A stretch of DNA of 63,740 nt from an uncultured virus (IMG/VR IMGVR_UViG_3300020183_000016) (Duplodnaviria > Heunggongvirae > Uroviricota > Caudoviricetes): positions 62,001 to 125,740 of IMG/VR virus record IMGVR_UViG_3300020183_000016; one strand, written 5' to 3'. Made by a program: the position numbers and the translations under genes. The notes below the pieces were generated by a model. The model made no database searches and was not told the origin of the DNA. It saw only the letters and a program-made list of their open reading frames with translations. This document shows, in pieces, positions 1 to 63,740 of the stretch (positions within the stretch are counted from its first letter, which is position 1; each line of letters opens with the position of its first letter).

Positions 1-2
1 GT

Positions 3-407
3 GAAAAAAATAATTTAATAACACAACTTAATAATCAATTAACTGAGTTATTAGATAACCTATCTCAGTTAGAGACTGAATATATAGAACAACAAAATAA
101 TTATTTAAATAATTTTATGAGTTGTAGTGGCATAACACAATCATTGATACAGGCGCAAAATAATCTTTCTAATTTTACGCCAGGTACTACATCATATGAA
201 AGACAAAGAAACTTTATTGCGGGACTTAGGAATAAATATGATAAATGTGTTAGAAAAGCGAATACATTAATTAGTGATTATAATACAGTTTTTATTACAC
301 AGATTTATGATAGTAATGAATATGAAGGAAATGTTACTATTTTGGGTGATCCAGATTGGGAAGAGGGTGGTCCTTTTTATAATCAAGAATTAATTCATAA
401 TTGTTAG
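3..407 (+). CDS. 3' end of an upstream (probably structural) gene, truncated by the window start
   Basis: The frame of the 117..407 ORF stays open back to position 3 (EKNNLITQLNNQL...), so ATG 117 is probably internal. Confidence 0.7.
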   Translation, partial: EKNNLITQLNNQLTELLDNLSQLETEYIEQQNNYLNNFMSCSGITQSLIQAQNNLSNFTPGTTSYERQRNFIAGLRNKYDKCVRKANTLISDYNTVFITQIYDSNEYEGNVTILGDPDWEEGGPFYNQELIHNC

Positions 408-449
408 TAATAATGTTGTAAAGATAATATTTATAAATAAAAGAATAAA

Positions 450-2267
450 ATGGCAAAACAAAGACTAACCGATAGAATAATAACTAACAGTGTAGGATTA
501 AACGATCTTATTCATGTAGTGAAAACAGGTGATACTTCACAAAATCCTGCGGGTTCTTCATATGCATCAACTATTGGGGTATTATTATCTTCTATTAGTG
601 GTGGAACAGTAACAGGTAATTATTTACCTTTAAGTGGTGGAACAGTATCGGGGGCAACAAATTTTACAAATGGATTAACTGCGAATACTATATCTACCAC
701 TAATTTATTAGTTAACGGTGTTCAGATAACTGGTGATACTTACGTTACGGGTGGTACATATTCTAGCGGGACATTAACATTTACTAATAATCAAAATAAT
801 AGTTTTCAAGTTACAGGAGTTACATCATCTGGTGGAAGTGGAACGTTTACTGGAAATACTTCTGCAACATGTATAACTGATTTATATTTAACAAATTTAC
901 ACGGATGCTCACCGATAACTGTACATGATGAAGTTCGGTCTATCGGATCAACATCAACGGGAATATTAAGTTTTTCATTTGGTGACGGAGTTACTGCTTC
1001 AGGAGATTATTCTCACGCTGAAGGGTATTTAACAATTGCTTCTGGAACAAGTTCTCACGCTGAAGGTAGTGAAACAATTGCATTAGGAGATTATTCTCAC
1101 GCTGAAGGGTATTTAACAATTGCATCAGGAGATTATTCTCACGCTGAAGGGTATTTAACAATTGCTTCTGGAACAAGTTCTCACGCTGAAGGTGGATTAA
1201 CAATTGCTTCTGGAACAAGTTCTCATGCTGAAGGGTATTTAACAATTGCATTAGGAGATTATTCTCACGCTGAAGGTAGTGAAACAATTGCATTAGGAGA
1301 TGCTTCTCACGCTGAAGGGTATTTAACAATTGCATCAGGAGATTATTCTCACGCTGAAGGTAGTGAAACAATTGCATTAGGAGATGCTTCTCACGCTGAA
1401 GGGTATTTAACAATTGCATCAGGAGATTATTCTCACGCTGAAGGGTATTTAACAATTGCTTCTGGAACAAGTTCTCACGCTGAAGGTGGATTAACAATTG
1501 CTTCTGGAACAAGTTCTCATGCTGAAGGGTATTTAACAATTGCATCAGGAGATTATTCTCACGCTGAAGGTAGTGAAACAACGGCATCAGGATTATATTC
1601 TCATGCTGAGGGTATAGGTACCATCGCTTACGAAGATTACCAGCATGTGTCAGGTAGATTTAATAATACCTCAAATGCAAGCCAATATTTTATAATAGGT
1701 GGGGGAACGTCAAATGTTGCTAGGGCAAATCTTTTAAGGGTTAGTAGTAATGGTAATTTAAATATTGCTGGAACATTAACAATGTCTTCTGCTGACTATG
1801 CTGAATATTTTGAATCGTTATCAGGTGATTCATTACCTTTTGGTACGGTAGTAGAATTAGTAGGTAAAAAAATAAAAGTTTGTGAAAACCCAAATAACGC
1901 AATAGGGGTAATTTCATCTAAGCCTTTGATATTAGGGAATGCAGAAGAAGGTACTGCCGATGAGTGGATCGATAAATACGAAAAAGATGAATGGGGTAGA
2001 CATATTATGGAAGATGTTGAGGCAGAAATTCCTGTTGGGGTGGATTCGAAAAATAAAATTATATATAAAAAAACCACTCAAACAGTTAAGAAAATATCAG
2101 TTAAATACAATCCTAATATACCGTATATTCCTAGATCAGAAAGACCTGAATGGAATATTGTAGGTTTATTAGGGCAGATAAGAATTCTTAAAAATCAACA
2201 AATACCTTCTAGATGGATTAAAATGGAAGATATAAATGATGAAATTGCACTTTATTTAGTTAGATAA
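450..2267 (+). CDS. Tail fibre/spike with YadA-head-like SHAEG repeats and C-terminal intramolecular-chaperone autocleavage (Peptidase_G2-like) domain
   Basis: 15 x 14-aa ...SHAEG repeats; C-terminal SADYAEYFE...IGVIS...RPEWNIVGLLGQ motif. Confidence 0.85.
   Translation: MAKQRLTDRIITNSVGLNDLIHVVKTGDTSQNPAGSSYASTIGVLLSSISGGTVTGNYLPLSGGTVSGATNFTNGLTANTISTTNLLVNGVQITGDTYVTGGTYSSGTLTFTNNQNNSFQVTGVTSSGGSGTFTGNTSATCITDLYLTNLHGCSPITVHDEVRSIGSTSTGILSFSFGDGVTASGDYSHAEGYLTIASGTSSHAEGSETIALGDYSHAEGYLTIASGDYSHAEGYLTIASGTSSHAEGGLTIASGTSSHAEGYLTIALGDYSHAEGSETIALGDASHAEGYLTIASGDYSHAEGSETIALGDASHAEGYLTIASGDYSHAEGYLTIASGTSSHAEGGLTIASGTSSHAEGYLTIASGDYSHAEGSETTASGLYSHAEGIGTIAYEDYQHVSGRFNNTSNASQYFIIGGGTSNVARANLLRVSSNGNLNIAGTLTMSSADYAEYFESLSGDSLPFGTVVELVGKKIKVCENPNNAIGVISSKPLILGNAEEGTADEWIDKYEKDEWGRHIMEDVEAEIPVGVDSKNKIIYKKTTQTVKKISVKYNPNIPYIPRSERPEWNIVGLLGQIRILKNQQIPSRWIKMEDINDEIALYLVR
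984..1613 (+). repeat. 15 tandem 42-nt coding repeats in the tail fibre gene
   Basis: Core tctcaYgctgaRgg recurs every 42 nt from about 1011 to 1612; units near-identical at DNA level. Confidence 0.95.
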
Positions 2268-2270
2268 AAT

Positions 2271-5177
2271 ATGGCGAGTATTAGAGGTAAAATAATAAAT
2301 CCCATTTTAATGGGTGGTGAAGTTATAAATGAAATAGAAACACCTGTTGAAGTTAGAATTGGTACAGATATGACTTATCAGGCATCTTCACTATCTACAT
2401 TTTTAGAAACAAGAACTGCATTATTCTTACCTTTAGATTTATCTAGAATAGATAATATTTTTACTTTTTCTAAACCAGAAAAATACGGGCAATCTATTTT
2501 TAGAAATTTGTTAACAGAAAAGACATTAACATTATTTTTATCAGGTAATAGTAGCGATACTATATTACCAATACCAATATACCCAAATAACCAAATAAGG
2601 TATATTGATGGAGGTAAAACTTATCAATTACTTTCGAGTAGAAGTGAAAGTCAAAATTTTGGGTGGGAGCCTGTAAGTAACAGAGAAATGTATAGTCATA
2701 TTGAAAGATCAGACTTTGATAGTTTTGATTTCCCACAAATTACTATGAGAGGTGTTAGAAAAATACCTGCAACTTCTGCCGATACATTATGTGGACCAGT
2801 AACATATACAGGTTATACGTATGATAGATTAAATTATAACTGGTTATTTGGGCAAAATGCGGGAATAGATTTTAATAATATTATAAACGGTAATGAACCT
2901 ATACCGATCACAGGATCAATGGTTTCACAAGAAGGTGTTTCATCTATATCTAATGAAAAAGGTAGTCTTTTATTTTATACTAATGGAGAGACTATATATA
3001 CTAGTGCAAATACTATAATGTTAAATGGTACAGGTTTATCTAGTTCTGGAACATCTACACAATCTTCTATCATTGTACCTAGATCAAACTCAAATAAATA
3101 TTTTGTATTTACTACTGACTATAATGGATCACCAAATGGTTTTGAATACTCAGTAGTAAATATGGATTTACAAAATGGACAAGGTGAGGTTGAGACTAAA
3201 AATATTAAACTCATCAATTCACCTTTGACTGAAAAAGTTACTGCATGTAATCATAGTAATGGGGAGGATTTTTGGGTAATTACACATACTAGTGGTGACA
3301 CTAATTACTACGTTTATAGTGTTAATTCTTTAGGTTTAAGTGGTCCAATAGTATCGAATATAGGTAGTGTTCATAATAGTGCGAGAGGTTATATGAAAAC
3401 ATCTCCTGATGGTTCTAAATTAATTTCTCTATTATATGATGAAGATATAATAGATATTTTAGATTTTGAATCCTCTGCAGGAACTTTATCTAATCTAATA
3501 ACTATAACAGGAATGACTTTCGATGTTGGACCTTATGGTTTAGAATTTTCATCGGATTCCTCTAAATTTTATGTTTCAGAAGGTGCGGGTGAAAAGATAT
3601 ATCAGTTTGATTTATCTTATACATCATCTACTGAGATTTTAGAAAATGTAATAACTATTGCAAATGTAACAGGATCTAGTTTAGGGGCATTACAAATGGC
3701 ACCTGATGAAAGAATATATGTTGCAGATTATAATAGTAATAATTTACATATTATACATAGACCAAATGGATTAGGAGTTCAGTGTAATTTTGAACAAAAT
3801 GCGTTTAATTTAAATACTCCACAAATAACAGGTACAACTTCTTATTGGGGATTACCGAATATAGTTACTACTAAATCATTATCTTGTGATAGATGTGTTT
3901 ATATAACACCTAGAAGTAGAACAGGTTTTTCTTTCGAACTTTTAGTGAATAATATAAATGGTGTGATTGAAACTAATAAGTTATCTTTTTACGGTGAAGT
4001 TTATAAATATAACCAAAGTAGTGGATTTTTTGATACTTCTGCATTATATAATTTTTCACTCCCATATGTAGATTTAACTGGAAATACTGGAAATACAATA
4101 TTTATACCCTCTTTAAATATAGGTGAAGGTGAATTCTTAATTAAACCTTATTGGAGTTATGATGTAAACACATTTTTAGCTAAACAACAGTTAGTAAGAA
4201 AAAATAGTGTTGATACATATAAGAGGGGAAATTTATATGGTTTATATTATCCAGAAACAGATTGGTATTTTATAAATTTATTTGAGGCAGAAATACCTAC
4301 ATTTAATGATAATAAAGCACCGTCAGCACCTTCATTGAATTCATTGGTGGTTTCCACACAATTCACTGAAACTGGTACTACTGAATATAGTATACAAGGT
4401 TTATCCGATCCAATAGTAAGCTATAATGGTTCTGTATTAGCAAAAAATATAGAATATAGTGCAAATACAACCGCATCAACACCATACATAAAATTATTAT
4501 TTACACCATTAGATAAACAAATTTTAACTTACGCATTCATAACCGATGGTAAGGCTAACGATTTATTTGGTGATATTTACACTATTACAACCCCAATAGT
4601 TAGTGGTGCAACTGGGACACAATCTACTACTGATAGAGTATTTTATAATACAACTACAAATAAGTATGAATTTTATTTAGTTAGTGTACCTAATAGTGAT
4701 TCAGTTTTATCTTTAAATGGTTCTGTTTTAACTAAAGATATAGAATATTATCCATCAGTTAGTGATGCAAGAAGAATTATTTTAGAAGAAAATTTAAGTA
4801 TAGGTGATATACTACAAGCATTTTATGTACCTACCGCACCTGCAAATGGAGGAATTTCAACAAACAACCCTATATTGAGTTGGTCAATTAACTCAGCACC
4901 ACTAAGTCTTAATGGTAAATTCACTGTTGAGGTTACTGACCCATTAGATATAAATTTCCAAAATATCATTTATAGTGAAGTAGTTGAATATGTAGTGGGG
5001 TTAAAAACATATAGTTTAAATTTAACATTGACAAATGCTAGTGCGGGTGATAAATTTATATATAGGGTAAAAAATGAAAAATTTTATACCCCTATTATAG
5101 GTGAAACAATATATAGTGTTAATTATAGTAGTATAAATAATATAGAAATACTAACAAATGCAGGTAACACATATTAA
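2271..5177 (+). CDS. Large virion/tail protein with Bacteroidota-type beta-propeller domain
   Basis: NWLFGQNAGIDFN...EGVSSIS...GSLLFYTNG...STQSSIIVP...SPDGSKL...YGLEFSSDSSK...GALQMAPDERIY resembles propellers of Flavobacteria T9SS-sorted proteins; lies between fibre and baseplate-like genes. Confidence 0.7.
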   Translation: MASIRGKIINPILMGGEVINEIETPVEVRIGTDMTYQASSLSTFLETRTALFLPLDLSRIDNIFTFSKPEKYGQSIFRNLLTEKTLTLFLSGNSSDTILPIPIYPNNQIRYIDGGKTYQLLSSRSESQNFGWEPVSNREMYSHIERSDFDSFDFPQITMRGVRKIPATSADTLCGPVTYTGYTYDRLNYNWLFGQNAGIDFNNIINGNEPIPITGSMVSQEGVSSISNEKGSLLFYTNGETIYTSANTIMLNGTGLSSSGTSTQSSIIVPRSNSNKYFVFTTDYNGSPNGFEYSVVNMDLQNGQGEVETKNIKLINSPLTEKVTACNHSNGEDFWVITHTSGDTNYYVYSVNSLGLSGPIVSNIGSVHNSARGYMKTSPDGSKLISLLYDEDIIDILDFESSAGTLSNLITITGMTFDVGPYGLEFSSDSSKFYVSEGAGEKIYQFDLSYTSSTEILENVITIANVTGSSLGALQMAPDERIYVADYNSNNLHIIHRPNGLGVQCNFEQNAFNLNTPQITGTTSYWGLPNIVTTKSLSCDRCVYITPRSRTGFSFELLVNNINGVIETNKLSFYGEVYKYNQSSGFFDTSALYNFSLPYVDLTGNTGNTIFIPSLNIGEGEFLIKPYWSYDVNTFLAKQQLVRKNSVDTYKRGNLYGLYYPETDWYFINLFEAEIPTFNDNKAPSAPSLNSLVVSTQFTETGTTEYSIQGLSDPIVSYNGSVLAKNIEYSANTTASTPYIKLLFTPLDKQILTYAFITDGKANDLFGDIYTITTPIVSGATGTQSTTDRVFYNTTTNKYEFYLVSVPNSDSVLSLNGSVLTKDIEYYPSVSDARRIILEENLSIGDILQAFYVPTAPANGGISTNNPILSWSINSAPLSLNGKFTVEVTDPLDINFQNIIYSEVVEYVVGLKTYSLNLTLTNASAGDKFIYRVKNEKFYTPIIGETIYSVNYSSINNIEILTNAGNTY

Positions 5178-5217
5178 TAATATGAAATTTAGAATATTTA
5201 TTAAAAAATAGAGGAAA

Positions 5218-7461
5218 ATGAGTTATATAAATAAACAAAGTACAACATTAGTAAGAGTAAAATTAACTGATAGTGGTAGAGAACAGTTAGCTAAAGGACA
5301 ATTAACTTTTGCCAATTATATAATTGGTGATTCAGAAGTGGATTATAATTATGTGAAGGGTTGGAAGGAATTTGTTCCATCTATAGGTGCGTCAACGGGA
5401 GAATTTTATTTTGTTGAGGCAGATGGTAACATACAAAAAAATATTTTTTCAAAAGTATTGAGACCTAAAGACGATAATCCCTTTTTCTCTACGTTCCTAC
5501 TTAACCAAAGTAATCAATTCGTTTATCCTTTAAATCAACAAAGTAATATACAATTAATAAAAGGTATTGTCACTAACGAAGCTGAAGACAGAGGATTCTT
5601 TTCTGGGTCAACTGTTGATACAGGTTTAGTTGCTCAAACAGGAAGTAAATTTATAAAAGAAAGTGGAACAATTGATTTAGGTAAATTTGACGGTTCTGCC
5701 GATTTTACAACTTACACACAAGGTATTTTAGTTTTAGATTCTCCACTAACTGCAACTAGTGTAAACGATTACATAGTATTTAGATTTAGTAACCCTACAT
5801 TAGGAAATGTTACTGGTGATACTATGACTGGTGCGACAGTTAACACCACATATAATATTACGTATTTAAGTGGGTCAACAATTAGAGTAGATAGAACTTT
5901 ACCTACATTAAGTGCATATTCAGGTACAATAATTACTTATTATACAATTCCAGGTGGTGATAACCCTACTGATGATTATTATGGTTTAAATTCATTATCC
6001 GCTTATTGGAATACAGGTACGTTGTCATTTGATAGTAGTTGCGATATTTGTGTGGAAAATATACCCGTTTGGAATATGAATAATGTTTGGACAGAAAATC
6101 CTGCAGGGTTATTTAAAGACTCACCGATTAATTTTCATGAACACAATTTATTTGGTTCAGAACATTATACAGGTACAAAACAATATTTAGGGTATAATGA
6201 AAATTTAGTTTGTGATACAAATGATGCAACATCTATTTGTGGTGTAAATCAAGCATTAAGTTATATTGATCCGTATAGGAAATCAATTTCTATTATACAT
6301 TATACAAACAGTTGTATTTCTAATTTTTATGGTGAACAATTTTATATTGATCAAGAAACAGGTAAATTATTAAATTTAGATATACCTGTAATGTGGCATA
6401 GAAGAAATGATGTTGGTTCAGGAAGTGGAACAACATTAGGGATGAGATTTACATCTGACACAATTAAAAAAACATTATCATCTAATAATGATATTGAATA
6501 TTATGATCTTATCGAATTTAGTGGTATGTCAGTAACTCCTACATTACCATTAGTTGTGGGTAAAGTCTTCCCTCAATTACAGATAGTAGTTATAGATAAT
6601 GAGGAATTAGTTGCAGCAATGTCTTATAGGTCAAATAGAAATTATACTTTACCTGATTTATCAGCGGAATTAATTTCACCAATAAATGGAAATTGTACTG
6701 GATCTTTAAAAGCGGGAGAAAGGATGTATTTAACATATTGGTTAGAAAATGTTGGTACAGGTACAACAGGTACCACCACAGTTACTACACCAATTTTACC
6801 TTGTCAAAGATATATTGTAATTGATAATGATACTAATTCTGATAAAGATGTTCAATTTAGAATTAATAATGTTGGACAACTACCTTATATGAGAAAAAGA
6901 GAAAATGTCTTATATGATGGATATGGATTTTTTGCGGATACTTTTAAAGTATTATCTCAAGTAATTAACATTAGTACACAAACTAGACCTTTACCTTCTA
7001 ATTGGAAAGTTGTTGATTTTACGTCTACAAACATAACAGGTAATAGTGGTGAAACTATAAATCCATTGTTATTCGAAAACCAAAATCCCAATATTACAGG
7101 ATTTATTTTAACAGGATCTTTATATACAGGTGCCACTACATTTAACTTAGGTGCGGAATTAGATTTAACAAATGCAAGTTATTACGATAGAATGACTTTT
7201 GGTGATGAAAGATTATTTTATGGTAACCTTAGAACACATATAGGTGCAACAATATATAAATCATTATTTAATATTAATATTGATGGAGCATCCATCGCAT
7301 CAAGTAGTAACCCTACTTTTGAATTTGGGGATGATAGATATGTGAGTGAAATAGGTATTTTAGATAATAATCAAAATTTAGTTTTAGTTGGTAAGTTGTC
7401 TAGACCGATAAGAATTTCGGATTCTACAACTGCGTCAATAGAATTAACAATAGACTTTTAA
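5218..7461 (+). CDS. Baseplate/tail-associated structural protein
   Basis: N-term KLTDSGREQLAKG..IGDSEVDYN and C-term VSEIGILDNNQNLVLVGKLSRPI resemble tail-collar/baseplate motifs; T/S/G/N-rich. Confidence 0.65.
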   Translation: MSYINKQSTTLVRVKLTDSGREQLAKGQLTFANYIIGDSEVDYNYVKGWKEFVPSIGASTGEFYFVEADGNIQKNIFSKVLRPKDDNPFFSTFLLNQSNQFVYPLNQQSNIQLIKGIVTNEAEDRGFFSGSTVDTGLVAQTGSKFIKESGTIDLGKFDGSADFTTYTQGILVLDSPLTATSVNDYIVFRFSNPTLGNVTGDTMTGATVNTTYNITYLSGSTIRVDRTLPTLSAYSGTIITYYTIPGGDNPTDDYYGLNSLSAYWNTGTLSFDSSCDICVENIPVWNMNNVWTENPAGLFKDSPINFHEHNLFGSEHYTGTKQYLGYNENLVCDTNDATSICGVNQALSYIDPYRKSISIIHYTNSCISNFYGEQFYIDQETGKLLNLDIPVMWHRRNDVGSGSGTTLGMRFTSDTIKKTLSSNNDIEYYDLIEFSGMSVTPTLPLVVGKVFPQLQIVVIDNEELVAAMSYRSNRNYTLPDLSAELISPINGNCTGSLKAGERMYLTYWLENVGTGTTGTTTVTTPILPCQRYIVIDNDTNSDKDVQFRINNVGQLPYMRKRENVLYDGYGFFADTFKVLSQVINISTQTRPLPSNWKVVDFTSTNITGNSGETINPLLFENQNPNITGFILTGSLYTGATTFNLGAELDLTNASYYDRMTFGDERLFYGNLRTHIGATIYKSLFNINIDGASIASSSNPTFEFGDDRYVSEIGILDNNQNLVLVGKLSRPIRISDSTTASIELTIDF

Positions 7462-7473
7462 ATTTTTAAAAAA

Positions 7474-8769
7474 ATGGGATTCATAAATAGTGCAACCACA
7501 GTAACAATTAGAGCTAGATTAACTAATCTTGGTAGACAAAGATTATTAACTGGTAGTAATACAATTTTCTCACACTTTATTTTGGGGGATTCTGATGCAA
7601 ATTACAATACAGAAAGTAAATTAAATACGGGTAGAATTCCTGCGGATAGTGGTGATTTAGGTAGTGGGAATAATACAAATGATAATATTTCTGAAAATTT
7701 AGGTATTAATAGTAAATTGTTTGTAACTGTCGCACCAACCATAAAAAAATCTGTTGAAGCTAATTCCGCTAAGGTAAATATAGTAACTAATGAAATAGGT
7801 GAAACTACTGTTAGCGGTTCTAATTTGACTTATGTTCAAATAGATAGAATCGATACATTCAGTCAAAATACTAACTATTTTAAAAGTTTATCATTACCCA
7901 TTAAACCTAAGACAGTAAACATTTATACGGGAACAACTTCACAAAATGGGGGATGGTTAGACACACCTTTCAGCGGTTTAGGTATGACAAAAGTTTTATT
8001 AGGTGTAATTAATAATAGTCAGTATGGTGAGATAATAGATGGGAAAAGTGTAAAAATTAATTTACCTGTTTATACTGGTTTTACTACTGGAGGAACGCCA
8101 ACGGGTATAACAACCTATGAAATATATAGTACATACCCTAGAACTACAATACCTAAAACAGAATTAGATAATCAGTATATTGATGAAAGTAGTTATCCGC
8201 AATCCCTTTTTGGTAGAAAAATAAACGTTTCGTATTTAGTTTCTGATAAAATTAAAAAACCAAATAATAATACCTCAAAAAGTTGGTCAACTGGTTACGA
8301 TACCTTTAAACCGTTTAGTTTGAATGGTAAAGAATTGATAAATGTGCAAACAGTATCATCTACAGGAATTTATGCAGATAAAATTGCGGGTGTTATATAT
8401 TTAGATAAAGGTATTTTTGCAATAACTGATACGAATATAGTTAATAATATTGCAATTAATTTTAGTGGGGATACTGATACAAATATCATAAATAATAGTT
8501 TAGGACTTTACTATTATAGTGCTAGTACTTATAATACGGTTATCGATAGCATACAAAAAGATTTAGTACAGAATATTGTTTGTATTGCAGCTAGAGGTGA
8601 ATTTTATAATTCACAAAATGAAACATTAACAGTTTATGATGATGTTAGAATTAGTGAAGTTGCGATAACAGATATATCTGGAAATGTTTTAGCAATAGGT
8701 AAGACAGATAGACATATAGTTAAAAAGAAAAATGATTTTGTAGTTTTCGATGTACAAATTATAATATAA
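7474..8769 (+). CDS. Baseplate/tail-associated structural protein, paralog of the preceding gene
   Basis: Shares N-term RLTNLGRQRLL..LGDSDANYN and C-term ISEVAITDISGNVLAIGK with 5218..7461. Confidence 0.65.
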   Translation: MGFINSATTVTIRARLTNLGRQRLLTGSNTIFSHFILGDSDANYNTESKLNTGRIPADSGDLGSGNNTNDNISENLGINSKLFVTVAPTIKKSVEANSAKVNIVTNEIGETTVSGSNLTYVQIDRIDTFSQNTNYFKSLSLPIKPKTVNIYTGTTSQNGGWLDTPFSGLGMTKVLLGVINNSQYGEIIDGKSVKINLPVYTGFTTGGTPTGITTYEIYSTYPRTTIPKTELDNQYIDESSYPQSLFGRKINVSYLVSDKIKKPNNNTSKSWSTGYDTFKPFSLNGKELINVQTVSSTGIYADKIAGVIYLDKGIFAITDTNIVNNIAINFSGDTDTNIINNSLGLYYYSASTYNTVIDSIQKDLVQNIVCIAARGEFYNSQNETLTVYDDVRISEVAITDISGNVLAIGKTDRHIVKKKNDFVVFDVQIII

Positions 8770-8790
8770 CATTTTTTTATTAAAGTTTTT

Positions 8791-9423
8791 ATGAGTAGAA
8801 TATTAGGATTGGATGTATCCACTAAAACAATAGGTATATCTTTATTTGAAGATAATGGTGATAACGGTAAATTACAATTATTAACTCACATAACACCTAA
8901 AGTTAAACCAAAACCCGTTGATAATATTGAATTATTAATCAAAAAGGCGCAAGTTTTTCAGTTTGATTTTTTAGAAAAGTATAGTGATATAGATATTAGT
9001 AGAGTAATCATAGAAGAACCTTTATTACAATCTAATAATGTAAATACGGTTTCCACACTATTACGATTCAATGGGATGATTTGTAGATCAGTTTATGAAG
9101 TCCTAAACATTGTTCCCGAATTTATATCGTCTTATGATGCCAGAAAATTTGCATTTCCTGATTTAATGCAAGTTAGAACACATAATAAAAAAGGTGAGGC
9201 GTATACTGAAAAAGATATTGATAAAAAACAACCTGTTTTGTTTGGTGCGTATCCTTGGGATACAGATAAAAAGGTAGTTATTTGGGAAAAAGTAAATGAA
9301 AGAGAACCTCAAATTATATGGATGTATGATAGACATCAAAAATTAACAAAAGAAAATTATGATATGACAGATGCATATACCTGTGTTTTAGGGCAAATGA
9401 TGAAAGAGGGTAAGTGGAAGTAA
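8791..9423 (+). CDS. RuvC-like Holliday junction resolvase
   Basis: ILGLDVSTKTIG, IIEEP and DMTDA acidic catalytic motifs. Confidence 0.8.
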   Translation: MSRILGLDVSTKTIGISLFEDNGDNGKLQLLTHITPKVKPKPVDNIELLIKKAQVFQFDFLEKYSDIDISRVIIEEPLLQSNNVNTVSTLLRFNGMICRSVYEVLNIVPEFISSYDARKFAFPDLMQVRTHNKKGEAYTEKDIDKKQPVLFGAYPWDTDKKVVIWEKVNEREPQIIWMYDRHQKLTKENYDMTDAYTCVLGQMMKEGKWK

Positions 9424-9478
9424 TATCGTTTAAATCACCGATAATTTGAAGTATCGTCTTTTTAGGCGATATTTTTTT
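9422..9478 (+). terminator. Extended stem-loop followed by a T run (terminator-like)
   Basis: aatatcgtttaaa (9422-9434) pairs with tttaggcgatatt (9461-9473); inner cgata/tatcg stem; T tract follows. Confidence 0.6.
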
Positions 9479-9497
9479 GCATATTAAAAAAAATTAT

Positions 9498-9505
9498 TAT
9501 ATTTG
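9498..9505 (+). promoter_or_regulatory. Bacteroidota-type -7 promoter element TAnnTTTG (representative copy)
   Basis: TATATTTG just upstream of primase. Also at 10479, 12981, 16696, 25204, 35502, 36204, 42949, 44441, 47436, 50249, 52641, 58739, 61100 and minus strand 23905-23912; many have TTTG 18-20 nt upstream. Confidence 0.75.
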
Positions 9506-9511
9506 TAATCG

Positions 9512-10465
9512 ATGTCTGAAATAATTGTAGAAATATTAGAAAGTATTTTGGGTGAACCCAGAAAACATTACAAAGATAAGTCACAAATATCTTTCGATTG
9601 TCCTGTCTGCTCATACGATATAAAAGGGTTAGAAAAGGGTGATGGAAAAGGTAATTTAGAGATTAATTATGATAGTAATGTTTATAAATGTTGGGCATGT
9701 TCCGAAACTAATAACACACATGGTTCAATATATAAATTAGTAAAACAATACGGAACAAAATCTGATCTTAAAAAATATAAATTAGTAACACCTGAATTAG
9801 TAGATAATTTTAAAAGGAATGTTGAAGTAAAAATTTTAGATGGGTTACCTAAAGAATTTATACCATTATCTATTGAATCTTTTACTACTGCGTATAAAAA
9901 ATCTATGGAATATCTTAAAAAAAGAAATATTGATTTTGATACCATAAAAAAATTTAATATAGGTTATTGCGAAACTGGTGAGTATGCGGGCAGAGTAATT
10001 TTCCCTTCTTATGATATACACGGAGACACCAACTATTTTTTAGGTAGAAGTTATGATAAGTATAGTAAATTAAAATATAAAAATCCTGATATCCCTAAAA
10101 CAGAAATTATATTTAATGAAGGTAAAATTATATGGGATTCTAACATTTATATAGTAGAAGGTGTATTCGATCATATAGTAGTACCAAATAGTATCCCTAT
10201 GTTAGGTAAAGTTATGAGTGAAAATTTATTTACTCAGTTAGTAAGAAAGGCAGAATGTAAAGTAATCATTTTGTTAGATTCTGACGCATATAATGACTCA
10301 ATTAAGTTATATAAGAAATTAAATTCTACTAAATTAATGGATAGAGTTATGATAATTAAGTTACCTGATGGTTATGATATTTCTGACATTAATCAAAGAT
10401 TAGGTAAAAAAGGTGTAATAGATATTCTATTTACTGCAAAAAAAATTAAAGAAAGTTTGTTATAA
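9512..10465 (+). CDS. DNA primase (Zn finger + TOPRIM)
   Basis: CPVC...CWAC zinc finger; GRVIFP; IVEGVFD; LDSDA TOPRIM motifs. Confidence 0.9.
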   Translation: MSEIIVEILESILGEPRKHYKDKSQISFDCPVCSYDIKGLEKGDGKGNLEINYDSNVYKCWACSETNNTHGSIYKLVKQYGTKSDLKKYKLVTPELVDNFKRNVEVKILDGLPKEFIPLSIESFTTAYKKSMEYLKKRNIDFDTIKKFNIGYCETGEYAGRVIFPSYDIHGDTNYFLGRSYDKYSKLKYKNPDIPKTEIIFNEGKIIWDSNIYIVEGVFDHIVVPNSIPMLGKVMSENLFTQLVRKAECKVIILLDSDAYNDSIKLYKKLNSTKLMDRVMIIKLPDGYDISDINQRLGKKGVIDILFTAKKIKESLL

Positions 10466-10501
10466 TAAAATTTTTATTTATATTTGTATAAATAATAAAC
10501 A

Positions 10502-10924
10502 ATGGTAAAAAGAATAATTAGATTTTTTAGGAGAATAAAACTTAGATTTTATTTGTTAAGTAAAAAGAGTAAAATGTTTAAAACATATGAGGAAGAACCG
10601 ACTTCATATGAAAAGACTTGTTTTCAAGTATGTCTTCAAATGATTAAACATCCCGCAACAAAATTTATGATTGCACCTATGTCAAATAAAAGATACATTG
10701 AAAATAAAGAAATGGATCTTTTTATTACAATGGATTATGGTAGAATTGATTTAACAAATCATGTATATCATTATAGTGTAAAACTAACTAATAGAGATTG
10801 GGAAAGAGTTACATACATTTTTGATGTTGAGACAGAAAAAAGAAGATTAAAATATGAAGAAACTGTGAATTCTCAAATTAAAAACTCGTTACATAATGTG
10901 TTAGAAAGAATTTCTAATCTCTGA
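10502..10924 (+). CDS. Hypothetical protein
   Basis: 140-aa ORF with own promoter motif and downstream terminator. Confidence 0.7.
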   Translation: MVKRIIRFFRRIKLRFYLLSKKSKMFKTYEEEPTSYEKTCFQVCLQMIKHPATKFMIAPMSNKRYIENKEMDLFITMDYGRIDLTNHVYHYSVKLTNRDWERVTYIFDVETEKRRLKYEETVNSQIKNSLHNVLERISNL

Positions 10925-10942
10925 TAAAATATTAAAAACTAT

Positions 10943-10964
10943 GGAGTCTACGGACTCCTTTTTT
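10943..10964 (+). terminator. Intrinsic terminator
   Basis: ggagtc-tacg-gactcc followed by T6. Confidence 0.8.
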
Positions 10965-11036
10965 GTTTTATAAGAAATCATAATCTGTTTTTGATTTTTA
11001 CCTGATTGTGAATCATATTTTAACTAAAAAACTTTG

Positions 11037-11549
11037 TTAAAATATTTTTTTAATCGCATCTGTTAATGCTGCGATATGACTAATTAAATTATTTTTATTT
11101 TTTTCGGGAATGCCTTCTTTAGCCCCAGCACCTCTATGCCAATCAGTTGCGTGTACATAAAAATTACTGGCATTGAGATTGGTCCATGTTGTTTTCCCAC
11201 TTTTAGATGCCCAAGGCTCAATACAATATGTTTTAGATGTAGGTACATATAGTGGGGATAAATTATTGGATAATGAACATGCTGCACTAAATAAAACTAG
11301 TGTATCTACATTATTTTTATTTTTTTCTAACCACGTATAAAGTTCTGATCCTTTATTTTGGTGATTATTGTAATTATAATACTTAACATTCTTATCTGTA
11401 TCACCTAAACCATTATCAAATGCGTCATATTGGGTACTATGTGCCACACCTGTTGTATTAGTTCCTGCAACAAAAACTATGTATTTACTACCTTCAGTCT
11501 CCAAATCCTCCAAAGTTTCTTTTAATATTTGTTTAATTATATTTTTCAT
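11037..11549 (-). CDS. Hypothetical protein, possibly alpha/beta-hydrolase-like
   Basis: IVFVAG...VLFSAAC resembles a nucleophile elbow; N-terminal IKQILKE motif. Confidence 0.5.
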   Translation of the reverse strand: MKNIIKQILKETLEDLETEGSKYIVFVAGTNTTGVAHSTQYDAFDNGLGDTDKNVKYYNYNNHQNKGSELYTWLEKNKNNVDTLVLFSAACSLSNNLSPLYVPTSKTYCIEPWASKSGKTTWTNLNASNFYVHATDWHRGAGAKEGIPEKNKNNLISHIAALTDAIKKIF

Positions 11550-11551
11550 TA

Positions 11552-11983
11552 TTATATTTTTTTTACAATTATTTCTTCATCCCAAGTTTCGCGTATATCA
11601 GTACTTACATCATCTTCATCTATTGCATACGATTCTATTAGACCCTCCAATATTACTGGTAAATATGTTTCAAAATCATAAAATTCTTTAAATAGTACGG
11701 TTGCAAAATAACTTCTTTCGCCACGAAACTTTTGCAAAACTGGTAAAATAACATCATTTTCAGTAAAATTAGAAAAATTACCATTTAAATGTTTTAAAGT
11801 TTCACAAAAAGAGGCGTAAATTAAATCTACTTGATCGGCATCACTAATCCCTAAACCACTTTGAATAAAATCAAAAACTTCCTGATATGCAGTTTTATCG
11901 GTAAAGTAATCATTAATTTCCCATTCACCAGCAAATTCAGAAAAAATTAATTTAATAAATCTATATAAAATTTTTTTGTTCAT
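11552..11983 (-). CDS. Hypothetical protein
   Basis: 143-aa ORF, tightly packed with the next minus-strand gene. Confidence 0.65.
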   Translation of the reverse strand: MNKKILYRFIKLIFSEFAGEWEINDYFTDKTAYQEVFDFIQSGLGISDADQVDLIYASFCETLKHLNGNFSNFTENDVILPVLQKFRGERSYFATVLFKEFYDFETYLPVILEGLIESYAIDEDDVSTDIRETWDEEIIVKKI

Positions 11984-12039
11984 AATTTGTTTTTTAATAA
12001 AAAAATCATTATCATTATTAATTATAAATATAGTAAAAT

Positions 12040-12954
12040 ATGCAAATTTTAAAAGAGTTATCAGTTTTTAATAATATAAAATATTATGATGAACCACACA
12101 CTTATTATATTAATGGTATAAAAACAATATCGTGTACAGGATTAATTCATAAATTTGAAGATGAATTTGAGGATGGTATTTTAAAACTTGATAGGTGGGC
12201 AGAAAAACAAGGGTATATCTACGTAGCAAAAACTATGGCGGATAGGTACGCAAATAAACAAAATTACTACCCTATGGAATCCGATCCTTACGGTAGACCT
12301 GATTACTCAAACCCTAAACCTAAATCGGAATGGGTCACTGAAGAACAAATTCAGGCGGAGTGGAGATATAAAAATATTCATGCAACTTATGAAGGTTCTA
12401 CATTACACGATTATATAGAAAATTATATTAGTAATAAGATAAAACCTGAACCTAAAATAAGTTCTGAAGGTTTATTATTTGAAGAAATTGAATCTACATA
12501 TAACATTATGAAAGGATATTTCCATAATTTTTATAATGATACAATAGCACAAGGTAAATTGATACCTGTAAAATCAGAATTAGTTGTTGGGGATGAGGAA
12601 TTAATGTTATGTGGTATGATAGATCAAATTTTTTGGAATGTAAAACATCAATGCCTTCAAATATGGGACTGGAAGACAAATACTTTATTAAAAATGTTTA
12701 ATGAATTTGGTAATAAAATGAAATATTGTTTATCAGATTTAGATGTTTGTGAATTTAATACTTATTCTTTACAGTTGAATATCTATAAAAAAATAATAGA
12801 AAGAAATACTAATTTAAGATTTGGTGAAAACTATTTAGTTTGGTATAATGAAGAAAATCCTAATTATGAAATCATTAAATGTGAAGATTATTCGCATTAC
12901 GTTGATGATATGTTTCACATGTTAAAGACAGAAAGAGAATTATTATTTAAATGA
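12040..12954 (+). CDS. PD-(D/E)XK exonuclease
   Basis: GSTLHDYIE, SELVV, CGMIDQ, IWDWKT, YSLQLNIY motifs. Confidence 0.85.
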   Translation: MQILKELSVFNNIKYYDEPHTYYINGIKTISCTGLIHKFEDEFEDGILKLDRWAEKQGYIYVAKTMADRYANKQNYYPMESDPYGRPDYSNPKPKSEWVTEEQIQAEWRYKNIHATYEGSTLHDYIENYISNKIKPEPKISSEGLLFEEIESTYNIMKGYFHNFYNDTIAQGKLIPVKSELVVGDEELMLCGMIDQIFWNVKHQCLQIWDWKTNTLLKMFNEFGNKMKYCLSDLDVCEFNTYSLQLNIYKKIIERNTNLRFGENYLVWYNEENPNYEIIKCEDYSHYVDDMFHMLKTERELLFK

Positions 12955-12992
12955 TATTTGGAAACAATAAAAAAAAGTAATATATTTGTACT

Positions 12993-13811
12993 ATGATAAA
13001 AAAACTATTTCACATTGCGGACTTACATTTTAGAACATATAAAAGATTGGATGAGTCAGAAGAAGTTTGTAAAAAATTTTTAGAAGAAGTTACTGATTAT
13101 TTTAAAGATCATAATCTTTATTATGATGATGCTAGGATTGTTATAGTTGGTGATGTAGTTCACCAAAAAATTACTATTTCTAATGAATTATTTGCATTAA
13201 TAACTTGGTTTTTTAATGAGTGTAGTAAACTATGTCCAGTTGTAATAATTGCAGGTAATCACGATTTATTGGAAAATAATAAAGATAGGTTAGACAGTAT
13301 TACACCAATAACTAAAGCAATAAATAATGAAAACATTAGGTATTATAAAGATAGTTTATGTTATGAAGATGATAATATAGTTTGGTGTGTTTATTCTATA
13401 TTTGAAGAGAATAGGAGACCAAACATAGAAGAATTTAGAAAATTAATTGGTAAAGATAAAAAATATATTGGTTTGTATCACGCGCCTGTTACTGGTGCCA
13501 TTACTTCTATAGGTTTTGAATTCGAAGAAAGTGTGGAGTTATCCCAATTTGATGGGTGTGATGCAGTTTTAATGGGGGATATACATCATAGACAAAATTT
13601 CACCTATAAGGGTATTAATATTGCCTATTGTGGTAGTTTGATACAACAAGACTTTGGTGAAAGAGTAGACAATCACGGTTATTTACTTTGGGACGTTAAT
13701 GATTTAACTTACACTGAACATAATATAAAAACTGATTACGGTTATTATGTTTTCAAAATAAACTCTTTAGATGATATAGAAGAAGAAAGAGAATACTTAT
13801 CAAATTATTAA
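12993..13811 (+). CDS. SbcD/Mre11-like (T4 gp47-like) recombination nuclease
   Basis: HIADLH, GDVVH, AGNHD, MGDIH, YCGSLIQQDFGE; upstream of SbcC-like gene. Confidence 0.9.
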   Translation: MIKKLFHIADLHFRTYKRLDESEEVCKKFLEEVTDYFKDHNLYYDDARIVIVGDVVHQKITISNELFALITWFFNECSKLCPVVIIAGNHDLLENNKDRLDSITPITKAINNENIRYYKDSLCYEDDNIVWCVYSIFEENRRPNIEEFRKLIGKDKKYIGLYHAPVTGAITSIGFEFEESVELSQFDGCDAVLMGDIHHRQNFTYKGINIAYCGSLIQQDFGERVDNHGYLLWDVNDLTYTEHNIKTDYGYYVFKINSLDDIEEEREYLSNY

Positions 13812-14317
13812 TGGAGATACCTAAAAAAGTAAAAGAAGAAATTTGGGAATATTGTAGATTAAACGACATCTCAAATATAGACGATTTTATATTAAAATTA
13901 ATTAGACAAGGTTTTACTTCTGAAAAATATGGGGCAACACCTATGGGTAATTTTGAACCAAAAGAAATAGAAAAAATTGTTGAGGTTATTAAAGAAGTAC
14001 CCGTAGAAAAAATTGTTACAAAAATTGAGTATATAAATGATACAGATAATGAAAATGAATTAATGGAAAAAATAAAGGAGTTGAATCAAAATATTTTCCA
14101 TTTAAATGAAGAATTTTCCACAGAAAAGAAAATTTTTTCCACTAAAATAGAAGAAATGGAAAAAAATTTCCAAAAAGAAATAGAAAATAAAGATAAAGAA
14201 ATCGATAATCTTAAAAAAGAAATAGAAGACGAAAAGAAAAAAAATAATAAAAATCATGACATTTACGGAGATGAACGTAAGGCAGGTTGGTTCGGCTCAA
14301 ATATATTAAAAAGATAA
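13811..14317 (+). CDS. Hypothetical coiled-coil protein
   Basis: E/K-rich 168-aa ORF translationally coupled to the SbcD-like gene. Confidence 0.7.
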   Translation: MEIPKKVKEEIWEYCRLNDISNIDDFILKLIRQGFTSEKYGATPMGNFEPKEIEKIVEVIKEVPVEKIVTKIEYINDTDNENELMEKIKELNQNIFHLNEEFSTEKKIFSTKIEEMEKNFQKEIENKDKEIDNLKKEIEDEKKKNNKNHDIYGDERKAGWFGSNILKR

Positions 14318-14318
14318 C

Positions 14319-16688
14319 ATGAGTGTAAAAGAAAAAGTTAAAAAAATTAATCTACCTGAAAAGGCACAAATTAGAATTGATTGGAAAGGTTATCCAGAGG
14401 AAAGAACAATAGAATCTGTGAATAGGGTTAAAACCTATTTTTCTGAAAAGTATAATGTCCCTAAAGGATCAATAAAAATAAATTTTATTCCCATTCTAAA
14501 AAATAGTGCGGGTAAAGTAATCGATATTACTGATGGTTTAATTGATAATATATTGGATACTGCATACCAAAGAACTTTATTTATAGAGTGGTTGAAATTG
14601 AATGAAGTTACTATTGAGTACGATAGACTTTGTAGGTTAGACGATAAAGTTAATGAAGTTTTAATAAATAGTGAAGAAGAAAATGTTAGGTATAGGAGAT
14701 GGAGTATTAAAAATATATGGTTAGATAACTTTTTATCTTTTGGTAAAAACAATGAAATTTCCTATAAAAATTTAAATGGTTTAACTGTAGTTAATTCTAT
14801 ACCTGCAAATCAAGGGGGTAAAACTATTTTTACTATTGATTCACTCTTATTTTTATTTTTTGGGAAAACCACAAAAACTGAAGTATCTTCTGAAATATTC
14901 AATACATTTACTGGCAAAGATAGCGTTACTGTAGGTGGTCACATAGAAATAGATGGTGATGAATATATTATAGAGAGAGGTTTAACTAGAAAATTGTCAA
15001 AAAGTGGTGAATATAAAGTATCATCTACTTTGGACTTCTCTAAAATTTTATCTGATGGTTCTAAAGAAAACTTAGAAGGTGAACAAAGGAGAGAAACGGA
15101 TAAATTAATTGCAGAGACTATTGGTTCTTATGATGATTTTATGTTAACAATAGTTGCAACTGCGAAAAATTTAGAGGATTTGATAGAGACAAAACCAACG
15201 CAGAGAGGTAGGTTATTAACTAAATTTATTGGGTTAGAAGTTATAGAGAAAAAAGAAGAGATTAATAAAACACTTATGTCAGAATTCAAAAGTAAAATGA
15301 AGTCAAATCTATATAATACTAAACAATTAGAAATTAATAATGAGGAGTATTCAAAAATTATTAGTGAAAATAGGATACAAATTAGAGAACATGAAAGTTC
15401 TTTAAAGGTTACAATAGAAAAAATTAAAGACGCTAATCTAAAAAAAGAGGAAGTGTTAGGTAAAAGATATGTGATAGATGAAGAAATCACCAAAGTTAAT
15501 CCGATTACCTTAAAAAAAGAAATTGATGATTTAACTAACAAAGGAGTCTCACTTAACCAGAAATTAACTGACATAAAAAAAGAAATAGAAGAAATTCCTA
15601 AATTTTCTTATGATGAACAAGTTCATGATGAACTTAGAGAAGAAGAAAAAAAATTAATGATAATTAAAAATAATATAGAAATAGAAATTAAAAATTTAGA
15701 ATTAACTATATTAAATTTAAAAGAAGGTGAAATATGTCCCACCTGTAAAAGATCTTTAGAGGAAGTTGATCATACTGTCGAAATAAAAGAAAAAGAAGAA
15801 TTGGTTGAAACTAAAAAAAGTGAATTAGATAATAGTTCTAAATTATTGTCGGACACCCAAAAAAAATTATTAGATATAAGTGAAGAGAAAAAAAATTCTG
15901 ATTTATTTGATAGATTAGGTATGTCAAAAGATAAAACAGATATAGAGATTGATAAAATGAGGGTAGAATATAAAGAAAAAAATAATTTATTAAAAGATTA
16001 TGAAAAAAATTCTACTTTTATTGAGGAAAATAGAAAATTAGAAAGTACTATTTTAGGGTATAATCAGTTAATTGAAACTTTGGATATTGAAAAGGATACT
16101 ATTAAAAATAAAATACAAACATTAAGTTCTGATATTACATTGAAAGAAAATTCTATCGAAGAAAATAAAAAAATGATAGACGTAATTAAAAAAGAAGAAG
16201 ATGTACTTAAAATATTTGAAGTTTATGGGAAAATGATTGGTAAGAATGGTATTTCTAAATTAGTTTTATCTTCTTTAATACCAATAATAAATTATGAACT
16301 TATTAGATTATTAGATGAAGTTTGTGATTTTGAAGTACAGTTAGAAATTAATGATAAGAATGAGGTAGACTTTCTTTTAATAAAAAATAATGTAGTTAAG
16401 AAACTTAGAACTGGATCAGGTTTAGAAACTACATTAGCATCATTAGCACTACGTTCAGTATTAGGTAGGGTTTCCACACTCCCAAAACCAAATGTAATTG
16501 TATTTGATGAGGTATTAGGTAAAGTTGCAAATATAAATTTAGATCGAGCTAAAATATTTTTTGATAAGATTAAAAAGATGTATGATACAATTTTATTAAT
16601 AAGTCATAACCCTTTAGTGCAAGATTGGGCAGATAAAATTGTGACAGTAGAGAAAATAGATGACATTTCTATTTTGCAGATTAAATAA
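14319..16688 (+). CDS. SbcC/Rad50-like (T4 gp46-like) ATPase
   Basis: NFLSFG, Walker A NQGGKT, coiled coil with CPTC zinc hook, GSGLE signature, IVFDE Walker B, ISH H-loop. Confidence 0.92.
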   Translation: MSVKEKVKKINLPEKAQIRIDWKGYPEERTIESVNRVKTYFSEKYNVPKGSIKINFIPILKNSAGKVIDITDGLIDNILDTAYQRTLFIEWLKLNEVTIEYDRLCRLDDKVNEVLINSEEENVRYRRWSIKNIWLDNFLSFGKNNEISYKNLNGLTVVNSIPANQGGKTIFTIDSLLFLFFGKTTKTEVSSEIFNTFTGKDSVTVGGHIEIDGDEYIIERGLTRKLSKSGEYKVSSTLDFSKILSDGSKENLEGEQRRETDKLIAETIGSYDDFMLTIVATAKNLEDLIETKPTQRGRLLTKFIGLEVIEKKEEINKTLMSEFKSKMKSNLYNTKQLEINNEEYSKIISENRIQIREHESSLKVTIEKIKDANLKKEEVLGKRYVIDEEITKVNPITLKKEIDDLTNKGVSLNQKLTDIKKEIEEIPKFSYDEQVHDELREEEKKLMIIKNNIEIEIKNLELTILNLKEGEICPTCKRSLEEVDHTVEIKEKEELVETKKSELDNSSKLLSDTQKKLLDISEEKKNSDLFDRLGMSKDKTDIEIDKMRVEYKEKNNLLKDYEKNSTFIEENRKLESTILGYNQLIETLDIEKDTIKNKIQTLSSDITLKENSIEENKKMIDVIKKEEDVLKIFEVYGKMIGKNGISKLVLSSLIPIINYELIRLLDEVCDFEVQLEINDKNEVDFLLIKNNVVKKLRTGSGLETTLASLALRSVLGRVSTLPKPNVIVFDEVLGKVANINLDRAKIFFDKIKKMYDTILLISHNPLVQDWADKIVTVEKIDDISILQIK

Positions 16689-16747
16689 TTATTAGTATTT
16701 TTGTCAGTAAATAAACTAATGTATGATTGTTGTTAATATTAATGGTT

Positions 16748-17236
16748 ATGGAAATTAGAAATAATTTTTTAAAGTCTTATTGTTTAGTGGTATTAGATAG
16801 TAAAGACACTTTAATGGATGTTTTAAGTCGTATTTCAGAGACTAACGTAAATTTTGTAACAGGTAAATTTGCTGGTGGAGAGAAATTAGTGATAGCAACA
16901 TTGAAAAGTACGTTTAATATCCTAGAAATAGAAGAGTTATTAAATATGGTTATTAAATCTTATATCATTTTCGAAATGACACCAGGTTTTTATGGTGCAA
17001 AATTAGAAGACGATTCCTATCAAGAGGCTCTTTTTGGGAAAGATATAAATAAACTACCTTTTATGCAAATTCAAGAAGCGTTAAAAGAAATTAATGACGA
17101 AATGTTTGATACATTTGTCGATTTTACAAATAAAAGTTACCCTTCTAAAAACTTAGAAGAAGAATTAAAAGAGGCATTAGATAATGAAGATTACGAAACC
17201 GCCGCAAAATTACGTGATAAAATAAAAAGAAAATAA
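16748..17236 (+). CDS. Protein with C-terminal UvrB/UvrC (UVR) motif
   Basis: LKEALDNEDYETAAKLRDKI; start uncertain (16727/16742/16748). Confidence 0.7.
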   Translation: MEIRNNFLKSYCLVVLDSKDTLMDVLSRISETNVNFVTGKFAGGEKLVIATLKSTFNILEIEELLNMVIKSYIIFEMTPGFYGAKLEDDSYQEALFGKDINKLPFMQIQEALKEINDEMFDTFVDFTNKSYPSKNLEEELKEALDNEDYETAAKLRDKIKRK

Positions 17237-17245
17237 ATTAAATTT

Positions 17246-18043
17246 ATGACAAACAAATATATTGACTTAACAGAATATTCATTAAACCTATACTTAAAAG
17301 ATGTTAGAAAAAACGAAATAATAACTATAGATGAAGAGGTTGAATTGGCGAAGAGGATTAAAAATGGTGATCAATTAGCCCTAAATAAATTAGTAAGTTC
17401 TAATTTAAGATTTGTAATTAAAATTGCGAAAGAATACCAAAATCAAGGTTTACCTATTGCGGATTTAATATCTGAGGGGAATTACGGATTAATAACGGCA
17501 GCAAAAAAGTTCGATCATACTAAAGGTTTTAGATTTATTTCTTATGCAATATGGTGGATTAAACAATCTATTTTACAATCACTTAATGATAATTCCAGAA
17601 CTGTTAGATTACCAGGTAATATAATCAATAAATTATCAAAAATAAGAAAACAGATAGAATTTTTTGAAAAAGAAAACCATAGGGATCCTTATAATGATGA
17701 AGTGGAACAAATTAGTACACCCACATGTATTTCTTATAATGTTACAATAAATGAAGATGGTGATGAAATGGTTAATCTTTTAGAAAATAATTTCTTTAAA
17801 AGTCCTGATACTTTTTTAGATGAAGAAGAGTATTTAAAGTCTAAAGAAATGTCAAAAGCGATAAGAGGTCTATCTTCTAGAGAAATTGAAATAGTTAATT
17901 GTTATTATGGTATAAATGGTGAACCTATGACATTAGAAATGATTGGAGGTGAGGTTGGGTTAACAAAAGAAAGAGTTAGACAGATAAAAGAAGGGGCAAT
18001 AAGAAAGATTAGGAATAATATGGGAGGTGTCTTTAGCATATAG
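17246..18043 (+). CDS. RNA polymerase sigma-70 factor, RpoD/SigA-like without region 1.1 (Bacteroidota type)
   Basis: LVSSNLRFVIKIAKEY, DLISEGNYGL, GFRFISYAIWWIKQSI, SRTVRLP, region 4 TLEMIG..LTKERVRQI. Confidence 0.93.
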   Translation: MTNKYIDLTEYSLNLYLKDVRKNEIITIDEEVELAKRIKNGDQLALNKLVSSNLRFVIKIAKEYQNQGLPIADLISEGNYGLITAAKKFDHTKGFRFISYAIWWIKQSILQSLNDNSRTVRLPGNIINKLSKIRKQIEFFEKENHRDPYNDEVEQISTPTCISYNVTINEDGDEMVNLLENNFFKSPDTFLDEEEYLKSKEMSKAIRGLSSREIEIVNCYYGINGEPMTLEMIGGEVGLTKERVRQIKEGAIRKIRNNMGGVFSI

Positions 18044-18047
18044 CGTT

Positions 18048-18068
18048 AAAAGGGGGTAACCCCTTTTT
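18048..18068 (+). terminator. Intrinsic terminator
   Basis: aaaagggg-gtaa-cccctttt. Confidence 0.75.
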
Positions 18069-18116
18069 CTATTTACTTTAAAATTAAAAATTAGTATATT
18101 TATTAAAAAATTAATT

Positions 18117-18446
18117 ATGAAAAAAATTATTGAATTTGTTAAAAAATATAAGATTTATATCTTATCTACATTATTATTTATTTTCTTTGTTAGATCATGT
18201 GGTAAATCTAGTGAAGTAAGAAAATTAGAAAAATTAGATATTAAACAAAAAGAAACAATTGATAGTTTAAAAAGAGTTATAAATGGACAAAAGGATACCA
18301 TCAATAACATATCTGAAGTTATTAGACTTGAAAAAATTAAAGTGCATAGTGAATATGACAACTTAATATCTCAAAAAGATAGAGGAGAACAATTAATGGA
18401 ACTTCACATGATTGTTAAAGAAAATATAAAAAAATTACAAAAATAA
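18117..18446 (+). CDS. Membrane-anchored coiled-coil protein (possible lipoprotein/spanin-like)
   Basis: Hydrophobic N-terminus ending FVRSC, then coiled coil. Confidence 0.5.
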   Translation: MKKIIEFVKKYKIYILSTLLFIFFVRSCGKSSEVRKLEKLDIKQKETIDSLKRVINGQKDTINNISEVIRLEKIKVHSEYDNLISQKDRGEQLMELHMIVKENIKKLQK

Positions 18447-18452
18447 AAAATT

Positions 18453-18620
18453 ATGGTTAATTGGATAAATTCTTGGAAAAGCGGTAATAAAAAAAATAAA
18501 TACAATATAACTTTACGTTTGGGTAAAATAACTTTATTTGAATTAGATTTTTGTCTTTGTAGTGAAGAAGATTGTAGAAAATTTAGATTTATCTTACTTA
18601 ATTTTGGTTTCGAAATATGA
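18453..18620 (+). CDS. Small hypothetical protein (55 aa; absent from ORF track)
   Basis: MVNWINSWKSG...NFGFEI; fills the gap and overlaps the next start (ATGA). Confidence 0.65.
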   Translation: MVNWINSWKSGNKKNKYNITLRLGKITLFELDFCLCSEEDCRKFRFILLNFGFEI

Positions 18621-19558
18621 TTAATTTTTGGAATTGGATAAAAAATAATCCTAATAGGTCTATGTTTTTAGTACCTATTTTATTAGTTGCTACAATATCT
18701 ATTTCTCACGTAGTTACTTGGTATGATATAGCTAATCCAATAAGTTGGGCTATTTACCTATCAATCGCAATCGAAGTTGCTGCAATGACTGCATTAGTTG
18801 CAGCAACCAATAAAATAAAAGGTGGTGTTTGGTTTATGTTTGGGTTGGTTACATTAATACAGATGATTGGTAACATATTCTTTTCATTTAAGGAAATCGA
18901 TTCAAATGGGGATTTATTTAAATCTTGGGTAGAATTAACAGGACCAATGTGGGAGATGATAGGTTCGGATCCTACAGATTTAGTGTCAATGAAAAGGTGG
19001 TTAGCATTTTTAGAAGGTGGTTTATTACCAGTTATTTCATTAACATCTTTACATTTCTTTGTTAAATACGATGAATCTAAAAAAATTCAAACTGAATCAA
19101 ATGATACTGTTGAAGTAGTAAAAGAAAAAACAATAGATCCTATTATTGATGATCGGAATGATGAAGAATTAGTGGATGATGATAGAGTAAAAAAATATGT
19201 TGATTTACAAAAGGAAGTGTGGGAAAGAGTAAAAAAACTTAAAGAAGAAGGTAAACTTCCTGAACTACCTACGGAAGAAGAACTATTAGAAGAGCCTACT
19301 GCATTATCATTTACACCATATATTGACGAAGAAGATGATTTTTCTGATTTAGATAATACTTTATTAGATGGGTTAGAAGATGAAAATTCTATTGAATTAA
19401 GTGAAGAAGATTCTAAAATATTTGCCGAAGAGATAATTAAAGAACCTGAATCACCTAATGAAGTATTAGAAAATGCATTAAAGAAATATAAAGAATCTAA
19501 AGGTGTTATTAATCCACCTGTTAAAAATAAAAAAAGTGATATTAAAAGAATCAATTAA
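18617..19558 (+). CDS. Multi-pass membrane protein with acidic C-terminal tail
   Basis: About 4 hydrophobic segments, then E/D-rich region. Confidence 0.7.
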   Translation: MINFWNWIKNNPNRSMFLVPILLVATISISHVVTWYDIANPISWAIYLSIAIEVAAMTALVAATNKIKGGVWFMFGLVTLIQMIGNIFFSFKEIDSNGDLFKSWVELTGPMWEMIGSDPTDLVSMKRWLAFLEGGLLPVISLTSLHFFVKYDESKKIQTESNDTVEVVKEKTIDPIIDDRNDEELVDDDRVKKYVDLQKEVWERVKKLKEEGKLPELPTEEELLEEPTALSFTPYIDEEDDFSDLDNTLLDGLEDENSIELSEEDSKIFAEEIIKEPESPNEVLENALKKYKESKGVINPPVKNKKSDIKRIN

Positions 19559-20166
19559 TGGACATCAACTTAGAGAAATATAAGTTAGATGAAAAAAACT
19601 ATTATAATACTGAGTTTAATAAAAGGCAAATAGTTATAGGTAATAGTTTTTCGGAAAAAGATTACCATATAAAAGGATGGAAAACCAGAATGGGTGGAGA
19701 ATATAAAAAAACCTCCACCTTTACTATTTTTAAAAATGGAGAAATCCACCAACATTTTGATCCCTCATTATATTCAGATTTTTTAGATAATAAACCAATA
19801 GATAAAAAGATAATTTCAATAACCATTGAAAATCAAGGTTGGTTACAAAAAGATTTACTGAATAATGAGTACTTTAACTGGGTTGGTAATATTTATAAAA
19901 AGAATAAAGAAGTATTTGAAAAAAGATGGCGTGGGTATACTTATTGGGATACATACACTAAAAAACAAATTTCTTCTTGTGCTAATTTAGTTAAATATCT
20001 TTGTGAAAAATATAATATACCTATTAATTGTGTAGGACATAATACATTTATTGATGGAGTGGAATATTTCGAAGGGATTACTTATAGAAGTAATTACTAC
20101 AAAGATAGTACAGATTTAAATCCTAGTTGGGATTTTAAAAATTTTAAAGAATTAATAGAGAATTAA
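19558..20166 (+). CDS. Amidase_2-like protein, probably catalytically degenerate
   Basis: GEIHQHFDP, ISITIENQG, YTKKQISS, TDLNPSWDF; first Zn-His motif replaced by IVIGNS. Confidence 0.65.
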   Translation: MDINLEKYKLDEKNYYNTEFNKRQIVIGNSFSEKDYHIKGWKTRMGGEYKKTSTFTIFKNGEIHQHFDPSLYSDFLDNKPIDKKIISITIENQGWLQKDLLNNEYFNWVGNIYKKNKEVFEKRWRGYTYWDTYTKKQISSCANLVKYLCEKYNIPINCVGHNTFIDGVEYFEGITYRSNYYKDSTDLNPSWDFKNFKELIEN

Positions 20167-20176
20167 ATAAAAAGAT

Positions 20177-20707
20177 ATGAGTGAACATGATGTAACTAGA
20201 AAAATGTTAGAAATTATCAGAGAATCTGAAAATGCTAATAAAAAAATTATAAAAGAGAATTTACAAAAACGTAGATTATTAAAAGAGGTGGATGAAAATA
20301 AAGAAGATAAAGATTTAGATCCTACTGAACTTTCTGAGGAAGAAAAAAAATTTAGAGATACTGTATCCCCTAGAGTAAAATTCAACAGATTTAGATTATA
20401 CCCTAAAGCTCAAAATGTAGAGTTTAGTGGTAAATTTACGGATAGTAATGTTGAGTGGTTTTATTCTTTAGATGATACTAGAGGTGTTTATATAACTACA
20501 GATTTATTACAATTAAATGATCAAACACTTAAACAGATACAAAAATTAGTTGCATATTATGAAAGTTGGTCAAATGAATGGGCAACTAAAATAGCGGAAG
20601 AGTATAATAATGAGGTTAAAGACGAAGAAAATGCTGAGGAAGGACCTGAAAGTTTAGAGAGTACTGAGACTGAAGAAGGTGAAGAAGCAGAAGGCGGAGA
20701 ATTATAA
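20177..20707 (+). CDS. Hypothetical, probably head-associated protein
   Basis: IIRE/IIKE/LLKE N-terminal motifs; acidic tail. Confidence 0.6.
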   Translation: MSEHDVTRKMLEIIRESENANKKIIKENLQKRRLLKEVDENKEDKDLDPTELSEEEKKFRDTVSPRVKFNRFRLYPKAQNVEFSGKFTDSNVEWFYSLDDTRGVYITTDLLQLNDQTLKQIQKLVAYYESWSNEWATKIAEEYNNEVKDEENAEEGPESLESTETEEGEEAEGGEL

Positions 20708-21492
20708 TGAAAAATATTAAAGACATATTATTAATATCTTTATCTATTGTAATAATAGTTTTATTGTTATTTGGTTGGGTTAAATACAACCAAATGCAAA
20801 AAGAACTAAGGGACGAAATAGATAGTGGAAATAGAGTAATATTAAGTATGGATAAAACCACTAAAGAATCTCAGGGTCAGTATGCAAAACTTGTTAATTA
20901 TTTTAATACTGAAAAAGATTTAAATAAACAATTAAAAGAACAAAATGAAGATTTATTTAAATTAATTAAAAATCAGAATGAAAGACTTTTAATGATTAAT
21001 AACTCAATAGTTACTTTAGAAGGTAAAATGACAGAAGGTTTTGGTAGTATTAATAAAGATGATACTAATAGAATTGATTTAAAATTAGATTACCCAAATA
21101 AAGATAATAGTTTTATTACTTGGAATGGTTTTGTTAATAGAAAGACTGCGTTTTATAAGGGTGAATTTTCTTTTGGTAAATTACCATTACAGATTGTTTT
21201 AACTGAAACTGAAAGAGGTATATGGAAATCTAGGTTAATCGGCCCTGAATGGTTAATAGTAGACTCTATGGATGTAAATAGTTTACCTTTACCTACACCA
21301 GAAAAAATAAATAATTGGGGAATATTTTTTGGGGGAGGATATCAAAAAAGTTTCAATAATAATATAACAGATGCTTTCTCTTTATCTTTAGCTGCACAAT
21401 ATAAACGACATATGTTAATGTTAGATGCTACAACAAATATGCAGCTAGGGTTAAGATATCTTTATAAGATAGAAAATTTTAAAAAGAAATAA
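20707..21492 (+). CDS. Membrane-anchored coiled-coil protein with beta-strand C-terminus (possible spanin-like)
   Basis: N-terminal TM helix, coiled coil, C-terminal WGIFFGGGYQ...LGLRY strands. Confidence 0.5.
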   Translation: MKNIKDILLISLSIVIIVLLLFGWVKYNQMQKELRDEIDSGNRVILSMDKTTKESQGQYAKLVNYFNTEKDLNKQLKEQNEDLFKLIKNQNERLLMINNSIVTLEGKMTEGFGSINKDDTNRIDLKLDYPNKDNSFITWNGFVNRKTAFYKGEFSFGKLPLQIVLTETERGIWKSRLIGPEWLIVDSMDVNSLPLPTPEKINNWGIFFGGGYQKSFNNNITDAFSLSLAAQYKRHMLMLDATTNMQLGLRYLYKIENFKKK

Positions 21493-21537
21493 TCTAAACT
21501 TTTAATTTTTTACAATATTTATATAAAAATATTTTAT

Positions 21538-21798
21538 ATGAACGATAATCACTTAAGGTATATAATTAAGGAGTCATTGTCACAGACTGATGAAAATCAA
21601 ATAGGTGTGATGATTAGAAAAGAAATAAAAAAAGCTTTTGGTGATGATTTAGAAAAAAAAGTATTACAGATAATAAAAAAAGAACTAAAAGGTAAAGATA
21701 TAAAAAAAGATATAATGGACATCAATAAAGATGTTTTAGTTCAATTATATAAAGAATTGTGGGTAAAACGACAATTTTGGTTAAATGCAATAAAATGA
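21538..21798 (+). CDS. Hypothetical protein
   Basis: 86-aa ORF, YIIKES motif, TATTTAT upstream. Confidence 0.65.
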   Translation: MNDNHLRYIIKESLSQTDENQIGVMIRKEIKKAFGDDLEKKVLQIIKKELKGKDIKKDIMDINKDVLVQLYKELWVKRQFWLNAIK

Positions 21799-23012
21799 TG
21801 GATATCAATAAAATGATGGGTGATTACGAAAGAACTAAAAATGTTATTCTTTCTTGTAAAAATTTAGAACAATTAAAAGTTGCGGTTAAAATGTATAACC
21901 AATTAAATAGGATGCATTCATTGAGTGATGATAAATTAGATAAGTTAGAAAATTTAATTGGTTTGATGAGAATAAAATTTGGTGTAGAAATGGTAGATGA
22001 GAATATCTCTGCAATGGGTAATGAATTTAAAAAAGAAACATCTAAAAGCGGTTTACCTGATTTAACCAAAATAAGATTTAACGAATCAACAAAAAAATTA
22101 ACTGAAAAAGAAATTGCTAAAAAACATAATAGTGAACTAGAAAAGATAAAAAAAGAAATTTCTATCGGTACAAAAATAGAAATGGAACATACGGATGATA
22201 AAGAAACTGCAAAAAAAATTGCAATGGAACACATTTATGAAGTAGAAGATTATTATACGGATCCTGAATATGGAATAATTGCAATTGAGGATGAAAAACA
22301 AAGTAGAAAAAAATCTTTAAGGTTATCTAAAAAAGAAATGAGTAAATTAGAAAAAAGTGGAAAAGTTACTGTCGATGGTATTGAAATTTCATTTAAAAAG
22401 AATTTAAAAGAAGATTTAGATTATAATGATATAACCAAAAGTATAAGGAATCAACTAACTCAAAAGTCTAAAAATAGATTTAGTAAGGATCGAATTTTTG
22501 ATGTCATTAAAAGGAGAAAAGAGGAAGAGGATGAGAGAAGAAAGAAAGAAATTGAAGATTTTAGAAAGTTTAAAGAAGATTCGTTTAAAGAAGTGGGTGA
22601 TGAAGAAATCGAAGAGGGAACTGGTGCAGTATCATCAGGATCCTATGTTGGTTCTATGAATAGTCCTATTAGTAGATTATTTAAAAATAAAGTTTCTTAT
22701 AATCAAGAAATACCTGAAATGATTTCGGAAGAAGATAATGTTGATGAAGCAACAGGTGCGTCATCAAACGCAACATATGCTACTTCACCTTGGGGAAAAA
22801 GTAAATTTATGTTGACTGATAAAGGACCAGGTAAAGTACCTGTTAAAAAAACACAACCAGATATGACAAATTTAGGGTATCAAAAAGTTAGGGTAAAAGA
22901 AAGGTGTAAAACTTTTCCTTACTGTAACCAAAGTCCTGAGGCTATTGAGTTCTATAATGAAAATAGAGTAATAAAAATAATAAATAAAAATAAATTAAAA
23001 TTAAATGAGTAG
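21795..23012 (+). CDS. Hypothetical protein with DUF5661-like segment
   Basis: IGTKIEMEHTDD..AKKIAMEHI.E..YY; ATG 21795 overlaps the previous stop. Confidence 0.6.
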   Translation: MMDINKMMGDYERTKNVILSCKNLEQLKVAVKMYNQLNRMHSLSDDKLDKLENLIGLMRIKFGVEMVDENISAMGNEFKKETSKSGLPDLTKIRFNESTKKLTEKEIAKKHNSELEKIKKEISIGTKIEMEHTDDKETAKKIAMEHIYEVEDYYTDPEYGIIAIEDEKQSRKKSLRLSKKEMSKLEKSGKVTVDGIEISFKKNLKEDLDYNDITKSIRNQLTQKSKNRFSKDRIFDVIKRRKEEEDERRKKEIEDFRKFKEDSFKEVGDEEIEEGTGAVSSGSYVGSMNSPISRLFKNKVSYNQEIPEMISEEDNVDEATGASSNATYATSPWGKSKFMLTDKGPGKVPVKKTQPDMTNLGYQKVRVKERCKTFPYCNQSPEAIEFYNENRVIKIINKNKLKLNE

Positions 23013-23544
23013 AAAAGAAAAAATTAAAAGGTCTTTGATATTAGAAGCTAACAGAAGAATTTTAAATGAAATTGCTGATATTGCAATACCAGAACCTGAA
23101 ATGGATATAACAAATACATCTATGGGTGGTGGCGAAGGTCTATCTTTAGAATGTGTTAAAATTGATTATGAAAATCCTGAAAATTCAGAAGTAGGTTATT
23201 CTGGACCTTATCCTTGGAAACTAGTTCAATACAATAAAAAAACGAGACCAGTTAAACTTTTTGTTTTTAGGGAAGGTATCCCTAGAGATGTAGTTTGGGG
23301 AGAATCTAATGATTATGAAATGATAATAGGATTTACAGAAATAACTGACCCATCTTTAAAAAGTTTATTTGGTATAGATAAAAAATATATAATGACAACT
23401 AATATGTCTCCAGGGTTAGTAGGTAAACAATTTTGTAAAGTGGACGGAAAAATGGACAAAGAGTGGGATGATAATCTATTTTCTCTTGAAAATAATTCTT
23501 CTATAATTGAACCTTATCCTGATTTTTCTAAAATAACTGGTTAA
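23005..23544 (+). CDS. Hypothetical protein
   Basis: 179-aa ORF; LILEANRRILNE N-terminus. Confidence 0.65.
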   Translation: MSRKEKIKRSLILEANRRILNEIADIAIPEPEMDITNTSMGGGEGLSLECVKIDYENPENSEVGYSGPYPWKLVQYNKKTRPVKLFVFREGIPRDVVWGESNDYEMIIGFTEITDPSLKSLFGIDKKYIMTTNMSPGLVGKQFCKVDGKMDKEWDDNLFSLENNSSIIEPYPDFSKITG

Positions 23545-23587
23545 TAAACTTACTACAATAAAAAAATTGTGGAATTCCCCAATTTTT

Positions 23588-23884
23588 TTATTTAATGTTA
23601 ATATGTTTATAATCTATGGTATCAGTAAAATTATTTAATTCTTTTTCTGAATAACTACCATTAACCCATTCTTGACGTTTTTTTTCGGGTAATGACATAA
23701 GGTACCAGTAGAAGGCTCTTTGTGCTCTATCATATCCAGGTACTTTAGTACTGTCTTCAACAACCGTTGATGTATTAGGTGATTTTAAATTAGAATCATT
23801 TAAATAAATTTTCTTAGGATTATTACAACTAACAAATAGACTAGTTGATAAAACGATTCCGATAATTAAGATTAATTTTTTCAT
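23588..23884 (-). CDS. Putative lipoprotein
   Basis: MKKLILIIGIVLSTSLFVS-C lipobox; own minus-strand promoter motif. Confidence 0.7.
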   Translation of the reverse strand: MKKLILIIGIVLSTSLFVSCNNPKKIYLNDSNLKSPNTSTVVEDSTKVPGYDRAQRAFYWYLMSLPEKKRQEWVNGSYSEKELNNFTDTIDYKHINIK

Positions 23885-23976
23885 AGTGTTTGATTTTATA
23901 TAAACAAATATATATATAATATTTTAATCTGCCAAATTTTTTTATAAAAAAGTGATATTTATTAATAAAAAAGAAA

Positions 23977-25044
23977 ATGGAAAGAAAATTCTTAACTAAA
24001 AAAACAAAAATCACTATTAAAGAAAATAGAGAAGTTGCTGGATTATCAACCGCAATGGGTGCTAGATCTAAAAGTGGTGAAATTAATACTGATGCATTAA
24101 AAGATTTTAATAAAAAATTATCTGACTATTATCATTTTGACAATAAAGAAGATTTCAAAACACCTAAATATAATCGATCAGATTATGAAGAGGCTTATGA
24201 AATAGAAGATTTAGGTGCTGGTAAAATGTCAAGTTTAAAATATGATAATGAAGATACTGAAGTTTTTAAATCTTTTTCTGAAAGAATGGATAAATTAAAT
24301 GATACTTCAGAATATGATGAAAATTTTGGAACTTATGATGGATTTGGTGAAACAGATGAAGAAGATGACACTTATGAAACATTAATAGATAATAGTAATA
24401 AATATATAAAACATAAATACGAAAAACCAGAGGAATACCACTATACTCCAAAAGTTAGAGTAACAAACGAATCAAAAACAAAAAAAATGAAAAGATTAAA
24501 TTTTAAAAATGAGTTTACATCTGAATATGATATGAAAAAACTTATTCCAGAACATTACAAGTATGATGGACATGTATTTTTAATGACTGATGGTAACCAA
24601 ACTTTTAAACTTAGATGGGACGATTCAATTAATGAAGGTACAACTATATCGTACAAAAACAAAAACATGATTAATGAGGATATGAATAAAATGAAAAAAT
24701 TATTCAATTATTCTTATGAAGATTCTATGGGTAAAACAAATAACTATAATGAAGAAACTAATAAGTTTAAAACTTTATTTGAACAAGAAAAAAATATGTT
24801 ATTGGAACAAAGAAGATTAGTCAATGAAATATATGACATTGGATCAAATGTGTCACTAACAAAAAATGGGGTAAAAGTTGATTATGTTATTGATGCGATT
24901 GGAAATCTTAAGGGTAATTTTAGTATCACATTAAGAGACATAAAAACAGGTAAGTCTGAAAGTTATGACGATAACTCAATCAACAAAATAACAGACATAA
25001 ATTTCAAAAATGGATTACTAGCAATTAGATCTCAAAAAATATAA
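23977..25044 (+). CDS. Hypothetical, probably head-associated protein
   Basis: 355 aa, repeated I/L-x-E motifs, TATTTAT upstream. Confidence 0.65.
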   Translation: MERKFLTKKTKITIKENREVAGLSTAMGARSKSGEINTDALKDFNKKLSDYYHFDNKEDFKTPKYNRSDYEEAYEIEDLGAGKMSSLKYDNEDTEVFKSFSERMDKLNDTSEYDENFGTYDGFGETDEEDDTYETLIDNSNKYIKHKYEKPEEYHYTPKVRVTNESKTKKMKRLNFKNEFTSEYDMKKLIPEHYKYDGHVFLMTDGNQTFKLRWDDSINEGTTISYKNKNMINEDMNKMKKLFNYSYEDSMGKTNNYNEETNKFKTLFEQEKNMLLEQRRLVNEIYDIGSNVSLTKNGVKVDYVIDAIGNLKGNFSITLRDIKTGKSESYDDNSINKITDINFKNGLLAIRSQKI

Positions 25045-25054
25045 TAAAATTATT

Positions 25055-25114
25055 ATGAAACACATATTAAATAACATTTCACAAGAAGAAAAACAAAAAA
25101 TTACGGAACAATAA
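25055..25114 (+). pseudogene. Truncated gene remnant MKHILNNISQEEKQKITEQ*
   Basis: Resembles the N-terminal leader of neighbouring genes but stops after 19 aa, just before a terminator hairpin (25152-25186). Confidence 0.4.
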
Positions 25115-25216
25115 GTTTCAATCCGGTAACCCAATAATAATTTTAAAATAAAAAAATCCCCCATCTCTAAACAGGTGGGGGTTTTTATTTCATTATTTTT
25201 TTGTATTTTTGTTTTT

Positions 25217-25531
25217 ATGAAAAACATAAAACAACTTTTTCGTAGAAATCCTGGTCTTTTAGACAAACCTGAAGTTCAGGAACTTATTGATTATACACAA
25301 GAACTTGAAGGACAAATATTAGAAAGAAAGGTTGAAGATACATATGACAAAGAACATATGTTAAAATCAATGTTGTCAGACATTCTTTCAAGTTGTAGAG
25401 AATACGAAGAAAATAAAATACTTGAAGAAAGATACCCTGAATTATATAAAAAAGTTGATGCAGATTCTTTAGTTCGTAATTTAATGGATTATATTATATC
25501 TATGAATGTTAAAAACGATCTTAAGTTATGA
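25217..25531 (+). CDS. Hypothetical protein, paralog of 53755..54063
   Basis: PEVQELIDYTQELE vs PEVVELIDYCKDLE. Confidence 0.7.
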   Translation: MKNIKQLFRRNPGLLDKPEVQELIDYTQELEGQILERKVEDTYDKEHMLKSMLSDILSSCREYEENKILEERYPELYKKVDADSLVRNLMDYIISMNVKNDLKL

Positions 25532-25550
25532 AAAAAAAATAATTATAACT

Positions 25551-25577
25551 AAGGTGTCTTATATGGACACCTTTTTT
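25551..25577 (+). terminator. Intrinsic terminator
   Basis: aaggtgtc...gacacctt plus T run. Confidence 0.7.
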
Positions 25578-25599
25578 ATTTTAAACAATATTTATTAAT

Positions 25600-26355
25600 A
25601 TGAAGTTTAAAAAATTAATAACAGAATCAATTATAGATACATTAAAAATATCTAAACTAGAAAAGGCAATTTTAAAAACTTTTAATGTTGTTGACGATGA
25701 TAAAAACACATATTCAGTAGGAACTTTTGATTTAACTGACGGGGAAAAAATAATTAAAGTTTCTGATATGACAGGTGTAAATGATTTAGACAAATTATAT
25801 TCTTTATATAAATTTTTTGAAAAGTATAAAGATATTTTGTTTAAAGATGAGATGGGTGGTATCGAATATGGTGTATTAGATATAAATGATAAAGATTTAT
25901 TATCGGCACTAATTTTAAAATATTATTATGATCATTATAATGAAACTACATTACTTAAAGTTGATGGTGGGGAGTGGAAATTTGGTACTATGTTCGATTT
26001 ACAAGATCAAATCGCAGAAGAAACATATTCTATTATAATATACTTAAATTCCGACACTTTACCAAATGCAGTAGTATATTCTGGCATTTTTAAAGATAAT
26101 GAAAAAGGTATAGGTTGGGATTTAATAACTCACGATGATGATTTTGCGATTTATAACGCAAAAAACATAAAAATGAAAGGTGGTCAATATGATGAAGTAT
26201 TAGATGGTGGACACATCAATATACCGACACCAAAAAACCTTTCAAATCCAGAGATGGAAAAATACTTTAATGAATTATTTATACATATAGAAGATATTAT
26301 TTTAGAAGATATGTGGATAATTGAGGGGTATATGGAATATAAAAATAATAATTAA
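25600..26355 (+). CDS. Hypothetical protein
   Basis: 251 aa; KLITES N-terminus. Confidence 0.7.
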   Translation: MKFKKLITESIIDTLKISKLEKAILKTFNVVDDDKNTYSVGTFDLTDGEKIIKVSDMTGVNDLDKLYSLYKFFEKYKDILFKDEMGGIEYGVLDINDKDLLSALILKYYYDHYNETTLLKVDGGEWKFGTMFDLQDQIAEETYSIIIYLNSDTLPNAVVYSGIFKDNEKGIGWDLITHDDDFAIYNAKNIKMKGGQYDEVLDGGHINIPTPKNLSNPEMEKYFNELFIHIEDIILEDMWIIEGYMEYKNNN

Positions 26356-26367
26356 AATTAAAAAGTT

Positions 26368-26973
26368 ATGTATACAAGAGAACAAATAAAAACAACAGTT
26401 GAGTCTAAAGGGTATAAATGGTTTAATGATGATTCGGGAAAAGGATTTGATGTTAACATTATTGGTGTGAGAAACACCTCACCTGCGGTTTATAAAAAAG
26501 TAACCAACGTATTTGATGATTATATCACTATATCATTTAAAGATGAAAAAGGGGTATGGCAATTCTATTGTTGGCAAGCTACTACTGATCCAGGTAAAAA
26601 AGGGGTTCAACAATTTCATAATAAGAAAGGTGTAGCTAGATTAGTAACTGGACAATATAGAACTACTTGGGCGGTTGATAAACATCAAGGTAAATATGAC
26701 GCACTTTGTCAAAGACTAAATAATGTTACTGTTTGGAGAGATGGGAATAGAGATTTGGTATTTGATGAGGTTGTAAAAGATACAGGAATGTTTGGGATTA
26801 ATATACATAAGGCAGGACAAGACTCAACTTGGGTAGAAAATTGGTCAGAAGGTTGTCAAGTATTTAAAAGAGTAAAGGATTTTGATGAGTTTATGAAAAT
26901 ATGTAAGAAAGCTGCAAAAATTCATGGAAATAAATTTTCTTATACTTTATTAGAATCAACTGATATAAAATAA
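26368..26973 (+). CDS. Putative peptidoglycan-acting enzyme (L,D-transpeptidase-like His/Cys motif)
   Basis: ATTDPG...GINIHKAG...WSEGCQVF; adjacent to endolysin. Confidence 0.55.
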   Translation: MYTREQIKTTVESKGYKWFNDDSGKGFDVNIIGVRNTSPAVYKKVTNVFDDYITISFKDEKGVWQFYCWQATTDPGKKGVQQFHNKKGVARLVTGQYRTTWAVDKHQGKYDALCQRLNNVTVWRDGNRDLVFDEVVKDTGMFGINIHKAGQDSTWVENWSEGCQVFKRVKDFDEFMKICKKAAKIHGNKFSYTLLESTDIK

Positions 26974-26992
26974 CAATAAAAAAAATAAAAAA

Positions 26993-27871
26993 ATGGAAGT
27001 TTTAAAAAAAGGAAGTAAAGGTGAATCTGTTAAAACATTACAAGAGTTTTTAAAAATCACTGTTGATGGTGATTTTGGGACAAAAACTGAAAATGCAGTA
27101 AAATCATACCAAAAAAAGAATGGGTTGATAGTTGATGGTGTAGTTGGGCCAAAAACTTGGTCACATATGGGTATTTTAACTACTGATTTAAATGAAAATT
27201 TAAGTGTTAGTAAAGGGTTAGAGATAAAAAAATATTTTTTACCTCCGACAGAATATTTTGCGGGACCAACCAAAAAAGAATGGATATTCTTACATCATAC
27301 TGCTGGTTGGGAAAATCCTTATACTGTAGTTGATGTTTGGGGTAGAGACACTAGGGGTAGAATTGCAACAGAATTTATTTTAGGTGGTCAAAACGTAAAA
27401 GACGGATCATCAAAACATGACGGAGTTTTGGTGCAAGCATTTCCTGAAGGAGGTTATGGTTGGCATACTGGAACTGGTAATTCGCCAATGCATAGAAATT
27501 CTGTAGGTATTGAGGTGTGTAATTTTGGTTATTTAGTAAATAATAAAACTTATGTAGGTACACCAGCACATTCATCACAAGTGGTAAAATTGGCTAAACC
27601 ATTTAGAGGGTATCAGTTTTGGCATAAATATTCAGATGAACAATTAAATGTTTTGAAAAATTGGATAATTTATATTGCAAATAGAGATGGTATTGATCCT
27701 AAAGTAGGTTTAGTTGAATTAATTAAAACAAAAGGTGCAGATGCGTTTGATGTGTGTGATGTTAAAATGGCTGAAAGTAAAAAAGGTATGTGGTCACATA
27801 CAAATGTTATGAGAGGTAAAGTGGATATGTTCCCACAACAGGAATTAATTGATATGTTATTATCTTTATAA
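26993..27871 (+). CDS. Endolysin: PG-binding domain + N-acetylmuramoyl-L-alanine amidase
   Basis: LKKGSKGESVKTLQ..VDGDFG..DGVVGPKTW; FLHHTAG, SVGIEVCNFG, SHTNV..KVDMFP. Confidence 0.88.
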   Translation: MEVLKKGSKGESVKTLQEFLKITVDGDFGTKTENAVKSYQKKNGLIVDGVVGPKTWSHMGILTTDLNENLSVSKGLEIKKYFLPPTEYFAGPTKKEWIFLHHTAGWENPYTVVDVWGRDTRGRIATEFILGGQNVKDGSSKHDGVLVQAFPEGGYGWHTGTGNSPMHRNSVGIEVCNFGYLVNNKTYVGTPAHSSQVVKLAKPFRGYQFWHKYSDEQLNVLKNWIIYIANRDGIDPKVGLVELIKTKGADAFDVCDVKMAESKKGMWSHTNVMRGKVDMFPQQELIDMLLSL

Positions 27872-27898
27872 TTTTTTAAATTACATTATTATTGTTTT

Positions 27899-28366
27899 AT
27901 GAATAGTTTTGAATTTATGAGTTATATGATTGATCCGTTAACATATGAACAAATTAATTTATTATATAAGGCAAATGATGTAAAATACGATAAATGTAAT
28001 TTATATTATGATGTCATTAAAACATTAAATAAGTTAATTGTTGATACCTATTTAGGTGATGAATACATTATAAACGAAAATCAAAAATTAGAACATTATA
28101 ATTGGTGTTTTAAAACAGTTATAGAAAACTTTAAGAAGGAAAAAATAATCTTTGATAATATTGATGATTTAAAAGATTATTTTTTCTTTTTTTATGATGA
28201 ATTATTTTATAAAGATAAAGACAAAAATATAGAAAAAATAGACAACCTACCAGAACTATCATTCAAATTTTATAGGTTGAAGTCTAGATCAGATATGGAT
28301 ATTATGATAGAACTTTATAGATTATTTGAAAAAAGTTTAAATGAAAAAATAAAAAATACGATTTAG
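27899..28366 (+). CDS. Hypothetical protein
   Basis: 155-aa ORF. Confidence 0.7.
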   Translation: MNSFEFMSYMIDPLTYEQINLLYKANDVKYDKCNLYYDVIKTLNKLIVDTYLGDEYIINENQKLEHYNWCFKTVIENFKKEKIIFDNIDDLKDYFFFFYDELFYKDKDKNIEKIDNLPELSFKFYRLKSRSDMDIMIELYRLFEKSLNEKIKNTI

Positions 28367-28405
28367 TATTGATTTTTAATGTTTTTTTCATTATAATGGT
28401 ATCAT

Positions 28406-28648
28406 ATGAATACAAAAATAAAGTTTTTGGAAATAGTTTTATCTGATTTAGTATCCCAAAGAGATACCTTAGAACTCGAATTAAATAGAATCTTAAACAA
28501 AGAAGAAAATGTTTCTATTAAGAAAAATGAGTTTGACAGTACGTTAACACAAATCACTATTACAAATCATAAAATACAAATGTTAAGTGATTATTTAACT
28601 ACTTTGGGTGGTTTGGAAGATAAAACTGAAAATAATAACAATGTTTAA
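28406..28648 (+). CDS. Small coiled-coil protein
   Basis: 80-aa ORF in operon. Confidence 0.65.
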   Translation: MNTKIKFLEIVLSDLVSQRDTLELELNRILNKEENVSIKKNEFDSTLTQITITNHKIQMLSDYLTTLGGLEDKTENNNNV

Positions 28649-28659
28649 AATAAATTAAA

Positions 28660-28842
28660 ATGGAATTGTACGAACAATTAGTTAAATTAGTTACAGAACT
28701 TAATGAAGATGTTACTAAATTTTATGACAAAGGGAACAAAGCTGCAGGTACTAGAGTAAGAAAAACTTGTCAGGATATTAAAAATCTTTGTCAGGATATT
28801 AGAGTTGATGTTTCTAATAAAAAAACAGAAGTTAACGCATAA
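28660..28842 (+). CDS. Histone H1-like protein (Hc1 family, Bacteroidota type)
   Basis: KFYDKGNKAAGTRVRK...IR..V motif. Confidence 0.8.
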   Translation: MELYEQLVKLVTELNEDVTKFYDKGNKAAGTRVRKTCQDIKNLCQDIRVDVSNKKTEVNA

Positions 28843-28848
28843 TTTGAT

Positions 28849-29040
28849 ATGGATATACTTAATAACATTTATTTGTTTTTTTTCATCCTTTCTACATTAA
28901 ATATTTTTAGAAATTTATTTTTTCTAATTAGAAATATTAGAACGGAAGAAAGATTTGTGATGGATAAAATACCTTTATTTGTTTTAGGTATATCTATTTC
29001 TTATTTCATAACTTCAATAATAACAGTATTAATAAAATAA
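28849..29040 (+). CDS. Small membrane protein
   Basis: Two hydrophobic segments. Confidence 0.6.
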   Translation: MDILNNIYLFFFILSTLNIFRNLFFLIRNIRTEERFVMDKIPLFVLGISISYFITSIITVLIK

Positions 29041-29042
29041 AA

Positions 29043-29501
29043 ATGTTTCACGACAAGTTAAACGAAATGAGACCTTATGTGACGGGTATAAGATTTGTAA
29101 AAGATTTACCTGTTGTGGATGTGGTATTCTTAGATGGTTGGGATATGTTTGAATCTGATACTGTTTCCTATAAGCCTAGTAATAACAATAAAAATTATTT
29201 TATGGTATTTCCACAACAAAATGGTGGAACTATTGACAGTGTTATTGATCATGTACAATTTGTAATTGATTTTAATATAGAAAAAGAAAATAAGTTGTCA
29301 TTATTGAAGGCTAAGATAGAAGAACTTAAAATTTTATTTAGTGAAAAATCTTTATCTGAATTAGAAAAACTAAAGTTTATTATAGAAACAGTTAATGAAC
29401 CTACATTAAAAGACATTAGTAAAACACCAAAATTACATAATGGTGTGGAATTACCACCTACAAACGATAAGATTGTGGAAGAAGAGAAAGAGGGAGTTTA
29501 A
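29043..29501 (+). CDS. Hypothetical protein
   Basis: 152-aa ORF. Confidence 0.7.
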   Translation: MFHDKLNEMRPYVTGIRFVKDLPVVDVVFLDGWDMFESDTVSYKPSNNNKNYFMVFPQQNGGTIDSVIDHVQFVIDFNIEKENKLSLLKAKIEELKILFSEKSLSELEKLKFIIETVNEPTLKDISKTPKLHNGVELPPTNDKIVEEEKEGV

Positions 29502-29513
29502 TCCCTCTTTTTT
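29487..29513. terminator. Bidirectional terminator between convergent genes
   Basis: aaagaggga-gtttaa-tccctcttt. Confidence 0.7.
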
Positions 29514-29833
29514 TATACCTCTAATTTTTCTTGTATAGTATGAATCAACCAAGTTGTTCCTGAAATTAAACAAGCATCTAAGAAAATAGATAACGGAGCA
29601 AATTCCAAACCATAATGATAAAAAGGTGAAAATTGAGTAAAACCACTAATTTGTGATATCAACGATAAGAAAAAACCTACCCACCAAGGTGTACACATCA
29701 TACAACCTAAAAGTTTACCAAAAAAGTTAGGGCTATAAATTTCCGCAGTTTCTCTTAAACCTTCAAAAATAGTCCCATAAACAATAATGTTAGAAATCCC
29801 ATAACTAACTAAAATTAATAATAATAATTCCAT
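29513..29833 (-). CDS. DUF1360-like membrane protein
   Basis: IFEGLRE...LLGCMMCTPWWVG CxxC motif with TM segments. Confidence 0.6.
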   Translation of the reverse strand: MELLLLILVSYGISNIIVYGTIFEGLRETAEIYSPNFFGKLLGCMMCTPWWVGFFLSLISQISGFTQFSPFYHYGLEFAPLSIFLDACLISGTTWLIHTIQEKLEV

Positions 29834-29887
29834 AATGATTACTTTTTTATTAAAAAAATTGATATTTATTATTAAAGTATACTTATA

Positions 29888-30799
29888 ATGAAGATAATTG
29901 TAAATAGAAGTCAGTATAATAAAGTCATTAATGAAACTAGAGGTTACTCTAAAACAGTTGAAAATTGGGCGGATTATGTCACTGATGAATTATTACCTTT
30001 AATAATTAAACAAGATGTAGTAGAAGATGTTTACACATTAAAAAAATTATCTTTAAAACTTAAAAATAAAAATTTTTACGAAGAAATTCCAATAGATAGT
30101 ATTATTATGACTGTAATAATCAATGATATTGAGGGTGATTCGGCGGATATTAATATGGGATATAATCCATATTATACGCAAGTAGTAGAAAATGATGACA
30201 ACACTTATAATATTTTAGATGTAGAATTTGATGTGGTGATGAATTTACCTATAAATAGATCGGATATTGAATATGATACTTTACATTATTATTTTTCTTC
30301 ATTTTTGTCTCATGAATTTATGCATGTATATGAATGGTTGCAAAGAAATTTGGAAACCCCTAAAGAAATAAAAGGTTGTGAAGATGTATATAAAGAAGGG
30401 GATATTAATGGGGACGCAGTAGATAGGATAGGATATTTATTATATGTAACACAATCTTTTGAAATAAATTCATTTGTCCAACAAGCAGCTACAATGATTT
30501 CTAAATTAGAACCAAAAGATAATAATGAATTTTTATTATATTTAAAAAATTTACCAATTTATTCATACGTTGAAACGATGTTAAATTTTAATAAAATCGA
30601 TTATTTATCTGAAATTGAAAATTTAACTAATGATAGAAAAAGTAAACTTTACAATATGATTATGTGTTTTTACCATATTGATGGTAGATTACCTAAAATA
30701 AAATCTATTGATAAATTTTTAAATGATATTGATAAAAAATTTAAAATAACTGGTGAAACATTTAAAAGAAAATTATTAAGATTAATAACTGTAATATGA
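29888..30799 (+). CDS. Hypothetical protein with HExxH motif (possible zincin)
   Basis: LSHEFMHVYE and downstream FEINSF. Confidence 0.55.
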   Translation: MKIIVNRSQYNKVINETRGYSKTVENWADYVTDELLPLIIKQDVVEDVYTLKKLSLKLKNKNFYEEIPIDSIIMTVIINDIEGDSADINMGYNPYYTQVVENDDNTYNILDVEFDVVMNLPINRSDIEYDTLHYYFSSFLSHEFMHVYEWLQRNLETPKEIKGCEDVYKEGDINGDAVDRIGYLLYVTQSFEINSFVQQAATMISKLEPKDNNEFLLYLKNLPIYSYVETMLNFNKIDYLSEIENLTNDRKSKLYNMIMCFYHIDGRLPKIKSIDKFLNDIDKKFKITGETFKRKLLRLITVI

Positions 30800-33615
30800 A
30801 AAGAATTTTAATTAATGAAAAACAATATAAAAGATTAGTTCATTTATTAAATGAGCAGCATATAATTTTTAGAAATAAAGAAGATGAGAAAGATACTAGT
30901 CATGAAATATTGGCTACATTAGTTTATTTAACAGGTATTTTTAAAGAAAAAAATATCAAAAAAGATATTTTTGTTGATAAGATAGAGGATGGTATTGTTT
31001 ATTTAGACGCTAAAGAATATACGTCAGAAGAAATTTCTATGATAGAAAAAGCTATTTCTGATTATATTAAATATGGTACTAACCCAAGAGACAAAATTTT
31101 AAAAAATGATTTAGGTTTTGATAGTGGTATAGATACTGATGGAGATAATGATATTGCAGATGTAGATTTAGATAATAATGATGTTGCAGATATAGAAGAT
31201 GATAGTGATGTTGCAGATATAGAAGATGATAGTGATGTTGCGGTTATAGAAGATGAGGATGAAAAAGTATATAAAGAAATAGAGGCGTGTAATTTCGGTA
31301 TTAATTCAAAAGGTAAAAAAAGAAAAGTGATATTACCTCCAGCTATGGACATTAGGTTTTATCAAGATATATTAAAAAAGTTAGGCACTAAAGTTACATG
31401 TCAAAAAATGTTATTCTTTTTTGCTTGGAGAGATGGTGAAAGTTCAGAGTCTACTTATAATCCATTCGCTACAACACATAAAGATAGTAAAAATGAAGGT
31501 TGTTACTATAATTGTTTAAAAAATGGTGTTGGGTATACACCTACTGATTGTAGAACTTGTCCATCTGGTACGGTTCCAGGTGTAAGGAATTATAAAACAT
31601 ATGATTCAGGTTTAAATGCCACAGTTGAAACATTAACCAACGGTAGATACCCCAATGTTGTTAGAAAATTAAAAAATGATAATATTACTGCATTAGAAAT
31701 TGCTTCAGAAAAATCGGAATTAAGAATTTGGGGTACAGGTGGTTTAGTGCATGATATACTTAGGTTAAATAATACCTTATTAGTAAATAGAATTGCAAAA
31801 CCTGATGGTAATACAATTGTTGAGGAAGATTGTACATTAACTACGAATGAATATAAATATTTTAAAGAACATATTCGTAATAAAAAAGAAGGGGATGCTT
31901 TCAGAAGATGGGTTAATTCAGATGAAACTAGATTAAATAATATTAATAGAAAATTATCTAATTGTGAAAAATTTAGTGGTTTAGAACTTTCTGGGGAGGT
32001 AAATGATTACGTTGAATTAGCATTTAAATATAAAGGAAAAGAATGGGTTAAATTAGGAAAACCTGGTGTTGGAGAAGAAGTAGTTGATAGTAAAAAAGAT
32101 ACGGAACTAAGAAATAAAATTATAAAGTATGCGGAAACTAAATTAGGTGAACCATACATATGGGGTAAAGAATTTGATGGTAAAGGGGGAGATTGTTCTG
32201 GTTTAATAGACAATGTTTTAAGAAATGTTCCAGGAATAACTTCACCTTATAATGGTAGAGAGACATCCGCAGTTTTAAAAAAATTAGTTTTAGGTAAAAA
32301 TGTTGGTAAGAAAAGTGGGCTTAAAAAAGGAGATATATTGGTATTCAACCCAAGAGCGGGAGGAAAAATAGGTCACGTAGGTTTTGTGCATAACGTAAAT
32401 AATGATGGGACTGTGGATATGATACATGCGAGTTCAGGTAATGGGGTTATAGTACAAAAAAATATATTTAAAAGTGGGTTGGCTAAAAGATATTACGGGG
32501 CGTTACCGATAGTAAATGGTAGATACGAATCATCAAGTAGTGGGAATCTTGGTAGTAAAAGTGATGATTATGAAAGTCCTGATAGTAGGAATGATGAGAA
32601 TGATTGCCCTAACTACGATTGCTGGACATATTTTGGTAAAGAATCCTTTTGGGATGGTAAAAATAAAGTAAATAATATTACTGTACCTAAAATTACAATA
32701 AAAAAATCAACGGATTTATTTAAGATAACATATAAAGGTGTACGTTCAGGATTATTACTGAAACATGGTAATGGAGGTAAAAATGATACCATACACCAAC
32801 TTTTAAATGTATTAACATTAGAGTTAAATAAATACTTAAAAGAAAATTATTTAAAACCTGTAGTTAAATCGATTAAAATGAATTTAGTTGGTAATAGTTT
32901 AACAGTTGAGGTACCATTGGTAAATTCAGTAAATAAAAAATATATAATTGATAGAAGGGGATCTTTAGGTGGAAAAATAGATGATAGTGGACTTAAAAAA
33001 TATGAAAATATGGATGGTTATGAAGTTGCTACACATGTATCTGATGATTTAAAAGAAAAATTTGTAACTGTAATAACTTCAAAAGAAGAAGAGAACAAAC
33101 CTCCTAAAGTAATTACCCAACCTAAAAAGGGATCTAAAATTACTATTCCTACAAAAGCAAGATTAACTTCAGCACCAACGGCAAATAGATGGGGTAGACC
33201 ACATCATGGTTATGATATAGTTGGGCCTTATTCTGGATATAAATGTTTAATAGTATGTAATAAACCAGGAGTAGTTACTTATGCGGGACGATGTGGTGGG
33301 TATGGTAATTTAGTAGAAATACGTCATAATGATGGAACATATTCTGCATATGCTCACTTACACAAAATTTATCTTGTAGGAGGTCAAAAAGTAAATATTG
33401 GTGTTGTTATAGGTATTGAGGGTAATACGGGAGGATCTATGGGTAGACATTTACATTTTGAGGAAAGAGTTAAAAGACCTAAAGGTAAAAAGAATAGATG
33501 TGGTGAAGGGTCACCATATAATGAGGTAATTGGTTATATAAATAAACAAGGTAAAAGTTTAGTTAAACCAGTTAGTAATCTAAATAATTACTTTTATTTT
33601 CAAGAATTAGGATGA
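30796..33615 (+). CDS. Multi-domain peptidoglycan hydrolase: lysozyme-like + NlpC/P60 + M23 peptidase
   Basis: AWRDGE..YNPFATT..GVRNY; LGEPYIWG..GDCSG..GHVG..MIHAS; HHGYDI..GYGN..YAHL..GNTG..HLHFE. Confidence 0.85.
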   Translation: MKRILINEKQYKRLVHLLNEQHIIFRNKEDEKDTSHEILATLVYLTGIFKEKNIKKDIFVDKIEDGIVYLDAKEYTSEEISMIEKAISDYIKYGTNPRDKILKNDLGFDSGIDTDGDNDIADVDLDNNDVADIEDDSDVADIEDDSDVAVIEDEDEKVYKEIEACNFGINSKGKKRKVILPPAMDIRFYQDILKKLGTKVTCQKMLFFFAWRDGESSESTYNPFATTHKDSKNEGCYYNCLKNGVGYTPTDCRTCPSGTVPGVRNYKTYDSGLNATVETLTNGRYPNVVRKLKNDNITALEIASEKSELRIWGTGGLVHDILRLNNTLLVNRIAKPDGNTIVEEDCTLTTNEYKYFKEHIRNKKEGDAFRRWVNSDETRLNNINRKLSNCEKFSGLELSGEVNDYVELAFKYKGKEWVKLGKPGVGEEVVDSKKDTELRNKIIKYAETKLGEPYIWGKEFDGKGGDCSGLIDNVLRNVPGITSPYNGRETSAVLKKLVLGKNVGKKSGLKKGDILVFNPRAGGKIGHVGFVHNVNNDGTVDMIHASSGNGVIVQKNIFKSGLAKRYYGALPIVNGRYESSSSGNLGSKSDDYESPDSRNDENDCPNYDCWTYFGKESFWDGKNKVNNITVPKITIKKSTDLFKITYKGVRSGLLLKHGNGGKNDTIHQLLNVLTLELNKYLKENYLKPVVKSIKMNLVGNSLTVEVPLVNSVNKKYIIDRRGSLGGKIDDSGLKKYENMDGYEVATHVSDDLKEKFVTVITSKEEENKPPKVITQPKKGSKITIPTKARLTSAPTANRWGRPHHGYDIVGPYSGYKCLIVCNKPGVVTYAGRCGGYGNLVEIRHNDGTYSAYAHLHKIYLVGGQKVNIGVVIGIEGNTGGSMGRHLHFEERVKRPKGKKNRCGEGSPYNEVIGYINKQGKSLVKPVSNLNNYFYFQELG
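31180..31257 (+). repeat. 27-nt tandem repeat encoding acidic linker DVADIEDDS
   Basis: gatgttgcagatatagaagatgatagt x2 plus a degenerate third copy. Confidence 0.8.
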
Positions 33616-33995
33616 CAAATAAAAAATACGGAGGAGTTTTATTGATAGATATTAGAACCAATTCCTTTTTACTTAGTCAAAGAGGAAAAAATACTTCTTT
33701 TGCAAATTCTTGGTCGTTATTTGGTGGTACAATAGAAAAAGATGAAGATGTCTTAGATGGAGTTAAAAGAGAATTAGAAGAAGAAACAGGTATTAAATCT
33801 GAGGATATAATATTTAAACTATTTGAGGAACAAATTACTATGGGACACACGTATTATTTTTTTATAGGTTTTTGTGATGGTATGAAAAAATGTAAATTAA
33901 ATGATGAAAATCAAAATTGGGGTTGGTTTACTATGGAAAATTTACCAAAACCACTTTTTCCTACACTTTATTCTTCACTAGTTAGAATTTTTTAA
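33612..33995 (+). CDS. Nudix hydrolase
   Basis: GGTIEKDEDVLDGVKRELEEETG Nudix box. Confidence 0.9.
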   Translation: MTNKKYGGVLLIDIRTNSFLLSQRGKNTSFANSWSLFGGTIEKDEDVLDGVKRELEEETGIKSEDIIFKLFEEQITMGHTYYFFIGFCDGMKKCKLNDENQNWGWFTMENLPKPLFPTLYSSLVRIF

Positions 33996-34008
33996 TTATA
34001 ATTATAAT

Positions 34009-34200
34009 ATGGATGAATTTAAAAAAATAGAATCTGATATACAATTAGAAAAATTAAAAACTGAACTTAAAAAAGAAAAATTCATAAAGGACATCAAAAA
34101 TGGATTAGGTGAACACATTAAGATTAATGGTAGTAATGTAAAAAAAATAAAAAAATCGTTTATAAGACGTACTTGGGAGAAGTTTTTAAAAGTATTTTAA
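34009..34200 (+). CDS. Hypothetical protein
   Basis: 63-aa ORF in operon. Confidence 0.6.
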   Translation: MDEFKKIESDIQLEKLKTELKKEKFIKDIKNGLGEHIKINGSNVKKIKKSFIRRTWEKFLKVF

Positions 34201-34201
34201 T

Positions 34202-34423
34202 ATGAATTTAGAAAAAGTTTTAGAAATCGCAAATGAATGCGTAGAAAATGAATTAATACCTACCGAAAATTTAACTATTTCGTATAAGTTAGATAAAGAT
34301 ACTCATAAAAAATTAGATAAAGAATTATTTTATAATACAAATAATAACCTAACTAATTTTGTACACAACGATTTAATAGAAATTAATATTGCGGGAATTA
34401 CTTTTGTATTTGAAATAGAGTAA
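34202..34423 (+). CDS. Hypothetical protein
   Basis: 73-aa ORF in operon. Confidence 0.6.
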   Translation: MNLEKVLEIANECVENELIPTENLTISYKLDKDTHKKLDKELFYNTNNNLTNFVHNDLIEINIAGITFVFEIE

Positions 34424-34467
34424 TTTGACATTCCTTAAAAAAATCCATATTATTAGAAAAAAAATAT

Positions 34468-35478
34468 ATGGAAGAAAACAATACATACAAAGATTTTATG
34501 GATTATCTCTTAAATGATGATAAAGAAACCTATGATAATGGTTTGTCTCATCCTAGCGTTGAATCGGAAGAAAAAGAACGTAAAGTAGTAGATGAGATAT
34601 TAGAAAGTAGAATGATAGAATATTATTGTTGTGATAGATTTTATGGTAACGAAAAATTAGTTTGTGATAATATTAAGAAATTAAGTAGTTGGGTTTGTGA
34701 TGAAGATGGACTTAATATGAAAGAAAATATTAATTTCATTTTAAAAGATATAGTTCAGTGTGAAAATTTAAATCACTTATATCAGAAACCATTAGGGTAT
34801 TTACATAGAACAGTAATCATTAACGATATCATAAAAAAGTCAGATGGGACTTATTATAGTCAAAAATTAAATAATTGTTGTTTGGTAAAGAACAACGATG
34901 GTGAATGGAGTTATGTAAACAAATTAAATACTAATTATAGTGATTTAGCGGAACTATTAACCACTTTATTCATCAAAGGTGGGCAGATAGAAAAACTATC
35001 TAAAATGAATAGTACTGAAATAAAAAAATTCTTGTTGACGTTAAAAGGTGAGACATTGACAAAACTATTACAGAAATATTTTACATTGGATGAGTATGAA
35101 GATTATACTTACAACACAAAAAATAATACTAAAATTGGTGATTTTGTAGAAAATTTAACAAAAGAATTATTACAGGAAGATGGATTTACTTCATTATATG
35201 AAGGATGTAATGGTAATTTTATTGATATGATATATGGTGTTGATCTTATTATGGAAAAGGATGGCGAAATATATTTAGTTCAAGTAAAAAGAAGATCATC
35301 TGTTGCCAAACAAAGTACTACCAACATTAAATATAGATATATAGATATTTTTGCAGGTGAATCACCAGATTATAATGGTATTATGTTATATAATAGACAT
35401 GAAAAGTTTGTCGAAAAATTTATGGGTAGAAATGTTCTTAAAAAGAATATGGATTATTTAAAAGAAATGTATAAATAA
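34468..35478 (+). CDS. Protein with C-terminal PD-(D/E)XK-like nuclease motif
   Basis: GDFVE...DMIYGVDLIMEKDGEIYLVQVK. Confidence 0.55.
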   Translation: MEENNTYKDFMDYLLNDDKETYDNGLSHPSVESEEKERKVVDEILESRMIEYYCCDRFYGNEKLVCDNIKKLSSWVCDEDGLNMKENINFILKDIVQCENLNHLYQKPLGYLHRTVIINDIIKKSDGTYYSQKLNNCCLVKNNDGEWSYVNKLNTNYSDLAELLTTLFIKGGQIEKLSKMNSTEIKKFLLTLKGETLTKLLQKYFTLDEYEDYTYNTKNNTKIGDFVENLTKELLQEDGFTSLYEGCNGNFIDMIYGVDLIMEKDGEIYLVQVKRRSSVAKQSTTNIKYRYIDIFAGESPDYNGIMLYNRHEKFVEKFMGRNVLKKNMDYLKEMYK

Positions 35479-35526
35479 ATTTGTAATTAAAAAATTTATT
35501 CTATCTTTGTAGAAAATAATATTATT

Positions 35527-36153
35527 ATGGGTTGTGATGTTCATATGTATGTAGAAAGAAAAAATTCCGAAACTAATCGATGGGAAATGGTTGGTAATGA
35601 ATTTATCGATGAATATCCATTAGAAATGGCAATAAAATATATGAATCATAATTTAGGTTTAGATGTAGATGAATGTGAGTTAATTTTAAAAAAATATTTT
35701 AATGGTGGAAAACCCTCTAATAAAATAGAAGAATTTGTTTTTAATAAATTTTTTGTAGATTTATTTTCTGATGACGGAGAAGAAATCTACATTAAAAAAA
35801 CTAAACTAAGTGATCCTAGAACATGTCAACCATATAGCGGTAGAAACTACGGATTATTTGGTGTATTGGCGGGGGTAAGAGATTGTAGTAGAGATATGAT
35901 TACTGGTGATCTTAGAGGATTACCTTATGATGTATCTGAAAAAATTTTAGAACTTAGTAATGAATGGGATATTGATGGTCATTCACATAATTATATTTAT
36001 CTGAATGAAATTTTAGATTCTTCTTATTATAAGATGAGTGAAAAAGAATTGGAGGAAGAGGGGTTCACTTATTTTTTCAGAACAGTAGTAAATGATTTAC
36101 TTGAAATAGGTAATCCAGATAATTTGAGATTAGTATTTTGATTCGATAATTAA
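35527..36153 (+). CDS. Conserved phage protein (MGCDxH...RNY..GVR..RGLP..HSH family) with TGA 4 codons before the expected end
   Basis: Ends GTA TTT TGA TTC GAT AAT TAA = VF*FDN; the family as I recall it ends VFWFDN. Confidence 0.7.
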
Positions 36154-36232
36154 AAAAAAATTATTTTTTTTAAAAAATATTTGACTTTTTAAAAAATTGT
36201 ATATAAATTTGTATTCAGAAACAGAAAAAGAT

Positions 36233-37645
36233 ATGGAAACACAATTGACTAATATTGAAAAAGAAAATGTAACGTTAACTGATAATGGTATGGTTACTAA
36301 TCCAACAACACTTAATAAGTGTGTTGATTTATTTTTCTCTATTGGATCAATGAGAGGAAAATCAAAAGATAAAGTAACTAAAATGTTTAGTGAAGCATTT
36401 TTAGAGAATCCTTTAATTTCCACAAAAATTCTTTTTTGGGTTAGAGACGTTAGAGGTGGTGCGGGTGAAAGACAAGTTTTTAGAGACATTATACAATATT
36501 TGTCTACCAATTCCCCACAAACATTGAAAAAAAATATTAACCTTATTCCTGAATTTGGTAGATGGGATGATATTTTAATCCTTTTAGGTACTGAATTAGA
36601 AAATGATATGTTTGATACAATCAAAACTGCGTTGACTAACGGTAATGGGTTATGTGCAAAATGGATGCCTAGGAAAGGTGAAGATGCGAATAGACTTAGA
36701 AAACTATTTAAATTGACACCTAAACAATATAGAAAAATGTTAGTTGACTTAACTAATGTTGTTGAAACTAAAATGTGTTCTAAGGATTGGGAATCTATTG
36801 ATTACTCTAAATTACCTTCTTTGGCATCTTCCAGATATCAAAAATCATTTAAAAGAAATGATACTGTTAGATATGAAGAATATAAAACCGCATTAATCGA
36901 AGGGACTGCTAAGGTAAACGCTGGAGCAGTGTATCCATACGATATTATTAAATCTATGAGATATGGTGGGGATCATGTTGTTAACAATAAACAATGGGAA
37001 TCACTACCTAATTTTATGGAAGGTTCTTCTGAAAGAATATTACCAGTGGTAGATGTTTCAGGCTCTATGAGTTGTGAAGTGGGTGGAAATCCAAACCTAA
37101 CTTGTATGGATGTGGCAGTATCATTGGGTATGTATATTTCAGAAAGAAGTGAAGGAAACTTTAAAGATGCATTTATTACATTCTCAGAAGATCCACAACT
37201 ACAATATTTAAAAGGTAGTTTAAATCAAAGATTAAAACAATTACTTAGTGCTGATTGGGGTATGAGTACTAATTTAGAAAAAGTATTTAGTTTAATACTT
37301 ACACAGGCTAAGAAAAATAACATATCTGAGGATATGATGCCAACTAAAATATTGATTTTATCGGATATGCAGTTTAATGCGGCTACATATAGGAGTAATA
37401 CCTCTCAAAATATGATTGAGAGTATGTATGAAGAGGCTGGTTATAAAAAACCTGATATTATTTATTGGAATTTAAATGCGAAAGGTGGTAACTTTCCAGT
37501 TGAGTTCGATAAAGAAGGTACGGCATTGGTATCAGGATTTAGTCCGTCAATTCTTAAATCCTTATTAGGTGGTAAGAATATGACACCAGAATCCATATTG
37601 ATGGATACTGTAAATGATGAAAGATATAGTTTAATAACTATATAA
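36233..37645 (+). CDS. DUF2828-family TROVE/Ro60-like protein with C-terminal vWA domain
   Basis: RDVRGGAGER, EFGRWDD, LCAKWMPR, VVDVSGSM (MIDAS), WGMSTN, ILSDMQF, IIYWNL, LVSGFSP. Confidence 0.85.
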   Translation: METQLTNIEKENVTLTDNGMVTNPTTLNKCVDLFFSIGSMRGKSKDKVTKMFSEAFLENPLISTKILFWVRDVRGGAGERQVFRDIIQYLSTNSPQTLKKNINLIPEFGRWDDILILLGTELENDMFDTIKTALTNGNGLCAKWMPRKGEDANRLRKLFKLTPKQYRKMLVDLTNVVETKMCSKDWESIDYSKLPSLASSRYQKSFKRNDTVRYEEYKTALIEGTAKVNAGAVYPYDIIKSMRYGGDHVVNNKQWESLPNFMEGSSERILPVVDVSGSMSCEVGGNPNLTCMDVAVSLGMYISERSEGNFKDAFITFSEDPQLQYLKGSLNQRLKQLLSADWGMSTNLEKVFSLILTQAKKNNISEDMMPTKILILSDMQFNAATYRSNTSQNMIESMYEEAGYKKPDIIYWNLNAKGGNFPVEFDKEGTALVSGFSPSILKSLLGGKNMTPESILMDTVNDERYSLITI

Positions 37646-37648
37646 GAC

Positions 37649-37659
37649 GTTCTTTGAAA
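37649..37659 (+). promoter_or_regulatory. boxA-like antitermination element preceding RNA genes
   Basis: GTTCTTTGAAA here and at 44585-44595 (before tmRNA); GTTCATTGACAT at 58760-58771 (before the tRNA island). Confidence 0.6.
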
Positions 37660-37667
37660 AAAGTATT

Positions 37668-37822
37668 TGTGGTAGTTAAGGAATAATTGCAGCAAAATTT
37701 AAAACTATAATTTAAGCTACATGGATCAGGGCTCGATAACCCTCCTAACTACAAGGGTGTAAACCGTGAAAGCGGGGGACCACTCACGGTTAGGTAAAGT
37801 GTCAAACGATTCCGATACCACA
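37668..37822 (+). ncRNA. Structured ncRNA 1 downstream of the Ro60-like gene (candidate Y-like RNA)
   Basis: Ends pair (tgtggta/taccaca; ggaat/attcc); TGCAGCAA follows inner stem; internal hairpin aaccgtga/tcacggtt. Confidence 0.55.
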
Positions 37823-37832
37823 TTATTATTTA

Positions 37833-38158
37833 GGTGTACTGGATTGGGAATTAACAAATTCCCTTTAAGTCCAATAAACGAATGGTTTCTGCAATTTTTT
37901 ACAATTCTAGAAACAGTTAAACGCGGGTTTTACCACTTTACCCCAAAAAAGTTATAAAGTGGCGACCATAGGTGAGTTTAAACGTGAGAAATTCTCACAC
38001 TTTAGGCCGAAAAACATACCTCTTGGTTATCACAAGTAAAAAAAGATAGTTGGATTCGTCTCAACTAAAAAAAAGACACCCGAACCAGAATGGGTTAATA
38101 ATAATTGGAGTGGGTACTATACCACTTAAAATACCACAGGACCACCATTCCGACACCA
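37833..38158 (+). ncRNA. Structured ncRNA 2 downstream of the Ro60-like gene (candidate Y-like RNA)
   Basis: Ends pair (ggtgt/acacc; gaatggt/accattc); TTCTGCAA follows inner stem; several hairpins (gtgaga/tctcac, ccacttta/taaagtgg, tagttg/caacta). Confidence 0.55.
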
Positions 38159-38164
38159 ATATTT

Positions 38165-38190
38165 AAGGGAAGAGAAATCTTCCCTTTTTT
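38165..38190 (+). terminator. Intrinsic terminator
   Basis: aagggaaga-gaaa-tcttccctt plus T run. Confidence 0.85.
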
Positions 38191-38263
38191 ATTTTATAAT
38201 GTTTACACTTTAAATTAATTTCAGTAACATTGATTATAATAACAAAGTTAAGAAATTATATGT

Positions 38264-38737
38264 ATGAAAATTGTTACTAAAAACATTAAATTAGAAAAAG
38301 GTGAAAGACATTATCTAGTTTATGTTATGGATGATAACGATAATCCAATTGAATGTAAAGACGCTATCGGAGAAGAAGATAGATTAGAAAATGAAAATGA
38401 ATTAAGTAAAGAATATGGGATAACAACTGAAAATGTTTACTATGTTTCTTTAGATAAGTTTAAAAGTCAAAATAATAAATACACCCCTTTAATATTAGTA
38501 TTCTATTTACAAAGAGATCTATTTGGGAATAGAGAAATGATCGAGACTTACGGTGATAGTGTAAGAAAATATTTAGAAAATAAAGGGGATGATGTGAGAT
38601 TATTCTTTATACCTACTGATGATAAAGAAGAAATAAAATGTATTAACCCTGTTTATATTGATGACAATAATGAATTGGATAGACTAAACGATATCATAGA
38701 AGATATCAGTAATAAGTTTCAGGTTGGTGTTGAATAG
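38264..38737 (+). CDS. Hypothetical protein
   Basis: 157-aa ORF. Confidence 0.7.
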   Translation: MKIVTKNIKLEKGERHYLVYVMDDNDNPIECKDAIGEEDRLENENELSKEYGITTENVYYVSLDKFKSQNNKYTPLILVFYLQRDLFGNREMIETYGDSVRKYLENKGDDVRLFFIPTDDKEEIKCINPVYIDDNNELDRLNDIIEDISNKFQVGVE

Positions 38738-39388
38738 CTAGGGACGGGTGGATGATCGATAAGTTTTATTTATTGTCCATCCTGTTTTTTCTACAATCCT
38801 TTTATATGTTTTAGTCCTATTTTTTCTATTAATAGAACCAGTGAAAAGAATATTTTTCACTTTATTAGTTTCACAAAATTCCACCAAAACTTTATATAAT
38901 CTTTTAGTATCGTAAGAATTTTTACAAATCACAATATCAAAATCAGAATTTTGATGTATTAAAAGTTTATTATTAATATAATTTATTTGTTTAATATTAT
39001 CTTCTTTGGCTTTATTAAGGATAAAAAACTTTAATACTTTTTTAGTGTCCATTCTTTCTTTATAACCATAAACACTAAATTTTTCCTCATAAAAATATTC
39101 TGATTTATGAATCAGACTCCATTTATCACTATTCAATTTTATAGGTATAGTTCTACCTAAATCATCCCTATCAAAGTAATCGGTATCAGATTCCTCTTTC
39201 TCTTTCAATAAAAGTAACTCATAAATAACTGGAGTTACCTTCTTATATGCGTTATTTTTTTTTGGTAATAAAACTTTATTTTTATCTTTTGTTTTAAAAT
39301 ATTTTTCTTTTGCACTACTTTCATTACTACCTTCATATAGTATTTTTCTTTTTTTACCATTCTGTGTAATTATAATTCTGTAACGCAC
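38738..39388 (-). CDS. Hypothetical basic protein
   Basis: 216-aa ORF, GTG start, convergent with previous gene. Confidence 0.65.
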   Translation of the reverse strand: MRYRIIITQNGKKRKILYEGSNESSAKEKYFKTKDKNKVLLPKKNNAYKKVTPVIYELLLLKEKEESDTDYFDRDDLGRTIPIKLNSDKWSLIHKSEYFYEEKFSVYGYKERMDTKKVLKFFILNKAKEDNIKQINYINNKLLIHQNSDFDIVICKNSYDTKRLYKVLVEFCETNKVKNILFTGSINRKNRTKTYKRIVEKTGWTINKTYRSSTRP

Positions 39389-39443
39389 GACTTTATTTTC
39401 TAAATAAAAATACTTATACTTTATAAAAAATAAATATAAAATA

Positions 39444-40439
39444 ATGAATAAAGACTATTATGGAGTTTTAGGTGTTAGTAAAAATGCGGATGAATCTGAA
39501 ATAAAAAAAGCGTATAGAAAGTTATCTAAAGAATATCATCCAGATTTAAATCCTGATAATAAAGAGGCGGAAGAAAAATTTAAAAGTATTGCCGAAGCAT
39601 ATTCGGTATTATCTGATAAAGAAAAAAAATTAAATTACGATAGATTTGGTAGTGCAGATGGTAAAACAAATCCATTTGCAGGAATGAATATGAATGACAT
39701 ATTTTCTTCCTTCTATGGTAATATGAATAAAAGAAAGATAAAGGGTGGTGATATTAGACTTAATGTGAAACTAACGTTAGAAGAAATGTATAATGGAGTT
39801 CAAAAGAAAGTAATCTATAAAAAGTTATCTAAATGTGAACCTTGTGGTGGAAAAGGTGGCGAAACAATTAAATGTGGTACTTGTGATGGTATTGGTATGG
39901 TAACTCAAACACAAAATACACCTTTTGGTCAAATACAAAGTAATATACAATGTCCATATTGTTCAGGTACTGGATCAATCATAACTAAAAAATGTGATAC
40001 TTGTTATGGTAAGGGAGTAAATCAAAGTAACGTCCCGTTTGAGTTTGATTTACCTAAAGGTATTATGGATGGTGAAATGTTGAGAGTTTTTGGGATGGGT
40101 AATTCAGTTAGGAATGGCGTTGAGGGTGATTTATTGATTAACGTAGTTGAAATCCCACACGAAAAATTTAAAAGGGTTGGGATGGATTTACACCAAAAAA
40201 TAAACCTGTCTTATAAAGATTTAGTATTAGGTAACGATTCAGTTGAAGTTGACACTATGGATAACAAAATACGATTTAAAATAAATTCTGGAACTAAGGT
40301 GGGTACAATGTTAAGGGTACCTAATAAAGGTTTTGTGAGAGATAATGTAAACGGTGATATGTTATTAGAAATATGGTTAGATATCCCTACAAATGTAGAT
40401 GAAGATGAAAAAGAAAAAATAAATTCACTAAAAATTTGA
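39444..40439 (+). CDS. dnaJ: DnaJ chaperone
   Basis: J-domain with HPD, four CxxCxGxG repeats, C-terminal substrate-binding domain. Confidence 0.95.
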
Positions 40440-40495
40440 TTTTTTGAAAATAAATAAATATTATTGTTCACTATTAATTAAAAATTTAAAACATT

Positions 40496-40921
40496 ATGGC
40501 AAAATTTGAAGAAGTCTTTGAAGACACATTAGAATTATTTCAAAAACACATTGATGAGAGTTCTATCCCTAAATTCCTTAAAATTAAAATTTTATCGAAT
40601 AACAATCTTAAAAAAGATTTTGGTATAGTTAGTAAGTCACAAGACATTGTGAAGTACATGACTGACTATGACATCATCATTCAGGTTAATGAACCTATAT
40701 TCGATCAATTAGAGGATACACAAAAAGAGTATATCGTTAATGATCTTTTGGCTCAGATTGTTTATGATATGGATAAAGATAAAGTTAGTATAGTTAAACC
40801 AGATGTTAATACATTTAGTGGTGTGTTAAGAAAATACGGTATCGACACTTACCTATCGATTAAAGAAAGTATTTCTGTACTTTTAGAACAAAAACAAATT
40901 GAGGAAGATGCAGTTAGATAA
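40496..40921 (+). CDS. Hypothetical protein
   Basis: 141-aa ORF. Confidence 0.7.
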   Translation: MAKFEEVFEDTLELFQKHIDESSIPKFLKIKILSNNNLKKDFGIVSKSQDIVKYMTDYDIIIQVNEPIFDQLEDTQKEYIVNDLLAQIVYDMDKDKVSIVKPDVNTFSGVLRKYGIDTYLSIKESISVLLEQKQIEEDAVR

Positions 40922-41111
40922 TAGTAACGGTATTAATAAACTAGCCACAGATCCAAATTTAACTACACAAGAAAAGAATTGGGAGTTAATGAGTGTTTTG
41001 GGGATGAAATGGTCAGAAACCGTAAATCTTAGTGATGAAGATAGAGATTTCTTACTAACTAAAGTAGAAAGAATAAAAGTTCATATTGAAAATAGTAGAA
41101 AATTACAATGA
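40908..41111 (+). CDS. Hypothetical protein
   Basis: Short ORF coupled to both neighbours. Confidence 0.55.
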   Translation: MQLDNSNGINKLATDPNLTTQEKNWELMSVLGMKWSETVNLSDEDRDFLLTKVERIKVHIENSRKLQ

Positions 41112-42019
41112 TAAGTTATATTGGTGGCAAGGCGAGGATATCTAAATGGATAGAACCATTTATCTCCAAAGATATAGAAACATACGTAGAACCTTTTAGT
41201 GGTATGTTTTGGGTATTTTTTAGAATGGATTTAAAAAGGTATCCTAATTTGAAAACAGTGGTTTATAATGACTTCAATAGTTTAAATGCGAATTTATTTG
41301 ATTGTTGTAAGGATTATAATCAGTTGTGGGATGAAATATCTAAATATCCTTGCCAACAATTAGGGGTATCTGAAACACCTCAGATTTATTCAGAAATGTT
41401 TAGACAATACCAGAATGAGTTATTTAATTCTTCTGGTATTGTTATCACAGAAGAAAATAAATATGAAATTGCCGCAAAATATGTTTATGTCCTAACTCAG
41501 ATATTTTCAGGTTCTAAACCAGAAACATCTAACTATATGGATTATAAAGGTAAGTATAGATGTAAGGTATTAATATTTTTAGATAAACTTAAAGATAAGA
41601 AATATAGAGAACATTTCGATAGGATTACATTTGTAGAAAATTTAGATTTTAGTGATGTAATACAAAAATACGATTCCGAAAAAACTTATTTTTATGTAGA
41701 TCCACCTTATTGGAAAACTGAAAATTATTATTCTAATCACGATTTTGATAGGAACGATCACGAAAGATTGGCAAACGTATTAAAAAATATTAAAGGTAAA
41801 TTTTCTTTAAGTTATTATGATTTTCCTCTACTTAGGGAGTGGTTTCCTAAAACAGAATATGTATGGGAAATGAAAGAATTTGCCAAAGCTGCCGCAGCTA
41901 AAAGTGGCGTAAAACAAAATATGGGTGAAGAATTACTCATTATGAATTATGGTGAGAACAAAAATCAGTTACCATCAGTAGGGACACAGTTAGATTTATT
42001 TAAACATTCATTTTTATAA
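41108..42019 (+). CDS. DNA adenine methyltransferase (Dam/D12-like)
   Basis: SYIGGK, YVEPFSG, VYND, YVDPPY, ELLIMNY. Confidence 0.9.
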   Translation: MISYIGGKARISKWIEPFISKDIETYVEPFSGMFWVFFRMDLKRYPNLKTVVYNDFNSLNANLFDCCKDYNQLWDEISKYPCQQLGVSETPQIYSEMFRQYQNELFNSSGIVITEENKYEIAAKYVYVLTQIFSGSKPETSNYMDYKGKYRCKVLIFLDKLKDKKYREHFDRITFVENLDFSDVIQKYDSEKTYFYVDPPYWKTENYYSNHDFDRNDHERLANVLKNIKGKFSLSYYDFPLLREWFPKTEYVWEMKEFAKAAAAKSGVKQNMGEELLIMNYGENKNQLPSVGTQLDLFKHSFL

Positions 42020-42021
42020 TT

Positions 42022-42924
42022 ATGGGAAGAATTCCAAAGAAAAGAAAATTTGGACAATTATTATTGTTTGCAGAAAAAACCATGCGTGAAATAACGATAG
42101 AAAAAGAAGAAAATATCGTAGATGATGTGGTTTTAGAAACCGTATCGGAATCAAACAATGTTGGGTTATTAACTAATCAGATATATTGTGGGGATACTGT
42201 TGAAACGATGAAAAAAATTGAAGATAAGAGTATTAATTTAATTCTTACATCTCCTCCATATTTAGCATCGATTAGAAAAGATAATCATAAATATCCAGGA
42301 GCCAAAGATTTAATTAAGGATAATCAACCAGTTAAAGAATACATTAGTTGGTTAGTTGATGTTTTTAAAGAATATGAAAGGATTTTAACCGATGATGGGG
42401 TAATTGCGTTTAATTATAGTTATACAACATTTAATCCTTCGTTACCATATATTTTAATTAATGAGGTATTTGAAAATACTTCTTTAGAGATATATGATAC
42501 TGCGTCTTGGAAAAAGAAATCTTGTGTACCTTTAAGTGGGCATCCTAATAGAATGACTAGAATTGTAGAGATGGTTTATATATTTGCAAAGACACCTAAT
42601 TTTAGTGCAAACAAAATAGTTTCATCTTTATCTAAAACGGGACAGAAATACTTTAATACCTACTACAATTTTATTGAAGCCAAAAATAATGATGGTAAAG
42701 TAGAAGGACATGAGGCAACATTCTCAACAGAGTTTGCGAATTACTTTATTGATTTATATTCAAAACCTAATGATATTGTGTTAGATAATTTTTCAGGTAC
42801 AGGTACAACACCATACGCAGCCTATAAAATGGGTAGACAATATATTGGAATCGATTTAGTTGAGGATTATTGTGTACATGCCAGAGAAAGACTTTTAAAA
42901 TTATATAAAGAAAACGATAAATAA
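42022..42924 (+). CDS. N4-cytosine/N6-adenine DNA methyltransferase (beta class)
   Basis: LTSPPY precedes HEATF...VLDNFSGTGTT...YIGID. Confidence 0.9.
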   Translation: MGRIPKKRKFGQLLLFAEKTMREITIEKEENIVDDVVLETVSESNNVGLLTNQIYCGDTVETMKKIEDKSINLILTSPPYLASIRKDNHKYPGAKDLIKDNQPVKEYISWLVDVFKEYERILTDDGVIAFNYSYTTFNPSLPYILINEVFENTSLEIYDTASWKKKSCVPLSGHPNRMTRIVEMVYIFAKTPNFSANKIVSSLSKTGQKYFNTYYNFIEAKNNDGKVEGHEATFSTEFANYFIDLYSKPNDIVLDNFSGTGTTPYAAYKMGRQYIGIDLVEDYCVHARERLLKLYKENDK

Positions 42925-42960
42925 TTTTTTTTATTAAAATTATTTTATTATATTTGTGAT

Positions 42961-43344
42961 ATGGAAAAACTGACGCAAAAATTATTGAACTATTTGAGTG
43001 GTAGACCTAACTACGAAAAATTTAGTATTCTAAATGATGAAATGGGATATGATTTTAATTTTATTAAACAATTGTATCCAAAAGAACTAAAAACATTTGA
43101 GGATTTAACATTTAAAAGTCATCCGAATACATTTATGGAGGGTGCGGTTCAAGCAACATTAGACTTTGATAATGGGTATTTTGTTTCTGTCGTTGGTGGT
43201 GGTAATGGATTATATGGTGATGGTATTAAAACATTTGAAGTGGGGTTTCCAGTTAATGATGGTAGTTTAGATGTTGAAGGTTGGTTAAATTCTGAAGAAA
43301 TTACTATGATGATGTTTAAGATACAAAAAAAACAACCTTTATGA
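42961..43344 (+). CDS. Hypothetical protein
   Basis: FDNGYFVSVV..LYG..FEV..VEGWL phage-type motif. Confidence 0.7.
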   Translation: MEKLTQKLLNYLSGRPNYEKFSILNDEMGYDFNFIKQLYPKELKTFEDLTFKSHPNTFMEGAVQATLDFDNGYFVSVVGGGNGLYGDGIKTFEVGFPVNDGSLDVEGWLNSEEITMMMFKIQKKQPL

Positions 43345-43814
43345 AAAAAGAAAAAGAATATAAAAGGAGATTAGAATTTATTAGTGAAGACGTAAAAAGA
43401 TTATCTGATGTCTTATCAGAAGAATTACTTAATACGCCTGTCCCTAATTATGAAAATGTAGGTGTAGTTTTAAGTAATATTGAAATTGCTTCTAATATGG
43501 AAGATGATGAATCATCTAATTGGAAAACCAAATTTGAAATACCGACACACGATCCACAAACTGGACAATTAAATCCGTACTATGAAGAATTGACAGGTAA
43601 AAAAAATCCATTAATTAACCCTAATTTAGGAGAAGATTTTACAAAAAATAAGGATATAGAAAAAATGCCCAACCAAAAGTGGCATCAGATAATTTCCTTT
43701 ATTAAGTCAGGTGTTAGAATAGTTGGTTATTGTTTTATACCTTTTAATTTAATTGCTGCAACAGTTTTATTAGTTTTGAGTGAAGTCATTGGTATTTTAG
43801 AAGAATTAGTATAA
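43341..43814 (+). CDS. Hypothetical protein with C-terminal membrane segment
   Basis: ISFIKSGVRIVG...EVIGILEELV. Confidence 0.65.
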   Translation: MKKEKEYKRRLEFISEDVKRLSDVLSEELLNTPVPNYENVGVVLSNIEIASNMEDDESSNWKTKFEIPTHDPQTGQLNPYYEELTGKKNPLINPNLGEDFTKNKDIEKMPNQKWHQIISFIKSGVRIVGYCFIPFNLIAATVLLVLSEVIGILEELV

Positions 43815-44090
43815 ATGGAAGGTAAAAAAAATATCACCATCGTATCAGAAGTAAAAGAAGATGGTAGACTTTATTTAAATTTTGAAATGGATAGTAATTC
43901 CTGCCCAACAAAATTAGAATTATTATCTATAATGACTAATGGTTTGGTTATGGTTACAAAAATGGTCTGTGAAGGGTTAGAATATGAATCACAAGGTAAA
44001 CTAATAACTGATGTATTTGATTTACTTAAAAATAATTTATTTGATGGTGATTCTTTTAAAGATTTAAAAATTAAGACGGAAGAATTATAA
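43815..44090 (+). CDS. Hypothetical protein
   Basis: 91-aa ORF. Confidence 0.6.
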   Translation: MEGKKNITIVSEVKEDGRLYLNFEMDSNSCPTKLELLSIMTNGLVMVTKMVCEGLEYESQGKLITDVFDLLKNNLFDGDSFKDLKIKTEEL

Positions 44091-44403
44091 TTTTGTCACC
44101 CTCTATTTTTATTTCATAGTCATCTGGAGACAAATTAGTATAATAGATTTTTAAATATTCTAATTTGTTTCCTTTTTTTTGTGGTATATCTAATTGTCTA
44201 ATTTTAGATTTTTTTTCTTTAGGTTTTTCCCATTTTTCTATATTGGATTTTTTAGAGTTCTTTAAGAAGTCTACTTCATCAGTAAAAATCCATTTTTTAT
44301 TACTTTTACATTTTTTATAGTATACATCACCACCTATATCGCGAATCTGATATTTACAACTTTCTTTTTCTTCGTTTATTATATTTAAAAATTTTAATGA
44401 CAT
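44071..44403 (-). CDS. Hypothetical protein
   Basis: Likely start ATG 44403 (MSLKFLNIINEE) with minus-strand TATTTAT at 44410-44416. Confidence 0.6.
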   Translation of the reverse strand: MSLKFLNIINEEKESCKYQIRDIGGDVYYKKCKSNKKWIFTDEVDFLKNSKKSNIEKWEKPKEKKSKIRQLDIPQKKGNKLEYLKIYYTNLSPDDYEIKIEGDKIIILPS

Positions 44404-44693
44404 TTTATTATAAATATTTGTTTTTTTGGAAAATAATATATATATTTGTAGATATAATTGGTGTAACAAATGAGTTTATCTAAAAAAGTTTATGAAAATA
44501 TTAAGTATGAGGAACAAAAAAATACTCACACTGAAAACGAATGGTTAGATAGAATATTATACACCAAAGATAAAATAAAAAAAAGTTCTTTGAAATTTGG
44601 GGATGGTTTTGGATTTGACAATCAAAGGTTGAGTTCGAAATGATGCAAGCCGAGTTAGATGGAAACTCGTAAATTACCTATCAAAATATAAAT

Positions 44694-44789
44694 GCAAACG
44701 CATACAACGTAGAGGATATCATGAGTATCCCAACTTCTATCACTCGCTCAGCGATGGTTGAAGAGATGGAATCAATCGAATTGGTTTAA
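44694..44789 (+). other. tmRNA tag reading frame ANAYNVEDIMSIPTSITRSAMVEEMESIELV*
   Basis: GCA resume codon after pk1-like region and AAATATAAAT; TAA at 44787-44789. Confidence 0.75.
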
Positions 44790-44980
44790 TCGGTGGGTCA
44801 CACTTACCTAGAAACAGAAAGGTGTAAAAATAGAGTTGATCGTTAATACTCTTTAAACAATTGATGAAACAGGGTTGTTGGATAACCATGTTATAAATAA
44901 AACCAAATATTTTGTTTGTTTAGAAAAATGAACTAAGCTTGTGAATGAATTTCTAATGTCGATTTGGTTGGACGAGGGTT

Positions 44981-45203
44981 TGAGTGCGGACCCACTTATT
45001 GGTGACAGTAAGTTAAAAATCGGATGAATTGCTGGAACGCTAAGTCTTTTTAAGATATGCCAATCAGCAGCCAAGCCTACAGAGTAGGAAGGTTCAGAGA
45101 CTATTGGGGATTATAGCGATATAATGTAATACCAACTAGAGCGTCCGACATCTTTAGTAGATGATGATATAGTCCAGACAATAATGAAAATTATTGATTA
45201 TAG
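44981..45203 (+). mobile_element. Group I intron (223 nt, no ORF) in the tmRNA T-loop
   Basis: P1 GGGUU/GACCC with U:G at the 5' splice site; P AATTGCTGGAA, Q AATCAGCAG, R TCAGAGACTA, S GATATAGTCC; terminal G at 45203. Confidence 0.92.
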
Positions 45204-45225
45204 CGACTCCCTCCATCTCCACGAT

Positions 45226-45323
45226 GGGTTAAATTAAATAATGCGATCATCTAACCATGAGGATTTACTTGCAGGAGTCCAAAGGACGAACATCGGATAA
45301 AGGAAGAACACCTGATTTAACCC
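45226..45323 (+). ncRNA. Unknown ~98-nt structured RNA right after tmRNA
   Basis: gggttaaatta/tgatttaaccc closing stem; inner gtcc-aaa-ggac hairpin. Confidence 0.4.
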
Positions 45324-45331
45324 TTTTTTTT

Positions 45332-45655
45332 TGCACCATTTCTACTTCTCAAGAGTAGACAGTTGTAACGACAAGAGACATTGCTCAACAATTCTCTTTC
45401 AAGAATGTGAATGATTCTGATACAGACATGAGAACCTGTATAGTAACAAAAAACTTTATTATGGGAAATACAGAATGGGTAAAAGGATTACTTGGTGATA
45501 CTAGAGTATTTAACAATGAATACCAATTTAGAAACTATGATGGTAGTATAGAATCTTTTAGTTCAATGGAAGAATTAGAAGATTACTTAAAAGAATACTT
45601 TTTGTATATATGTGAGTTATCACAAACTTCATAGTGTATACCTGAGTGCAGAGGG
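45332..45655 (+). ncRNA. Structured RNA motif copy A (homolog of 59066-59214) with an ORF in one loop
   Basis: Shares TGCAC, hairpin, CAGTTGTAACRACAAGA, CTCTTT, TGATACA and CTGAGTGCAGAGGG in the same order with copy B. Confidence 0.6.
45428..45634 (+). CDS. Small ORF nested in RNA motif copy A
   Basis: 68 aa from ATG 45428 (or 57 aa from 45461); phage-like codon usage. Confidence 0.5.
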   Translation: MRTCIVTKNFIMGNTEWVKGLLGDTRVFNNEYQFRNYDGSIESFSSMEELEDYLKEYFLYICELSQTS

Positions 45656-45727
45656 TTCACTAGGTTTCTTTATTCCTTAAAAAAAAATAAAGTGGTGGAA
45701 GTAGATAGTGATCCTATCGACCCTTTT

Positions 45728-45755
45728 AAAAGTCCCGAATATTCGGGACTTTTTA
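45728..45755 (+). terminator. Intrinsic terminator (perfect 26-nt palindrome)
   Basis: aaaagtcccgaat/attcgggactttt. Confidence 0.85.
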
Positions 45756-45834
45756 TTTTTTAACAAATATTTATAATAAAAAATTTGGCAGAATCGAAAC
45801 TTTTTTTTAAATTTACATTATAAATAAAAAGATT

Positions 45835-46032
45835 ATGAACTCAAAACTTCCATTTGTCGTAAATTATACAAAAGAGATGTCAGATAAGTTTAACGAAGAA
45901 CTTATGGAATCTAAGACTTGTCCTATGACAAACCCAAAGTTTTATGGTAAGTGGGATTTAGTTGATTTCGATTCACCAGAATATAATGAAAAGGTAAAGG
46001 TGAAAAGAAATTATGTTACAGAAAAGAATTAA
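45835..46032 (+). CDS. Hypothetical protein
   Basis: 65-aa ORF. Confidence 0.55.
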   Translation: MNSKLPFVVNYTKEMSDKFNEELMESKTCPMTNPKFYGKWDLVDFDSPEYNEKVKVKRNYVTEKN

Positions 46033-46633
46033 AAGAATATTAAACGAAATTAAATTTTCTCAGGAACAATCTGATGAACTTAGAGATAAATTTGGTTGGA
46101 GGTACGTTCAAACAGAAAAACCTAAGTCCGATAGTAAATATAAAAAATTAAGAGTTTATACTTTCCATACTCCTAAATATAAGTATATTGTACATATAGA
46201 GGAATATGAATACGATTATTTCCTTATTTCTTTTTTCCCTAAACTAAATACTGATTTTTATGTTAGACAACAAAAATTGGCAGATAGAGGACAAAATTTT
46301 TATGACAAATATAGTTATCAAACTAAAGAAAATATTCCTTTTAAAATATTCTCACTATTAGTAAGTGAAATAAAAAATATTTTAAAAGATCACCCTTATG
46401 CGTCTTTTGGTTACTTTGGGGCGCCTGATTACAAATTAGGTGAAGAAACAGATTTATTTAACACGAAAAGGGTTAGAATTTATAATCAATTATTGAATGA
46501 TGAATTTAATCAAACTCATGTTGTTAAATCTGAATTAGAGTTTAGTGGTGGTATGATTTTAAACAAAGAAGTATTAAATCAGTACCCAAATTTAGAAATG
46601 TATTGTAGGGATATGTTACAATCCCATTTATAA
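46013..46633 (+). CDS. Hypothetical protein
   Basis: 206 aa; IKRILNE N-terminus. Confidence 0.7.
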   Translation: MLQKRIKRILNEIKFSQEQSDELRDKFGWRYVQTEKPKSDSKYKKLRVYTFHTPKYKYIVHIEEYEYDYFLISFFPKLNTDFYVRQQKLADRGQNFYDKYSYQTKENIPFKIFSLLVSEIKNILKDHPYASFGYFGAPDYKLGEETDLFNTKRVRIYNQLLNDEFNQTHVVKSELEFSGGMILNKEVLNQYPNLEMYCRDMLQSHL

Positions 46634-46651
46634 TAAAAAAAATAAAGTTTT

Positions 46652-47146
46652 ATGGAAAAGGTATTAGTTTTAAATAATGACTATACCCCATTAAATGTAA
46701 CCACACTTAAAAGGGGTTTTAAGTTAGTCTATAAAGGTAAGGCAGAAATAGTTTATTCTGATGAGACAAACCCTATTGTATCCAGTTTTAAAAACTTCAC
46801 TAGACCATCTGTTATTAGGTTGAATAGATTTATCTATACCCCCTTTAAAAAAGTTCCTTTAAGTAGATATAATATTTTTAGGAGAGATGGACATAAATGT
46901 GTTTATTGTGGAACAAATAAAAATTTAACAATCGATCACGTAATACCTAAATCTAAAGGTGGTGACAATACTTGGAAGAATTTAGTTACTTGTTGTGGTG
47001 TATGTAATCTTAAAAAGGATGATAGAACACCAGAAGAGGTGGGAATGGGATTTTTAAGAAAACCATTTGCACCAACATACATCCAATTCATAGAAAGAAT
47101 GAATGGTATAATTAAAGAAGAATGGAAACAATTTTTAATGATTTAA
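46652..47146 (+). CDS. HNH endonuclease (McrA-like, free-standing)
   Basis: VLVLNNDYTPL..PSVIRL..RRDGHKCVYCG..TIDHVIPKSKGG..WKNLVTCC..CN..K. Confidence 0.9.
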   Translation: MEKVLVLNNDYTPLNVTTLKRGFKLVYKGKAEIVYSDETNPIVSSFKNFTRPSVIRLNRFIYTPFKKVPLSRYNIFRRDGHKCVYCGTNKNLTIDHVIPKSKGGDNTWKNLVTCCGVCNLKKDDRTPEEVGMGFLRKPFAPTYIQFIERMNGIIKEEWKQFLMI

Positions 47147-47824
47147 TATGAAAAAAAAATTTAGTTGGTATAAAGGAAATGGACTTTTTTGGTTCAGAAT
47201 ATTTGGGTACGGTTTATCTATCTCAAATAGATTAACATTTAGTCAAAAAGAGGGGTATGTGAATTACATTTACTTTTATGGATATGTAATTAGTTTTTTA
47301 AAACCTTATAAATATTAATATGTTAGATAAAATAAGATTATGGTGGAGGTTTGAGGGTAAACATTACCATAGAGATTTCATTGTGGGACTGACAAGATTT
47401 TTTAGAAAATATTTGTTTTATTAAAAAATAGTTATTATATTTGTTTTAAATTAAAAGACTATGCCACCAGAAGAATATTATGAAAGACTATTTGAAGATA
47501 GGTTAGATTCAAATAGAAGAGGTAAAAGTAATCATAAAAGATTAACTGCCGAAGAACAAGTTAGAGAAATAGAACTCAGAAGAAATATGAAGTATCTAGC
47601 GAATTTAATGGTTGATTATGTGAAAAATAATCCTAACTAAAATGGTAAGAGTACGTTTCCCAAACGAATCATATTACGATACAATTCCTAATTTTAATTG
47701 GGATGAGTTCAAACCAAGTAAAATTTATGATGAATGTGTATTTGGTTGGTTTCAAGATGTATACGTCTGCGTCGAAAGAGTTGATTATGACGAATATTAT
47801 AATAACAAAAAATAATACATTACT

Positions 47825-48049
47825 ATGAAAAAAATTTTACTCGAAACTCTAATTATGATTTTATCGGGAATAGTTTCAGGAATTGGATTTGCTGCATTGA
47901 CTATTGCCTTAGATATGGGCACAAAAAATTATTATGTGTTTATTCCTGCGTTAATAATAAGTTGGTTAATACTTTACCCTTCATATATATTTTGGTTGGA
48001 CTTCTTCAAAAAAGTTTTAAAATATGAAAGTTATGGTCAAAAAAATTAA
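47825..48049 (+). CDS. Small membrane protein
   Basis: Two TM segments; region 47150-48140 holds several further ORFs below 60 aa. Confidence 0.55.
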   Translation: MKKILLETLIMILSGIVSGIGFAALTIALDMGTKNYYVFIPALIISWLILYPSYIFWLDFFKKVLKYESYGQKN

Positions 48050-48151
48050 ACTACGTATCATATAATGGTGGAAAAAATGTATTGTAGATTATTGCCCACC
48101 TGAATTAGAAGACTATGTGGTTTCAAATAAATATAGATAAAAATTAAAATA

Positions 48152-48922
48152 ATGGCGAATTTTATATATTCCAGAGTTACAATTGAACCTTTAGAGTCAA
48201 TGAACAAAATTTGTAGTATGATTGAAAACATGCCTAAATCAGAGTATGGTAAAGAAACTACAACAGTTGTTAAAACATTTTATAGTGAAGAAGAATTGAA
48301 AAAACCGTATAACAATGGTGAGACAGAATACCCTATAACTGATGTAGGGGTTAAAATTGGTTGGTTATATGATAATGTTGGGACTAAGTGGATTGAATTA
48401 GGTATTGATGATGATATTAGAATTGAGTCTCCTTATTACATACCTGATGGATTTCTTATTAAATTATATAGTTTATGTATAGATGAATTTTCAGATGTTA
48501 AAATAATTTGTAAATGGTATGATGAATTTGAAACAAATTGTGGTACTGCATTAATATGGAATGGAATTTATACTGAAGATGAAGAAACTTTAAAAGATGA
48601 AAATATTGGTGATCCAGCCTATCAAGTTAATGGTGATGAAAATATTGATGAGATTAAAAAATGGGTATTAAGTGAAACTACTGAAGATTCTTATACTAAA
48701 CCAGAAGAAATAGAATCTATGAATGAAGAAGAATTAAGATGCCTTTTTGAAGATTGGAAAAATCAAGGTAAATGGAATTATATTACTGATAGGCAAGAAT
48801 CTATGTATTATTCATGTGAAGAAGCAATAGAAACTGAAGATTTTAATTTTCCGATATCGAGAGTTAGAAGAATTGCGAATGTAAAATATGAAATGATAAC
48901 AGATTGTTATCCGTTTAAATAA
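48152..48922 (+). CDS. Hypothetical acidic protein
   Basis: 256-aa ORF. Confidence 0.7.
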   Translation: MANFIYSRVTIEPLESMNKICSMIENMPKSEYGKETTTVVKTFYSEEELKKPYNNGETEYPITDVGVKIGWLYDNVGTKWIELGIDDDIRIESPYYIPDGFLIKLYSLCIDEFSDVKIICKWYDEFETNCGTALIWNGIYTEDEETLKDENIGDPAYQVNGDENIDEIKKWVLSETTEDSYTKPEEIESMNEEELRCLFEDWKNQGKWNYITDRQESMYYSCEEAIETEDFNFPISRVRRIANVKYEMITDCYPFK

Positions 48923-48945
48923 AACAATAAATAAAAATAAAAGTT

Positions 48946-49314
48946 ATGGGAATAAAAAATAATTTTATTGAAATGATTAAAGGTGGGTATCCTGATTTTG
49001 ATCCACAAAACGATTCAGTTGAAATCGAGTTCGAAGGTGGAGGAGATTCCTTTGATTCGTTTTCTTTTATTTCAGTCTACCCTAATAGGGAAGGTGAATT
49101 AAATCTAATTGATCATTGGGACACATTATTTGATATTATAGATAATTCTGGTGTTGCGTACAATTGGAACAATGGTGGTACTACTGGTAGGATTTAGTAT
49201 AATATGAATGGTGAACAAGAATTAACTGTTAGCACAATTATGATGGAAGAATATTGGGGTGAAGTTGATGACGATGAAGAGGAAGTTGGTGAAGTAAATT
49301 CTAAATCAGAATAA
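48946..49314 (+). pseudogene. DUF6878-like gene interrupted by in-frame TAG (49195-49197)
   Basis: VEIEFEGGGDS...NWNNGGTTGRI*YNMNGEQELTVST...; frame stays open for 38 more sense codons to TAA 49312-49314; near a DUF6915-like gene. Confidence 0.55.
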
Positions 49315-49474
49315 GATGGTAGGAAATATTTGGTTAGCAGTAAAGAAATTCTTTCACCAACATATACTTTGTATTCACAAGTATAAATGGGTCTATAGAA
49401 GAGATAATGGTGCAGACTATGAGGTTTGTGAGAAATGTGATTTGATTAGATAACCTTTAAATCAGAATAAAATA

Positions 49475-49879
49475 ATGGCGAATCCTTTAGTACATTCAAA
49501 GTCATCCGTTAAATTTTGGGGAGGAAAAGAAGAAGATTATTTACCACTTCATAATAAAATGGATTCTTCTAAAAAATATTTTAGTGATAACAGACATAGG
49601 GCGTTGACACATAATATGTTTTTTATATTTGAAGTAATGATACCAATTTTCGGTGAATATATTACAAATTCAGATGGTAAAATAGTATCCGTTAAAGATA
49701 TATGTGAATATCATATATTAGAAGATTACGGTAAAAAGTTTATACCTAATGTTTCTGACTTTCTACAAGAAATGGAAATCAAATCTTGGATGGCGAATGG
49801 TTTGGGTGAATCCCCATCATCACAAAAAAAAGTAATAACGAATGAAAGTAAAGTTCATAAAAGATTGGTAAAGGATTAG
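49475..49879 (+). CDS. DUF6915-like protein
   Basis: MANPLVHSKSSVKFWGG..DY..H..D.SK..DNRHRALTH...HILED. Confidence 0.7.
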   Translation: MANPLVHSKSSVKFWGGKEEDYLPLHNKMDSSKKYFSDNRHRALTHNMFFIFEVMIPIFGEYITNSDGKIVSVKDICEYHILEDYGKKFIPNVSDFLQEMEIKSWMANGLGESPSSQKKVITNESKVHKRLVKD

Positions 49880-49881
49880 TT

Positions 49882-50184
49882 ATGTTTGAAATTATCGGAA
49901 TAGTATTTACAGTTATTTTTATTTTTCTTTTGTTATTTATACAATATACTTTAATTTTGTTTGGTGTAATGAAAGAAAGTTTAAAGTGGTACGGTAGAGT
50001 TATTAGTTGGATACCTTTATTACCATATTTTATATATTTTATTTTAACAATAAGTTTTATAATTATGATTATGTTTGATAAATTTGTTAAGTGGTTTGAA
50101 CTAAATTTGGGTTGGTTCTTTATTAATGGAAGAAAACAATCTTATTGGTCAGAGTATCTAAAGAATAAATATAAAGATGAATAA
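49882..50184 (+). CDS. Membrane protein
   Basis: Two TM segments; WFELNLGWFFING. Confidence 0.6.
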   Translation: MFEIIGIVFTVIFIFLLLFIQYTLILFGVMKESLKWYGRVISWIPLLPYFIYFILTISFIIMIMFDKFVKWFELNLGWFFINGRKQSYWSEYLKNKYKDE

Positions 50185-50337
50185 TTAAAAAAATGTTAAA
50201 ATTTTAACTAAATGTGTATAATTATTTTGACATTTAAAATTTTTATCCTATATTTGTATTAAATAAAAAAGTTAGAGATACTTATAATCTCCGATGGGTG
50301 AAAAGCCTTAATAACAAATAAATTAAATTTTTTTAAA

Positions 50338-50526
50338 ATGAAAAGAATTTTTTTAATCTTAACCGTAATGGCAACGTTGGTGTCTTGCGGAGGTAACTCA
50401 ACAGATGCGACTGCACCAGCAACAGATGCAGGTACGGCTACTGAGGCAACTACAGAAGCAACTTCTAACGCAACTACTAGTGATAGTACTTCAGTAGAAG
50501 CAACTTCAAAAGTAAAAAAGAAGTAA
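50338..50526 (+). CDS. Small Thr/Ala/Ser-rich lipoprotein
   Basis: MKRIFLILTVMATLVS-CGG lipobox; own promoter (50249) and terminator. Confidence 0.75.
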   Translation: MKRIFLILTVMATLVSCGGNSTDATAPATDAGTATEATTEATSNATTSDSTSVEATSKVKKK

Positions 50527-50554
50527 TAAATCAGTTGGTTATTAAAAAAAAAAG

Positions 50555-50582
50555 AAACCCCTAAATTTTTAGGGGTTTTTTT
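50555..50582 (+). terminator. Intrinsic terminator
   Basis: aaacccctaaa/tttaggggttt plus T run. Confidence 0.8.
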
Positions 50583-50636
50583 ATATTTATATTATATTGG
50601 TTATTATATTTAATAAAAAACAATTATTGTACCAAA

Positions 50637-52610
50637 ATGAGAAAGACTATTAAAAAAATTTTAAGAGAATATAAAACAATTTTAGAAAATCAGGATATGG
50701 TATCTTCTATTTTAAATGTTATTTATTGTAAAGATATTAAATATTCTGATAATAGAAGTTATGGTACAAAGGGTTGGACACAAAAAAATTTAAAAAAAAG
50801 TAATGGAAATTTTCCACCTCTTATAAAAAGAGATGATCAAATAGATAAGATGTGCAATTGTTGTGCCGATGGAAAATATATTAGGGATATTAAATGTGAA
50901 GATGCATATATAGAACATTTAAGAAAGCATGATTTTACAACAAAGAACTTTTTATGGTATAAAAAAAATTGTGACACTAAAAAACAAAAAGAACAAAAGA
51001 CTAAAAAACAAAAAGAACAAAATCCGAATAGAAAAATAAGTATACTTAATGACACATCAATAACTATTGTAGAAGATGATTTAACTTATAAATTACCACC
51101 CCCTCCTTCACCGCCAGATCCTAATTTTATGCTATCATTAATGGGTAATATTGTGCAAGAATCTTTTGATTTTTTAAAACCACATGAATATGCTTGGATA
51201 ATGAGTGAATTTGTTAAATTTGATGAGGAAAAGCCTAAATGGTGGGATTTATTGGGTAAGGCAAAAAGATACGCTAGAAATAAAGTGCTTGACTGGACAA
51301 ATTTTTTATCTTGGGATATTATGTTAGAAGTAGATGATTTTTCTATAAAATATGGTGTCACTAAAGAAGGTACAAGTCAAGGAAATGTATATATAAGTAT
51401 GAAGATTGCCATAAATAATGGTGTTAAAAGAATTGCGACAATTAGAGTGGAGAGTGAATGTAAAGCAAAAATAGAATTAGTAGATAATATTTTTAATTGT
51501 GTAATAACAGATTATGCTTTATACGGAGATGTAGTTTCAATGTTTGATTTTAAATTAAGTATGGGTAGTAGTAATATTTTACACATTACTAAAGGCGATT
51601 ACATTGATATACCGATAGATTTAAATGAATACATTAAATTAGATTTTGAATACGAAATTCCTATACCTTCATATATGTCATTTAATGTAAGTATTCCTGA
51701 AAATGAAAAAATTTTGTACGGTTCTTTAACTAAAGGAAGTAAAAAAATTGAAGTTACAAACGAAAGCACTTTATTTTCTTCATTTATAGAAATTTCTAAT
51801 ACTCCACCAAAAATAAATGAAAGTAACAAAAGACATTTATCTTCCATAAAACAAAAATTTAGTGATAAAATATTTAAAATTATAAATGAACAGGACAATG
51901 TCATTGAAAAAACTAATAATGTTCAAATGATGATTAATTTTAATATAGTGCAAAAAATATTAAACCATATAGGATCAATAACTTTTAAACATAAAGTATC
52001 GGATTTTGTTGATAGTAGTTTAATAGATGAAAGATTAAACATTGTCTGGGATAAAATAAAAGATAATGATGTAATTTTAACTATTAGTAATTTATACACG
52101 TACAATATTTCAAGTAGTTTAATAGGGTTATCTGGTGTTGCAACAATAAAGTCACAACCACTATTTGTAATTAAAAAAACAAACGGTAACATTTTAGGTT
52201 ATGATATAGACATCAGTTTAGATTCAAATAATTTGGTACAAAAAAACATACCATTTAGCTCTACAATATATGTTAAAAATGAAGGTACAATAATAAAGAT
52301 GGGTATGGGTAGTTTAAAATTAAATATCCATAAATTTTTTAAATTAGGTATAAAAGAAAAAAGTGATCAATTAGACGCAGAATTCGATTTCATCCCAAAT
52401 GCGAAAGATAGTGAAATAACGTACCCTACTGGTGAGAAATCACCGTTTAAATTAGAGTTCCCTATACCCCCGATTAAAAAAGAAGAAATAGATATAACTT
52501 TTGGTGGCAATAAAAGAAGTGTAATCATACAACCATCGAACCAATATCAAATAACTCTTACTGAAAGTTTAGTAAGTAGTCTTACACAAGTTAAATTAGA
52601 AACTATTTAA
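50637..52610 (+). CDS. Large hypothetical protein
   Basis: 657 aa; IKKILRE..ILENQ leader, repeated internally as KINE..IINEQ; short TKKQKEQ duplication. Confidence 0.75.
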   Translation: MRKTIKKILREYKTILENQDMVSSILNVIYCKDIKYSDNRSYGTKGWTQKNLKKSNGNFPPLIKRDDQIDKMCNCCADGKYIRDIKCEDAYIEHLRKHDFTTKNFLWYKKNCDTKKQKEQKTKKQKEQNPNRKISILNDTSITIVEDDLTYKLPPPPSPPDPNFMLSLMGNIVQESFDFLKPHEYAWIMSEFVKFDEEKPKWWDLLGKAKRYARNKVLDWTNFLSWDIMLEVDDFSIKYGVTKEGTSQGNVYISMKIAINNGVKRIATIRVESECKAKIELVDNIFNCVITDYALYGDVVSMFDFKLSMGSSNILHITKGDYIDIPIDLNEYIKLDFEYEIPIPSYMSFNVSIPENEKILYGSLTKGSKKIEVTNESTLFSSFIEISNTPPKINESNKRHLSSIKQKFSDKIFKIINEQDNVIEKTNNVQMMINFNIVQKILNHIGSITFKHKVSDFVDSSLIDERLNIVWDKIKDNDVILTISNLYTYNISSSLIGLSGVATIKSQPLFVIKKTNGNILGYDIDISLDSNNLVQKNIPFSSTIYVKNEGTIIKMGMGSLKLNIHKFFKLGIKEKSDQLDAEFDFIPNAKDSEITYPTGEKSPFKLEFPIPPIKKEEIDITFGGNKRSVIIQPSNQYQITLTESLVSSLTQVKLETI

Positions 52611-53065
52611 AAAATATTTGTTTTTTTGATTTATTGTTCTTATTTTTGTAAAAAAACATTATGGGAACACCACAAATCATTATTTTAGTATTATTTTCTT
52701 TAGGTTTATTGTCTGCCGCACATTTACATGGTAAAGAAAGAACTCCTCATAATTTTTGGGTTGTTTTAATTGCCGTTTTTATTTATGTATCTATTTTAAT
52801 GTGGGGAGGATTTTTTAATTAAAATATTATGTATAAAAGAACAGTAGAGGACATTGAACGTGACTTATACATGGCTCAGTTCAATGTAAAAAGATGTCAA
52901 TACAATGACCATTTATTTGATATGGAAAAATGGGAATATGAAGTTGATTTACTTAAAGAAGAATTAGAAAAAGTTAAAAATGAAACTAATTAAGAAAAAT
53001 AAGGGTGGTATAATCTTTATGATGGTGAAATTAGATTCTGACGGATGTTTAATACTTAGAAGAAT

Positions 53066-53758
53066 ATGAAAAAGAAAATTACATTTATTAGTGATACCCA
53101 CACTAAACATTTACAGATAAAAGATTTTCTAACTGGTGGGGATATTCTAATTTGTAGTGGTGATATATCTAGTAGAGGTTATATTACTGAAATAGAAAAT
53201 TTTATTAGGTGGTATGATGAAATAAATAATTACGATACCAAAATATTTATTGCGGGTAATCACGATTTTGGTTTTCAAGATAATCACGATAATATTAAAG
53301 GGAAATTAACAGGTTATAAAACTGTTGAGTATCTTCAAGATGAAAGAATTGATCTTTGGGATCAAGAAGATCAACAATTAGTTATTTATGGTTCACCTTG
53401 GCAACCTGAGTTCCGTAGTTGGGCATTTAATCTACCTAGAGGTGAAAAAATTAAAGAGAAGTGGGATATGATTCCACGTGATACCGATATTTTAATTACA
53501 CACGGTCCACCATACGGTAAATTAGATTATGTGTATTATGATAATTTAAATGTTGGTTGTGAGGAACTATTAAAAGTGGTGGAAGAAATAAAACCTAAAA
53601 TACATGTGTTTGGGCATATTCACGAAGGGTATGGTTATGTATTCGATGGTAACACTCATTATATTAATGCGGCAGTATTAAATGGTAGATATGAATTTAG
53701 AAACAAACCAGTTAATGTTGAGTGGGACATGATAACCAATGAAATAGAATTTTTATGA
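53066..53758 (+). CDS. Calcineurin-like metallophosphoesterase
   Basis: ISDTH, SGD, AGNHD, LITHGPP, FGHIHE. Confidence 0.9.
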   Translation: MKKKITFISDTHTKHLQIKDFLTGGDILICSGDISSRGYITEIENFIRWYDEINNYDTKIFIAGNHDFGFQDNHDNIKGKLTGYKTVEYLQDERIDLWDQEDQQLVIYGSPWQPEFRSWAFNLPRGEKIKEKWDMIPRDTDILITHGPPYGKLDYVYYDNLNVGCEELLKVVEEIKPKIHVFGHIHEGYGYVFDGNTHYINAAVLNGRYEFRNKPVNVEWDMITNEIEFL

Positions 53759-54063
53759 AATCAATAAATCAAATATTCAAAACGAACAATTCACTTATGG
53801 AAGAACCAGAAGTAGTTGAATTAATTGATTATTGTAAAGATTTAGAAGATGAGGTTGTCGAGTATAAACAAAAAAATGATCAAACTATAATTTTAAAACA
53901 ACTTATTTCTGAAATTAATAAAAGTTGTTTTGAATTATTAGAAGATGATAAAAGGGCTGAAAGGTGGGAAGGTGATTTTGATAAGGTTGATTTTAAAGAA
54001 TCTATTATTAATTTAAGAGAGTATATAATAAAATATTGTTTAGATAATAAAATAAATTTATGA
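53755..54063 (+). CDS. Hypothetical protein, paralog of 25217..25531
   Basis: Shared PEV.ELIDY..LE motif. Confidence 0.7.
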   Translation: MKSINQIFKTNNSLMEEPEVVELIDYCKDLEDEVVEYKQKNDQTIILKQLISEINKSCFELLEDDKRAERWEGDFDKVDFKESIINLREYIIKYCLDNKINL

Positions 54064-54497
54064 ATAAGTATAGAATATATTTAGATGACATTAGGACACC
54101 TGTTAGTCCTAATAATGAATGGATTGATGGTTTTGAGGAATGGACAGTTGTACGTTCCTATGAAGAATTTGTCCAAAAAGTAAATTCATTAGGACTAAAG
54201 AATATTGAATTAATTTCATTGGATCACGATTTAGGTGATTCGGCAATGCAGGAATGGCATTATGGTGTAGTTAAAAACTATACGATTAATTACGATAACA
54301 TCACCGAAAAAACTGGATATGATTGTGCCAAATGGTTGGTTAATCAATGGATGGATGGTAAACCAGTTGTTAGGGTGGTAACTCATTCGGCAAACGCAAT
54401 TGGTAGTGCCAACATTATGGGTTACATAAATAATTACTTACACTTAAATAGATTACCACAAGATTGTGTAAGAGTACAAATAGAACATACAGTTTAA
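54060..54497 (+). CDS. Cyclic-phosphate-processing receiver-like domain protein
   Basis: IYLDDIRTP, ISLDHDLG, KTGYDCAKWL, THSAN. Confidence 0.8.
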   Translation: MNKYRIYLDDIRTPVSPNNEWIDGFEEWTVVRSYEEFVQKVNSLGLKNIELISLDHDLGDSAMQEWHYGVVKNYTINYDNITEKTGYDCAKWLVNQWMDGKPVVRVVTHSANAIGSANIMGYINNYLHLNRLPQDCVRVQIEHTV

Positions 54498-54498
54498 T

Positions 54499-55059
54499 AT
54501 GAAAGTAATATTTTTAGATCACGATGGAGTGATATGTTTATCCCAACAATGGGGTGGACGATATAAGAAAAAAGGTTATGATTCAAATACTGAAACTCCT
54601 TTAGATATCAGAATGGATAGTTTTGATGAAAAGGCGGTTAAAGTTCTTAATAATATTATTGAAGAAACTGGTTGTGAATTAGTTATTAGTTCTGATTGGA
54701 AAAGATGGGGTACATTGGAACAAATGAAGGAAATGTACGAAACAAGAGGTATTAAACAACCTATTGATTTAACCCCAATGATACAAAATTGTACTGCACA
54801 CAGTAACACATTTATATGGTCACCGAGATGGGATTCAGAACAAACTAGAGTTCTTGAAATTAATCAGTATCTACACGATCACCCCGAAATAACTCATTGG
54901 GTTGCCATTGATGATTTAGATTTAGGTAAGAATGGTGAAGGATGGAAAGATTGGGGGTTAGATAATTTTGTACTTTGTAAAAGACCGTATAATGAAGGAA
55001 TAAAACAATTAGGTTTAAAAGAAAAGATATTAAAATTTTTAAGTGATGAGTTACTATAG
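54499..55059 (+). CDS. HAD phosphatase of the Swiss-Army-knife RNA-repair type
   Basis: IFLDHDGV, VISSDW, EI..YL, WVAIDD. Confidence 0.8.
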   Translation: MKVIFLDHDGVICLSQQWGGRYKKKGYDSNTETPLDIRMDSFDEKAVKVLNNIIEETGCELVISSDWKRWGTLEQMKEMYETRGIKQPIDLTPMIQNCTAHSNTFIWSPRWDSEQTRVLEINQYLHDHPEITHWVAIDDLDLGKNGEGWKDWGLDNFVLCKRPYNEGIKQLGLKEKILKFLSDELL

Positions 55060-55309
55060 AATTAAAATTGAGGAATTAAAGGATGGTGAGACAAAATATA
55101 TACCACAAAAAGGTTATTTAATAACTCGTAGAAGTTTTTTACAAAGTAAATCTGAAATAAGGTGGGAAAATATGTTTTGTGGTTCATTTAGTAGTGAATC
55201 TCTCGCATTGGAAAGGATAGAGTTAGATAAAAAATTGGAAGAACAAAAAAAAGGTAAAGAAATATTAAAAACGACATATAAAATAATTGATGCGGGTTAT
55301 TTACTTTAA
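55043..55309 (+). CDS. Hypothetical protein
   Basis: 88-aa ORF. Confidence 0.55.
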   Translation: MMSYYRIKIEELKDGETKYIPQKGYLITRRSFLQSKSEIRWENMFCGSFSSESLALERIELDKKLEEQKKGKEILKTTYKIIDAGYLL

Positions 55310-55484
55310 AATTAAAAATTAGTATTTTTATTAAAAAATCAATTGAAATTGTTAAGGAAATTGAAAGGATTTTAGATAAAATGGGTGAAGAAATAATAGA
55401 AAATAATGACCCCGAAAAAATGTCTGAAGTTGTAAATAACTACCAACATTATAAAGAAATATTAAAAAAACAAAATAAAAATAT

Positions 55485-55745
55485 ATGAGTAAGGCAAATT
55501 TAGAATTTGATTTAACAGATTTCGATGATAGAATGGAATTCGAAAGATTTAATAAATCCACCGATATGGCAATGGTATTGTGGGAAATGGTTTATAATAC
55601 TAAAAAAAAATTATATTATAAATTTGAGGATATGGAAGAAAAAGGTGAAAAACCAACCCCATATGACGGTGTTGATTCATTTTTAGAATGTTTAATTGAA
55701 GAATTAAATGATAGGGGTATTATAATAGATAAATTAATTGTTTAA
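55485..55745 (+). CDS. Hypothetical protein
   Basis: 86-aa ORF. Confidence 0.6.
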   Translation: MSKANLEFDLTDFDDRMEFERFNKSTDMAMVLWEMVYNTKKKLYYKFEDMEEKGEKPTPYDGVDSFLECLIEELNDRGIIIDKLIV

Positions 55746-55842
55746 TATGAAAACATTAAAAAAAATAATAAAGTATATTAATTTTTTGGAAAAAGAAAAA
55801 ATTAATTCTATGATTTATTGTGGAAGAAATTTTAATTAAGAT

Positions 55843-56124
55843 ATGAGTGATTTTTTATTAGTCTGTAAAGAAATTTCTGAAAGGTTATCTAACCTACCAT
55901 ACGATAATGGAGATTCTTCCGATATAGGGAATGAGATAGGAATTGTTTTAGGACTTTTCTTGTCTGAAGGTTCTTTTGGTTGGGAGGAAGATGATTTTAT
56001 CTCTGGTATAAAACACGGTATAGATTTAAAAAAGAATCAAGAATTTTATTTATCTGAAATGATGAAGAAAGATCAAGAAAACGGATTATACGATAATTTA
56101 GATGGATTTGACAAAGATAAATAA
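55843..56124 (+). CDS. Hypothetical protein
   Basis: 93-aa ORF. Confidence 0.6.
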   Translation: MSDFLLVCKEISERLSNLPYDNGDSSDIGNEIGIVLGLFLSEGSFGWEEDDFISGIKHGIDLKKNQEFYLSEMMKKDQENGLYDNLDGFDKDK

Positions 56125-56149
56125 AATTATTAACTTTAAATAAAAAAAT

Positions 56150-56530
56150 ATGATGACTAATGAACAAATGAATGAATTTTTAGTTTCCATTGGGGGATTA
56201 GAAAACGGTTTTTATTCGGATAGACAACCCATTACTGATTGTAACTTTTTTGATGTAAATAATGGTTGGTTTGAATTGATAAAAGAATTAATTGAAGATT
56301 TAATATCTTTAGGTTGGGATAAACAAACCTGTCAAGTTAAAGAAAAATTTGGTGGACTTAGATTTTATATTAATGGTGGAACTGATGAAATCTTTAATAG
56401 AATAATTGAGGCAGAAAGAAAGAGTTATGAGATATGTGAAGAAACGGGAAAACCTGGTAAATTAAGAACAGATCTTGGTTGGCACAGAACTCTTTGTGAT
56501 GAAGAATATGAAAAATTTAAAAATAGATAA
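56150..56530 (+). CDS. Conserved phage protein (QVKEKFGGLRFY family)
   Basis: GWFELI..QVKEKFGGLRFY..AE..S..ICE..G.PG..GW..TLC. Confidence 0.7.
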   Translation: MMTNEQMNEFLVSIGGLENGFYSDRQPITDCNFFDVNNGWFELIKELIEDLISLGWDKQTCQVKEKFGGLRFYINGGTDEIFNRIIEAERKSYEICEETGKPGKLRTDLGWHRTLCDEEYEKFKNR

Positions 56531-56531
56531 A

Positions 56532-56804
56532 ATGAAATATAGAAAAAAACCAGTAGAAATTGAAGCGGTACAATGGGTATCTGATAACATTGAACAAGTT
56601 TATGAAATGTTAGGTGATAACTTAATAATAGGCGGCGATGAAAATGATTTAAAACATTTCATTAATACGTTAGAAGGTGAAATGGAATTGTCTTGGGGTG
56701 ATTATGTCATCAAAGGAGTTAAAGGCGAATTTTATCCTTGCAAACCAGATATTTTTGAATTAACATACGAAATAGTAGAAAAAACAAATGAAATTGGAAT
56801 ATAG
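56532..56804 (+). CDS. Conserved small phage protein (KKPVxIEA...YPCKPDIF family)
   Basis: YRKKPVEIEAVQW..TLEG..GDYVIKGVKGEFYPCKPDIF; start moved to ATG 56532. Confidence 0.75.
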   Translation: MKYRKKPVEIEAVQWVSDNIEQVYEMLGDNLIIGGDENDLKHFINTLEGEMELSWGDYVIKGVKGEFYPCKPDIFELTYEIVEKTNEIGI

Positions 56805-57078
56805 ATTTATAAACAGATACAGTAACGAAATACTTTTCATTAGGGAAGGTGATTCTTTCGAAATGAAGGGTGGTGATTACTACAGATATCTATTCAATGT
56901 GGACGATGAAGGTAATTTTTTAAATTACGATGCGATTGATCCATCTGGTGGTCCTTATATTAGTGTTGGGATGGATATGGAATATATACACGAAGACTTA
57001 AAAGGTTTAGTTATTGAATCCATAGAAAGAAATAAGGAAGGTAATGAAAAAATAATATTAAAAACGAAATTATTATGA
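56788..57078 (+). CDS. Hypothetical protein
   Basis: IDPSGGPYI motif; operon-packed. Confidence 0.65.
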   Translation: MKLEYRFINRYSNEILFIREGDSFEMKGGDYYRYLFNVDDEGNFLNYDAIDPSGGPYISVGMDMEYIHEDLKGLVIESIERNKEGNEKIILKTKLL

Positions 57079-57461
57079 CATACGAAGAATTTTTAAGTAT
57101 ATTAATGTCTTACAAAAAGTTAAATGAAGACTTTACAGAATTATACCAAATGGGATTTGATTTTTTAGAAGGTAAATATAAGTTAGAAGAAGGTGTATCT
57201 AGGATGTTAGATAGTATTTTATCTTCACATTACACAGAAGAAGGTGTTGATTGGATTAATTGGTTTATGTTTGATAGTGATTGGGGTACTAGAGATTGGA
57301 GTAGATTGCCTGTATATGATACATCAGGTAAATTAATTCACGACGCGGATTCAATGAAGGCGTATGGTGCGAAAGATGAGAATGATAACCCTATATGTTT
57401 TTCATTTGAATCCACATATGAGTATACGAAACAATATTTAAAAAATAAAAAAGATGAATAG
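57075..57461 (+). CDS. Hypothetical protein
   Basis: 128-aa ORF. Confidence 0.65.
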   Translation: MTYEEFLSILMSYKKLNEDFTELYQMGFDFLEGKYKLEEGVSRMLDSILSSHYTEEGVDWINWFMFDSDWGTRDWSRLPVYDTSGKLIHDADSMKAYGAKDENDNPICFSFESTYEYTKQYLKNKKDE

Positions 57462-58056
57462 ATTAGAATTAACAGACGAACAACTTTGGTTGGTTCAACA
57501 GGCATTAGATTTTTATTCTAGGGTAGGTATCGGTCAATTTACTGTAATTAAAGATCACCCAACATTTGAAAGATATTTGGAAGAAGTGTGTAGACCTGTT
57601 AAAGATCCTGAAGTTGGTGATAGAACGTCACAAGGTGAAATATTAGAAATTAAAGATGGTAAGGCATTAATTAATGGTTCTGTAAGTAAAGAAACTGGAC
57701 ATTGGTGTGAAGAAAAAGAATGGAAACCAATTAAAGAAGTTAAATTAAGTACAGATTATTCTAAGTATCATAGATTGAGGGATAATGTAGATATGATGTT
57801 GATACAACCTCGTAATGTTTTAATAAACGATACAACTATGAATAGTAATGGTTCTTGGGGTATTCATCATCCATCTGTTGATGATAGTTGTAGGATGGCG
57901 TTTGATATGGTACAAGTTATAAGACACGAAAGGTGGAAGAAAAATCCTAATAGAAATACTATGACAGTTGATTCTCATACACATTTTACACACAGAAAGG
58001 ATAATTCATCTAATAAAATTAAATGTGAATTAAATGTAGAAGATGAAAATAAATAA
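57454..58056 (+). CDS. Hypothetical protein
   Basis: 200-aa ORF. Confidence 0.7.
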   Translation: MNRLELTDEQLWLVQQALDFYSRVGIGQFTVIKDHPTFERYLEEVCRPVKDPEVGDRTSQGEILEIKDGKALINGSVSKETGHWCEEKEWKPIKEVKLSTDYSKYHRLRDNVDMMLIQPRNVLINDTTMNSNGSWGIHHPSVDDSCRMAFDMVQVIRHERWKKNPNRNTMTVDSHTHFTHRKDNSSNKIKCELNVEDENK

Positions 58057-58240
58057 TATTATATTTTTTTGTAGCGAATGGAGTACTTGGAATGGATTCG
58101 TCCTACATTTATTTCACTACGATGGATTTATTTTTGACAGATATTTTGATAATTCATTATTTAGTATTAATTTTAGTAAAAATTTCTTATATATAGATTT
58201 ATTTTTTATGACTTTTAAAATTTATAGTAATTTGAAATGA
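58043..58240 (+). CDS. Hypothetical protein
   Basis: 65-aa ORF. Confidence 0.5.
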   Translation: MKINNIIFFCSEWSTWNGFVLHLFHYDGFIFDRYFDNSLFSINFSKNFLYIDLFFMTFKIYSNLK

Positions 58241-58381
58241 AAAAATATGATCAACATAAAATGAAGAGAACACAGATACGTCAACAACAAGTTGAAGATG
58301 GTTTTTTTGATGGTCGTTTTGTTTCTAGATCGGAAACACCTAAAAATTTATATAGTAGAAAATTAAAACATAGAAAAAATA

Positions 58382-58708
58382 ATGGAGACAATCCAAACAT
58401 CATTTAATGATTTATATGTAGGTAAAGAATTTATCTATAAGAGTAAATACGGTAGAACCAAAGGTATAGTTAAATCAGTAAAAGTTAATACATCATTTAT
58501 TTTCGATGAAGATACACAAAATTCTTTGTCGTATATTGCGGATCATTCCGTTAAAGGTACAAAAACTTTGGAAAAACCTGTATTAAGTGGTGAAAAAAGA
58601 TACATCGCACTTCAACCACAAATCCTTATTGAGTCTACAAATGGGGTAATCTACGAATTAAAAGATTGTTATTTTTTGACTGAAGATGAAAATAAATTCG
58701 GTTTTTAA
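58382..58708 (+). CDS. Hypothetical protein
   Basis: 108-aa ORF. Confidence 0.65.
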   Translation: METIQTSFNDLYVGKEFIYKSKYGRTKGIVKSVKVNTSFIFDEDTQNSLSYIADHSVKGTKTLEKPVLSGEKRYIALQPQILIESTNGVIYELKDCYFLTEDENKFGF

Positions 58709-58791
58709 AAAATATTTGACAATTCGGTTTTTTATTTTTAACTTTGTAAAAGAAAATTAGTTCATTGACATATTGGTTATAAAGAATAAAA

Positions 58792-58870
58792 TGTTGTTCC
58801 CTTGAGAAAGGAATAGACCTTAACGAGAGTTAGGATGAAATAAAACAACACAGAGGACTTCTCATCCTCA
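58792..58870 (+). ncRNA. Kissing-loop RNA motif copy X1
   Basis: tgttgtt/aacaaca stem; loop TGAGAA complementary to loop TTCTCA of the gagga/tcctc hairpin; both ends repeated at 59223-59243 and 59641-59661. Confidence 0.55.
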
Positions 58871-58901
58871 AGTCAGGATAGATTTGTTTCTATCCTGACT
58901 A
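58871..58901 (+). ncRNA. tRNA minihelix-like element
   Basis: AGTCAGG-ATAGA-tttgtt-TCTAT-CCTGACT-A (7+5 bp); same acceptor stem as two tRNA-like RNAs. Confidence 0.55.
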
Positions 58902-58962
58902 CAATGAAGACTGTTACTAATTCATAGGACAAGACAAGTAGTAAGCGTAGAATTAGAATTTT

Positions 58963-59055
58963 AGTCAGGTGGCGGAATTGGTAGACGCTAGTTAACAGAC
59001 AGATAGATAAAAGGAATGGTTTACTATCATACAGGTTCGAATCCTGTCCTGACTA
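58963..59055 (+). tRNA. tRNA-like RNA without canonical anticodon arm
   Basis: AGTCAGG/CCTGACT acceptor; Leu-type D arm GCGGAATTGGTAGACGC; T arm ACAGG-TTCGAAT-CCTGT; no 5-bp/7-nt anticodon arm. Confidence 0.7.
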
Positions 59056-59065
59056 CTAATCCTAA

Positions 59066-59214
59066 TGCACTTAACTGACATAAGTCAGGCAGTTGTAACA
59101 ACAAGATAGACCAAAAACAGCAAACTCTTTGACTTAGAAAGGCGAGTTTAGGTAGACGTTTTGTAGTGATACAATTAAGATTAACTCTTAAGTGTTACAA
59201 CTGAGTGCAGAGGG
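59066..59214 (+). ncRNA. Structured RNA motif copy B (ORF-less)
   Basis: tgcact/agtgca and cagttgtaac/gttacaactg pairings; homologous to 45332-45655. Confidence 0.6.
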
Positions 59215-59289
59215 GTAACATGTGTTGTTGCATTGAGAAAGGAGAGTGTGGTCATAACAGTTATTTTAAGTGCAAATATATATAAAGAT

Positions 59290-59637
59290 ATGAAAAATAT
59301 AAAAACAAAAAAGGAATTAGAAACAGAAGCACTTTTGTTATATGGTGGTAATAATAAACAAAATCCACCATTTAATGTGGGTGATAAACTAAAACAAATA
59401 TGGAGAGTTGGTGATAATGACAACCTTATAAAAGACGGTAGGGGAATGGTGGAATTTGTTGGTATGAGAGGTAATATGATGTTATTGAAGACATTAAACG
59501 ATTATGCGGCACATTCGGAGGATACTATTAACCAAGATGTTGTTAAAATGTCTAAAAAAGCAGGATATAAACCTATAATTGGTGATGTTCTTCAATTACA
59601 TTATATGTATGCTGATAGATATGAGGTGGTCGGGTAA
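59290..59637 (+). CDS. Hypothetical protein nested between the halves of RNA motif X2
   Basis: 115 aa from ATG 59290; the TTG start at 59233 lies inside the RNA motif. Confidence 0.65.
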   Translation: MKNIKTKKELETEALLLYGGNNKQNPPFNVGDKLKQIWRVGDNDNLIKDGRGMVEFVGMRGNMMLLKTLNDYAAHSEDTINQDVVKMSKKAGYKPIIGDVLQLHYMYADRYEVVG

Positions 59638-59664
59638 AAAACAGAGGACTTCTCATCCTCATAA

Positions 59665-59747
59665 GCCTCGGTGGTGGAATTGGTAGTCACGCTCGGCTTA
59701 AGATCGAGTGTCCATTGGACGTGCGGGTTCAAGTCCCGCCTGAGGTA
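59665..59747 (+). tRNA. tRNA-Leu(UAA)
   Basis: GCCTCGG/CTGAGGT acceptor; CTCGG-CTTAAGA-TCGAG anticodon arm; long variable arm; GCGGG-TTCAAGT-CCCGC; no encoded CCA. Confidence 0.92.
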
Positions 59748-59748
59748 C

Positions 59749-59913
59749 AAAAGATGTTACAAACCGTAGAATGACAGACGTGGAGAGACGTGTCGAAAGG
59801 GTATACACTAAGGATAGGCGTTCAATCTTAATTGTATTGATATAAGACCCAACTCTCTAATGGTGTGTGAAGTCGAAAGACGGGATTCCTGATAAAGTCA
59901 TTTATCATCTTTT
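59749..59913 (+). ncRNA. Unknown ~165-nt structured RNA between tRNAs
   Basis: aaaagatg/catctttt and aatgac/gtcatt closing stems; gtc-gaaa-gac GNRA hairpin; GC-richer than coding DNA. Confidence 0.45.
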
Positions 59914-59917
59914 AATT

Positions 59918-59950
59918 GCGCCCGTAGATCAGTTGAATAGATCAACGGAC
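59918..59950 (+). pseudogene. 5' half of a tRNA (Arg-like), truncated at the anticodon loop
   Basis: GCGCCCG-TA-GATC-AGTTGAATA-GATC-A-ACGGA-C; no matching 3' half. Confidence 0.6.
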
Positions 59951-59952
59951 AT

Positions 59953-60024
59953 GGCTCCATAGTTAAATGGATATAACGAATCTCTTCTAAAGATTAGTTC
60001 CTAGTTCGATTCTAGGTGGGGCTA
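59953..60024 (+). tRNA. tRNA-Arg(UCU)
   Basis: GGCTCCA/TGGGGCT acceptor; AATCT-CTTCTAA-AGATT; CCTAG-TTCGATT-CTAGG; no encoded CCA. Confidence 0.9.
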
Positions 60025-60031
60025 CTAAAGT

Positions 60032-60109
60032 GGGTAAGAGCGTAATGAGGCACGGTGCCGAGTCCCGTAAAAAGGTTGTTCATTGTGGGTTCGAATCCCA
60101 CCTTACCCA
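60032..60109 (+). tRNA. tRNA-like RNA with unrecognisable anticodon arm
   Basis: GGGTAAG/CTTACCC acceptor; GTGGG-TTCGAAT-CCCAC T arm; middle region does not form a normal anticodon stem-loop. Confidence 0.65.
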
Positions 60110-60111
60110 TT

Positions 60112-60879
60112 TGACACATAAACTTAGGTACCCGTACAGCTATGAGATGGGCTAAGTTATATATTTTTTGAATTTCCATATACTTATAATAAAGTATTGG
60201 TTATGGACTATAAAAAAATATATGAATCGATTATCCATAGAGGTAAAAACAGAAAACTAAATACCTATAAGGAAAAACATCATATTATTCCGAAATGTAT
60301 GGGAGGTAGTGATGATGACACAAATTTAGTAGAATTAACTGCTAAAGAACATTTTATTTGTCATTTACTTTTGTGTGAAATATACCCTAATGAAAATACA
60401 CTTAAAAGTGCTAGATGGGCTATGACTTGTTTAAAAAGTAAAAATCATAATAGGAAGTATATTGTATCTTCTTCTCAATATGATAGAATAAAAAATGAAA
60501 TGGCATTGTTAAAAAAAGGTGTAAAACGTAGTGATGAGGTTAAAGAAAAAATATCGAACTTTCGTAAAGGTATAACACATTCAGAAGAAACTAAAAAAAA
60601 GATTTCAGATAAAATGAAAAATAGGGTTCAATCTGAAGAACACAAGTTAAATCAATCTTTATCCAAAAAAGGACAAATCCCTTGGAATAAGGGTATTCAT
60701 ATTTCTGAAGAAACTAAAATAAAAATATCTTTATCGAGAAAAAAAGGAATAAGTACGTAGATATGTCTGTGCCAATTATCTTTAAATAACTTAGGAAACG
60801 TACAGAAACCTAATGTAGCGTACCGCTTTTCCATATATGATTTCTCGGTGCTGGGAGTAGAATGCCTAAGAGTGTGTCA
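60112..60879 (+). ncRNA. Structured RNA enclosing an HNH homing-endonuclease ORF
   Basis: Nested pairings tgacacat/gtgtgtca, cttaggta/tgcctaag, cagc/gctg, and ctaagttat (60152-60160)/ataacttag (60786-60794) closing the ORF loop. Confidence 0.6.
60203..60760 (+). CDS. HNH homing endonuclease with NUMOD3 repeats
   Basis: EKHHIIPKCMGGSDD.TNLVELTAKEHFICHLLL; HSEETKKKIS, PWNKG..SEETK.KIS. Confidence 0.9.
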   Translation: MDYKKIYESIIHRGKNRKLNTYKEKHHIIPKCMGGSDDDTNLVELTAKEHFICHLLLCEIYPNENTLKSARWAMTCLKSKNHNRKYIVSSSQYDRIKNEMALLKKGVKRSDEVKEKISNFRKGITHSEETKKKISDKMKNRVQSEEHKLNQSLSKKGQIPWNKGIHISEETKIKISLSRKKGIST

Positions 60880-60883
60880 TTAT

Positions 60884-60971
60884 AGTCAGGTGGTGTATAT
60901 TGGTAACACCCTTCATTATCAGGTTTAAAAGAACTGGAAGGACGAAATGGGTTCGAATCCTGTCCTGACTA
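60884..60971 (+). tRNA. tRNA-like RNA with enlarged (22-nt) anticodon loop
   Basis: AGTCAGG/CCTGACT acceptor; CCTTC/GAAGG stem around 22 nt; ATGGG-TTCGAAT-CCTGT T arm. Confidence 0.7.
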
Positions 60972-61127
60972 CTCTAATTAAGCTAGTTTATAAACAGTCT
61001 TTGAGGCGAGACGGGTACCTCATCACTACCACCTTATTTATAACCAATATAGATTATCTAAAAATTTGTTAAAAAATTTTTTAGTATCATTATTTTTATT
61101 ATCTTTGTTTCATTAAATCAAATAACT

Positions 61128-61358
61128 ATGGGAACAAGCTTAGGAAGAATGATTGTGGTAAAGTACCAAATCTTAAAAGAAGGTGTTAAAAAAAATCAAT
61201 TCACTATTGATGAAATTGATACTATTACTAGAGAACTTTTGGATTATCTATCCGAATTAACAGTTCGTGGTATCACAGAAATTGGTGACGAAACAGTTGA
61301 TCAATATAAAGAACGAGTTTGGAATCTTATTGAAAGAGTCGGATTATTACCTGAATAG
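61128..61358 (+). CDS. Hypothetical protein
   Basis: 76-aa ORF after a TAnnTTTG promoter. Confidence 0.65.
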   Translation: MGTSLGRMIVVKYQILKEGVKKNQFTIDEIDTITRELLDYLSELTVRGITEIGDETVDQYKERVWNLIERVGLLPE

Positions 61359-61360
61359 TT

Positions 61361-62095
61361 ATGCCACAGATATATAAAGTAGGTGGTTGTGTTAGAGATG
61401 GTATGTTAGGTATTGAATCTAAGGATATCGACTTCACATTTGTTCTAGATAATATAGATAGAACGGTGGAAGAAGGATTCCAAATAATGACAGATTGGTT
61501 AACACATAAGGAGTTTACAATATTCCTATCTACACCAGAAATGTTTACAATTAGAGCTAAATTCCCTAAAGGTGATATGAATGAAGGATTGGTTGCGGAC
61601 TTTGTGTTGGCTAGAAAAGAAGTAGGGTATAAAGAAGGTACTAGACAACCTATTTTAGAATTAGGTACACTAGAAGATGATCTTATCAGAAGAGATTTCA
61701 CTCTTAATGCTATGGCAGTTGACTACGATGGTAATCTAATAGATTTATTTGGGGGTAAAGGACATTTAGAGGCAAGACTCCTAAAAACTCCTTTACCTGC
61801 CGAACAAACAATGTTGGATGATCCTCTCAGATTTTTAAGGGCGTTAAGATTTTCTATAACAAAGGGATTCTTCATTCATGAGTCAATCTTTAGATCGATG
61901 GAACAACCTGACATAATGGAAAAATTAGAGAAGGTAGTTTCTGCCGAAAGAATTAGAGAGGAAGTTTTAAAAATGATGAAACATGATACTGTCGCATCAT
62001 TAACTTTATTTGGTATGGTGGAAAAAAGAATACCTGGTTTTACCAAATTAATATTCAGTAAAGGATTATGGTTAAAACCTACCTTTGAATTATAA
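61361..62095 (+). CDS. tRNA nucleotidyltransferase (class II CCA-adding/poly(A) polymerase family), short form
   Basis: VGGCVRD..KDIDF, EDDLIRRDFTLNAMA, DDPLRFLRALRF, VSAERIREE. Confidence 0.9.
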   Translation: MPQIYKVGGCVRDGMLGIESKDIDFTFVLDNIDRTVEEGFQIMTDWLTHKEFTIFLSTPEMFTIRAKFPKGDMNEGLVADFVLARKEVGYKEGTRQPILELGTLEDDLIRRDFTLNAMAVDYDGNLIDLFGGKGHLEARLLKTPLPAEQTMLDDPLRFLRALRFSITKGFFIHESIFRSMEQPDIMEKLEKVVSAERIREEVLKMMKHDTVASLTLFGMVEKRIPGFTKLIFSKGLWLKPTFEL

Positions 62096-62143
62096 CCTAT
62101 TGATTTTTATCAAAATTTTAATTAAACTTAAAAAAAATAATAT

Positions 62144-63740
62144 ATGAAGTTTAAAGACGTAACAGAAAAAGACAAAGAATATGCTTATTCTATCTACACC
62201 GACAAAAATTTAAAGTGGGATGAAAGAATGTCTATCCTAATTGAGTATTTCGATAGATCGGAAAGAACTATTAGAAAATGGTGCTCAGAAAAGTTCAATT
62301 TCAAAGAGAAAGTGGATAAAGAGTCCGAACAATTTGAATCTGCCAAATTAAGAAAGTATAATAAAGATAAAAAAATATTTTTAATTACTTGGGCACAAAA
62401 CAATACACCTGTCCACAATGGACTCCTTACAAATATGGAGGCATACGCAGAACATTTGGGGGCAGATATACACGTTATTGCTGGTAGATATAAGAACCCA
62501 ACATCCGTATGGACTAGTAATCAAGAAAATAATGAGTTTTGGGATGATAAGGTGGTAAAATATTTAGATGCGAATAGACACGACATACATAAATATGTCT
62601 CTATTTTATCTGATGTAAAGATACAACCAACCGCAGTTGATCCTATGACAGGATTACAAGGTTTGAGTGGTATTAATTCTTGTATATTTGGTTCACCAAA
62701 AGTTCATTTAGAGACAATTCCAGTTTTAGTTAATCAAAAACCTAAAATGATGTTAACTACGGGATCCATAACTAAGAAGAATTATACAGATTCTAAATCA
62801 GGTAAGAAAGGTGAATTCCACCATACTTTTGGTTTTGTTATCGTTGAAATTAAAGATGAAGATACTTTCTTTGTTAGACAAGTCACTGCCGATGATAAGA
62901 ATGGTAATTTTTCTGATTTATATCATAGGGTAGAAAAAGGTGTAATTACTAAAAATTCATCTGTATCTGCAATAGTTTTGGGTGATGTTCACTATGGACA
63001 TCACGATGAAGATGTATTGAATTCTACATTTGGTTTGATGGGTGATTTAAAACCTAAACATGTTATTTTACATGATGTATTTGATGGGGATTCTATAAGT
63101 CACCACCAAATAAAAGATCCATTTGTTCAATACGGTAAAGAAATGAATGGTACAAATGATTTGGGTAAAGAGATAAATGTAATGATGGAACAACTTGATA
63201 AATTTAGTGGTTTTGATAATGTTGTCATTGTTAGATCAAATCACGATGATTTTGTTGATAGATGGTTAAAGAATGAGGATTGGAAAAAACAACCTACATT
63301 TAAAAATGCACCATTATATATGGATTTAAGTTCTAGACTTTTAAAACAATATGGTAAAAACCCTAGTGATGTTAAAGGGGTTATACCTGACATCATCAAC
63401 GAAAAATTCCCTAAATACATCACATTAGGTAGAAACGATTCTTATAAAGTTAAGAATTGGGAGTTAGGTCAACATGGAGACGTAGGTTCAAATGGTAGTA
63501 GAGGATCTTTACCTCAGTTCCGTAAATTGAATACTAAAATTGTTGTGGGACATTATCATTCACCAGGACGTAAAGATGGGGCATTGGCAGTAGGTACCAG
63601 TACTAAATTAAGAGTTGGTTACAATAACGGACCTAGTGGGTGGTTACAGTCACATGTTATCATTCACAATGATGGTAGGGCACAACATATCATCTTTAGT
63701 AGAGATAAAAATAAAGAGATTGGTTTTACTACTTTAAAAT
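62144..63740 (+). CDS. T5 A1-like protein (metallophosphoesterase-fold nuclease); stop codon lies beyond the window
   Basis: Absent from ORF track; open from ATG 62144 for 532 codons: TWAQNNTPVH, RYKNPTS, LGDVHYG, HDVFDG.SISHH, SNHD, QHGD.GSNGSRGS, GHYHSP. Confidence 0.8.
   Translation, partial: MKFKDVTEKDKEYAYSIYTDKNLKWDERMSILIEYFDRSERTIRKWCSEKFNFKEKVDKESEQFESAKLRKYNKDKKIFLITWAQNNTPVHNGLLTNMEAYAEHLGADIHVIAGRYKNPTSVWTSNQENNEFWDDKVVKYLDANRHDIHKYVSILSDVKIQPTAVDPMTGLQGLSGINSCIFGSPKVHLETIPVLVNQKPKMMLTTGSITKKNYTDSKSGKKGEFHHTFGFVIVEIKDEDTFFVRQVTADDKNGNFSDLYHRVEKGVITKNSSVSAIVLGDVHYGHHDEDVLNSTFGLMGDLKPKHVILHDVFDGDSISHHQIKDPFVQYGKEMNGTNDLGKEINVMMEQLDKFSGFDNVVIVRSNHDDFVDRWLKNEDWKKQPTFKNAPLYMDLSSRLLKQYGKNPSDVKGVIPDIINEKFPKYITLGRNDSYKVKNWELGQHGDVGSNGSRGSLPQFRKLNTKIVVGHYHSPGRKDGALAVGTSTKLRVGYNNGPSGWLQSHVIIHNDGRAQHIIFSRDKNKEIGFTTLK

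Follow-up and report, generated by a model that had tools for sequence, protein, structure and literature searches.

Three families of small structured RNA in the tRNA/tmRNA array of an uncultured virus, each with one gene-interrupted copy

Among the tRNA and tmRNA genes of the window, which is the whole 63,740-nucleotide stretch analysed here (IMG/VR IMGVR_UViG_3300020183_000016, positions 62001-125740), lie members of three small structured RNA families, A/B, X and Z, each with one gene-interrupted copy in this genome. The first-pass annotation had taken them for RNA shells that carry ORFs in one loop. A and B, X1 and X2, and the element at 60112-60879 are real homologous pairs or split RNAs and lie where it had placed them; its description of structured RNAs in a tRNA/tmRNA setting is borne out by folding z-scores (B, -4.1; X1, -5.6; none of 200 shuffles reached the same stability in either case) and by many homologs, and the ORFs do sit where homologs carry a short or variable segment. 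Compact copies of each family are numerous in viral contigs. The first family is represented by A and B:

45321..45657, plus strand: element A, a putative degenerate twister-type RNA with a long ORF-bearing P5 arm (matched by model R1; ends homologous to those of B)
45332-45335, plus strand: P2 5' strand of A, UGCA
45342-45358, plus strand: P4 hairpin of A, loop UUCUCAAGA
45360-45369, plus strand: P5 5' strand of A, CAGUUGUAAC
45407/45428..45634, plus strand: ORF in A (68 aa from the ATG at 45428, 75 aa from the GTG at 45407, 57 aa from the ATG at 45461)
45635-45655, plus strand: 3' half of A, UGUAUACCUG-AG-UGCA-GAGGG
59055..59223, plus strand: element B, a putative compact twister-type RNA (full-model R1 match; folding z-score)
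59063-59065, plus strand: UAA of B (UAAU at 59063-59066)
59066-59069 with 59206-59209, plus strand: P2 of B, UGCA
59075-59079 with 59084-59088, plus strand: P4 of B, with loop AUAA in place of UUCCCAAGG
59090-59203, plus strand: P5 arm of B
59210-59214, plus strand: GAGGG of B

The 5' and 3' ends are common to A and B, and 20-mer and 16-mer probes derived from A find, with as many as 4 mismatches allowed, only A and B in the 125.7-kb genome. As had been claimed, B has a hairpin TTAAGA-TTAAC-TCTTAA (59175-59191) 3' of TGATACA and A has an ORF whose stop TAG (45632-45634) abuts its 3' strand; both are read in the sequence. That ORF is an orphan, with no Pfam or PHROG family at E <= 0.001, no relatives found in viral contigs and only its own 57-aa form in a collection of 5.8 billion proteins.

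The A/B-type family, present at more than 122 viral loci, may well fold like the self-cleaving twister ribozyme (type P1), with the 'cargo loop' as a long optional P5 arm, an assignment that is partly supported and that rests on manual structure mapping, since the Rfam twister models give no match at E <= 10 on the window A/B regions or on loci L039, L029, L094, L258 and L058. The first-pass annotation could place the elements in no known RNA class; twister, a known class, would explain the A/B layout, although Rfam itself does not assign A/B to it. In comparison with published twisters (PMC5408937, PMC6154101, PMC11662667), the elements stand in the same order: P1, U-A-A and P2, then an internal loop and the P4 hairpin (loop UCCCAAG), the optional arm, and finally the 3' strand of P2, GAGGG and the 3' strand of P1. 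P1 is variable, and the CCC of the loop can pair with GGG and its GG with CC. Stems P1, P2 and P4 stand in canonical order with covariation support in family alignment A5 (36 sequences), where 93% of cells pair, against 32-47% with slid partners, and where compensatory changes occur at 9 pairs, the observed values being reached by 0 of 500 shuffles. UAAU, which would supply the scissile U-A step and the conserved A of twister, stands before P2 in 63 of the 68 majority-type members; P2 changes from GCAC/GUGC to GUAC/GUAC in 3 members, and its 5' strand is absent in about a third of the family. Twister has a conserved L4 loop that makes two pseudoknots, with L1 and with L2; for the family L4 loop UUCCCAAGG the CCC:GGG and GG:CC pairings are found in 99-100% of cells and the positions are invariant, though CCCAAG was part of the search pattern and that sample is thus no measure of its conservation. 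This loop and the 3' GAGGG correspond to TCCCAAGC and GAGGG of a twister printed in bioRxiv 10.1101/2020.06.20.162982.

There are differences too. The L2 letters are not those of twister, and P5 is reported for 1% of annotated twisters, whereas the A/B arm is always present and long, spanning 47-183 nt in 104 of the 109 copies listed (about 285 nt in A); of the other five, L415 and L390 are full-length compact matches and L411 a weak partial match only, none of these three being loaded, and two are cut by the locus end. Both window copies, moreover, are without core parts. Model R1 gives 90-110 bits for 11 held-out majority-type members, against 51.3 bits (E 1.3e-10, full model aligned) for B and 26.2 bits for A (45321-45454), where the 5' half is matched to another, decayed 3' half (about 45415-45445) overlapping the start of the ORF. 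A has UUUU where the UAA before P2 is expected, and so lacks the scissile U-A feature, and its L4 loop UUCUCAAGA is a partial match to the family loop; it keeps P2, P4 and the 3' GAGGG, and its insertion lies in the arm best tolerated by twisters. B, with AUAA as its L4 loop, lacks the twister L4-loop feature, and has an identical twin in a different phage (L258/L020). According to the same twister sources, cleavage is abolished by mutations just 3' of the cleavage site and by pseudoknot defects, while P5 arms are well tolerated.

Between A and Z lie the X elements:

58790..58870, plus strand: X1, an intact compact X RNA directly 3' of a promoter-like AT-rich stretch
58790-58796 with 58844-58850, plus strand: P1 of X1
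58797-58812, plus strand: first hairpin of X1, loop UUGAGAAA
58852-58868, plus strand: 3' hairpin of X1, GAGGA-CUUCUCA-UCCUC, its loop complementary to the first loop
58871..58901, plus strand: minihelix AGUCAGGAUAGA-loop-UCUAUCCUGACUA, read directly and folding as a 12-bp hairpin
59223..59661, plus strand: X2, X ends (5' end 59223-59245, 3' end 59639-59661) around a 115-aa gene
59290..59637, plus strand: gene in X2, encoding a phage protein that is conserved (115 aa, or 134 aa from a TTG)

X is a very conserved pseudoknotted RNA of 70-170 nt located a few bases upstream of tRNA, tRNA-like or Z genes, and no counterpart was found in Rfam or in the papers searched. Its exact 3' 20-mer occurs at 109 viral loci and its 5' 22-mer at more than 123; a tRNA, tRNA-like or Z gene follows directly in 76 of 105 copies. 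Pairing involves 98.8% of cells, against 34-58% with slid partners, and in the 50 3' hairpins found in 57 sequences that had been picked out solely by the 5' motif, each of the four Watson-Crick combinations occurs at the fifth pair, GAGG/CCUC becomes AAGG/CCUU and UCUC is kept in the loop. X1 groups with other X copies in family alignments A1 and A2. The minihelix that follows it has the same acceptor-stem letters as nearby tRNA-like frames (AGTCAGG/CCTGACT).

Two ribozyme classes invite comparison. Like the theta (minimal HDV-like) ribozymes of Caudoviricetes (PMC10879173), X is small, conserved and a few bases from tRNA genes, and a role in the maturation of tRNA precursors is plausible for X; theta lies downstream of tRNAs and acts in 3' trailer processing, whereas X is upstream. 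X as an HDV-like ribozyme was rejected: by eye its helix order does not fit the nested double pseudoknot (P1, P1.1, P2, P3, P4), Rfam gives no HDV-like match, and only 22 of 105 copies are 3' of a tRNA or frame end, whereas an HDV-like RNA would have its 5' cleavage site beside a tRNA 3' end. With pistol, as given in Table S1 of PMC10761166, X shares a hairpin loop that pairs, as a 6-bp pseudoknot, with a strand downstream of an ...ACAG linker. In X, though, that strand belongs to the loop of another hairpin, neither a P3 nor a G-U cleavage step occurs at the matching place, and a closing helix and a variable hairpin are added. Rfam gives no pistol match on X, and the likeness is a resemblance only.

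That X1 is compact and X2 has the same ends around a 115-aa ORF had been proposed, and both ends were located. By eye and relative to the consensus, the P1 3' strand of X2 is AAAAAAC where the family has ACAACAC, with 2 of 7 pairs lost, and its first hairpin is UUGC/GGAG as against UUCC/GGAA, with 1 of 4 pairs mismatched; pairing between its two ends is weakened. The gene product has no Pfam family and no Atlas match at >=0.9. Its gene has relatives at 7 viral loci (38-100% identity), and in L260, L261 and L263 these stand amid ordinary genes without X flanks. A different phage, L258, has 560 nt in common with the window at 99-100% identity (the ORF, the X 3' half, the minihelix and B), no X 5' half and no X 5' motif upstream of the ORF, and the remainder of L258 has no match in this genome. 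The notion that the two X halves are a required pair is not supported, given this layout, and X2 is, to judge by its sequence, a mosaic.

The third element is Z with its insertion:

60112..60163, plus strand: Z 5' half, with closing-stem strands ACACA and ACUUAGG followed by UACCC and invariant GGGCUAAGUUAUAUA (92% identity to L058 2489-2654)
60164..60832, plus strand: insertion in the Z loop with the HNH-NUMOD3 gene, absent from L058, L042 and L097
60197/60203-60760, plus strand: HNH-NUMOD3 homing-endonuclease gene (Pfam, PHROG)
60785-60832, plus strand: decayed repeat of the Z 5' half, in the 3' part of the insertion
60833..60879, plus strand: Z 3' half, with CUCGGUGCU, invariant GGGAGUAGAA and closing-stem strands CCUAAG and UGUGU (90% identity to L058 2650-2710)

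Z is an RNA of about 100 nt whose closing stem is long and covaries and whose loops are invariant; 20 unique compact copies of it were counted in the viral loci collected. Compensatory changes occur at 11 of 26 predicted pairs (family alignment A4). The region 60112-60879 is closed by a 13-nt interrupted stem. As had been reported, an HNH-NUMOD3 ORF is bracketed by a 9-bp stem, CTAAGTTAT/ATAACTTAG; the stem is there, and the ORF matches NUMOD3 (8.7e-12), HNH (0.0024) and the homing-endonuclease family phrog_655 (6e-47), and its DNA also matches genes of T4-like phages whose records label them homing endonucleases. The direct repeats AACTTAGG and TTTCCATATA are present here. In L058, L042 and L097 the sequence corresponding to window 60163 joins that of 60833, an empty allele, so that gene presence is polymorphic at one site in related genomes. 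The gene splits the invariant Z loop, and among 80 homolog loci Z halves flank it in this phage's lineage only (0 of 79 others). The halves are as conserved relative to L058 as the neighbouring tRNA-like gene and hence show no visible decay of their own. In its HNH and NUMOD3 domains, one-locus polymorphism and highly conserved target the gene resembles the free-standing and intron-borne HNH homing genes of T4-like phages; it differs in its place, the loop of a gene for a small non-coding RNA where no intron is detected.

Both empty and loaded states had been noticed for two families; both states are indeed seen, but in all three, Z being uninterrupted in L058. Elsewhere the census of viral contigs gave, among the copies listed, loaded forms in 0 of 114 X, 0 of 107 A/B-type and 0 of 20 Z, the P1 3' strand lying no more than 200 nt away in all 114 resolvable X copies of the 119 listed. 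Pairing or conserved loops are damaged in the loaded copies, with pairs lost in X2, A reduced to 26 bits and the Z loop split, while the Z halves themselves stay at 90-92%; decayed pairing of this kind is one of the outcomes that the first-pass annotation had named as refuting its reading. The best explanation as a whole, held with moderate confidence, is that three separate RNA families inhabit phage tRNA/tmRNA arrays and that the ORFs are secondary, lineage-specific events with conserved RNA as the recombination or homing target.

Might a gene instead have become trapped between two RNA paralogs in tandem, the inner halves of which decayed, leaving outer halves that merely resemble one split RNA? 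These RNAs do occur in tandem (up to 4 R1 matches per 3-kb locus; 3 X copies within 450 nt in L234), and A has an additional, decayed 3' half where its ORF starts, as Z has an additional, decayed 5' half 3' of the HNH gene. As a general account this is unlikely; for Z a relative carries just one copy, uninterrupted and with the same genes on either side, which favours insertion with partial duplication. For A and X2 the two scenarios fit the data equally well. We regard as quite unlikely that the RNAs are functional carriers whose halves fold around an ORF and either make it more stable or free it from the transcript of the tRNA array through ribozyme cleavage or tRNA-type processing, loaded and empty copies being two working states. 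In its favour, each of the three ORFs is placed precisely between matching RNA halves, twisters tolerate long P5 arms, the HNH gene is bracketed by its stem, and the X2 ORF and X 3' half move as a unit between two phages. Against this, loaded copies listed are confined to this lineage, A lacks UAA, B the L4 loop and X2 some P1 pairs, the invariant Z loop is split, the X2 gene relatives are ordinary free-standing genes, and L258 has the same ORF without the X 5' half; the three cargoes are also unrelated to one another. In view of the confinement to one lineage, the damaged pairing or loops and the L258 layout, a dedicated shell-cargo system, as the first-pass annotation had envisaged, is not supported; a tolerant or targeted insertion site is partly supported.

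HNH genes often ride phage introns, and the tmRNA of the window has a true group I intron (44970-45196, 100.3 bits, the sole RF00028 match), but that the ORFs are in self-spliced or excised intervening sequences (group I-like introns or IVS) with mature RNAs left intact is scarcely credible, as at E <= 10 no group I core (P3-P8, RF00028) is found in A, X2 or 60112-60879 and no Rfam intron match of any kind in 45321-45657, 59223-59661 or 60112-60879, and the non-coding parts of the HNH insertion, 33 and 72 nt, are too short for such a core. The suggested parallel with ORFs in group I intron loops is close for A, whose P5 arm is likewise peripheral, structurally optional and tolerant of a gene, and for the HNH gene as such; it breaks down in that A, X2 and Z have no intron core and are not spliced from a host gene, and in that the segment interrupted in Z and X2 is not peripheral but conserved or needed for pairing.

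On the favoured reading of secondary events at conserved RNAs, A/B, X and Z family RNAs would populate the tRNA/tmRNA arrays of many uncultivated phages and, being conserved and repeated, would be targets for recombination or homing. A homing-endonuclease gene of the HNH type would have entered the invariant loop of Z, as the uninterrupted allele of a relative indicates; a conserved 115-aa phage gene with a travelling X 3' half would have been joined behind another X 5' half, as the differing layout in the second phage indicates; and an orphan ORF of 57-68 codons would have come to lie in the twister P5 arm of A, between a decayed 3' half and a better-kept one. The ORFs may gain expression from their location in a strongly transcribed RNA operon, and the interrupted RNAs would be impaired relics that neither process nor stabilise their cargo. 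Thus the gene-bearing copies look like damaged recombination by-products rather than purpose-built carriers. It is odd all the same that three different RNA families should each have an ORF in one 125-kb genome, which counts against independent accidents.

X and Z are the interesting, unexplained part. Tentatively, either or both could be new classes of self-cleaving or otherwise catalytic RNA beside twister-type ribozymes in phage tRNA arrays, X perhaps being a self-removing leader, or one that guides the 5' maturation of the tRNA or tRNA-like gene downstream of it, and the RNA modules might also be recombination 'sockets', as the 560-nt block common to L258 suggests, through which gene cassettes would move between unrelated phages.

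Three RNAs of this phage array, each with an ORF in one loop, had been read in the first-pass annotation as RNA 'shells', either cassettes for processing or stabilization or else tolerant insertion sites. The window makes up the second half of a virus record, one contig of 125,740 bases. Rfam was run on all of it at gathering thresholds, and with E <= 10 for 44000-46200 and 58600-61200. The assigned tRNA and tmRNA features of the array, with the group I intron, are:

44608-44996, tmRNA with its T loop interrupted by a group I intron (Rfam gathering threshold, 61.6 bits)
44970-45196, the group I intron, inside the T loop of the tmRNA (Rfam, 100.3 bits)
58963-59056, 'tRNA-Leu(CAG)' of ARAGORN, which Rfam aligns only by allowing 30 inserted nt around the anticodon
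59665-59747, tRNA-Leu(UAA) (Rfam gathering threshold)
59953-60024, tRNA-Arg(UCU) (Rfam gathering threshold)
60884-60971, weak tRNA-like match (Rfam gathering threshold)

The exons of the phage tmRNA region (44600-45222) rejoin as GGGGAUGG...CCAUCUCCA, the G3:U pair included, with CCA not encoded. The stretch of about 100 nt that follows (45223-45331) is closed by GGGTTAAAT...ATTTAACCC, then nine T, and is perhaps a long terminator-like hairpin, or else another small RNA. tRNA-like genes lie at 58963-59056, 60027-60109 and 60884-60971; two of those in the window have a common acceptor stem (AGUCAGG/CCUGACU), a common T arm and aberrant anticodon regions. The 5' half of a tRNA-Arg(UCU) stands truncated at 59920-59952, directly followed by a different, complete tRNA-Arg(UCU). 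Its counterpart is complete in L058 (1828-1902), a contig locus from a relative, and no matching 3' half was found anywhere in the genome. The roughly 170-nt non-coding stretch 3' of tRNA-Leu(UAA) (59749-59919) is 83% identical to L058 1610-1790, has two GUCGAAAG motifs and no Rfam match, and may be a further structured RNA.

None of the RNAs considered below (A, B, X and Z) had an Rfam match, at gathering thresholds in the window or at E <= 10 in the two regions. A (45321-45657), which holds an orphan ORF of 57-68 aa, and the compact B (59055-59223) do have common ends, as had been noticed, and are the sole two such copies in the genome; the fold of B has a z-score of -4.1 against shuffled controls. 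A first search pattern, CAGTTGTAACRACAAGA, was discarded, 23 of its 25 loci being chance matches in coding DNA. An improved one, derived from copies that adjoin X in other loci, gave a family of at least 122 viral loci, with 109 unique copies among the matches listed. The majority type (68 of 103 among the matches listed) runs from a variable P1 through UAAU, GCAC, CC-AUU, CUCAC, UUCCCAAGG and GUGAG to a long arm, with CAGUUGUAAU/AUUACAACUG closing it, and then AG, UGCA, GAGGG and P1'. A type-P1 twister that has a P5 arm shows the same element order, and the loop and 3' GAGGG match one twister sequence printed in bioRxiv 10.1101/2020.06.20.162982. Against a twister assignment, the Rfam twister models match neither the window regions nor the relatives' loci, and about one-third of the family is without the P2 5' strand. 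In an alignment of 36 sequences, 93% of cells pair in the structure with both pseudoknots, versus 32-47% with slid partners, and there are nine compensatory pairs, a result equalled in 0 of 500 shuffles. The A/B family is a predicted twister-type fold. What had been taken for a cargo loop equals the P5 arm of that predicted fold, which spans 47-183 nt in 104 copies among the matches listed and about 285 nt in A.

How sound are the two copies in the window? A covariance model was built from the family and tested on 11 held-out majority-type members, which scored 90-110 bits (n=11), against 51.3 bits for B and 26.2 bits for A. B has AUAA in place of the pseudoknot-forming loop of the family. A has UUUU at the position where UAAU stands in 63 of 68 majority-type members, and the partner that the model assigns to its 5' half is a second, decayed 3' half, which overlaps the ORF start codon. 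A 2024 high-throughput twister study (PMC11662667) reports that cleavage is abolished when bases immediately 3' of the cleavage site are mutated or when a pseudoknot is defective, and that P5 stem-loops are well tolerated. On these sequence grounds, both A and B are degenerate. The ORF of A had no relatives in viral contigs and retrieved only its own sequence from the protein collection, and the tmRNA-A region had no orthologous match in the records of five relatives, all of them fragments. At 59167-59203 in B and at 45415-45445 in A, a UGAUACA segment like the P5 3' strand (UGUUACA) stands before the insert, a hairpin in B and the ORF in A; these segments look like partial target duplication by an insertion event.

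The second pair consists of the compact X1 (58790-58870) and X2 (59223-59661), in which the X ends surround a 115-aa gene (59290-59637). Their common ends were confirmed, with no third such copy in the genome, and the fold of X1 has a z-score of -5.6 against shuffled controls. The exact 3' 20-mer of X occurs in 109 viral loci and its 5' 22-mer in at least 123, with about 45 nt nearly invariant over more than 200 unique copies. X has the consensus GUGUUGU-UCCC-UUGAGAAA-GGAA, a variable hairpin, and ACAACAC-A-GAGGN-(U)UCUCA-NCCUC. Pairing holds in 98.8% of cells with compensatory change in one pair only, covariation being scarce because both ends are so conserved. Among the matches listed when copies were selected by their 5' end alone, the fifth pair of the 3' hairpin takes all four Watson-Crick forms and AAGG/CCUU replaces GAGG/CCUC. 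UCUC(A), a complement of the first loop, is retained in the hairpin loop. Within 16 nt 3' of 105 unique copies there is an ARAGORN tRNA in 25, a tRNA-like 'frame' gene with the AGUCAGG acceptor stem in 44 and Z in seven, so that 76 of 105 have such a gene directly downstream; 22 of 105 follow the end of a tRNA or frame. No loaded X, that is, one with an ORF, was present among 114 resolved copies. In 44 further copies ('type 2') X runs on into a larger RNA. In these type 2 loci (L146, L176, L196, L211, L221, L164, L204 and about 40 more) the X 5' module leads into ...ACAACACAAAUGAGUUCUCAGCAAGUAGUUAA-variable-UUAACUACGUGACCCUAC; this larger RNA, which is uncatalogued, lies 5' of tmRNA in three of 15 loci scanned (L164, L204 and L221). 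A hairpin at 61003-61021 has a conserved 11-nt loop, CGAGACGGGUA, on a GAGG/CCUC stem; in L076, L079, L083 and L113, where it sits just 5' of X, the stem is GGGA/UCCC, a compensatory change.

The gene in X2 encodes a conserved phage protein of 115 aa, found in seven related loci and without a Protein Atlas match at 0.9 or more; in three phages at greater distance its neighbours are ordinary genes and X is absent. L258, a locus from another phage, has in common with the window a cassette of 560 nt at 99-100% identity (L258 1200-1762, window 59044-59660) containing the ORF, the X 3' half, a minihelix and B. The flanks of L258 outside it have no match in this genome, and 5' of its ORF there is a twister-type RNA instead of the X 5' end. 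This points to an RNA-plus-gene module recently exchanged between phages. L058, 81-92% identical across the array, has one intact X directly 5' of the equivalent tRNA-Leu(UAA), and window 58871-59634 is therefore extra. The ends of X2 have lost two of seven P1 pairs and one of four hairpin pairs. X2 is, on this comparison, a mosaic.

Z, the third RNA, was rightly described as complementary ends (60112-60879) with an HNH-NUMOD3 homing-endonuclease ORF inside. In L058, L042 and L097, with the same neighbouring genes, an uninterrupted RNA of about 105 nt takes the place of the two window segments, 60112-60163 and 60833-60879. Compact relatives number 20 unique sequences, 18 of which were aligned: a 16-bp closing stem has compensatory changes in 11 pairs, and GGGCUAAGU..AUACAAUUCC and GGGAGUAGAA are invariant. 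The insertion is 669 nt long, lies within the invariant loop and has short direct repeats at its boundaries. Besides the HNH gene it contains a decayed repeat of the Z 5' half. An intron is very improbable: its non-coding stretches, of 33 and 72 nt, leave no room for a core, and Rfam gave no intron match. Among 80 loci with HNH homologs, Z halves on both sides occur in this phage's own lineage only.

Rfam on the relatives' loci gave tRNA and tmRNA at gathering scores and otherwise weak sub-threshold matches to unrelated families. In annotated phage records, matches were confined to the HNH gene and the core of the group I intron, with none for the RNA motifs. Literature searches with sequence strings from X, Z and A/B gave five unrelated matches and no other, leaving X without a match in Rfam or the literature searched; on ribozymes in phage tRNA arrays they gave theta-ribozyme work alone, supplementary sequence lists (theta, twister) being outside their scope. 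For Z and X, hatchet and pistol were set aside, by-eye comparison with the printed sequences (PMC10761166 Table S1) giving short similarities only. Across bacterial and archaeal genomes, an X pattern hit a single MAG contig, of 2.9 kb. The sole sequencing run with signal, labelled 'RNA?', had 0.09 of sampled words. Its contigs span conserved modules only, with joints such as 58869>58962 and 59057>59670 whose sides are about 21 nt, and other phages are a possible source.

Are these shells, then, built to carry genes? A dedicated system would sit poorly with three unrelated cargoes in three unrelated RNA families, with the confinement of every loaded case to this lineage, with a damaged core or duplicated half in each and with direct comparative evidence of secondary origin in two of the three. 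These features agree better with recombination and homing at repeated, conserved sequences. Nothing beyond known processes would then be needed to explain shell-with-cargo, namely a ribozyme arm that is optional, a homing endonuclease and recombination of mosaic type. From the high conservation of X and Z, their pseudoknots and their position beside twister-type ribozymes, we infer that they are candidates for new RNAs with a catalytic or processing role.

Searches beside twisters and hammerheads have earlier yielded new classes of self-cleaving ribozymes, which makes X and Z, two families without assignment, concrete candidates for bench tests. Phage tRNA arrays are exposed as holding a dense, largely uncatalogued set of small RNAs, including a twister-type branch missed by Rfam models, with more than 100 copies and often several per locus. 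How such arrays evolve is illustrated by a homing-endonuclease gene within an intron-less non-coding RNA gene, and by near-identical RNA-plus-gene cassettes in otherwise unrelated phages.

What the first reader, a model, noticed from the sequence alone, without database searches (positions are those of the whole stretch)
58871..60971. Three tRNA-like elements share acceptor AGTCAGG/CCTGACT-A but have no usable anticodon
Seen: the same acceptor stem and discriminator at 58871-58901 (12-bp minihelix), 58963-59055 (good D/T arms, aberrant anticodon region) and 60884-60971 (22-nt anticodon loop). The two larger ones share the 3' sequence GGTTCGAATCCTGTCCTGACTACT while their middles are unrelated. 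A conserved top half with a free anticodon half fits selection for RNase P/RNase Z/CCA recognition rather than decoding. Inference: punctuation signals that excise the neighbouring ncRNAs, or decoys against host anticodon nucleases or tRNA sensors.
Basis: partly seen in the sequence, partly recalled or inferred. Interest (0 to 1): 0.75.

Follow-up and report, generated by a model that had tools for sequence, protein, structure and literature searches.

The report
Phage tRNA-shaped scaffolds with swappable inserts
The three look-alikes are real members of a very large, apparently undescribed family of phage RNAs that keep the top half of a leucine tRNA almost letter for letter. The codon-reading part is replaced by an ever-changing insert, so they most likely serve as cut-marks and carriers for small RNAs, not as tRNAs.

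Summary
Observation confirmed. All three elements sit at the stated coordinates and none has a usable anticodon.

**What they are.** Members share a near-invariant acceptor stem AGTCAGG/CCTGACT, A73-C74, U-1, a tRNA-Leu-type D arm and a T arm. The anticodon and variable arms are replaced by hypervariable inserts; elements are 48-191 nt long.

**Fit to the family.** A covariance model built from 33 foreign members scores the two large window copies 78.0 and 55.4 bits. The 31-nt minihelix is an insert-less minimal form with relatives elsewhere.

**Readings rejected.** Decay, intron-bearing tRNAs, attP sites and mimicry of a host tRNA were each tested and rejected.

**Evidence on function.**
- The flank grammar (U-1, N73-C74, no encoded CCA) matches the phages' real tRNAs.
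- About 30% of copies sit within 25 nt of an adjacent ORF.
- Close relatives keep slot and scaffold but swap the insert.
- One insert rides on two scaffold versions whose stems covary.

**Best reading (0.6, inferred).** Host tRNA-processing enzymes cut the elements out. This punctuates the transcripts and releases stable tRNA-shaped RNAs that display the insert.

No RNA data exist. This scan noted the family before, on other DNA.

The parts
58871..58901 (+). Minihelix: family acceptor stem plus a 5-bp extension, 6-nt loop and A73 (C74 at 58902). An insert-less minimal member.
   Evidence: Fold -19.5 kcal/mol, z -7.2. Model R1 scores it 17.7 bits, E 0.034. Related copies with wobble and one compensatory change lie in L170, L196 and in contigs of runs X21/X22.
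58963..59055 (+). tRNA-shaped scaffold RNA 1: acceptor, tRNA-Leu-type D arm, 41-nt insert, T arm, A73 (C74 at 59056, U at -1).
   Evidence: Model R1, built from other phages' copies, scores it 78.0 bits, E 2e-17. Rfam tRNA 40.1 bits. The anticodon arm is aberrant.
60884..60971 (+). tRNA-shaped scaffold RNA 2: same acceptor and T loop, a different D arm, and a 5-bp stem closing 22 nt (C74 at 60972, U at -1).
   Evidence: R1 55.4 bits, E 1e-11. Rfam tRNA 31.9 bits. Relatives L284, L285 and L289 hold other inserts of 92, 157 and 99 nt in the same slot.
58845..58870 (+). Conserved 26-nt motif (5-bp hairpin with a 7-nt loop at 58853-58869) abutting the minihelix. Its 20-nt core is repeated at 59642-59661 before tRNA-Leu.
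   Evidence: The core is exact in 106 IMG/VR loci. 43 of 77 unique instances are followed, 3-6 nt later, by a family 5' end.
59642..59661 (+). Second copy of the motif core, 3 nt before tRNA-Leu(UAA).
59665..59748 (+). Bona fide tRNA-Leu(UAA) of the same cluster.
   Evidence: ARAGORN. Rfam 50.1 bits.
59953..60025 (+). Bona fide tRNA-Arg(UCU).
   Evidence: ARAGORN. Rfam 62.5 bits.
60032..60109 (+). Fourth tRNA look-alike with another acceptor, a good T arm and no normal D or anticodon arms.
   Evidence: ARAGORN finds it only at its low threshold. R1 28.0 bits. Its 3' end is not widespread: 3 loci, one of them the same phage.
59056..59232 (+). Structured non-coding RNA directly behind scaffold RNA 1.
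   Evidence: MFE -49.5 kcal/mol, z -3.17, 1 of 200 shuffles as good. No Rfam family up to E 10.
58765..58792 (+). Best sigma-70-like promoter match at the head of the RNA cluster.
   Evidence: 11 of 12 hexamer letters. The number of such sites in the region is no more than chance (15 found, 14.8 expected).
61361..62095 (+). CCA-adding-enzyme-like gene 390 nt behind scaffold RNA 2.
   Evidence: Pfam PolyA_pol head domain, 68.8 bits. Present in only 2 of 26 family-bearing records.
60197..60760 (+). Homing-endonuclease gene (NUMOD3) inserted into a conserved non-coding RNA that ends at scaffold RNA 2.
   Evidence: Pfam. Contigs in two runs skip 60158-60833 and 60163-60840. Relatives align across the gap.

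Best explanation
The three elements are non-decoding, tRNA-Leu-derived 'tRNA-shaped scaffold' RNAs of a large phage family.

**Anatomy (shown).** Members keep the acceptor stem, A73-C74, the D/T elbow and the T arm. The anticodon and variable arms are replaced by an insert that differs from copy to copy.

**Mechanism (inferred).**
- They are transcribed within RNA and gene clusters.
- The host enzymes that mature the phage's real tRNAs recognise them: RNase P at the 5' side, 3' trimming, and completion of CCA from the encoded C74.
- Each element therefore does two things at once. It cuts the long transcript at fixed points, giving neighbouring non-coding RNAs and mRNAs defined ends. It is also released as a stable, L-shaped small RNA that displays its insert.
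- The 31-nt minihelix is the version reduced to the cut-mark alone.
- What the inserts bind is unknown.
For: **Family and scaffold.**
There are 1-11 copies in each of 25 of 25 long records, which span 52-271 kb.
- I collected 230 unique copies. U8 is kept in 216, U48 in 187, a D-loop GG in 204 and the T loop in 199 of 230.
- Acceptor pairs are 97-99% paired. Variants are wobble or double changes.
- A second scaffold version carrying the same insert shows 5 compensated acceptor and T-stem pairs.
- Model R1 scores the window copies 78.0 and 55.4 bits. The next non-tRNA hit in the window scores 17.3.

**Same maturation grammar as real tRNAs.**
- U-1 occurs in 123 of 151 family copies and in 121 of 177 real tRNAs.
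- C74 occurs in 147 of 151 family copies and in 164 of 177 real tRNAs.
- CCA is encoded in 0 of 177 real tRNAs.

**Punctuation.**
- An ORF start lies within 25 nt downstream in 46 of 163 copies (mode 15-16 nt), against 5 of 183 random positions.
- The previous ORF's stop lies within 25 nt upstream in 51 of 172 copies.
- Structured RNAs abut both large window copies.

**Insert as cargo.**
- 23 insert clusters give 255 predicted pairs: 12 compensatory, 14 one-sided and 6 broken. With the partner shifted by one, only 1 is compensatory.
- The orthologous slot before the CCA-enzyme gene keeps its flank and scaffold but holds four unrelated inserts.
Against: **No RNA evidence.** No ends, CCA addition or abundance are known. 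No listed run is on record as RNA.

**Weak signal in the inserts.**
- The window's own inserts fold weakly (z -1.3 and -0.3).
- Across the family, inserts are only slightly more stable than flank controls (mean z -0.61 against -0.24).
- 165 of 221 inserts are singletons, so conservation is untested for most.
- The compensatory counts come from structures predicted on 2-5 sequences each. That method leans towards finding pairs.
- Stems might be kept only so that the scaffold folds.

**Other points.**
- RNase P does not need a fixed acceptor sequence, so the near-invariance of the acceptor is not explained.
- Only 2 of 26 family-bearing records carry a CCA-enzyme gene.
Confidence: 0.6

Rival explanations
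1. Pure punctuation. The elements are only RNase P / 3'-end cut-marks, as with mitochondrial tRNA punctuation or the mascRNA at the MALAT1 3' end. The insert is a stuffer with no function of its own.
For: - Insert-less or internally deleted forms exist: the window minihelix, L170, L196, and 29-30-nt forms in L164, L206 and L225.
- Many copies are wedged tightly between ORFs.
- The minihelix, tRNA-Leu and full copies are interchangeable behind the 26-nt motif.
- Insert folding signal is weak.
Against: - Inserts of up to about 120 nt are kept in size-limited phage genomes.
- Insert types recur in unrelated contigs with compensated stems and, in one pair, a conserved loop.
- One insert is kept on two scaffold versions and in two genomic slots.
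Confidence: 0.2
2. Decoys or sponges for host defences that bind or cut tRNAs outside the anticodon, for example nucleases that cut the variable arm of long-arm tRNAs, or toxins that act on the acceptor end. The scaffold gives recognition, and the fast-changing insert reflects an arms race.
For: [quoted passage not shown]
- The window phage carries RNA-repair-type genes nearby: cREC, SAK-type HAD, a metallophosphoesterase and a CCA enzyme.
- Genomes carry several copies, and the insert turns over between close relatives.
Against: - No host tRNA with this acceptor was found. In 301 genomes of the class of one host-like MAG there were 14 matches against 21 reversed-pattern controls, none tRNA-like. 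All 20 MAG matches are family copies.
- There is no anticodon loop to offer to anticodon nucleases.
- No defence partner is identified.
Confidence: 0.12
3. Leucine-accepting, non-decoding RNAs. LeuRS charges the scaffold, and the Leu-RNA or the titration of LeuRS is the point.
For: - The conserved parts equal the E. coli leucine identity set: A73, A15-U48, G18G19, A20a and the D/T tertiary pairs. tRNA-Leu lacking the anticodon and variable arms is still charged (PMC9976931, section 'Leucine identity' read).
- In the family, A73 is kept in 143 of 151 copies, U48 in 187 of 230, and a Leu-type D arm in 147 of 230.
Against: - 83 of 230 copies lack the Leu-type D arm. These include the window's 60884 copy, which has neither A15 nor U48. 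The minihelix has no elbow at all.
- The same nucleotides are needed simply to form the elbow.
- No charging test was done.
Confidence: 0.06
4. Decaying pseudo-tRNAs, or tRNAs that regain an anticodon after removal of a small intron.
For: - A true tRNA remnant exists in the cluster at 59920-59952.
- With introns allowed, ARAGORN reads 60884-60971 as Ile(UAU) with a 15-nt insert.
- One family copy looks like a good tRNA-Lys(UUU), L049:4491-4561.
Against: - The scaffold is kept letter for letter in hundreds of phages while the middles differ.
- With introns allowed, 123 of 230 copies are 'rescued'. The 92 called 'introns' sit at positions 29-40, and the calls give more than 40 different anticodons, many of them rare A34 types.
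- Relatives keep intact scaffolds.
Confidence: 0.02

Closest known systems
Phage T4 small stable RNAs RNAC (species 1) and RNAD in the tRNA gene cluster
   Same: - They are encoded among phage tRNA genes next to a homing-endonuclease gene.
- The 3' 93 nt of RNAC pair into an acceptor-like stem with a standard T arm and no anticodon arm.
- Their function is still unknown (PMC3014915 and PMC9697503, passages read).
   Different: - There is no sequence likeness to the family.
- RNAC fails the Rfam tRNA models (17.5 bits, not significant), whereas family copies score 31-50 bits.
- T4 has single copies, not a scaffold reused with many inserts.
mascRNA at the MALAT1 / MEN-beta 3' end; mitochondrial tRNA punctuation and plant t-elements
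   Same: A tRNA look-alike without decoding function lets RNase P and 3' tRNA enzymes set the ends of neighbouring RNAs. This is recalled; the titles and abstracts of PMC8457004 and PMC1920247 were seen in listings.
   Different: - Those examples are eukaryotic or organellar.
- They have no variable insert.
- The Rfam mascRNA model does not match the three elements.
Engineered 'tRNA scaffold' for expressing recombinant RNA in E. coli
   Same: The anticodon arm of a tRNA is replaced by an RNA of interest, so that the chimera is processed and stabilised like a tRNA. This is recalled; PMC3753655 was seen in a listing only.
   Different: It is man-made. Here the same design appears as a natural, widespread family.
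Murine gammaherpesvirus 68 tRNA-miRNA-encoded RNAs (TMERs)
   Same: A viral tRNA-like module is linked to variable hairpin cargo (recalled; PMC4337559 abstract seen in a listing).
   Different: - The cargo follows the tRNA-like part instead of sitting inside it.
- It uses the eukaryotic Pol III and miRNA pathway.
Bacterial Y RNA YrlA (partner of Ro60)
   Same: It has a tRNA-like D/T elbow module on a non-coding RNA. A Ro60-like protein is possibly present in this phage: DUF2828+DUF7788, with a weak vWA_Ro60 hit at E 0.005, below the cut-off. PMC7824862 notes TROVE proteins with a tRNA-like partner in jumbo phages.
   Different: - In YrlA the RNA ends form the Ro-binding stem and the 'acceptor' is closed (recalled). 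Here the ends form the acceptor.
- The protein occurs in only 3 of 26 family-bearing records.

Membership tests
Decoding tRNA (Rfam RF00005 / ARAGORN) | 7-bp acceptor stem, discriminator, T arm and D arm | tested here: met
   Met for 58963-59055 and 60884-60971. The minihelix has only the acceptor stem.
Decoding tRNA (Rfam RF00005 / ARAGORN) | 5-bp anticodon stem closing a 7-nt loop with U33 and a purine at 37 | tested here: not met
   In 58963-59055 the stem has a G.A mismatch and the loop has A33. In 60884-60971 the loop is 22 nt. The minihelix has none.
Decoding tRNA (Rfam RF00005 / ARAGORN) | Score at or above the Rfam gathering threshold of 29 bits | tested here: met
   40.1 and 31.9 bits. 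The score comes from the top half. The minihelix has no hit.
Intron-bearing tRNA | An insert at a fixed site (37/38) whose removal leaves a normal anticodon arm with a consistent identity | tested here: not met
   In the window copy the insert is 15 nt at 38/39. In the family, 92 'introns' sit at positions 29-40, and the calls give more than 40 anticodons. No intron family was found in Rfam on 20 loci.
Phage tRNA-shaped scaffold family (defined here, model R1) | Acceptor AGTCAGG/CCTGACT with A73-C74, a T arm, usually a Leu-type D arm, and a variable insert in place of the anticodon and variable arms | tested here: met
   R1 was built from 33 copies of other phages. It scores 78.0 and 55.4 bits for the two large copies and 17.7 bits (E 0.034) for the minihelix.
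T4 RNAC-type stable RNA | Sequence or model-level homology to T4 RNAC | tested here: not met
   No T4-family match to the elements; only the endonuclease gene matched. The architecture alone is alike.
T4 RNAC-type stable RNA | Processed from the tRNA cluster transcript, with CCA added | not testable with these tools
   No RNA reads were available.
YrlA / Y RNA | The 5' and 3' ends form the Ro60-binding stem, and a Ro60 gene co-occurs | tested here: not met
   The ends form the acceptor stem. A DUF2828 protein occurs in 3 of 26 records.
tmRNA | tRNA-like domain plus a tag reading frame; Rfam RF00023 | tested here: not met
   The tmRNA model matches 44608-44996 only. At these elements there is only a 17-nt fragment hit of 14.3 bits.
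LeuRS substrate (E. coli-type leucine identity) | A73, A15-U48, G18G19, A20a and an intact D/T elbow | tested here: inconclusive
   All are present in 58963-59055. The 60884 copy lacks A15 and U48, and the minihelix lacks the elbow. Charging was not tested.
Phage attP copy of a host tRNA 3' end | An identical 3' part of a host tRNA gene | tested here: not met
   All 20 matches in genome contigs are family copies, and none overlaps an ARAGORN tRNA call. No such tRNA was found in 301 genomes.

The most novel reading that the evidence does not exclude
Phages of lake bacteria run a natural 'tRNA scaffold' display system. One conserved, horizontally shared tRNA-Leu-derived chassis is matured by host tRNA enzymes and is possibly even leucylated. 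It carries a huge, fast-turning library of small RNA inserts. These inserts act on host or rival factors such as defence nucleases, sensors or RNA-binding proteins, and may be made at the head of RNA clusters behind a dedicated 26-nt motif. The inserts would then be RNA counterparts of anti-defence accessory genes.
Probability: 0.3. Interest if true: 0.9.

Novelty: new variant of a known kind. Interest (0 to 1): 0.8.

Why it matters
**A function for an old puzzle.** tRNA look-alikes in phage tRNA clusters have been known since T4's RNAC and RNAD, but no function has been assigned to them. This family offers hundreds of natural variants built on one fixed chassis. That makes the question testable: the ends can be mapped, the cuts reproduced with RNase P, charging tried with LeuRS, and partners fished with insert-specific baits.

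**Annotation.** The Rfam tRNA model scores these elements above its threshold. They will therefore inflate phage tRNA counts and codon-usage arguments unless they are recognised for what they are.

**A possible tool and a new gene class.** If the inserts are functional cargo, the family is a ready-made, host-processed RNA display scaffold. It would also be a new class of phage accessory 'genes' made of RNA.

Tried and rejected
- **Host tRNA or attP copy: rejected**.
- **Intron rescue: rejected**.
- **Decay: rejected**.
- **Antisense targets.** The longest perfect complements of the two window inserts and the minihelix loop in the 125.7-kb record are 10-11 nt, within the range of 200 shuffles. 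The record is only about 39% of the genome, and no host genome is known.
- **Obligatory phage-encoded partner.** PolyA_pol occurs in 2 of 26 records and DUF2828 in 3 of 26.
- **Known RNA family in the inserts or nearby.** All 140 Rfam gathering-level hits on 20 loci (120,532 bases) are tRNA.
- **Shared insert motif.** The commonest 8-mers occur in at most 6 inserts. 10 of 204 inserts hold an extra T-arm-like hairpin, against 1.6 expected.
- **Second scaffold family from the 60032-60109 element.** Its 3' 22-mer occurs in only 3 loci, one of them the same phage.
- **Minihelix scan of IMG/VR.** It returned 119 stretches, mostly chance inverted repeats. Only a handful are true relatives or deletion forms.
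- **RNA evidence.**
  - No RNA holder is listed. 23 lake-water DNA runs hold the stretch.
  - One run, guessed to be RNA, holds 9% of the words.
  - Laid as contigs, that run showed many family copies with other inserts (summed depth 857 in bin 59024-59104, against 8.5-86 in three DNA runs). It cannot show transcription or ends.
- **Cultured phages.** No full-length match in 50,697 GenBank records. The nearest matches are ordinary tRNAs such as tRNA-Gln of Enterococcus phage EFDG1.
- **Literature.**
  - Searches found no description of the family.
  - PMC10690425 reports 10,006 candidate phage RNAs, including 'tRNA-like' ones. Passages were read.
  - The family's 3' motif was absent from 6 searchable supplement files. 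Three files could not be searched, so the family may be among those candidates.
Full report
**Observation**

- **58871-58901.** A 12-bp hairpin with a 6-nt loop and an unpaired A. MFE -19.5 kcal/mol, z -7.2, 0 of 200 shuffles fold as well.
- **58963-59055.** It folds with acceptor, D and T arms. The Rfam tRNA model gives 40.1 bits but leaves 30 nt of the middle unaligned. ARAGORN's 'tRNA-Leu(CAG)' call rests on a stem with a G.A mismatch and a loop with A where U33 should be.
- **60884-60971.** It scores 31.9 bits, and ARAGORN's default run does not call it. A 5-bp stem closes 22 nt.
- **Chance.** The shared 3' 22-mer occurs twice in the window and in none of 100 shuffles. In the whole 125,740-base virus record (about 39% complete by the tool's figure) the two acceptor words pair up only at these three places, and in none of 30 shuffled genomes.

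**A large family**

- It is also exact in 20 stretches of metagenome-assembled genomes, 11 of whose 18 contigs are labelled Bacteroidota.
- No cultured phage among 50,697 GenBank records has a full-length match. The nearest hits are ordinary tRNAs such as tRNA-Gln of Enterococcus phage EFDG1.
- 25 of 25 long records (52-271 kb, 7 of them at least 90% complete) hold 1-11 copies at up to 2 mismatches, mostly clustered and co-oriented.
- I collected 230 unique copies, 48-191 nt long with a median of 101.
- A covariance model built from 33 copies of other phages scores the window's two large elements 78.0 and 55.4 bits and the minihelix 17.7 bits (E 0.034). It also scores tRNA-Leu 30.8, the 60032-60109 look-alike 28.0 and tRNA-Arg 19.7. 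Nothing else in the window exceeds 17.3.

**What is conserved**

I anchored 151 copies on the D-arm and T-arm cores only, so the acceptor was not used for selection.

- The 5' acceptor word is identical in 134 and the 3' word in 139.
- The seven acceptor pairs are 97-99% paired. Departures are mostly G.U or double changes.
- A73 is kept in 143, C74 in 147, and U at -1 in 123.
- Across all 230 copies, U8 is kept in 216, U48 in 187, a D-loop GG in 204, and the T loop in 199. A tRNA-Leu-type D arm is present in 147.
- The stems are real helices. One approximately 105-nt insert occurs on the usual scaffold (L285, L329) and on a second scaffold version (L284, L289, L290). The acceptor and T stems of that second version differ at 5 pairs, all compensated, and A73-C74 is kept.

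**What they are not**

- **Not decoding tRNAs.** ARAGORN of 230, spread over 12 labels (11 amino-acid identities plus 'undetermined').
- **Not intron-bearing tRNAs.** With introns allowed ARAGORN of 230. The 92 called 'introns' sit anywhere from position 29 to 40, and the calls give more than 40 different anticodons.
- **Not decaying pseudogenes.** The scaffold is held nearly letter for letter.
- **Not a copy or mimic of a host tRNA.** None of the 20 MAG matches overlaps a tRNA call. A search for the acceptor pair at tRNA length in 301 genomes of the class of one such MAG gave 14 matches against 21 for the reversed control pattern, none of them tRNA-like.

**Processing grammar and position**

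- The 177 bona fide tRNAs in the same loci show the same flanks: U-1 in 121, N73-C74 in 164, and CCA encoded in 0. The look-alikes therefore probably share the real tRNAs' maturation route (inference).
- 46 of 163 copies have an ATG-ORF of at least 40 aa starting within 25 nt downstream (mode 15-16 nt), against 5 of 183 random positions.
- In 51 of 172 copies the previous ORF ends within 25 nt upstream.
- A 26-nt motif (58845-58870, a 5-bp hairpin with a 7-nt loop) abuts the minihelix. Its core recurs 3 nt before tRNA-Leu.
- The motif core is exact in 106 IMG/VR loci. 43 of 77 unique instances are followed 3-6 nt later by a family 5' end, and others by tRNAs or another RNA.
- Only 2 of 227 family copies carry the motif, so it marks about one place per cluster.
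- Contigs of related phages show the same motif followed directly by scaffold RNA 1. In another arrangement the ORF and motif are followed by a minihelix variant and then the RNA that here follows scaffold RNA 1. The modules are interchangeable.

**The insert**

- Of 221 inserts, 165 are singletons and 56 fall into 23 clusters.
- In those clusters, 255 predicted insert pairs split into 223 invariant, 12 compensatory, 14 one-sided and 6 broken. With the partner shifted by one, 1 is compensatory and 159 are broken. The structures were predicted on the same small alignments, which favours pairs.
- Inserts are only slightly more stable than flank controls (mean z -0.61 against -0.24, n = 187 each, p = 2e-5).
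- The window's own inserts fold weakly.
- The slot before the CCA-enzyme gene is telling. In relatives whose enzyme is 90, 89 and 76% identical, about 100 nt of upstream flank and the scaffold align, but the inserts (88, 92, 157 and 99 nt) are unrelated.
- No insert matches an Rfam family, and no antisense target exceeds chance.

**Layout in the window**

The cluster runs in this order:

1. Promoter-like site, 58765-58792.
2. A structured leader ending in the motif.
3. The minihelix.
4. Scaffold RNA 1.
5. A 177-nt structured RNA (z -3.17).
6. A small ORF.
7. The motif core.
8. tRNA-Leu.
9. A tRNA remnant.
10. tRNA-Arg.
11. A fourth look-alike.
12. A conserved RNA split by a homing-endonuclease gene.
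13. Scaffold RNA 2.
14. Two ORFs, the second a CCA-adding-enzyme-like gene.

Upstream, at 53-55 kb, lie RNA-repair-type genes.

**Mechanism**

- **Shown.** The family exists, its scaffold and helices are conserved, it has no anticodon, its flanks match real tRNAs, many copies abut ORFs and RNAs, and inserts are swapped and in part conserved.
- **Inferred.** RNase P and 3' tRNA enzymes cut the elements out. This punctuates the transcript and releases a stable insert-bearing RNA. The minihelix is the bare cut-mark. I put this at 0.6.
- **Unexplained.** The near-invariance of the acceptor sequence is not accounted for by any of these.

**Known relatives and novelty**

- The closest characterised case is T4 RNAC/RNAD. 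They are stable RNAs in the tRNA cluster with an acceptor-like stem and a T arm, and their function is unknown.
- By way of working, the family resembles mascRNA-type or mitochondrial punctuation and the engineered tRNA scaffold.
- Seven literature searches found no description of the family. It may be hidden among the 10,006 candidates of PMC10690425, three of whose supplement files I could not search.
- Earlier notes of this scan describe the same kind of element on other DNA.

**Limits**

- No RNA reads were available.
- The collection scans were capped.
- The host is unknown.
- E-values of model R1 are rough.

Noticed in passing
window 58845-58870 and 59642-59661; loci L322-L427: A 26-nt motif (5-bp hairpin whose 7-nt loop resembles an Arg-UCU anticodon loop) sits 0-6 nt before tRNAs and tRNA look-alikes. 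Its core is exact in 106 IMG/VR loci, at about one per cluster. It could be a promoter or an RNA signal. On the minus strand it reads as terminator-like.
   Followed up: partly
window 60113-60165 and 60786-60883, around the ORF 60197-60760: A NUMOD3 homing-endonuclease gene splits a conserved non-coding RNA that ends at scaffold RNA 2. Contigs of related phages skip about 674 nt here, and relatives align across the gap. The same RNA type follows the 26-nt motif in about 8 other loci.
   Followed up: partly
window 59920-59952: This is the 5' half of an older tRNA-Arg(UCU) gene, which is intact in L284 and L289. It is cut off by the present, different tRNA-Arg(UCU) gene, which L285 also has. The tRNA gene was replaced by recombination.
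   Followed up: partly
all tRNA genes in the fetched loci: The phages' real tRNA genes encode N73-C74 in 164 of 177 cases and a full CCA in none. This points to a 3' maturation route that completes CA onto C74.
   Followed up: no
window 44608-45196: The Rfam tmRNA model (61.6 bits, 44608-44996) overlaps a group I intron (100.3 bits, 44970-45196). This looks like a phage tmRNA gene interrupted by an intron near its 3' end. ARAGORN did not call it.
   Followed up: no
window 53066-55056 and 36233-37642: An RNA-repair-type gene set is present: a metallophosphoesterase, a cyclic-phosphate-processing receiver domain and a SAK-type HAD phosphatase. There is also a DUF2828+DUF7788 protein with a weak Ro60-type vWA hit.
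   Followed up: partly
window 59056-59232: A 177-nt strongly folded RNA (z -3.17) lies behind scaffold RNA 1. I did not test that reading.
   Followed up: partly
L049:4491-4561: One copy with the family acceptor and T arm has a normal anticodon arm, tRNA-Lys(UUU), and scores 66.3 bits on the Rfam tRNA model. The chassis can therefore also carry a working tRNA.
   Followed up: no
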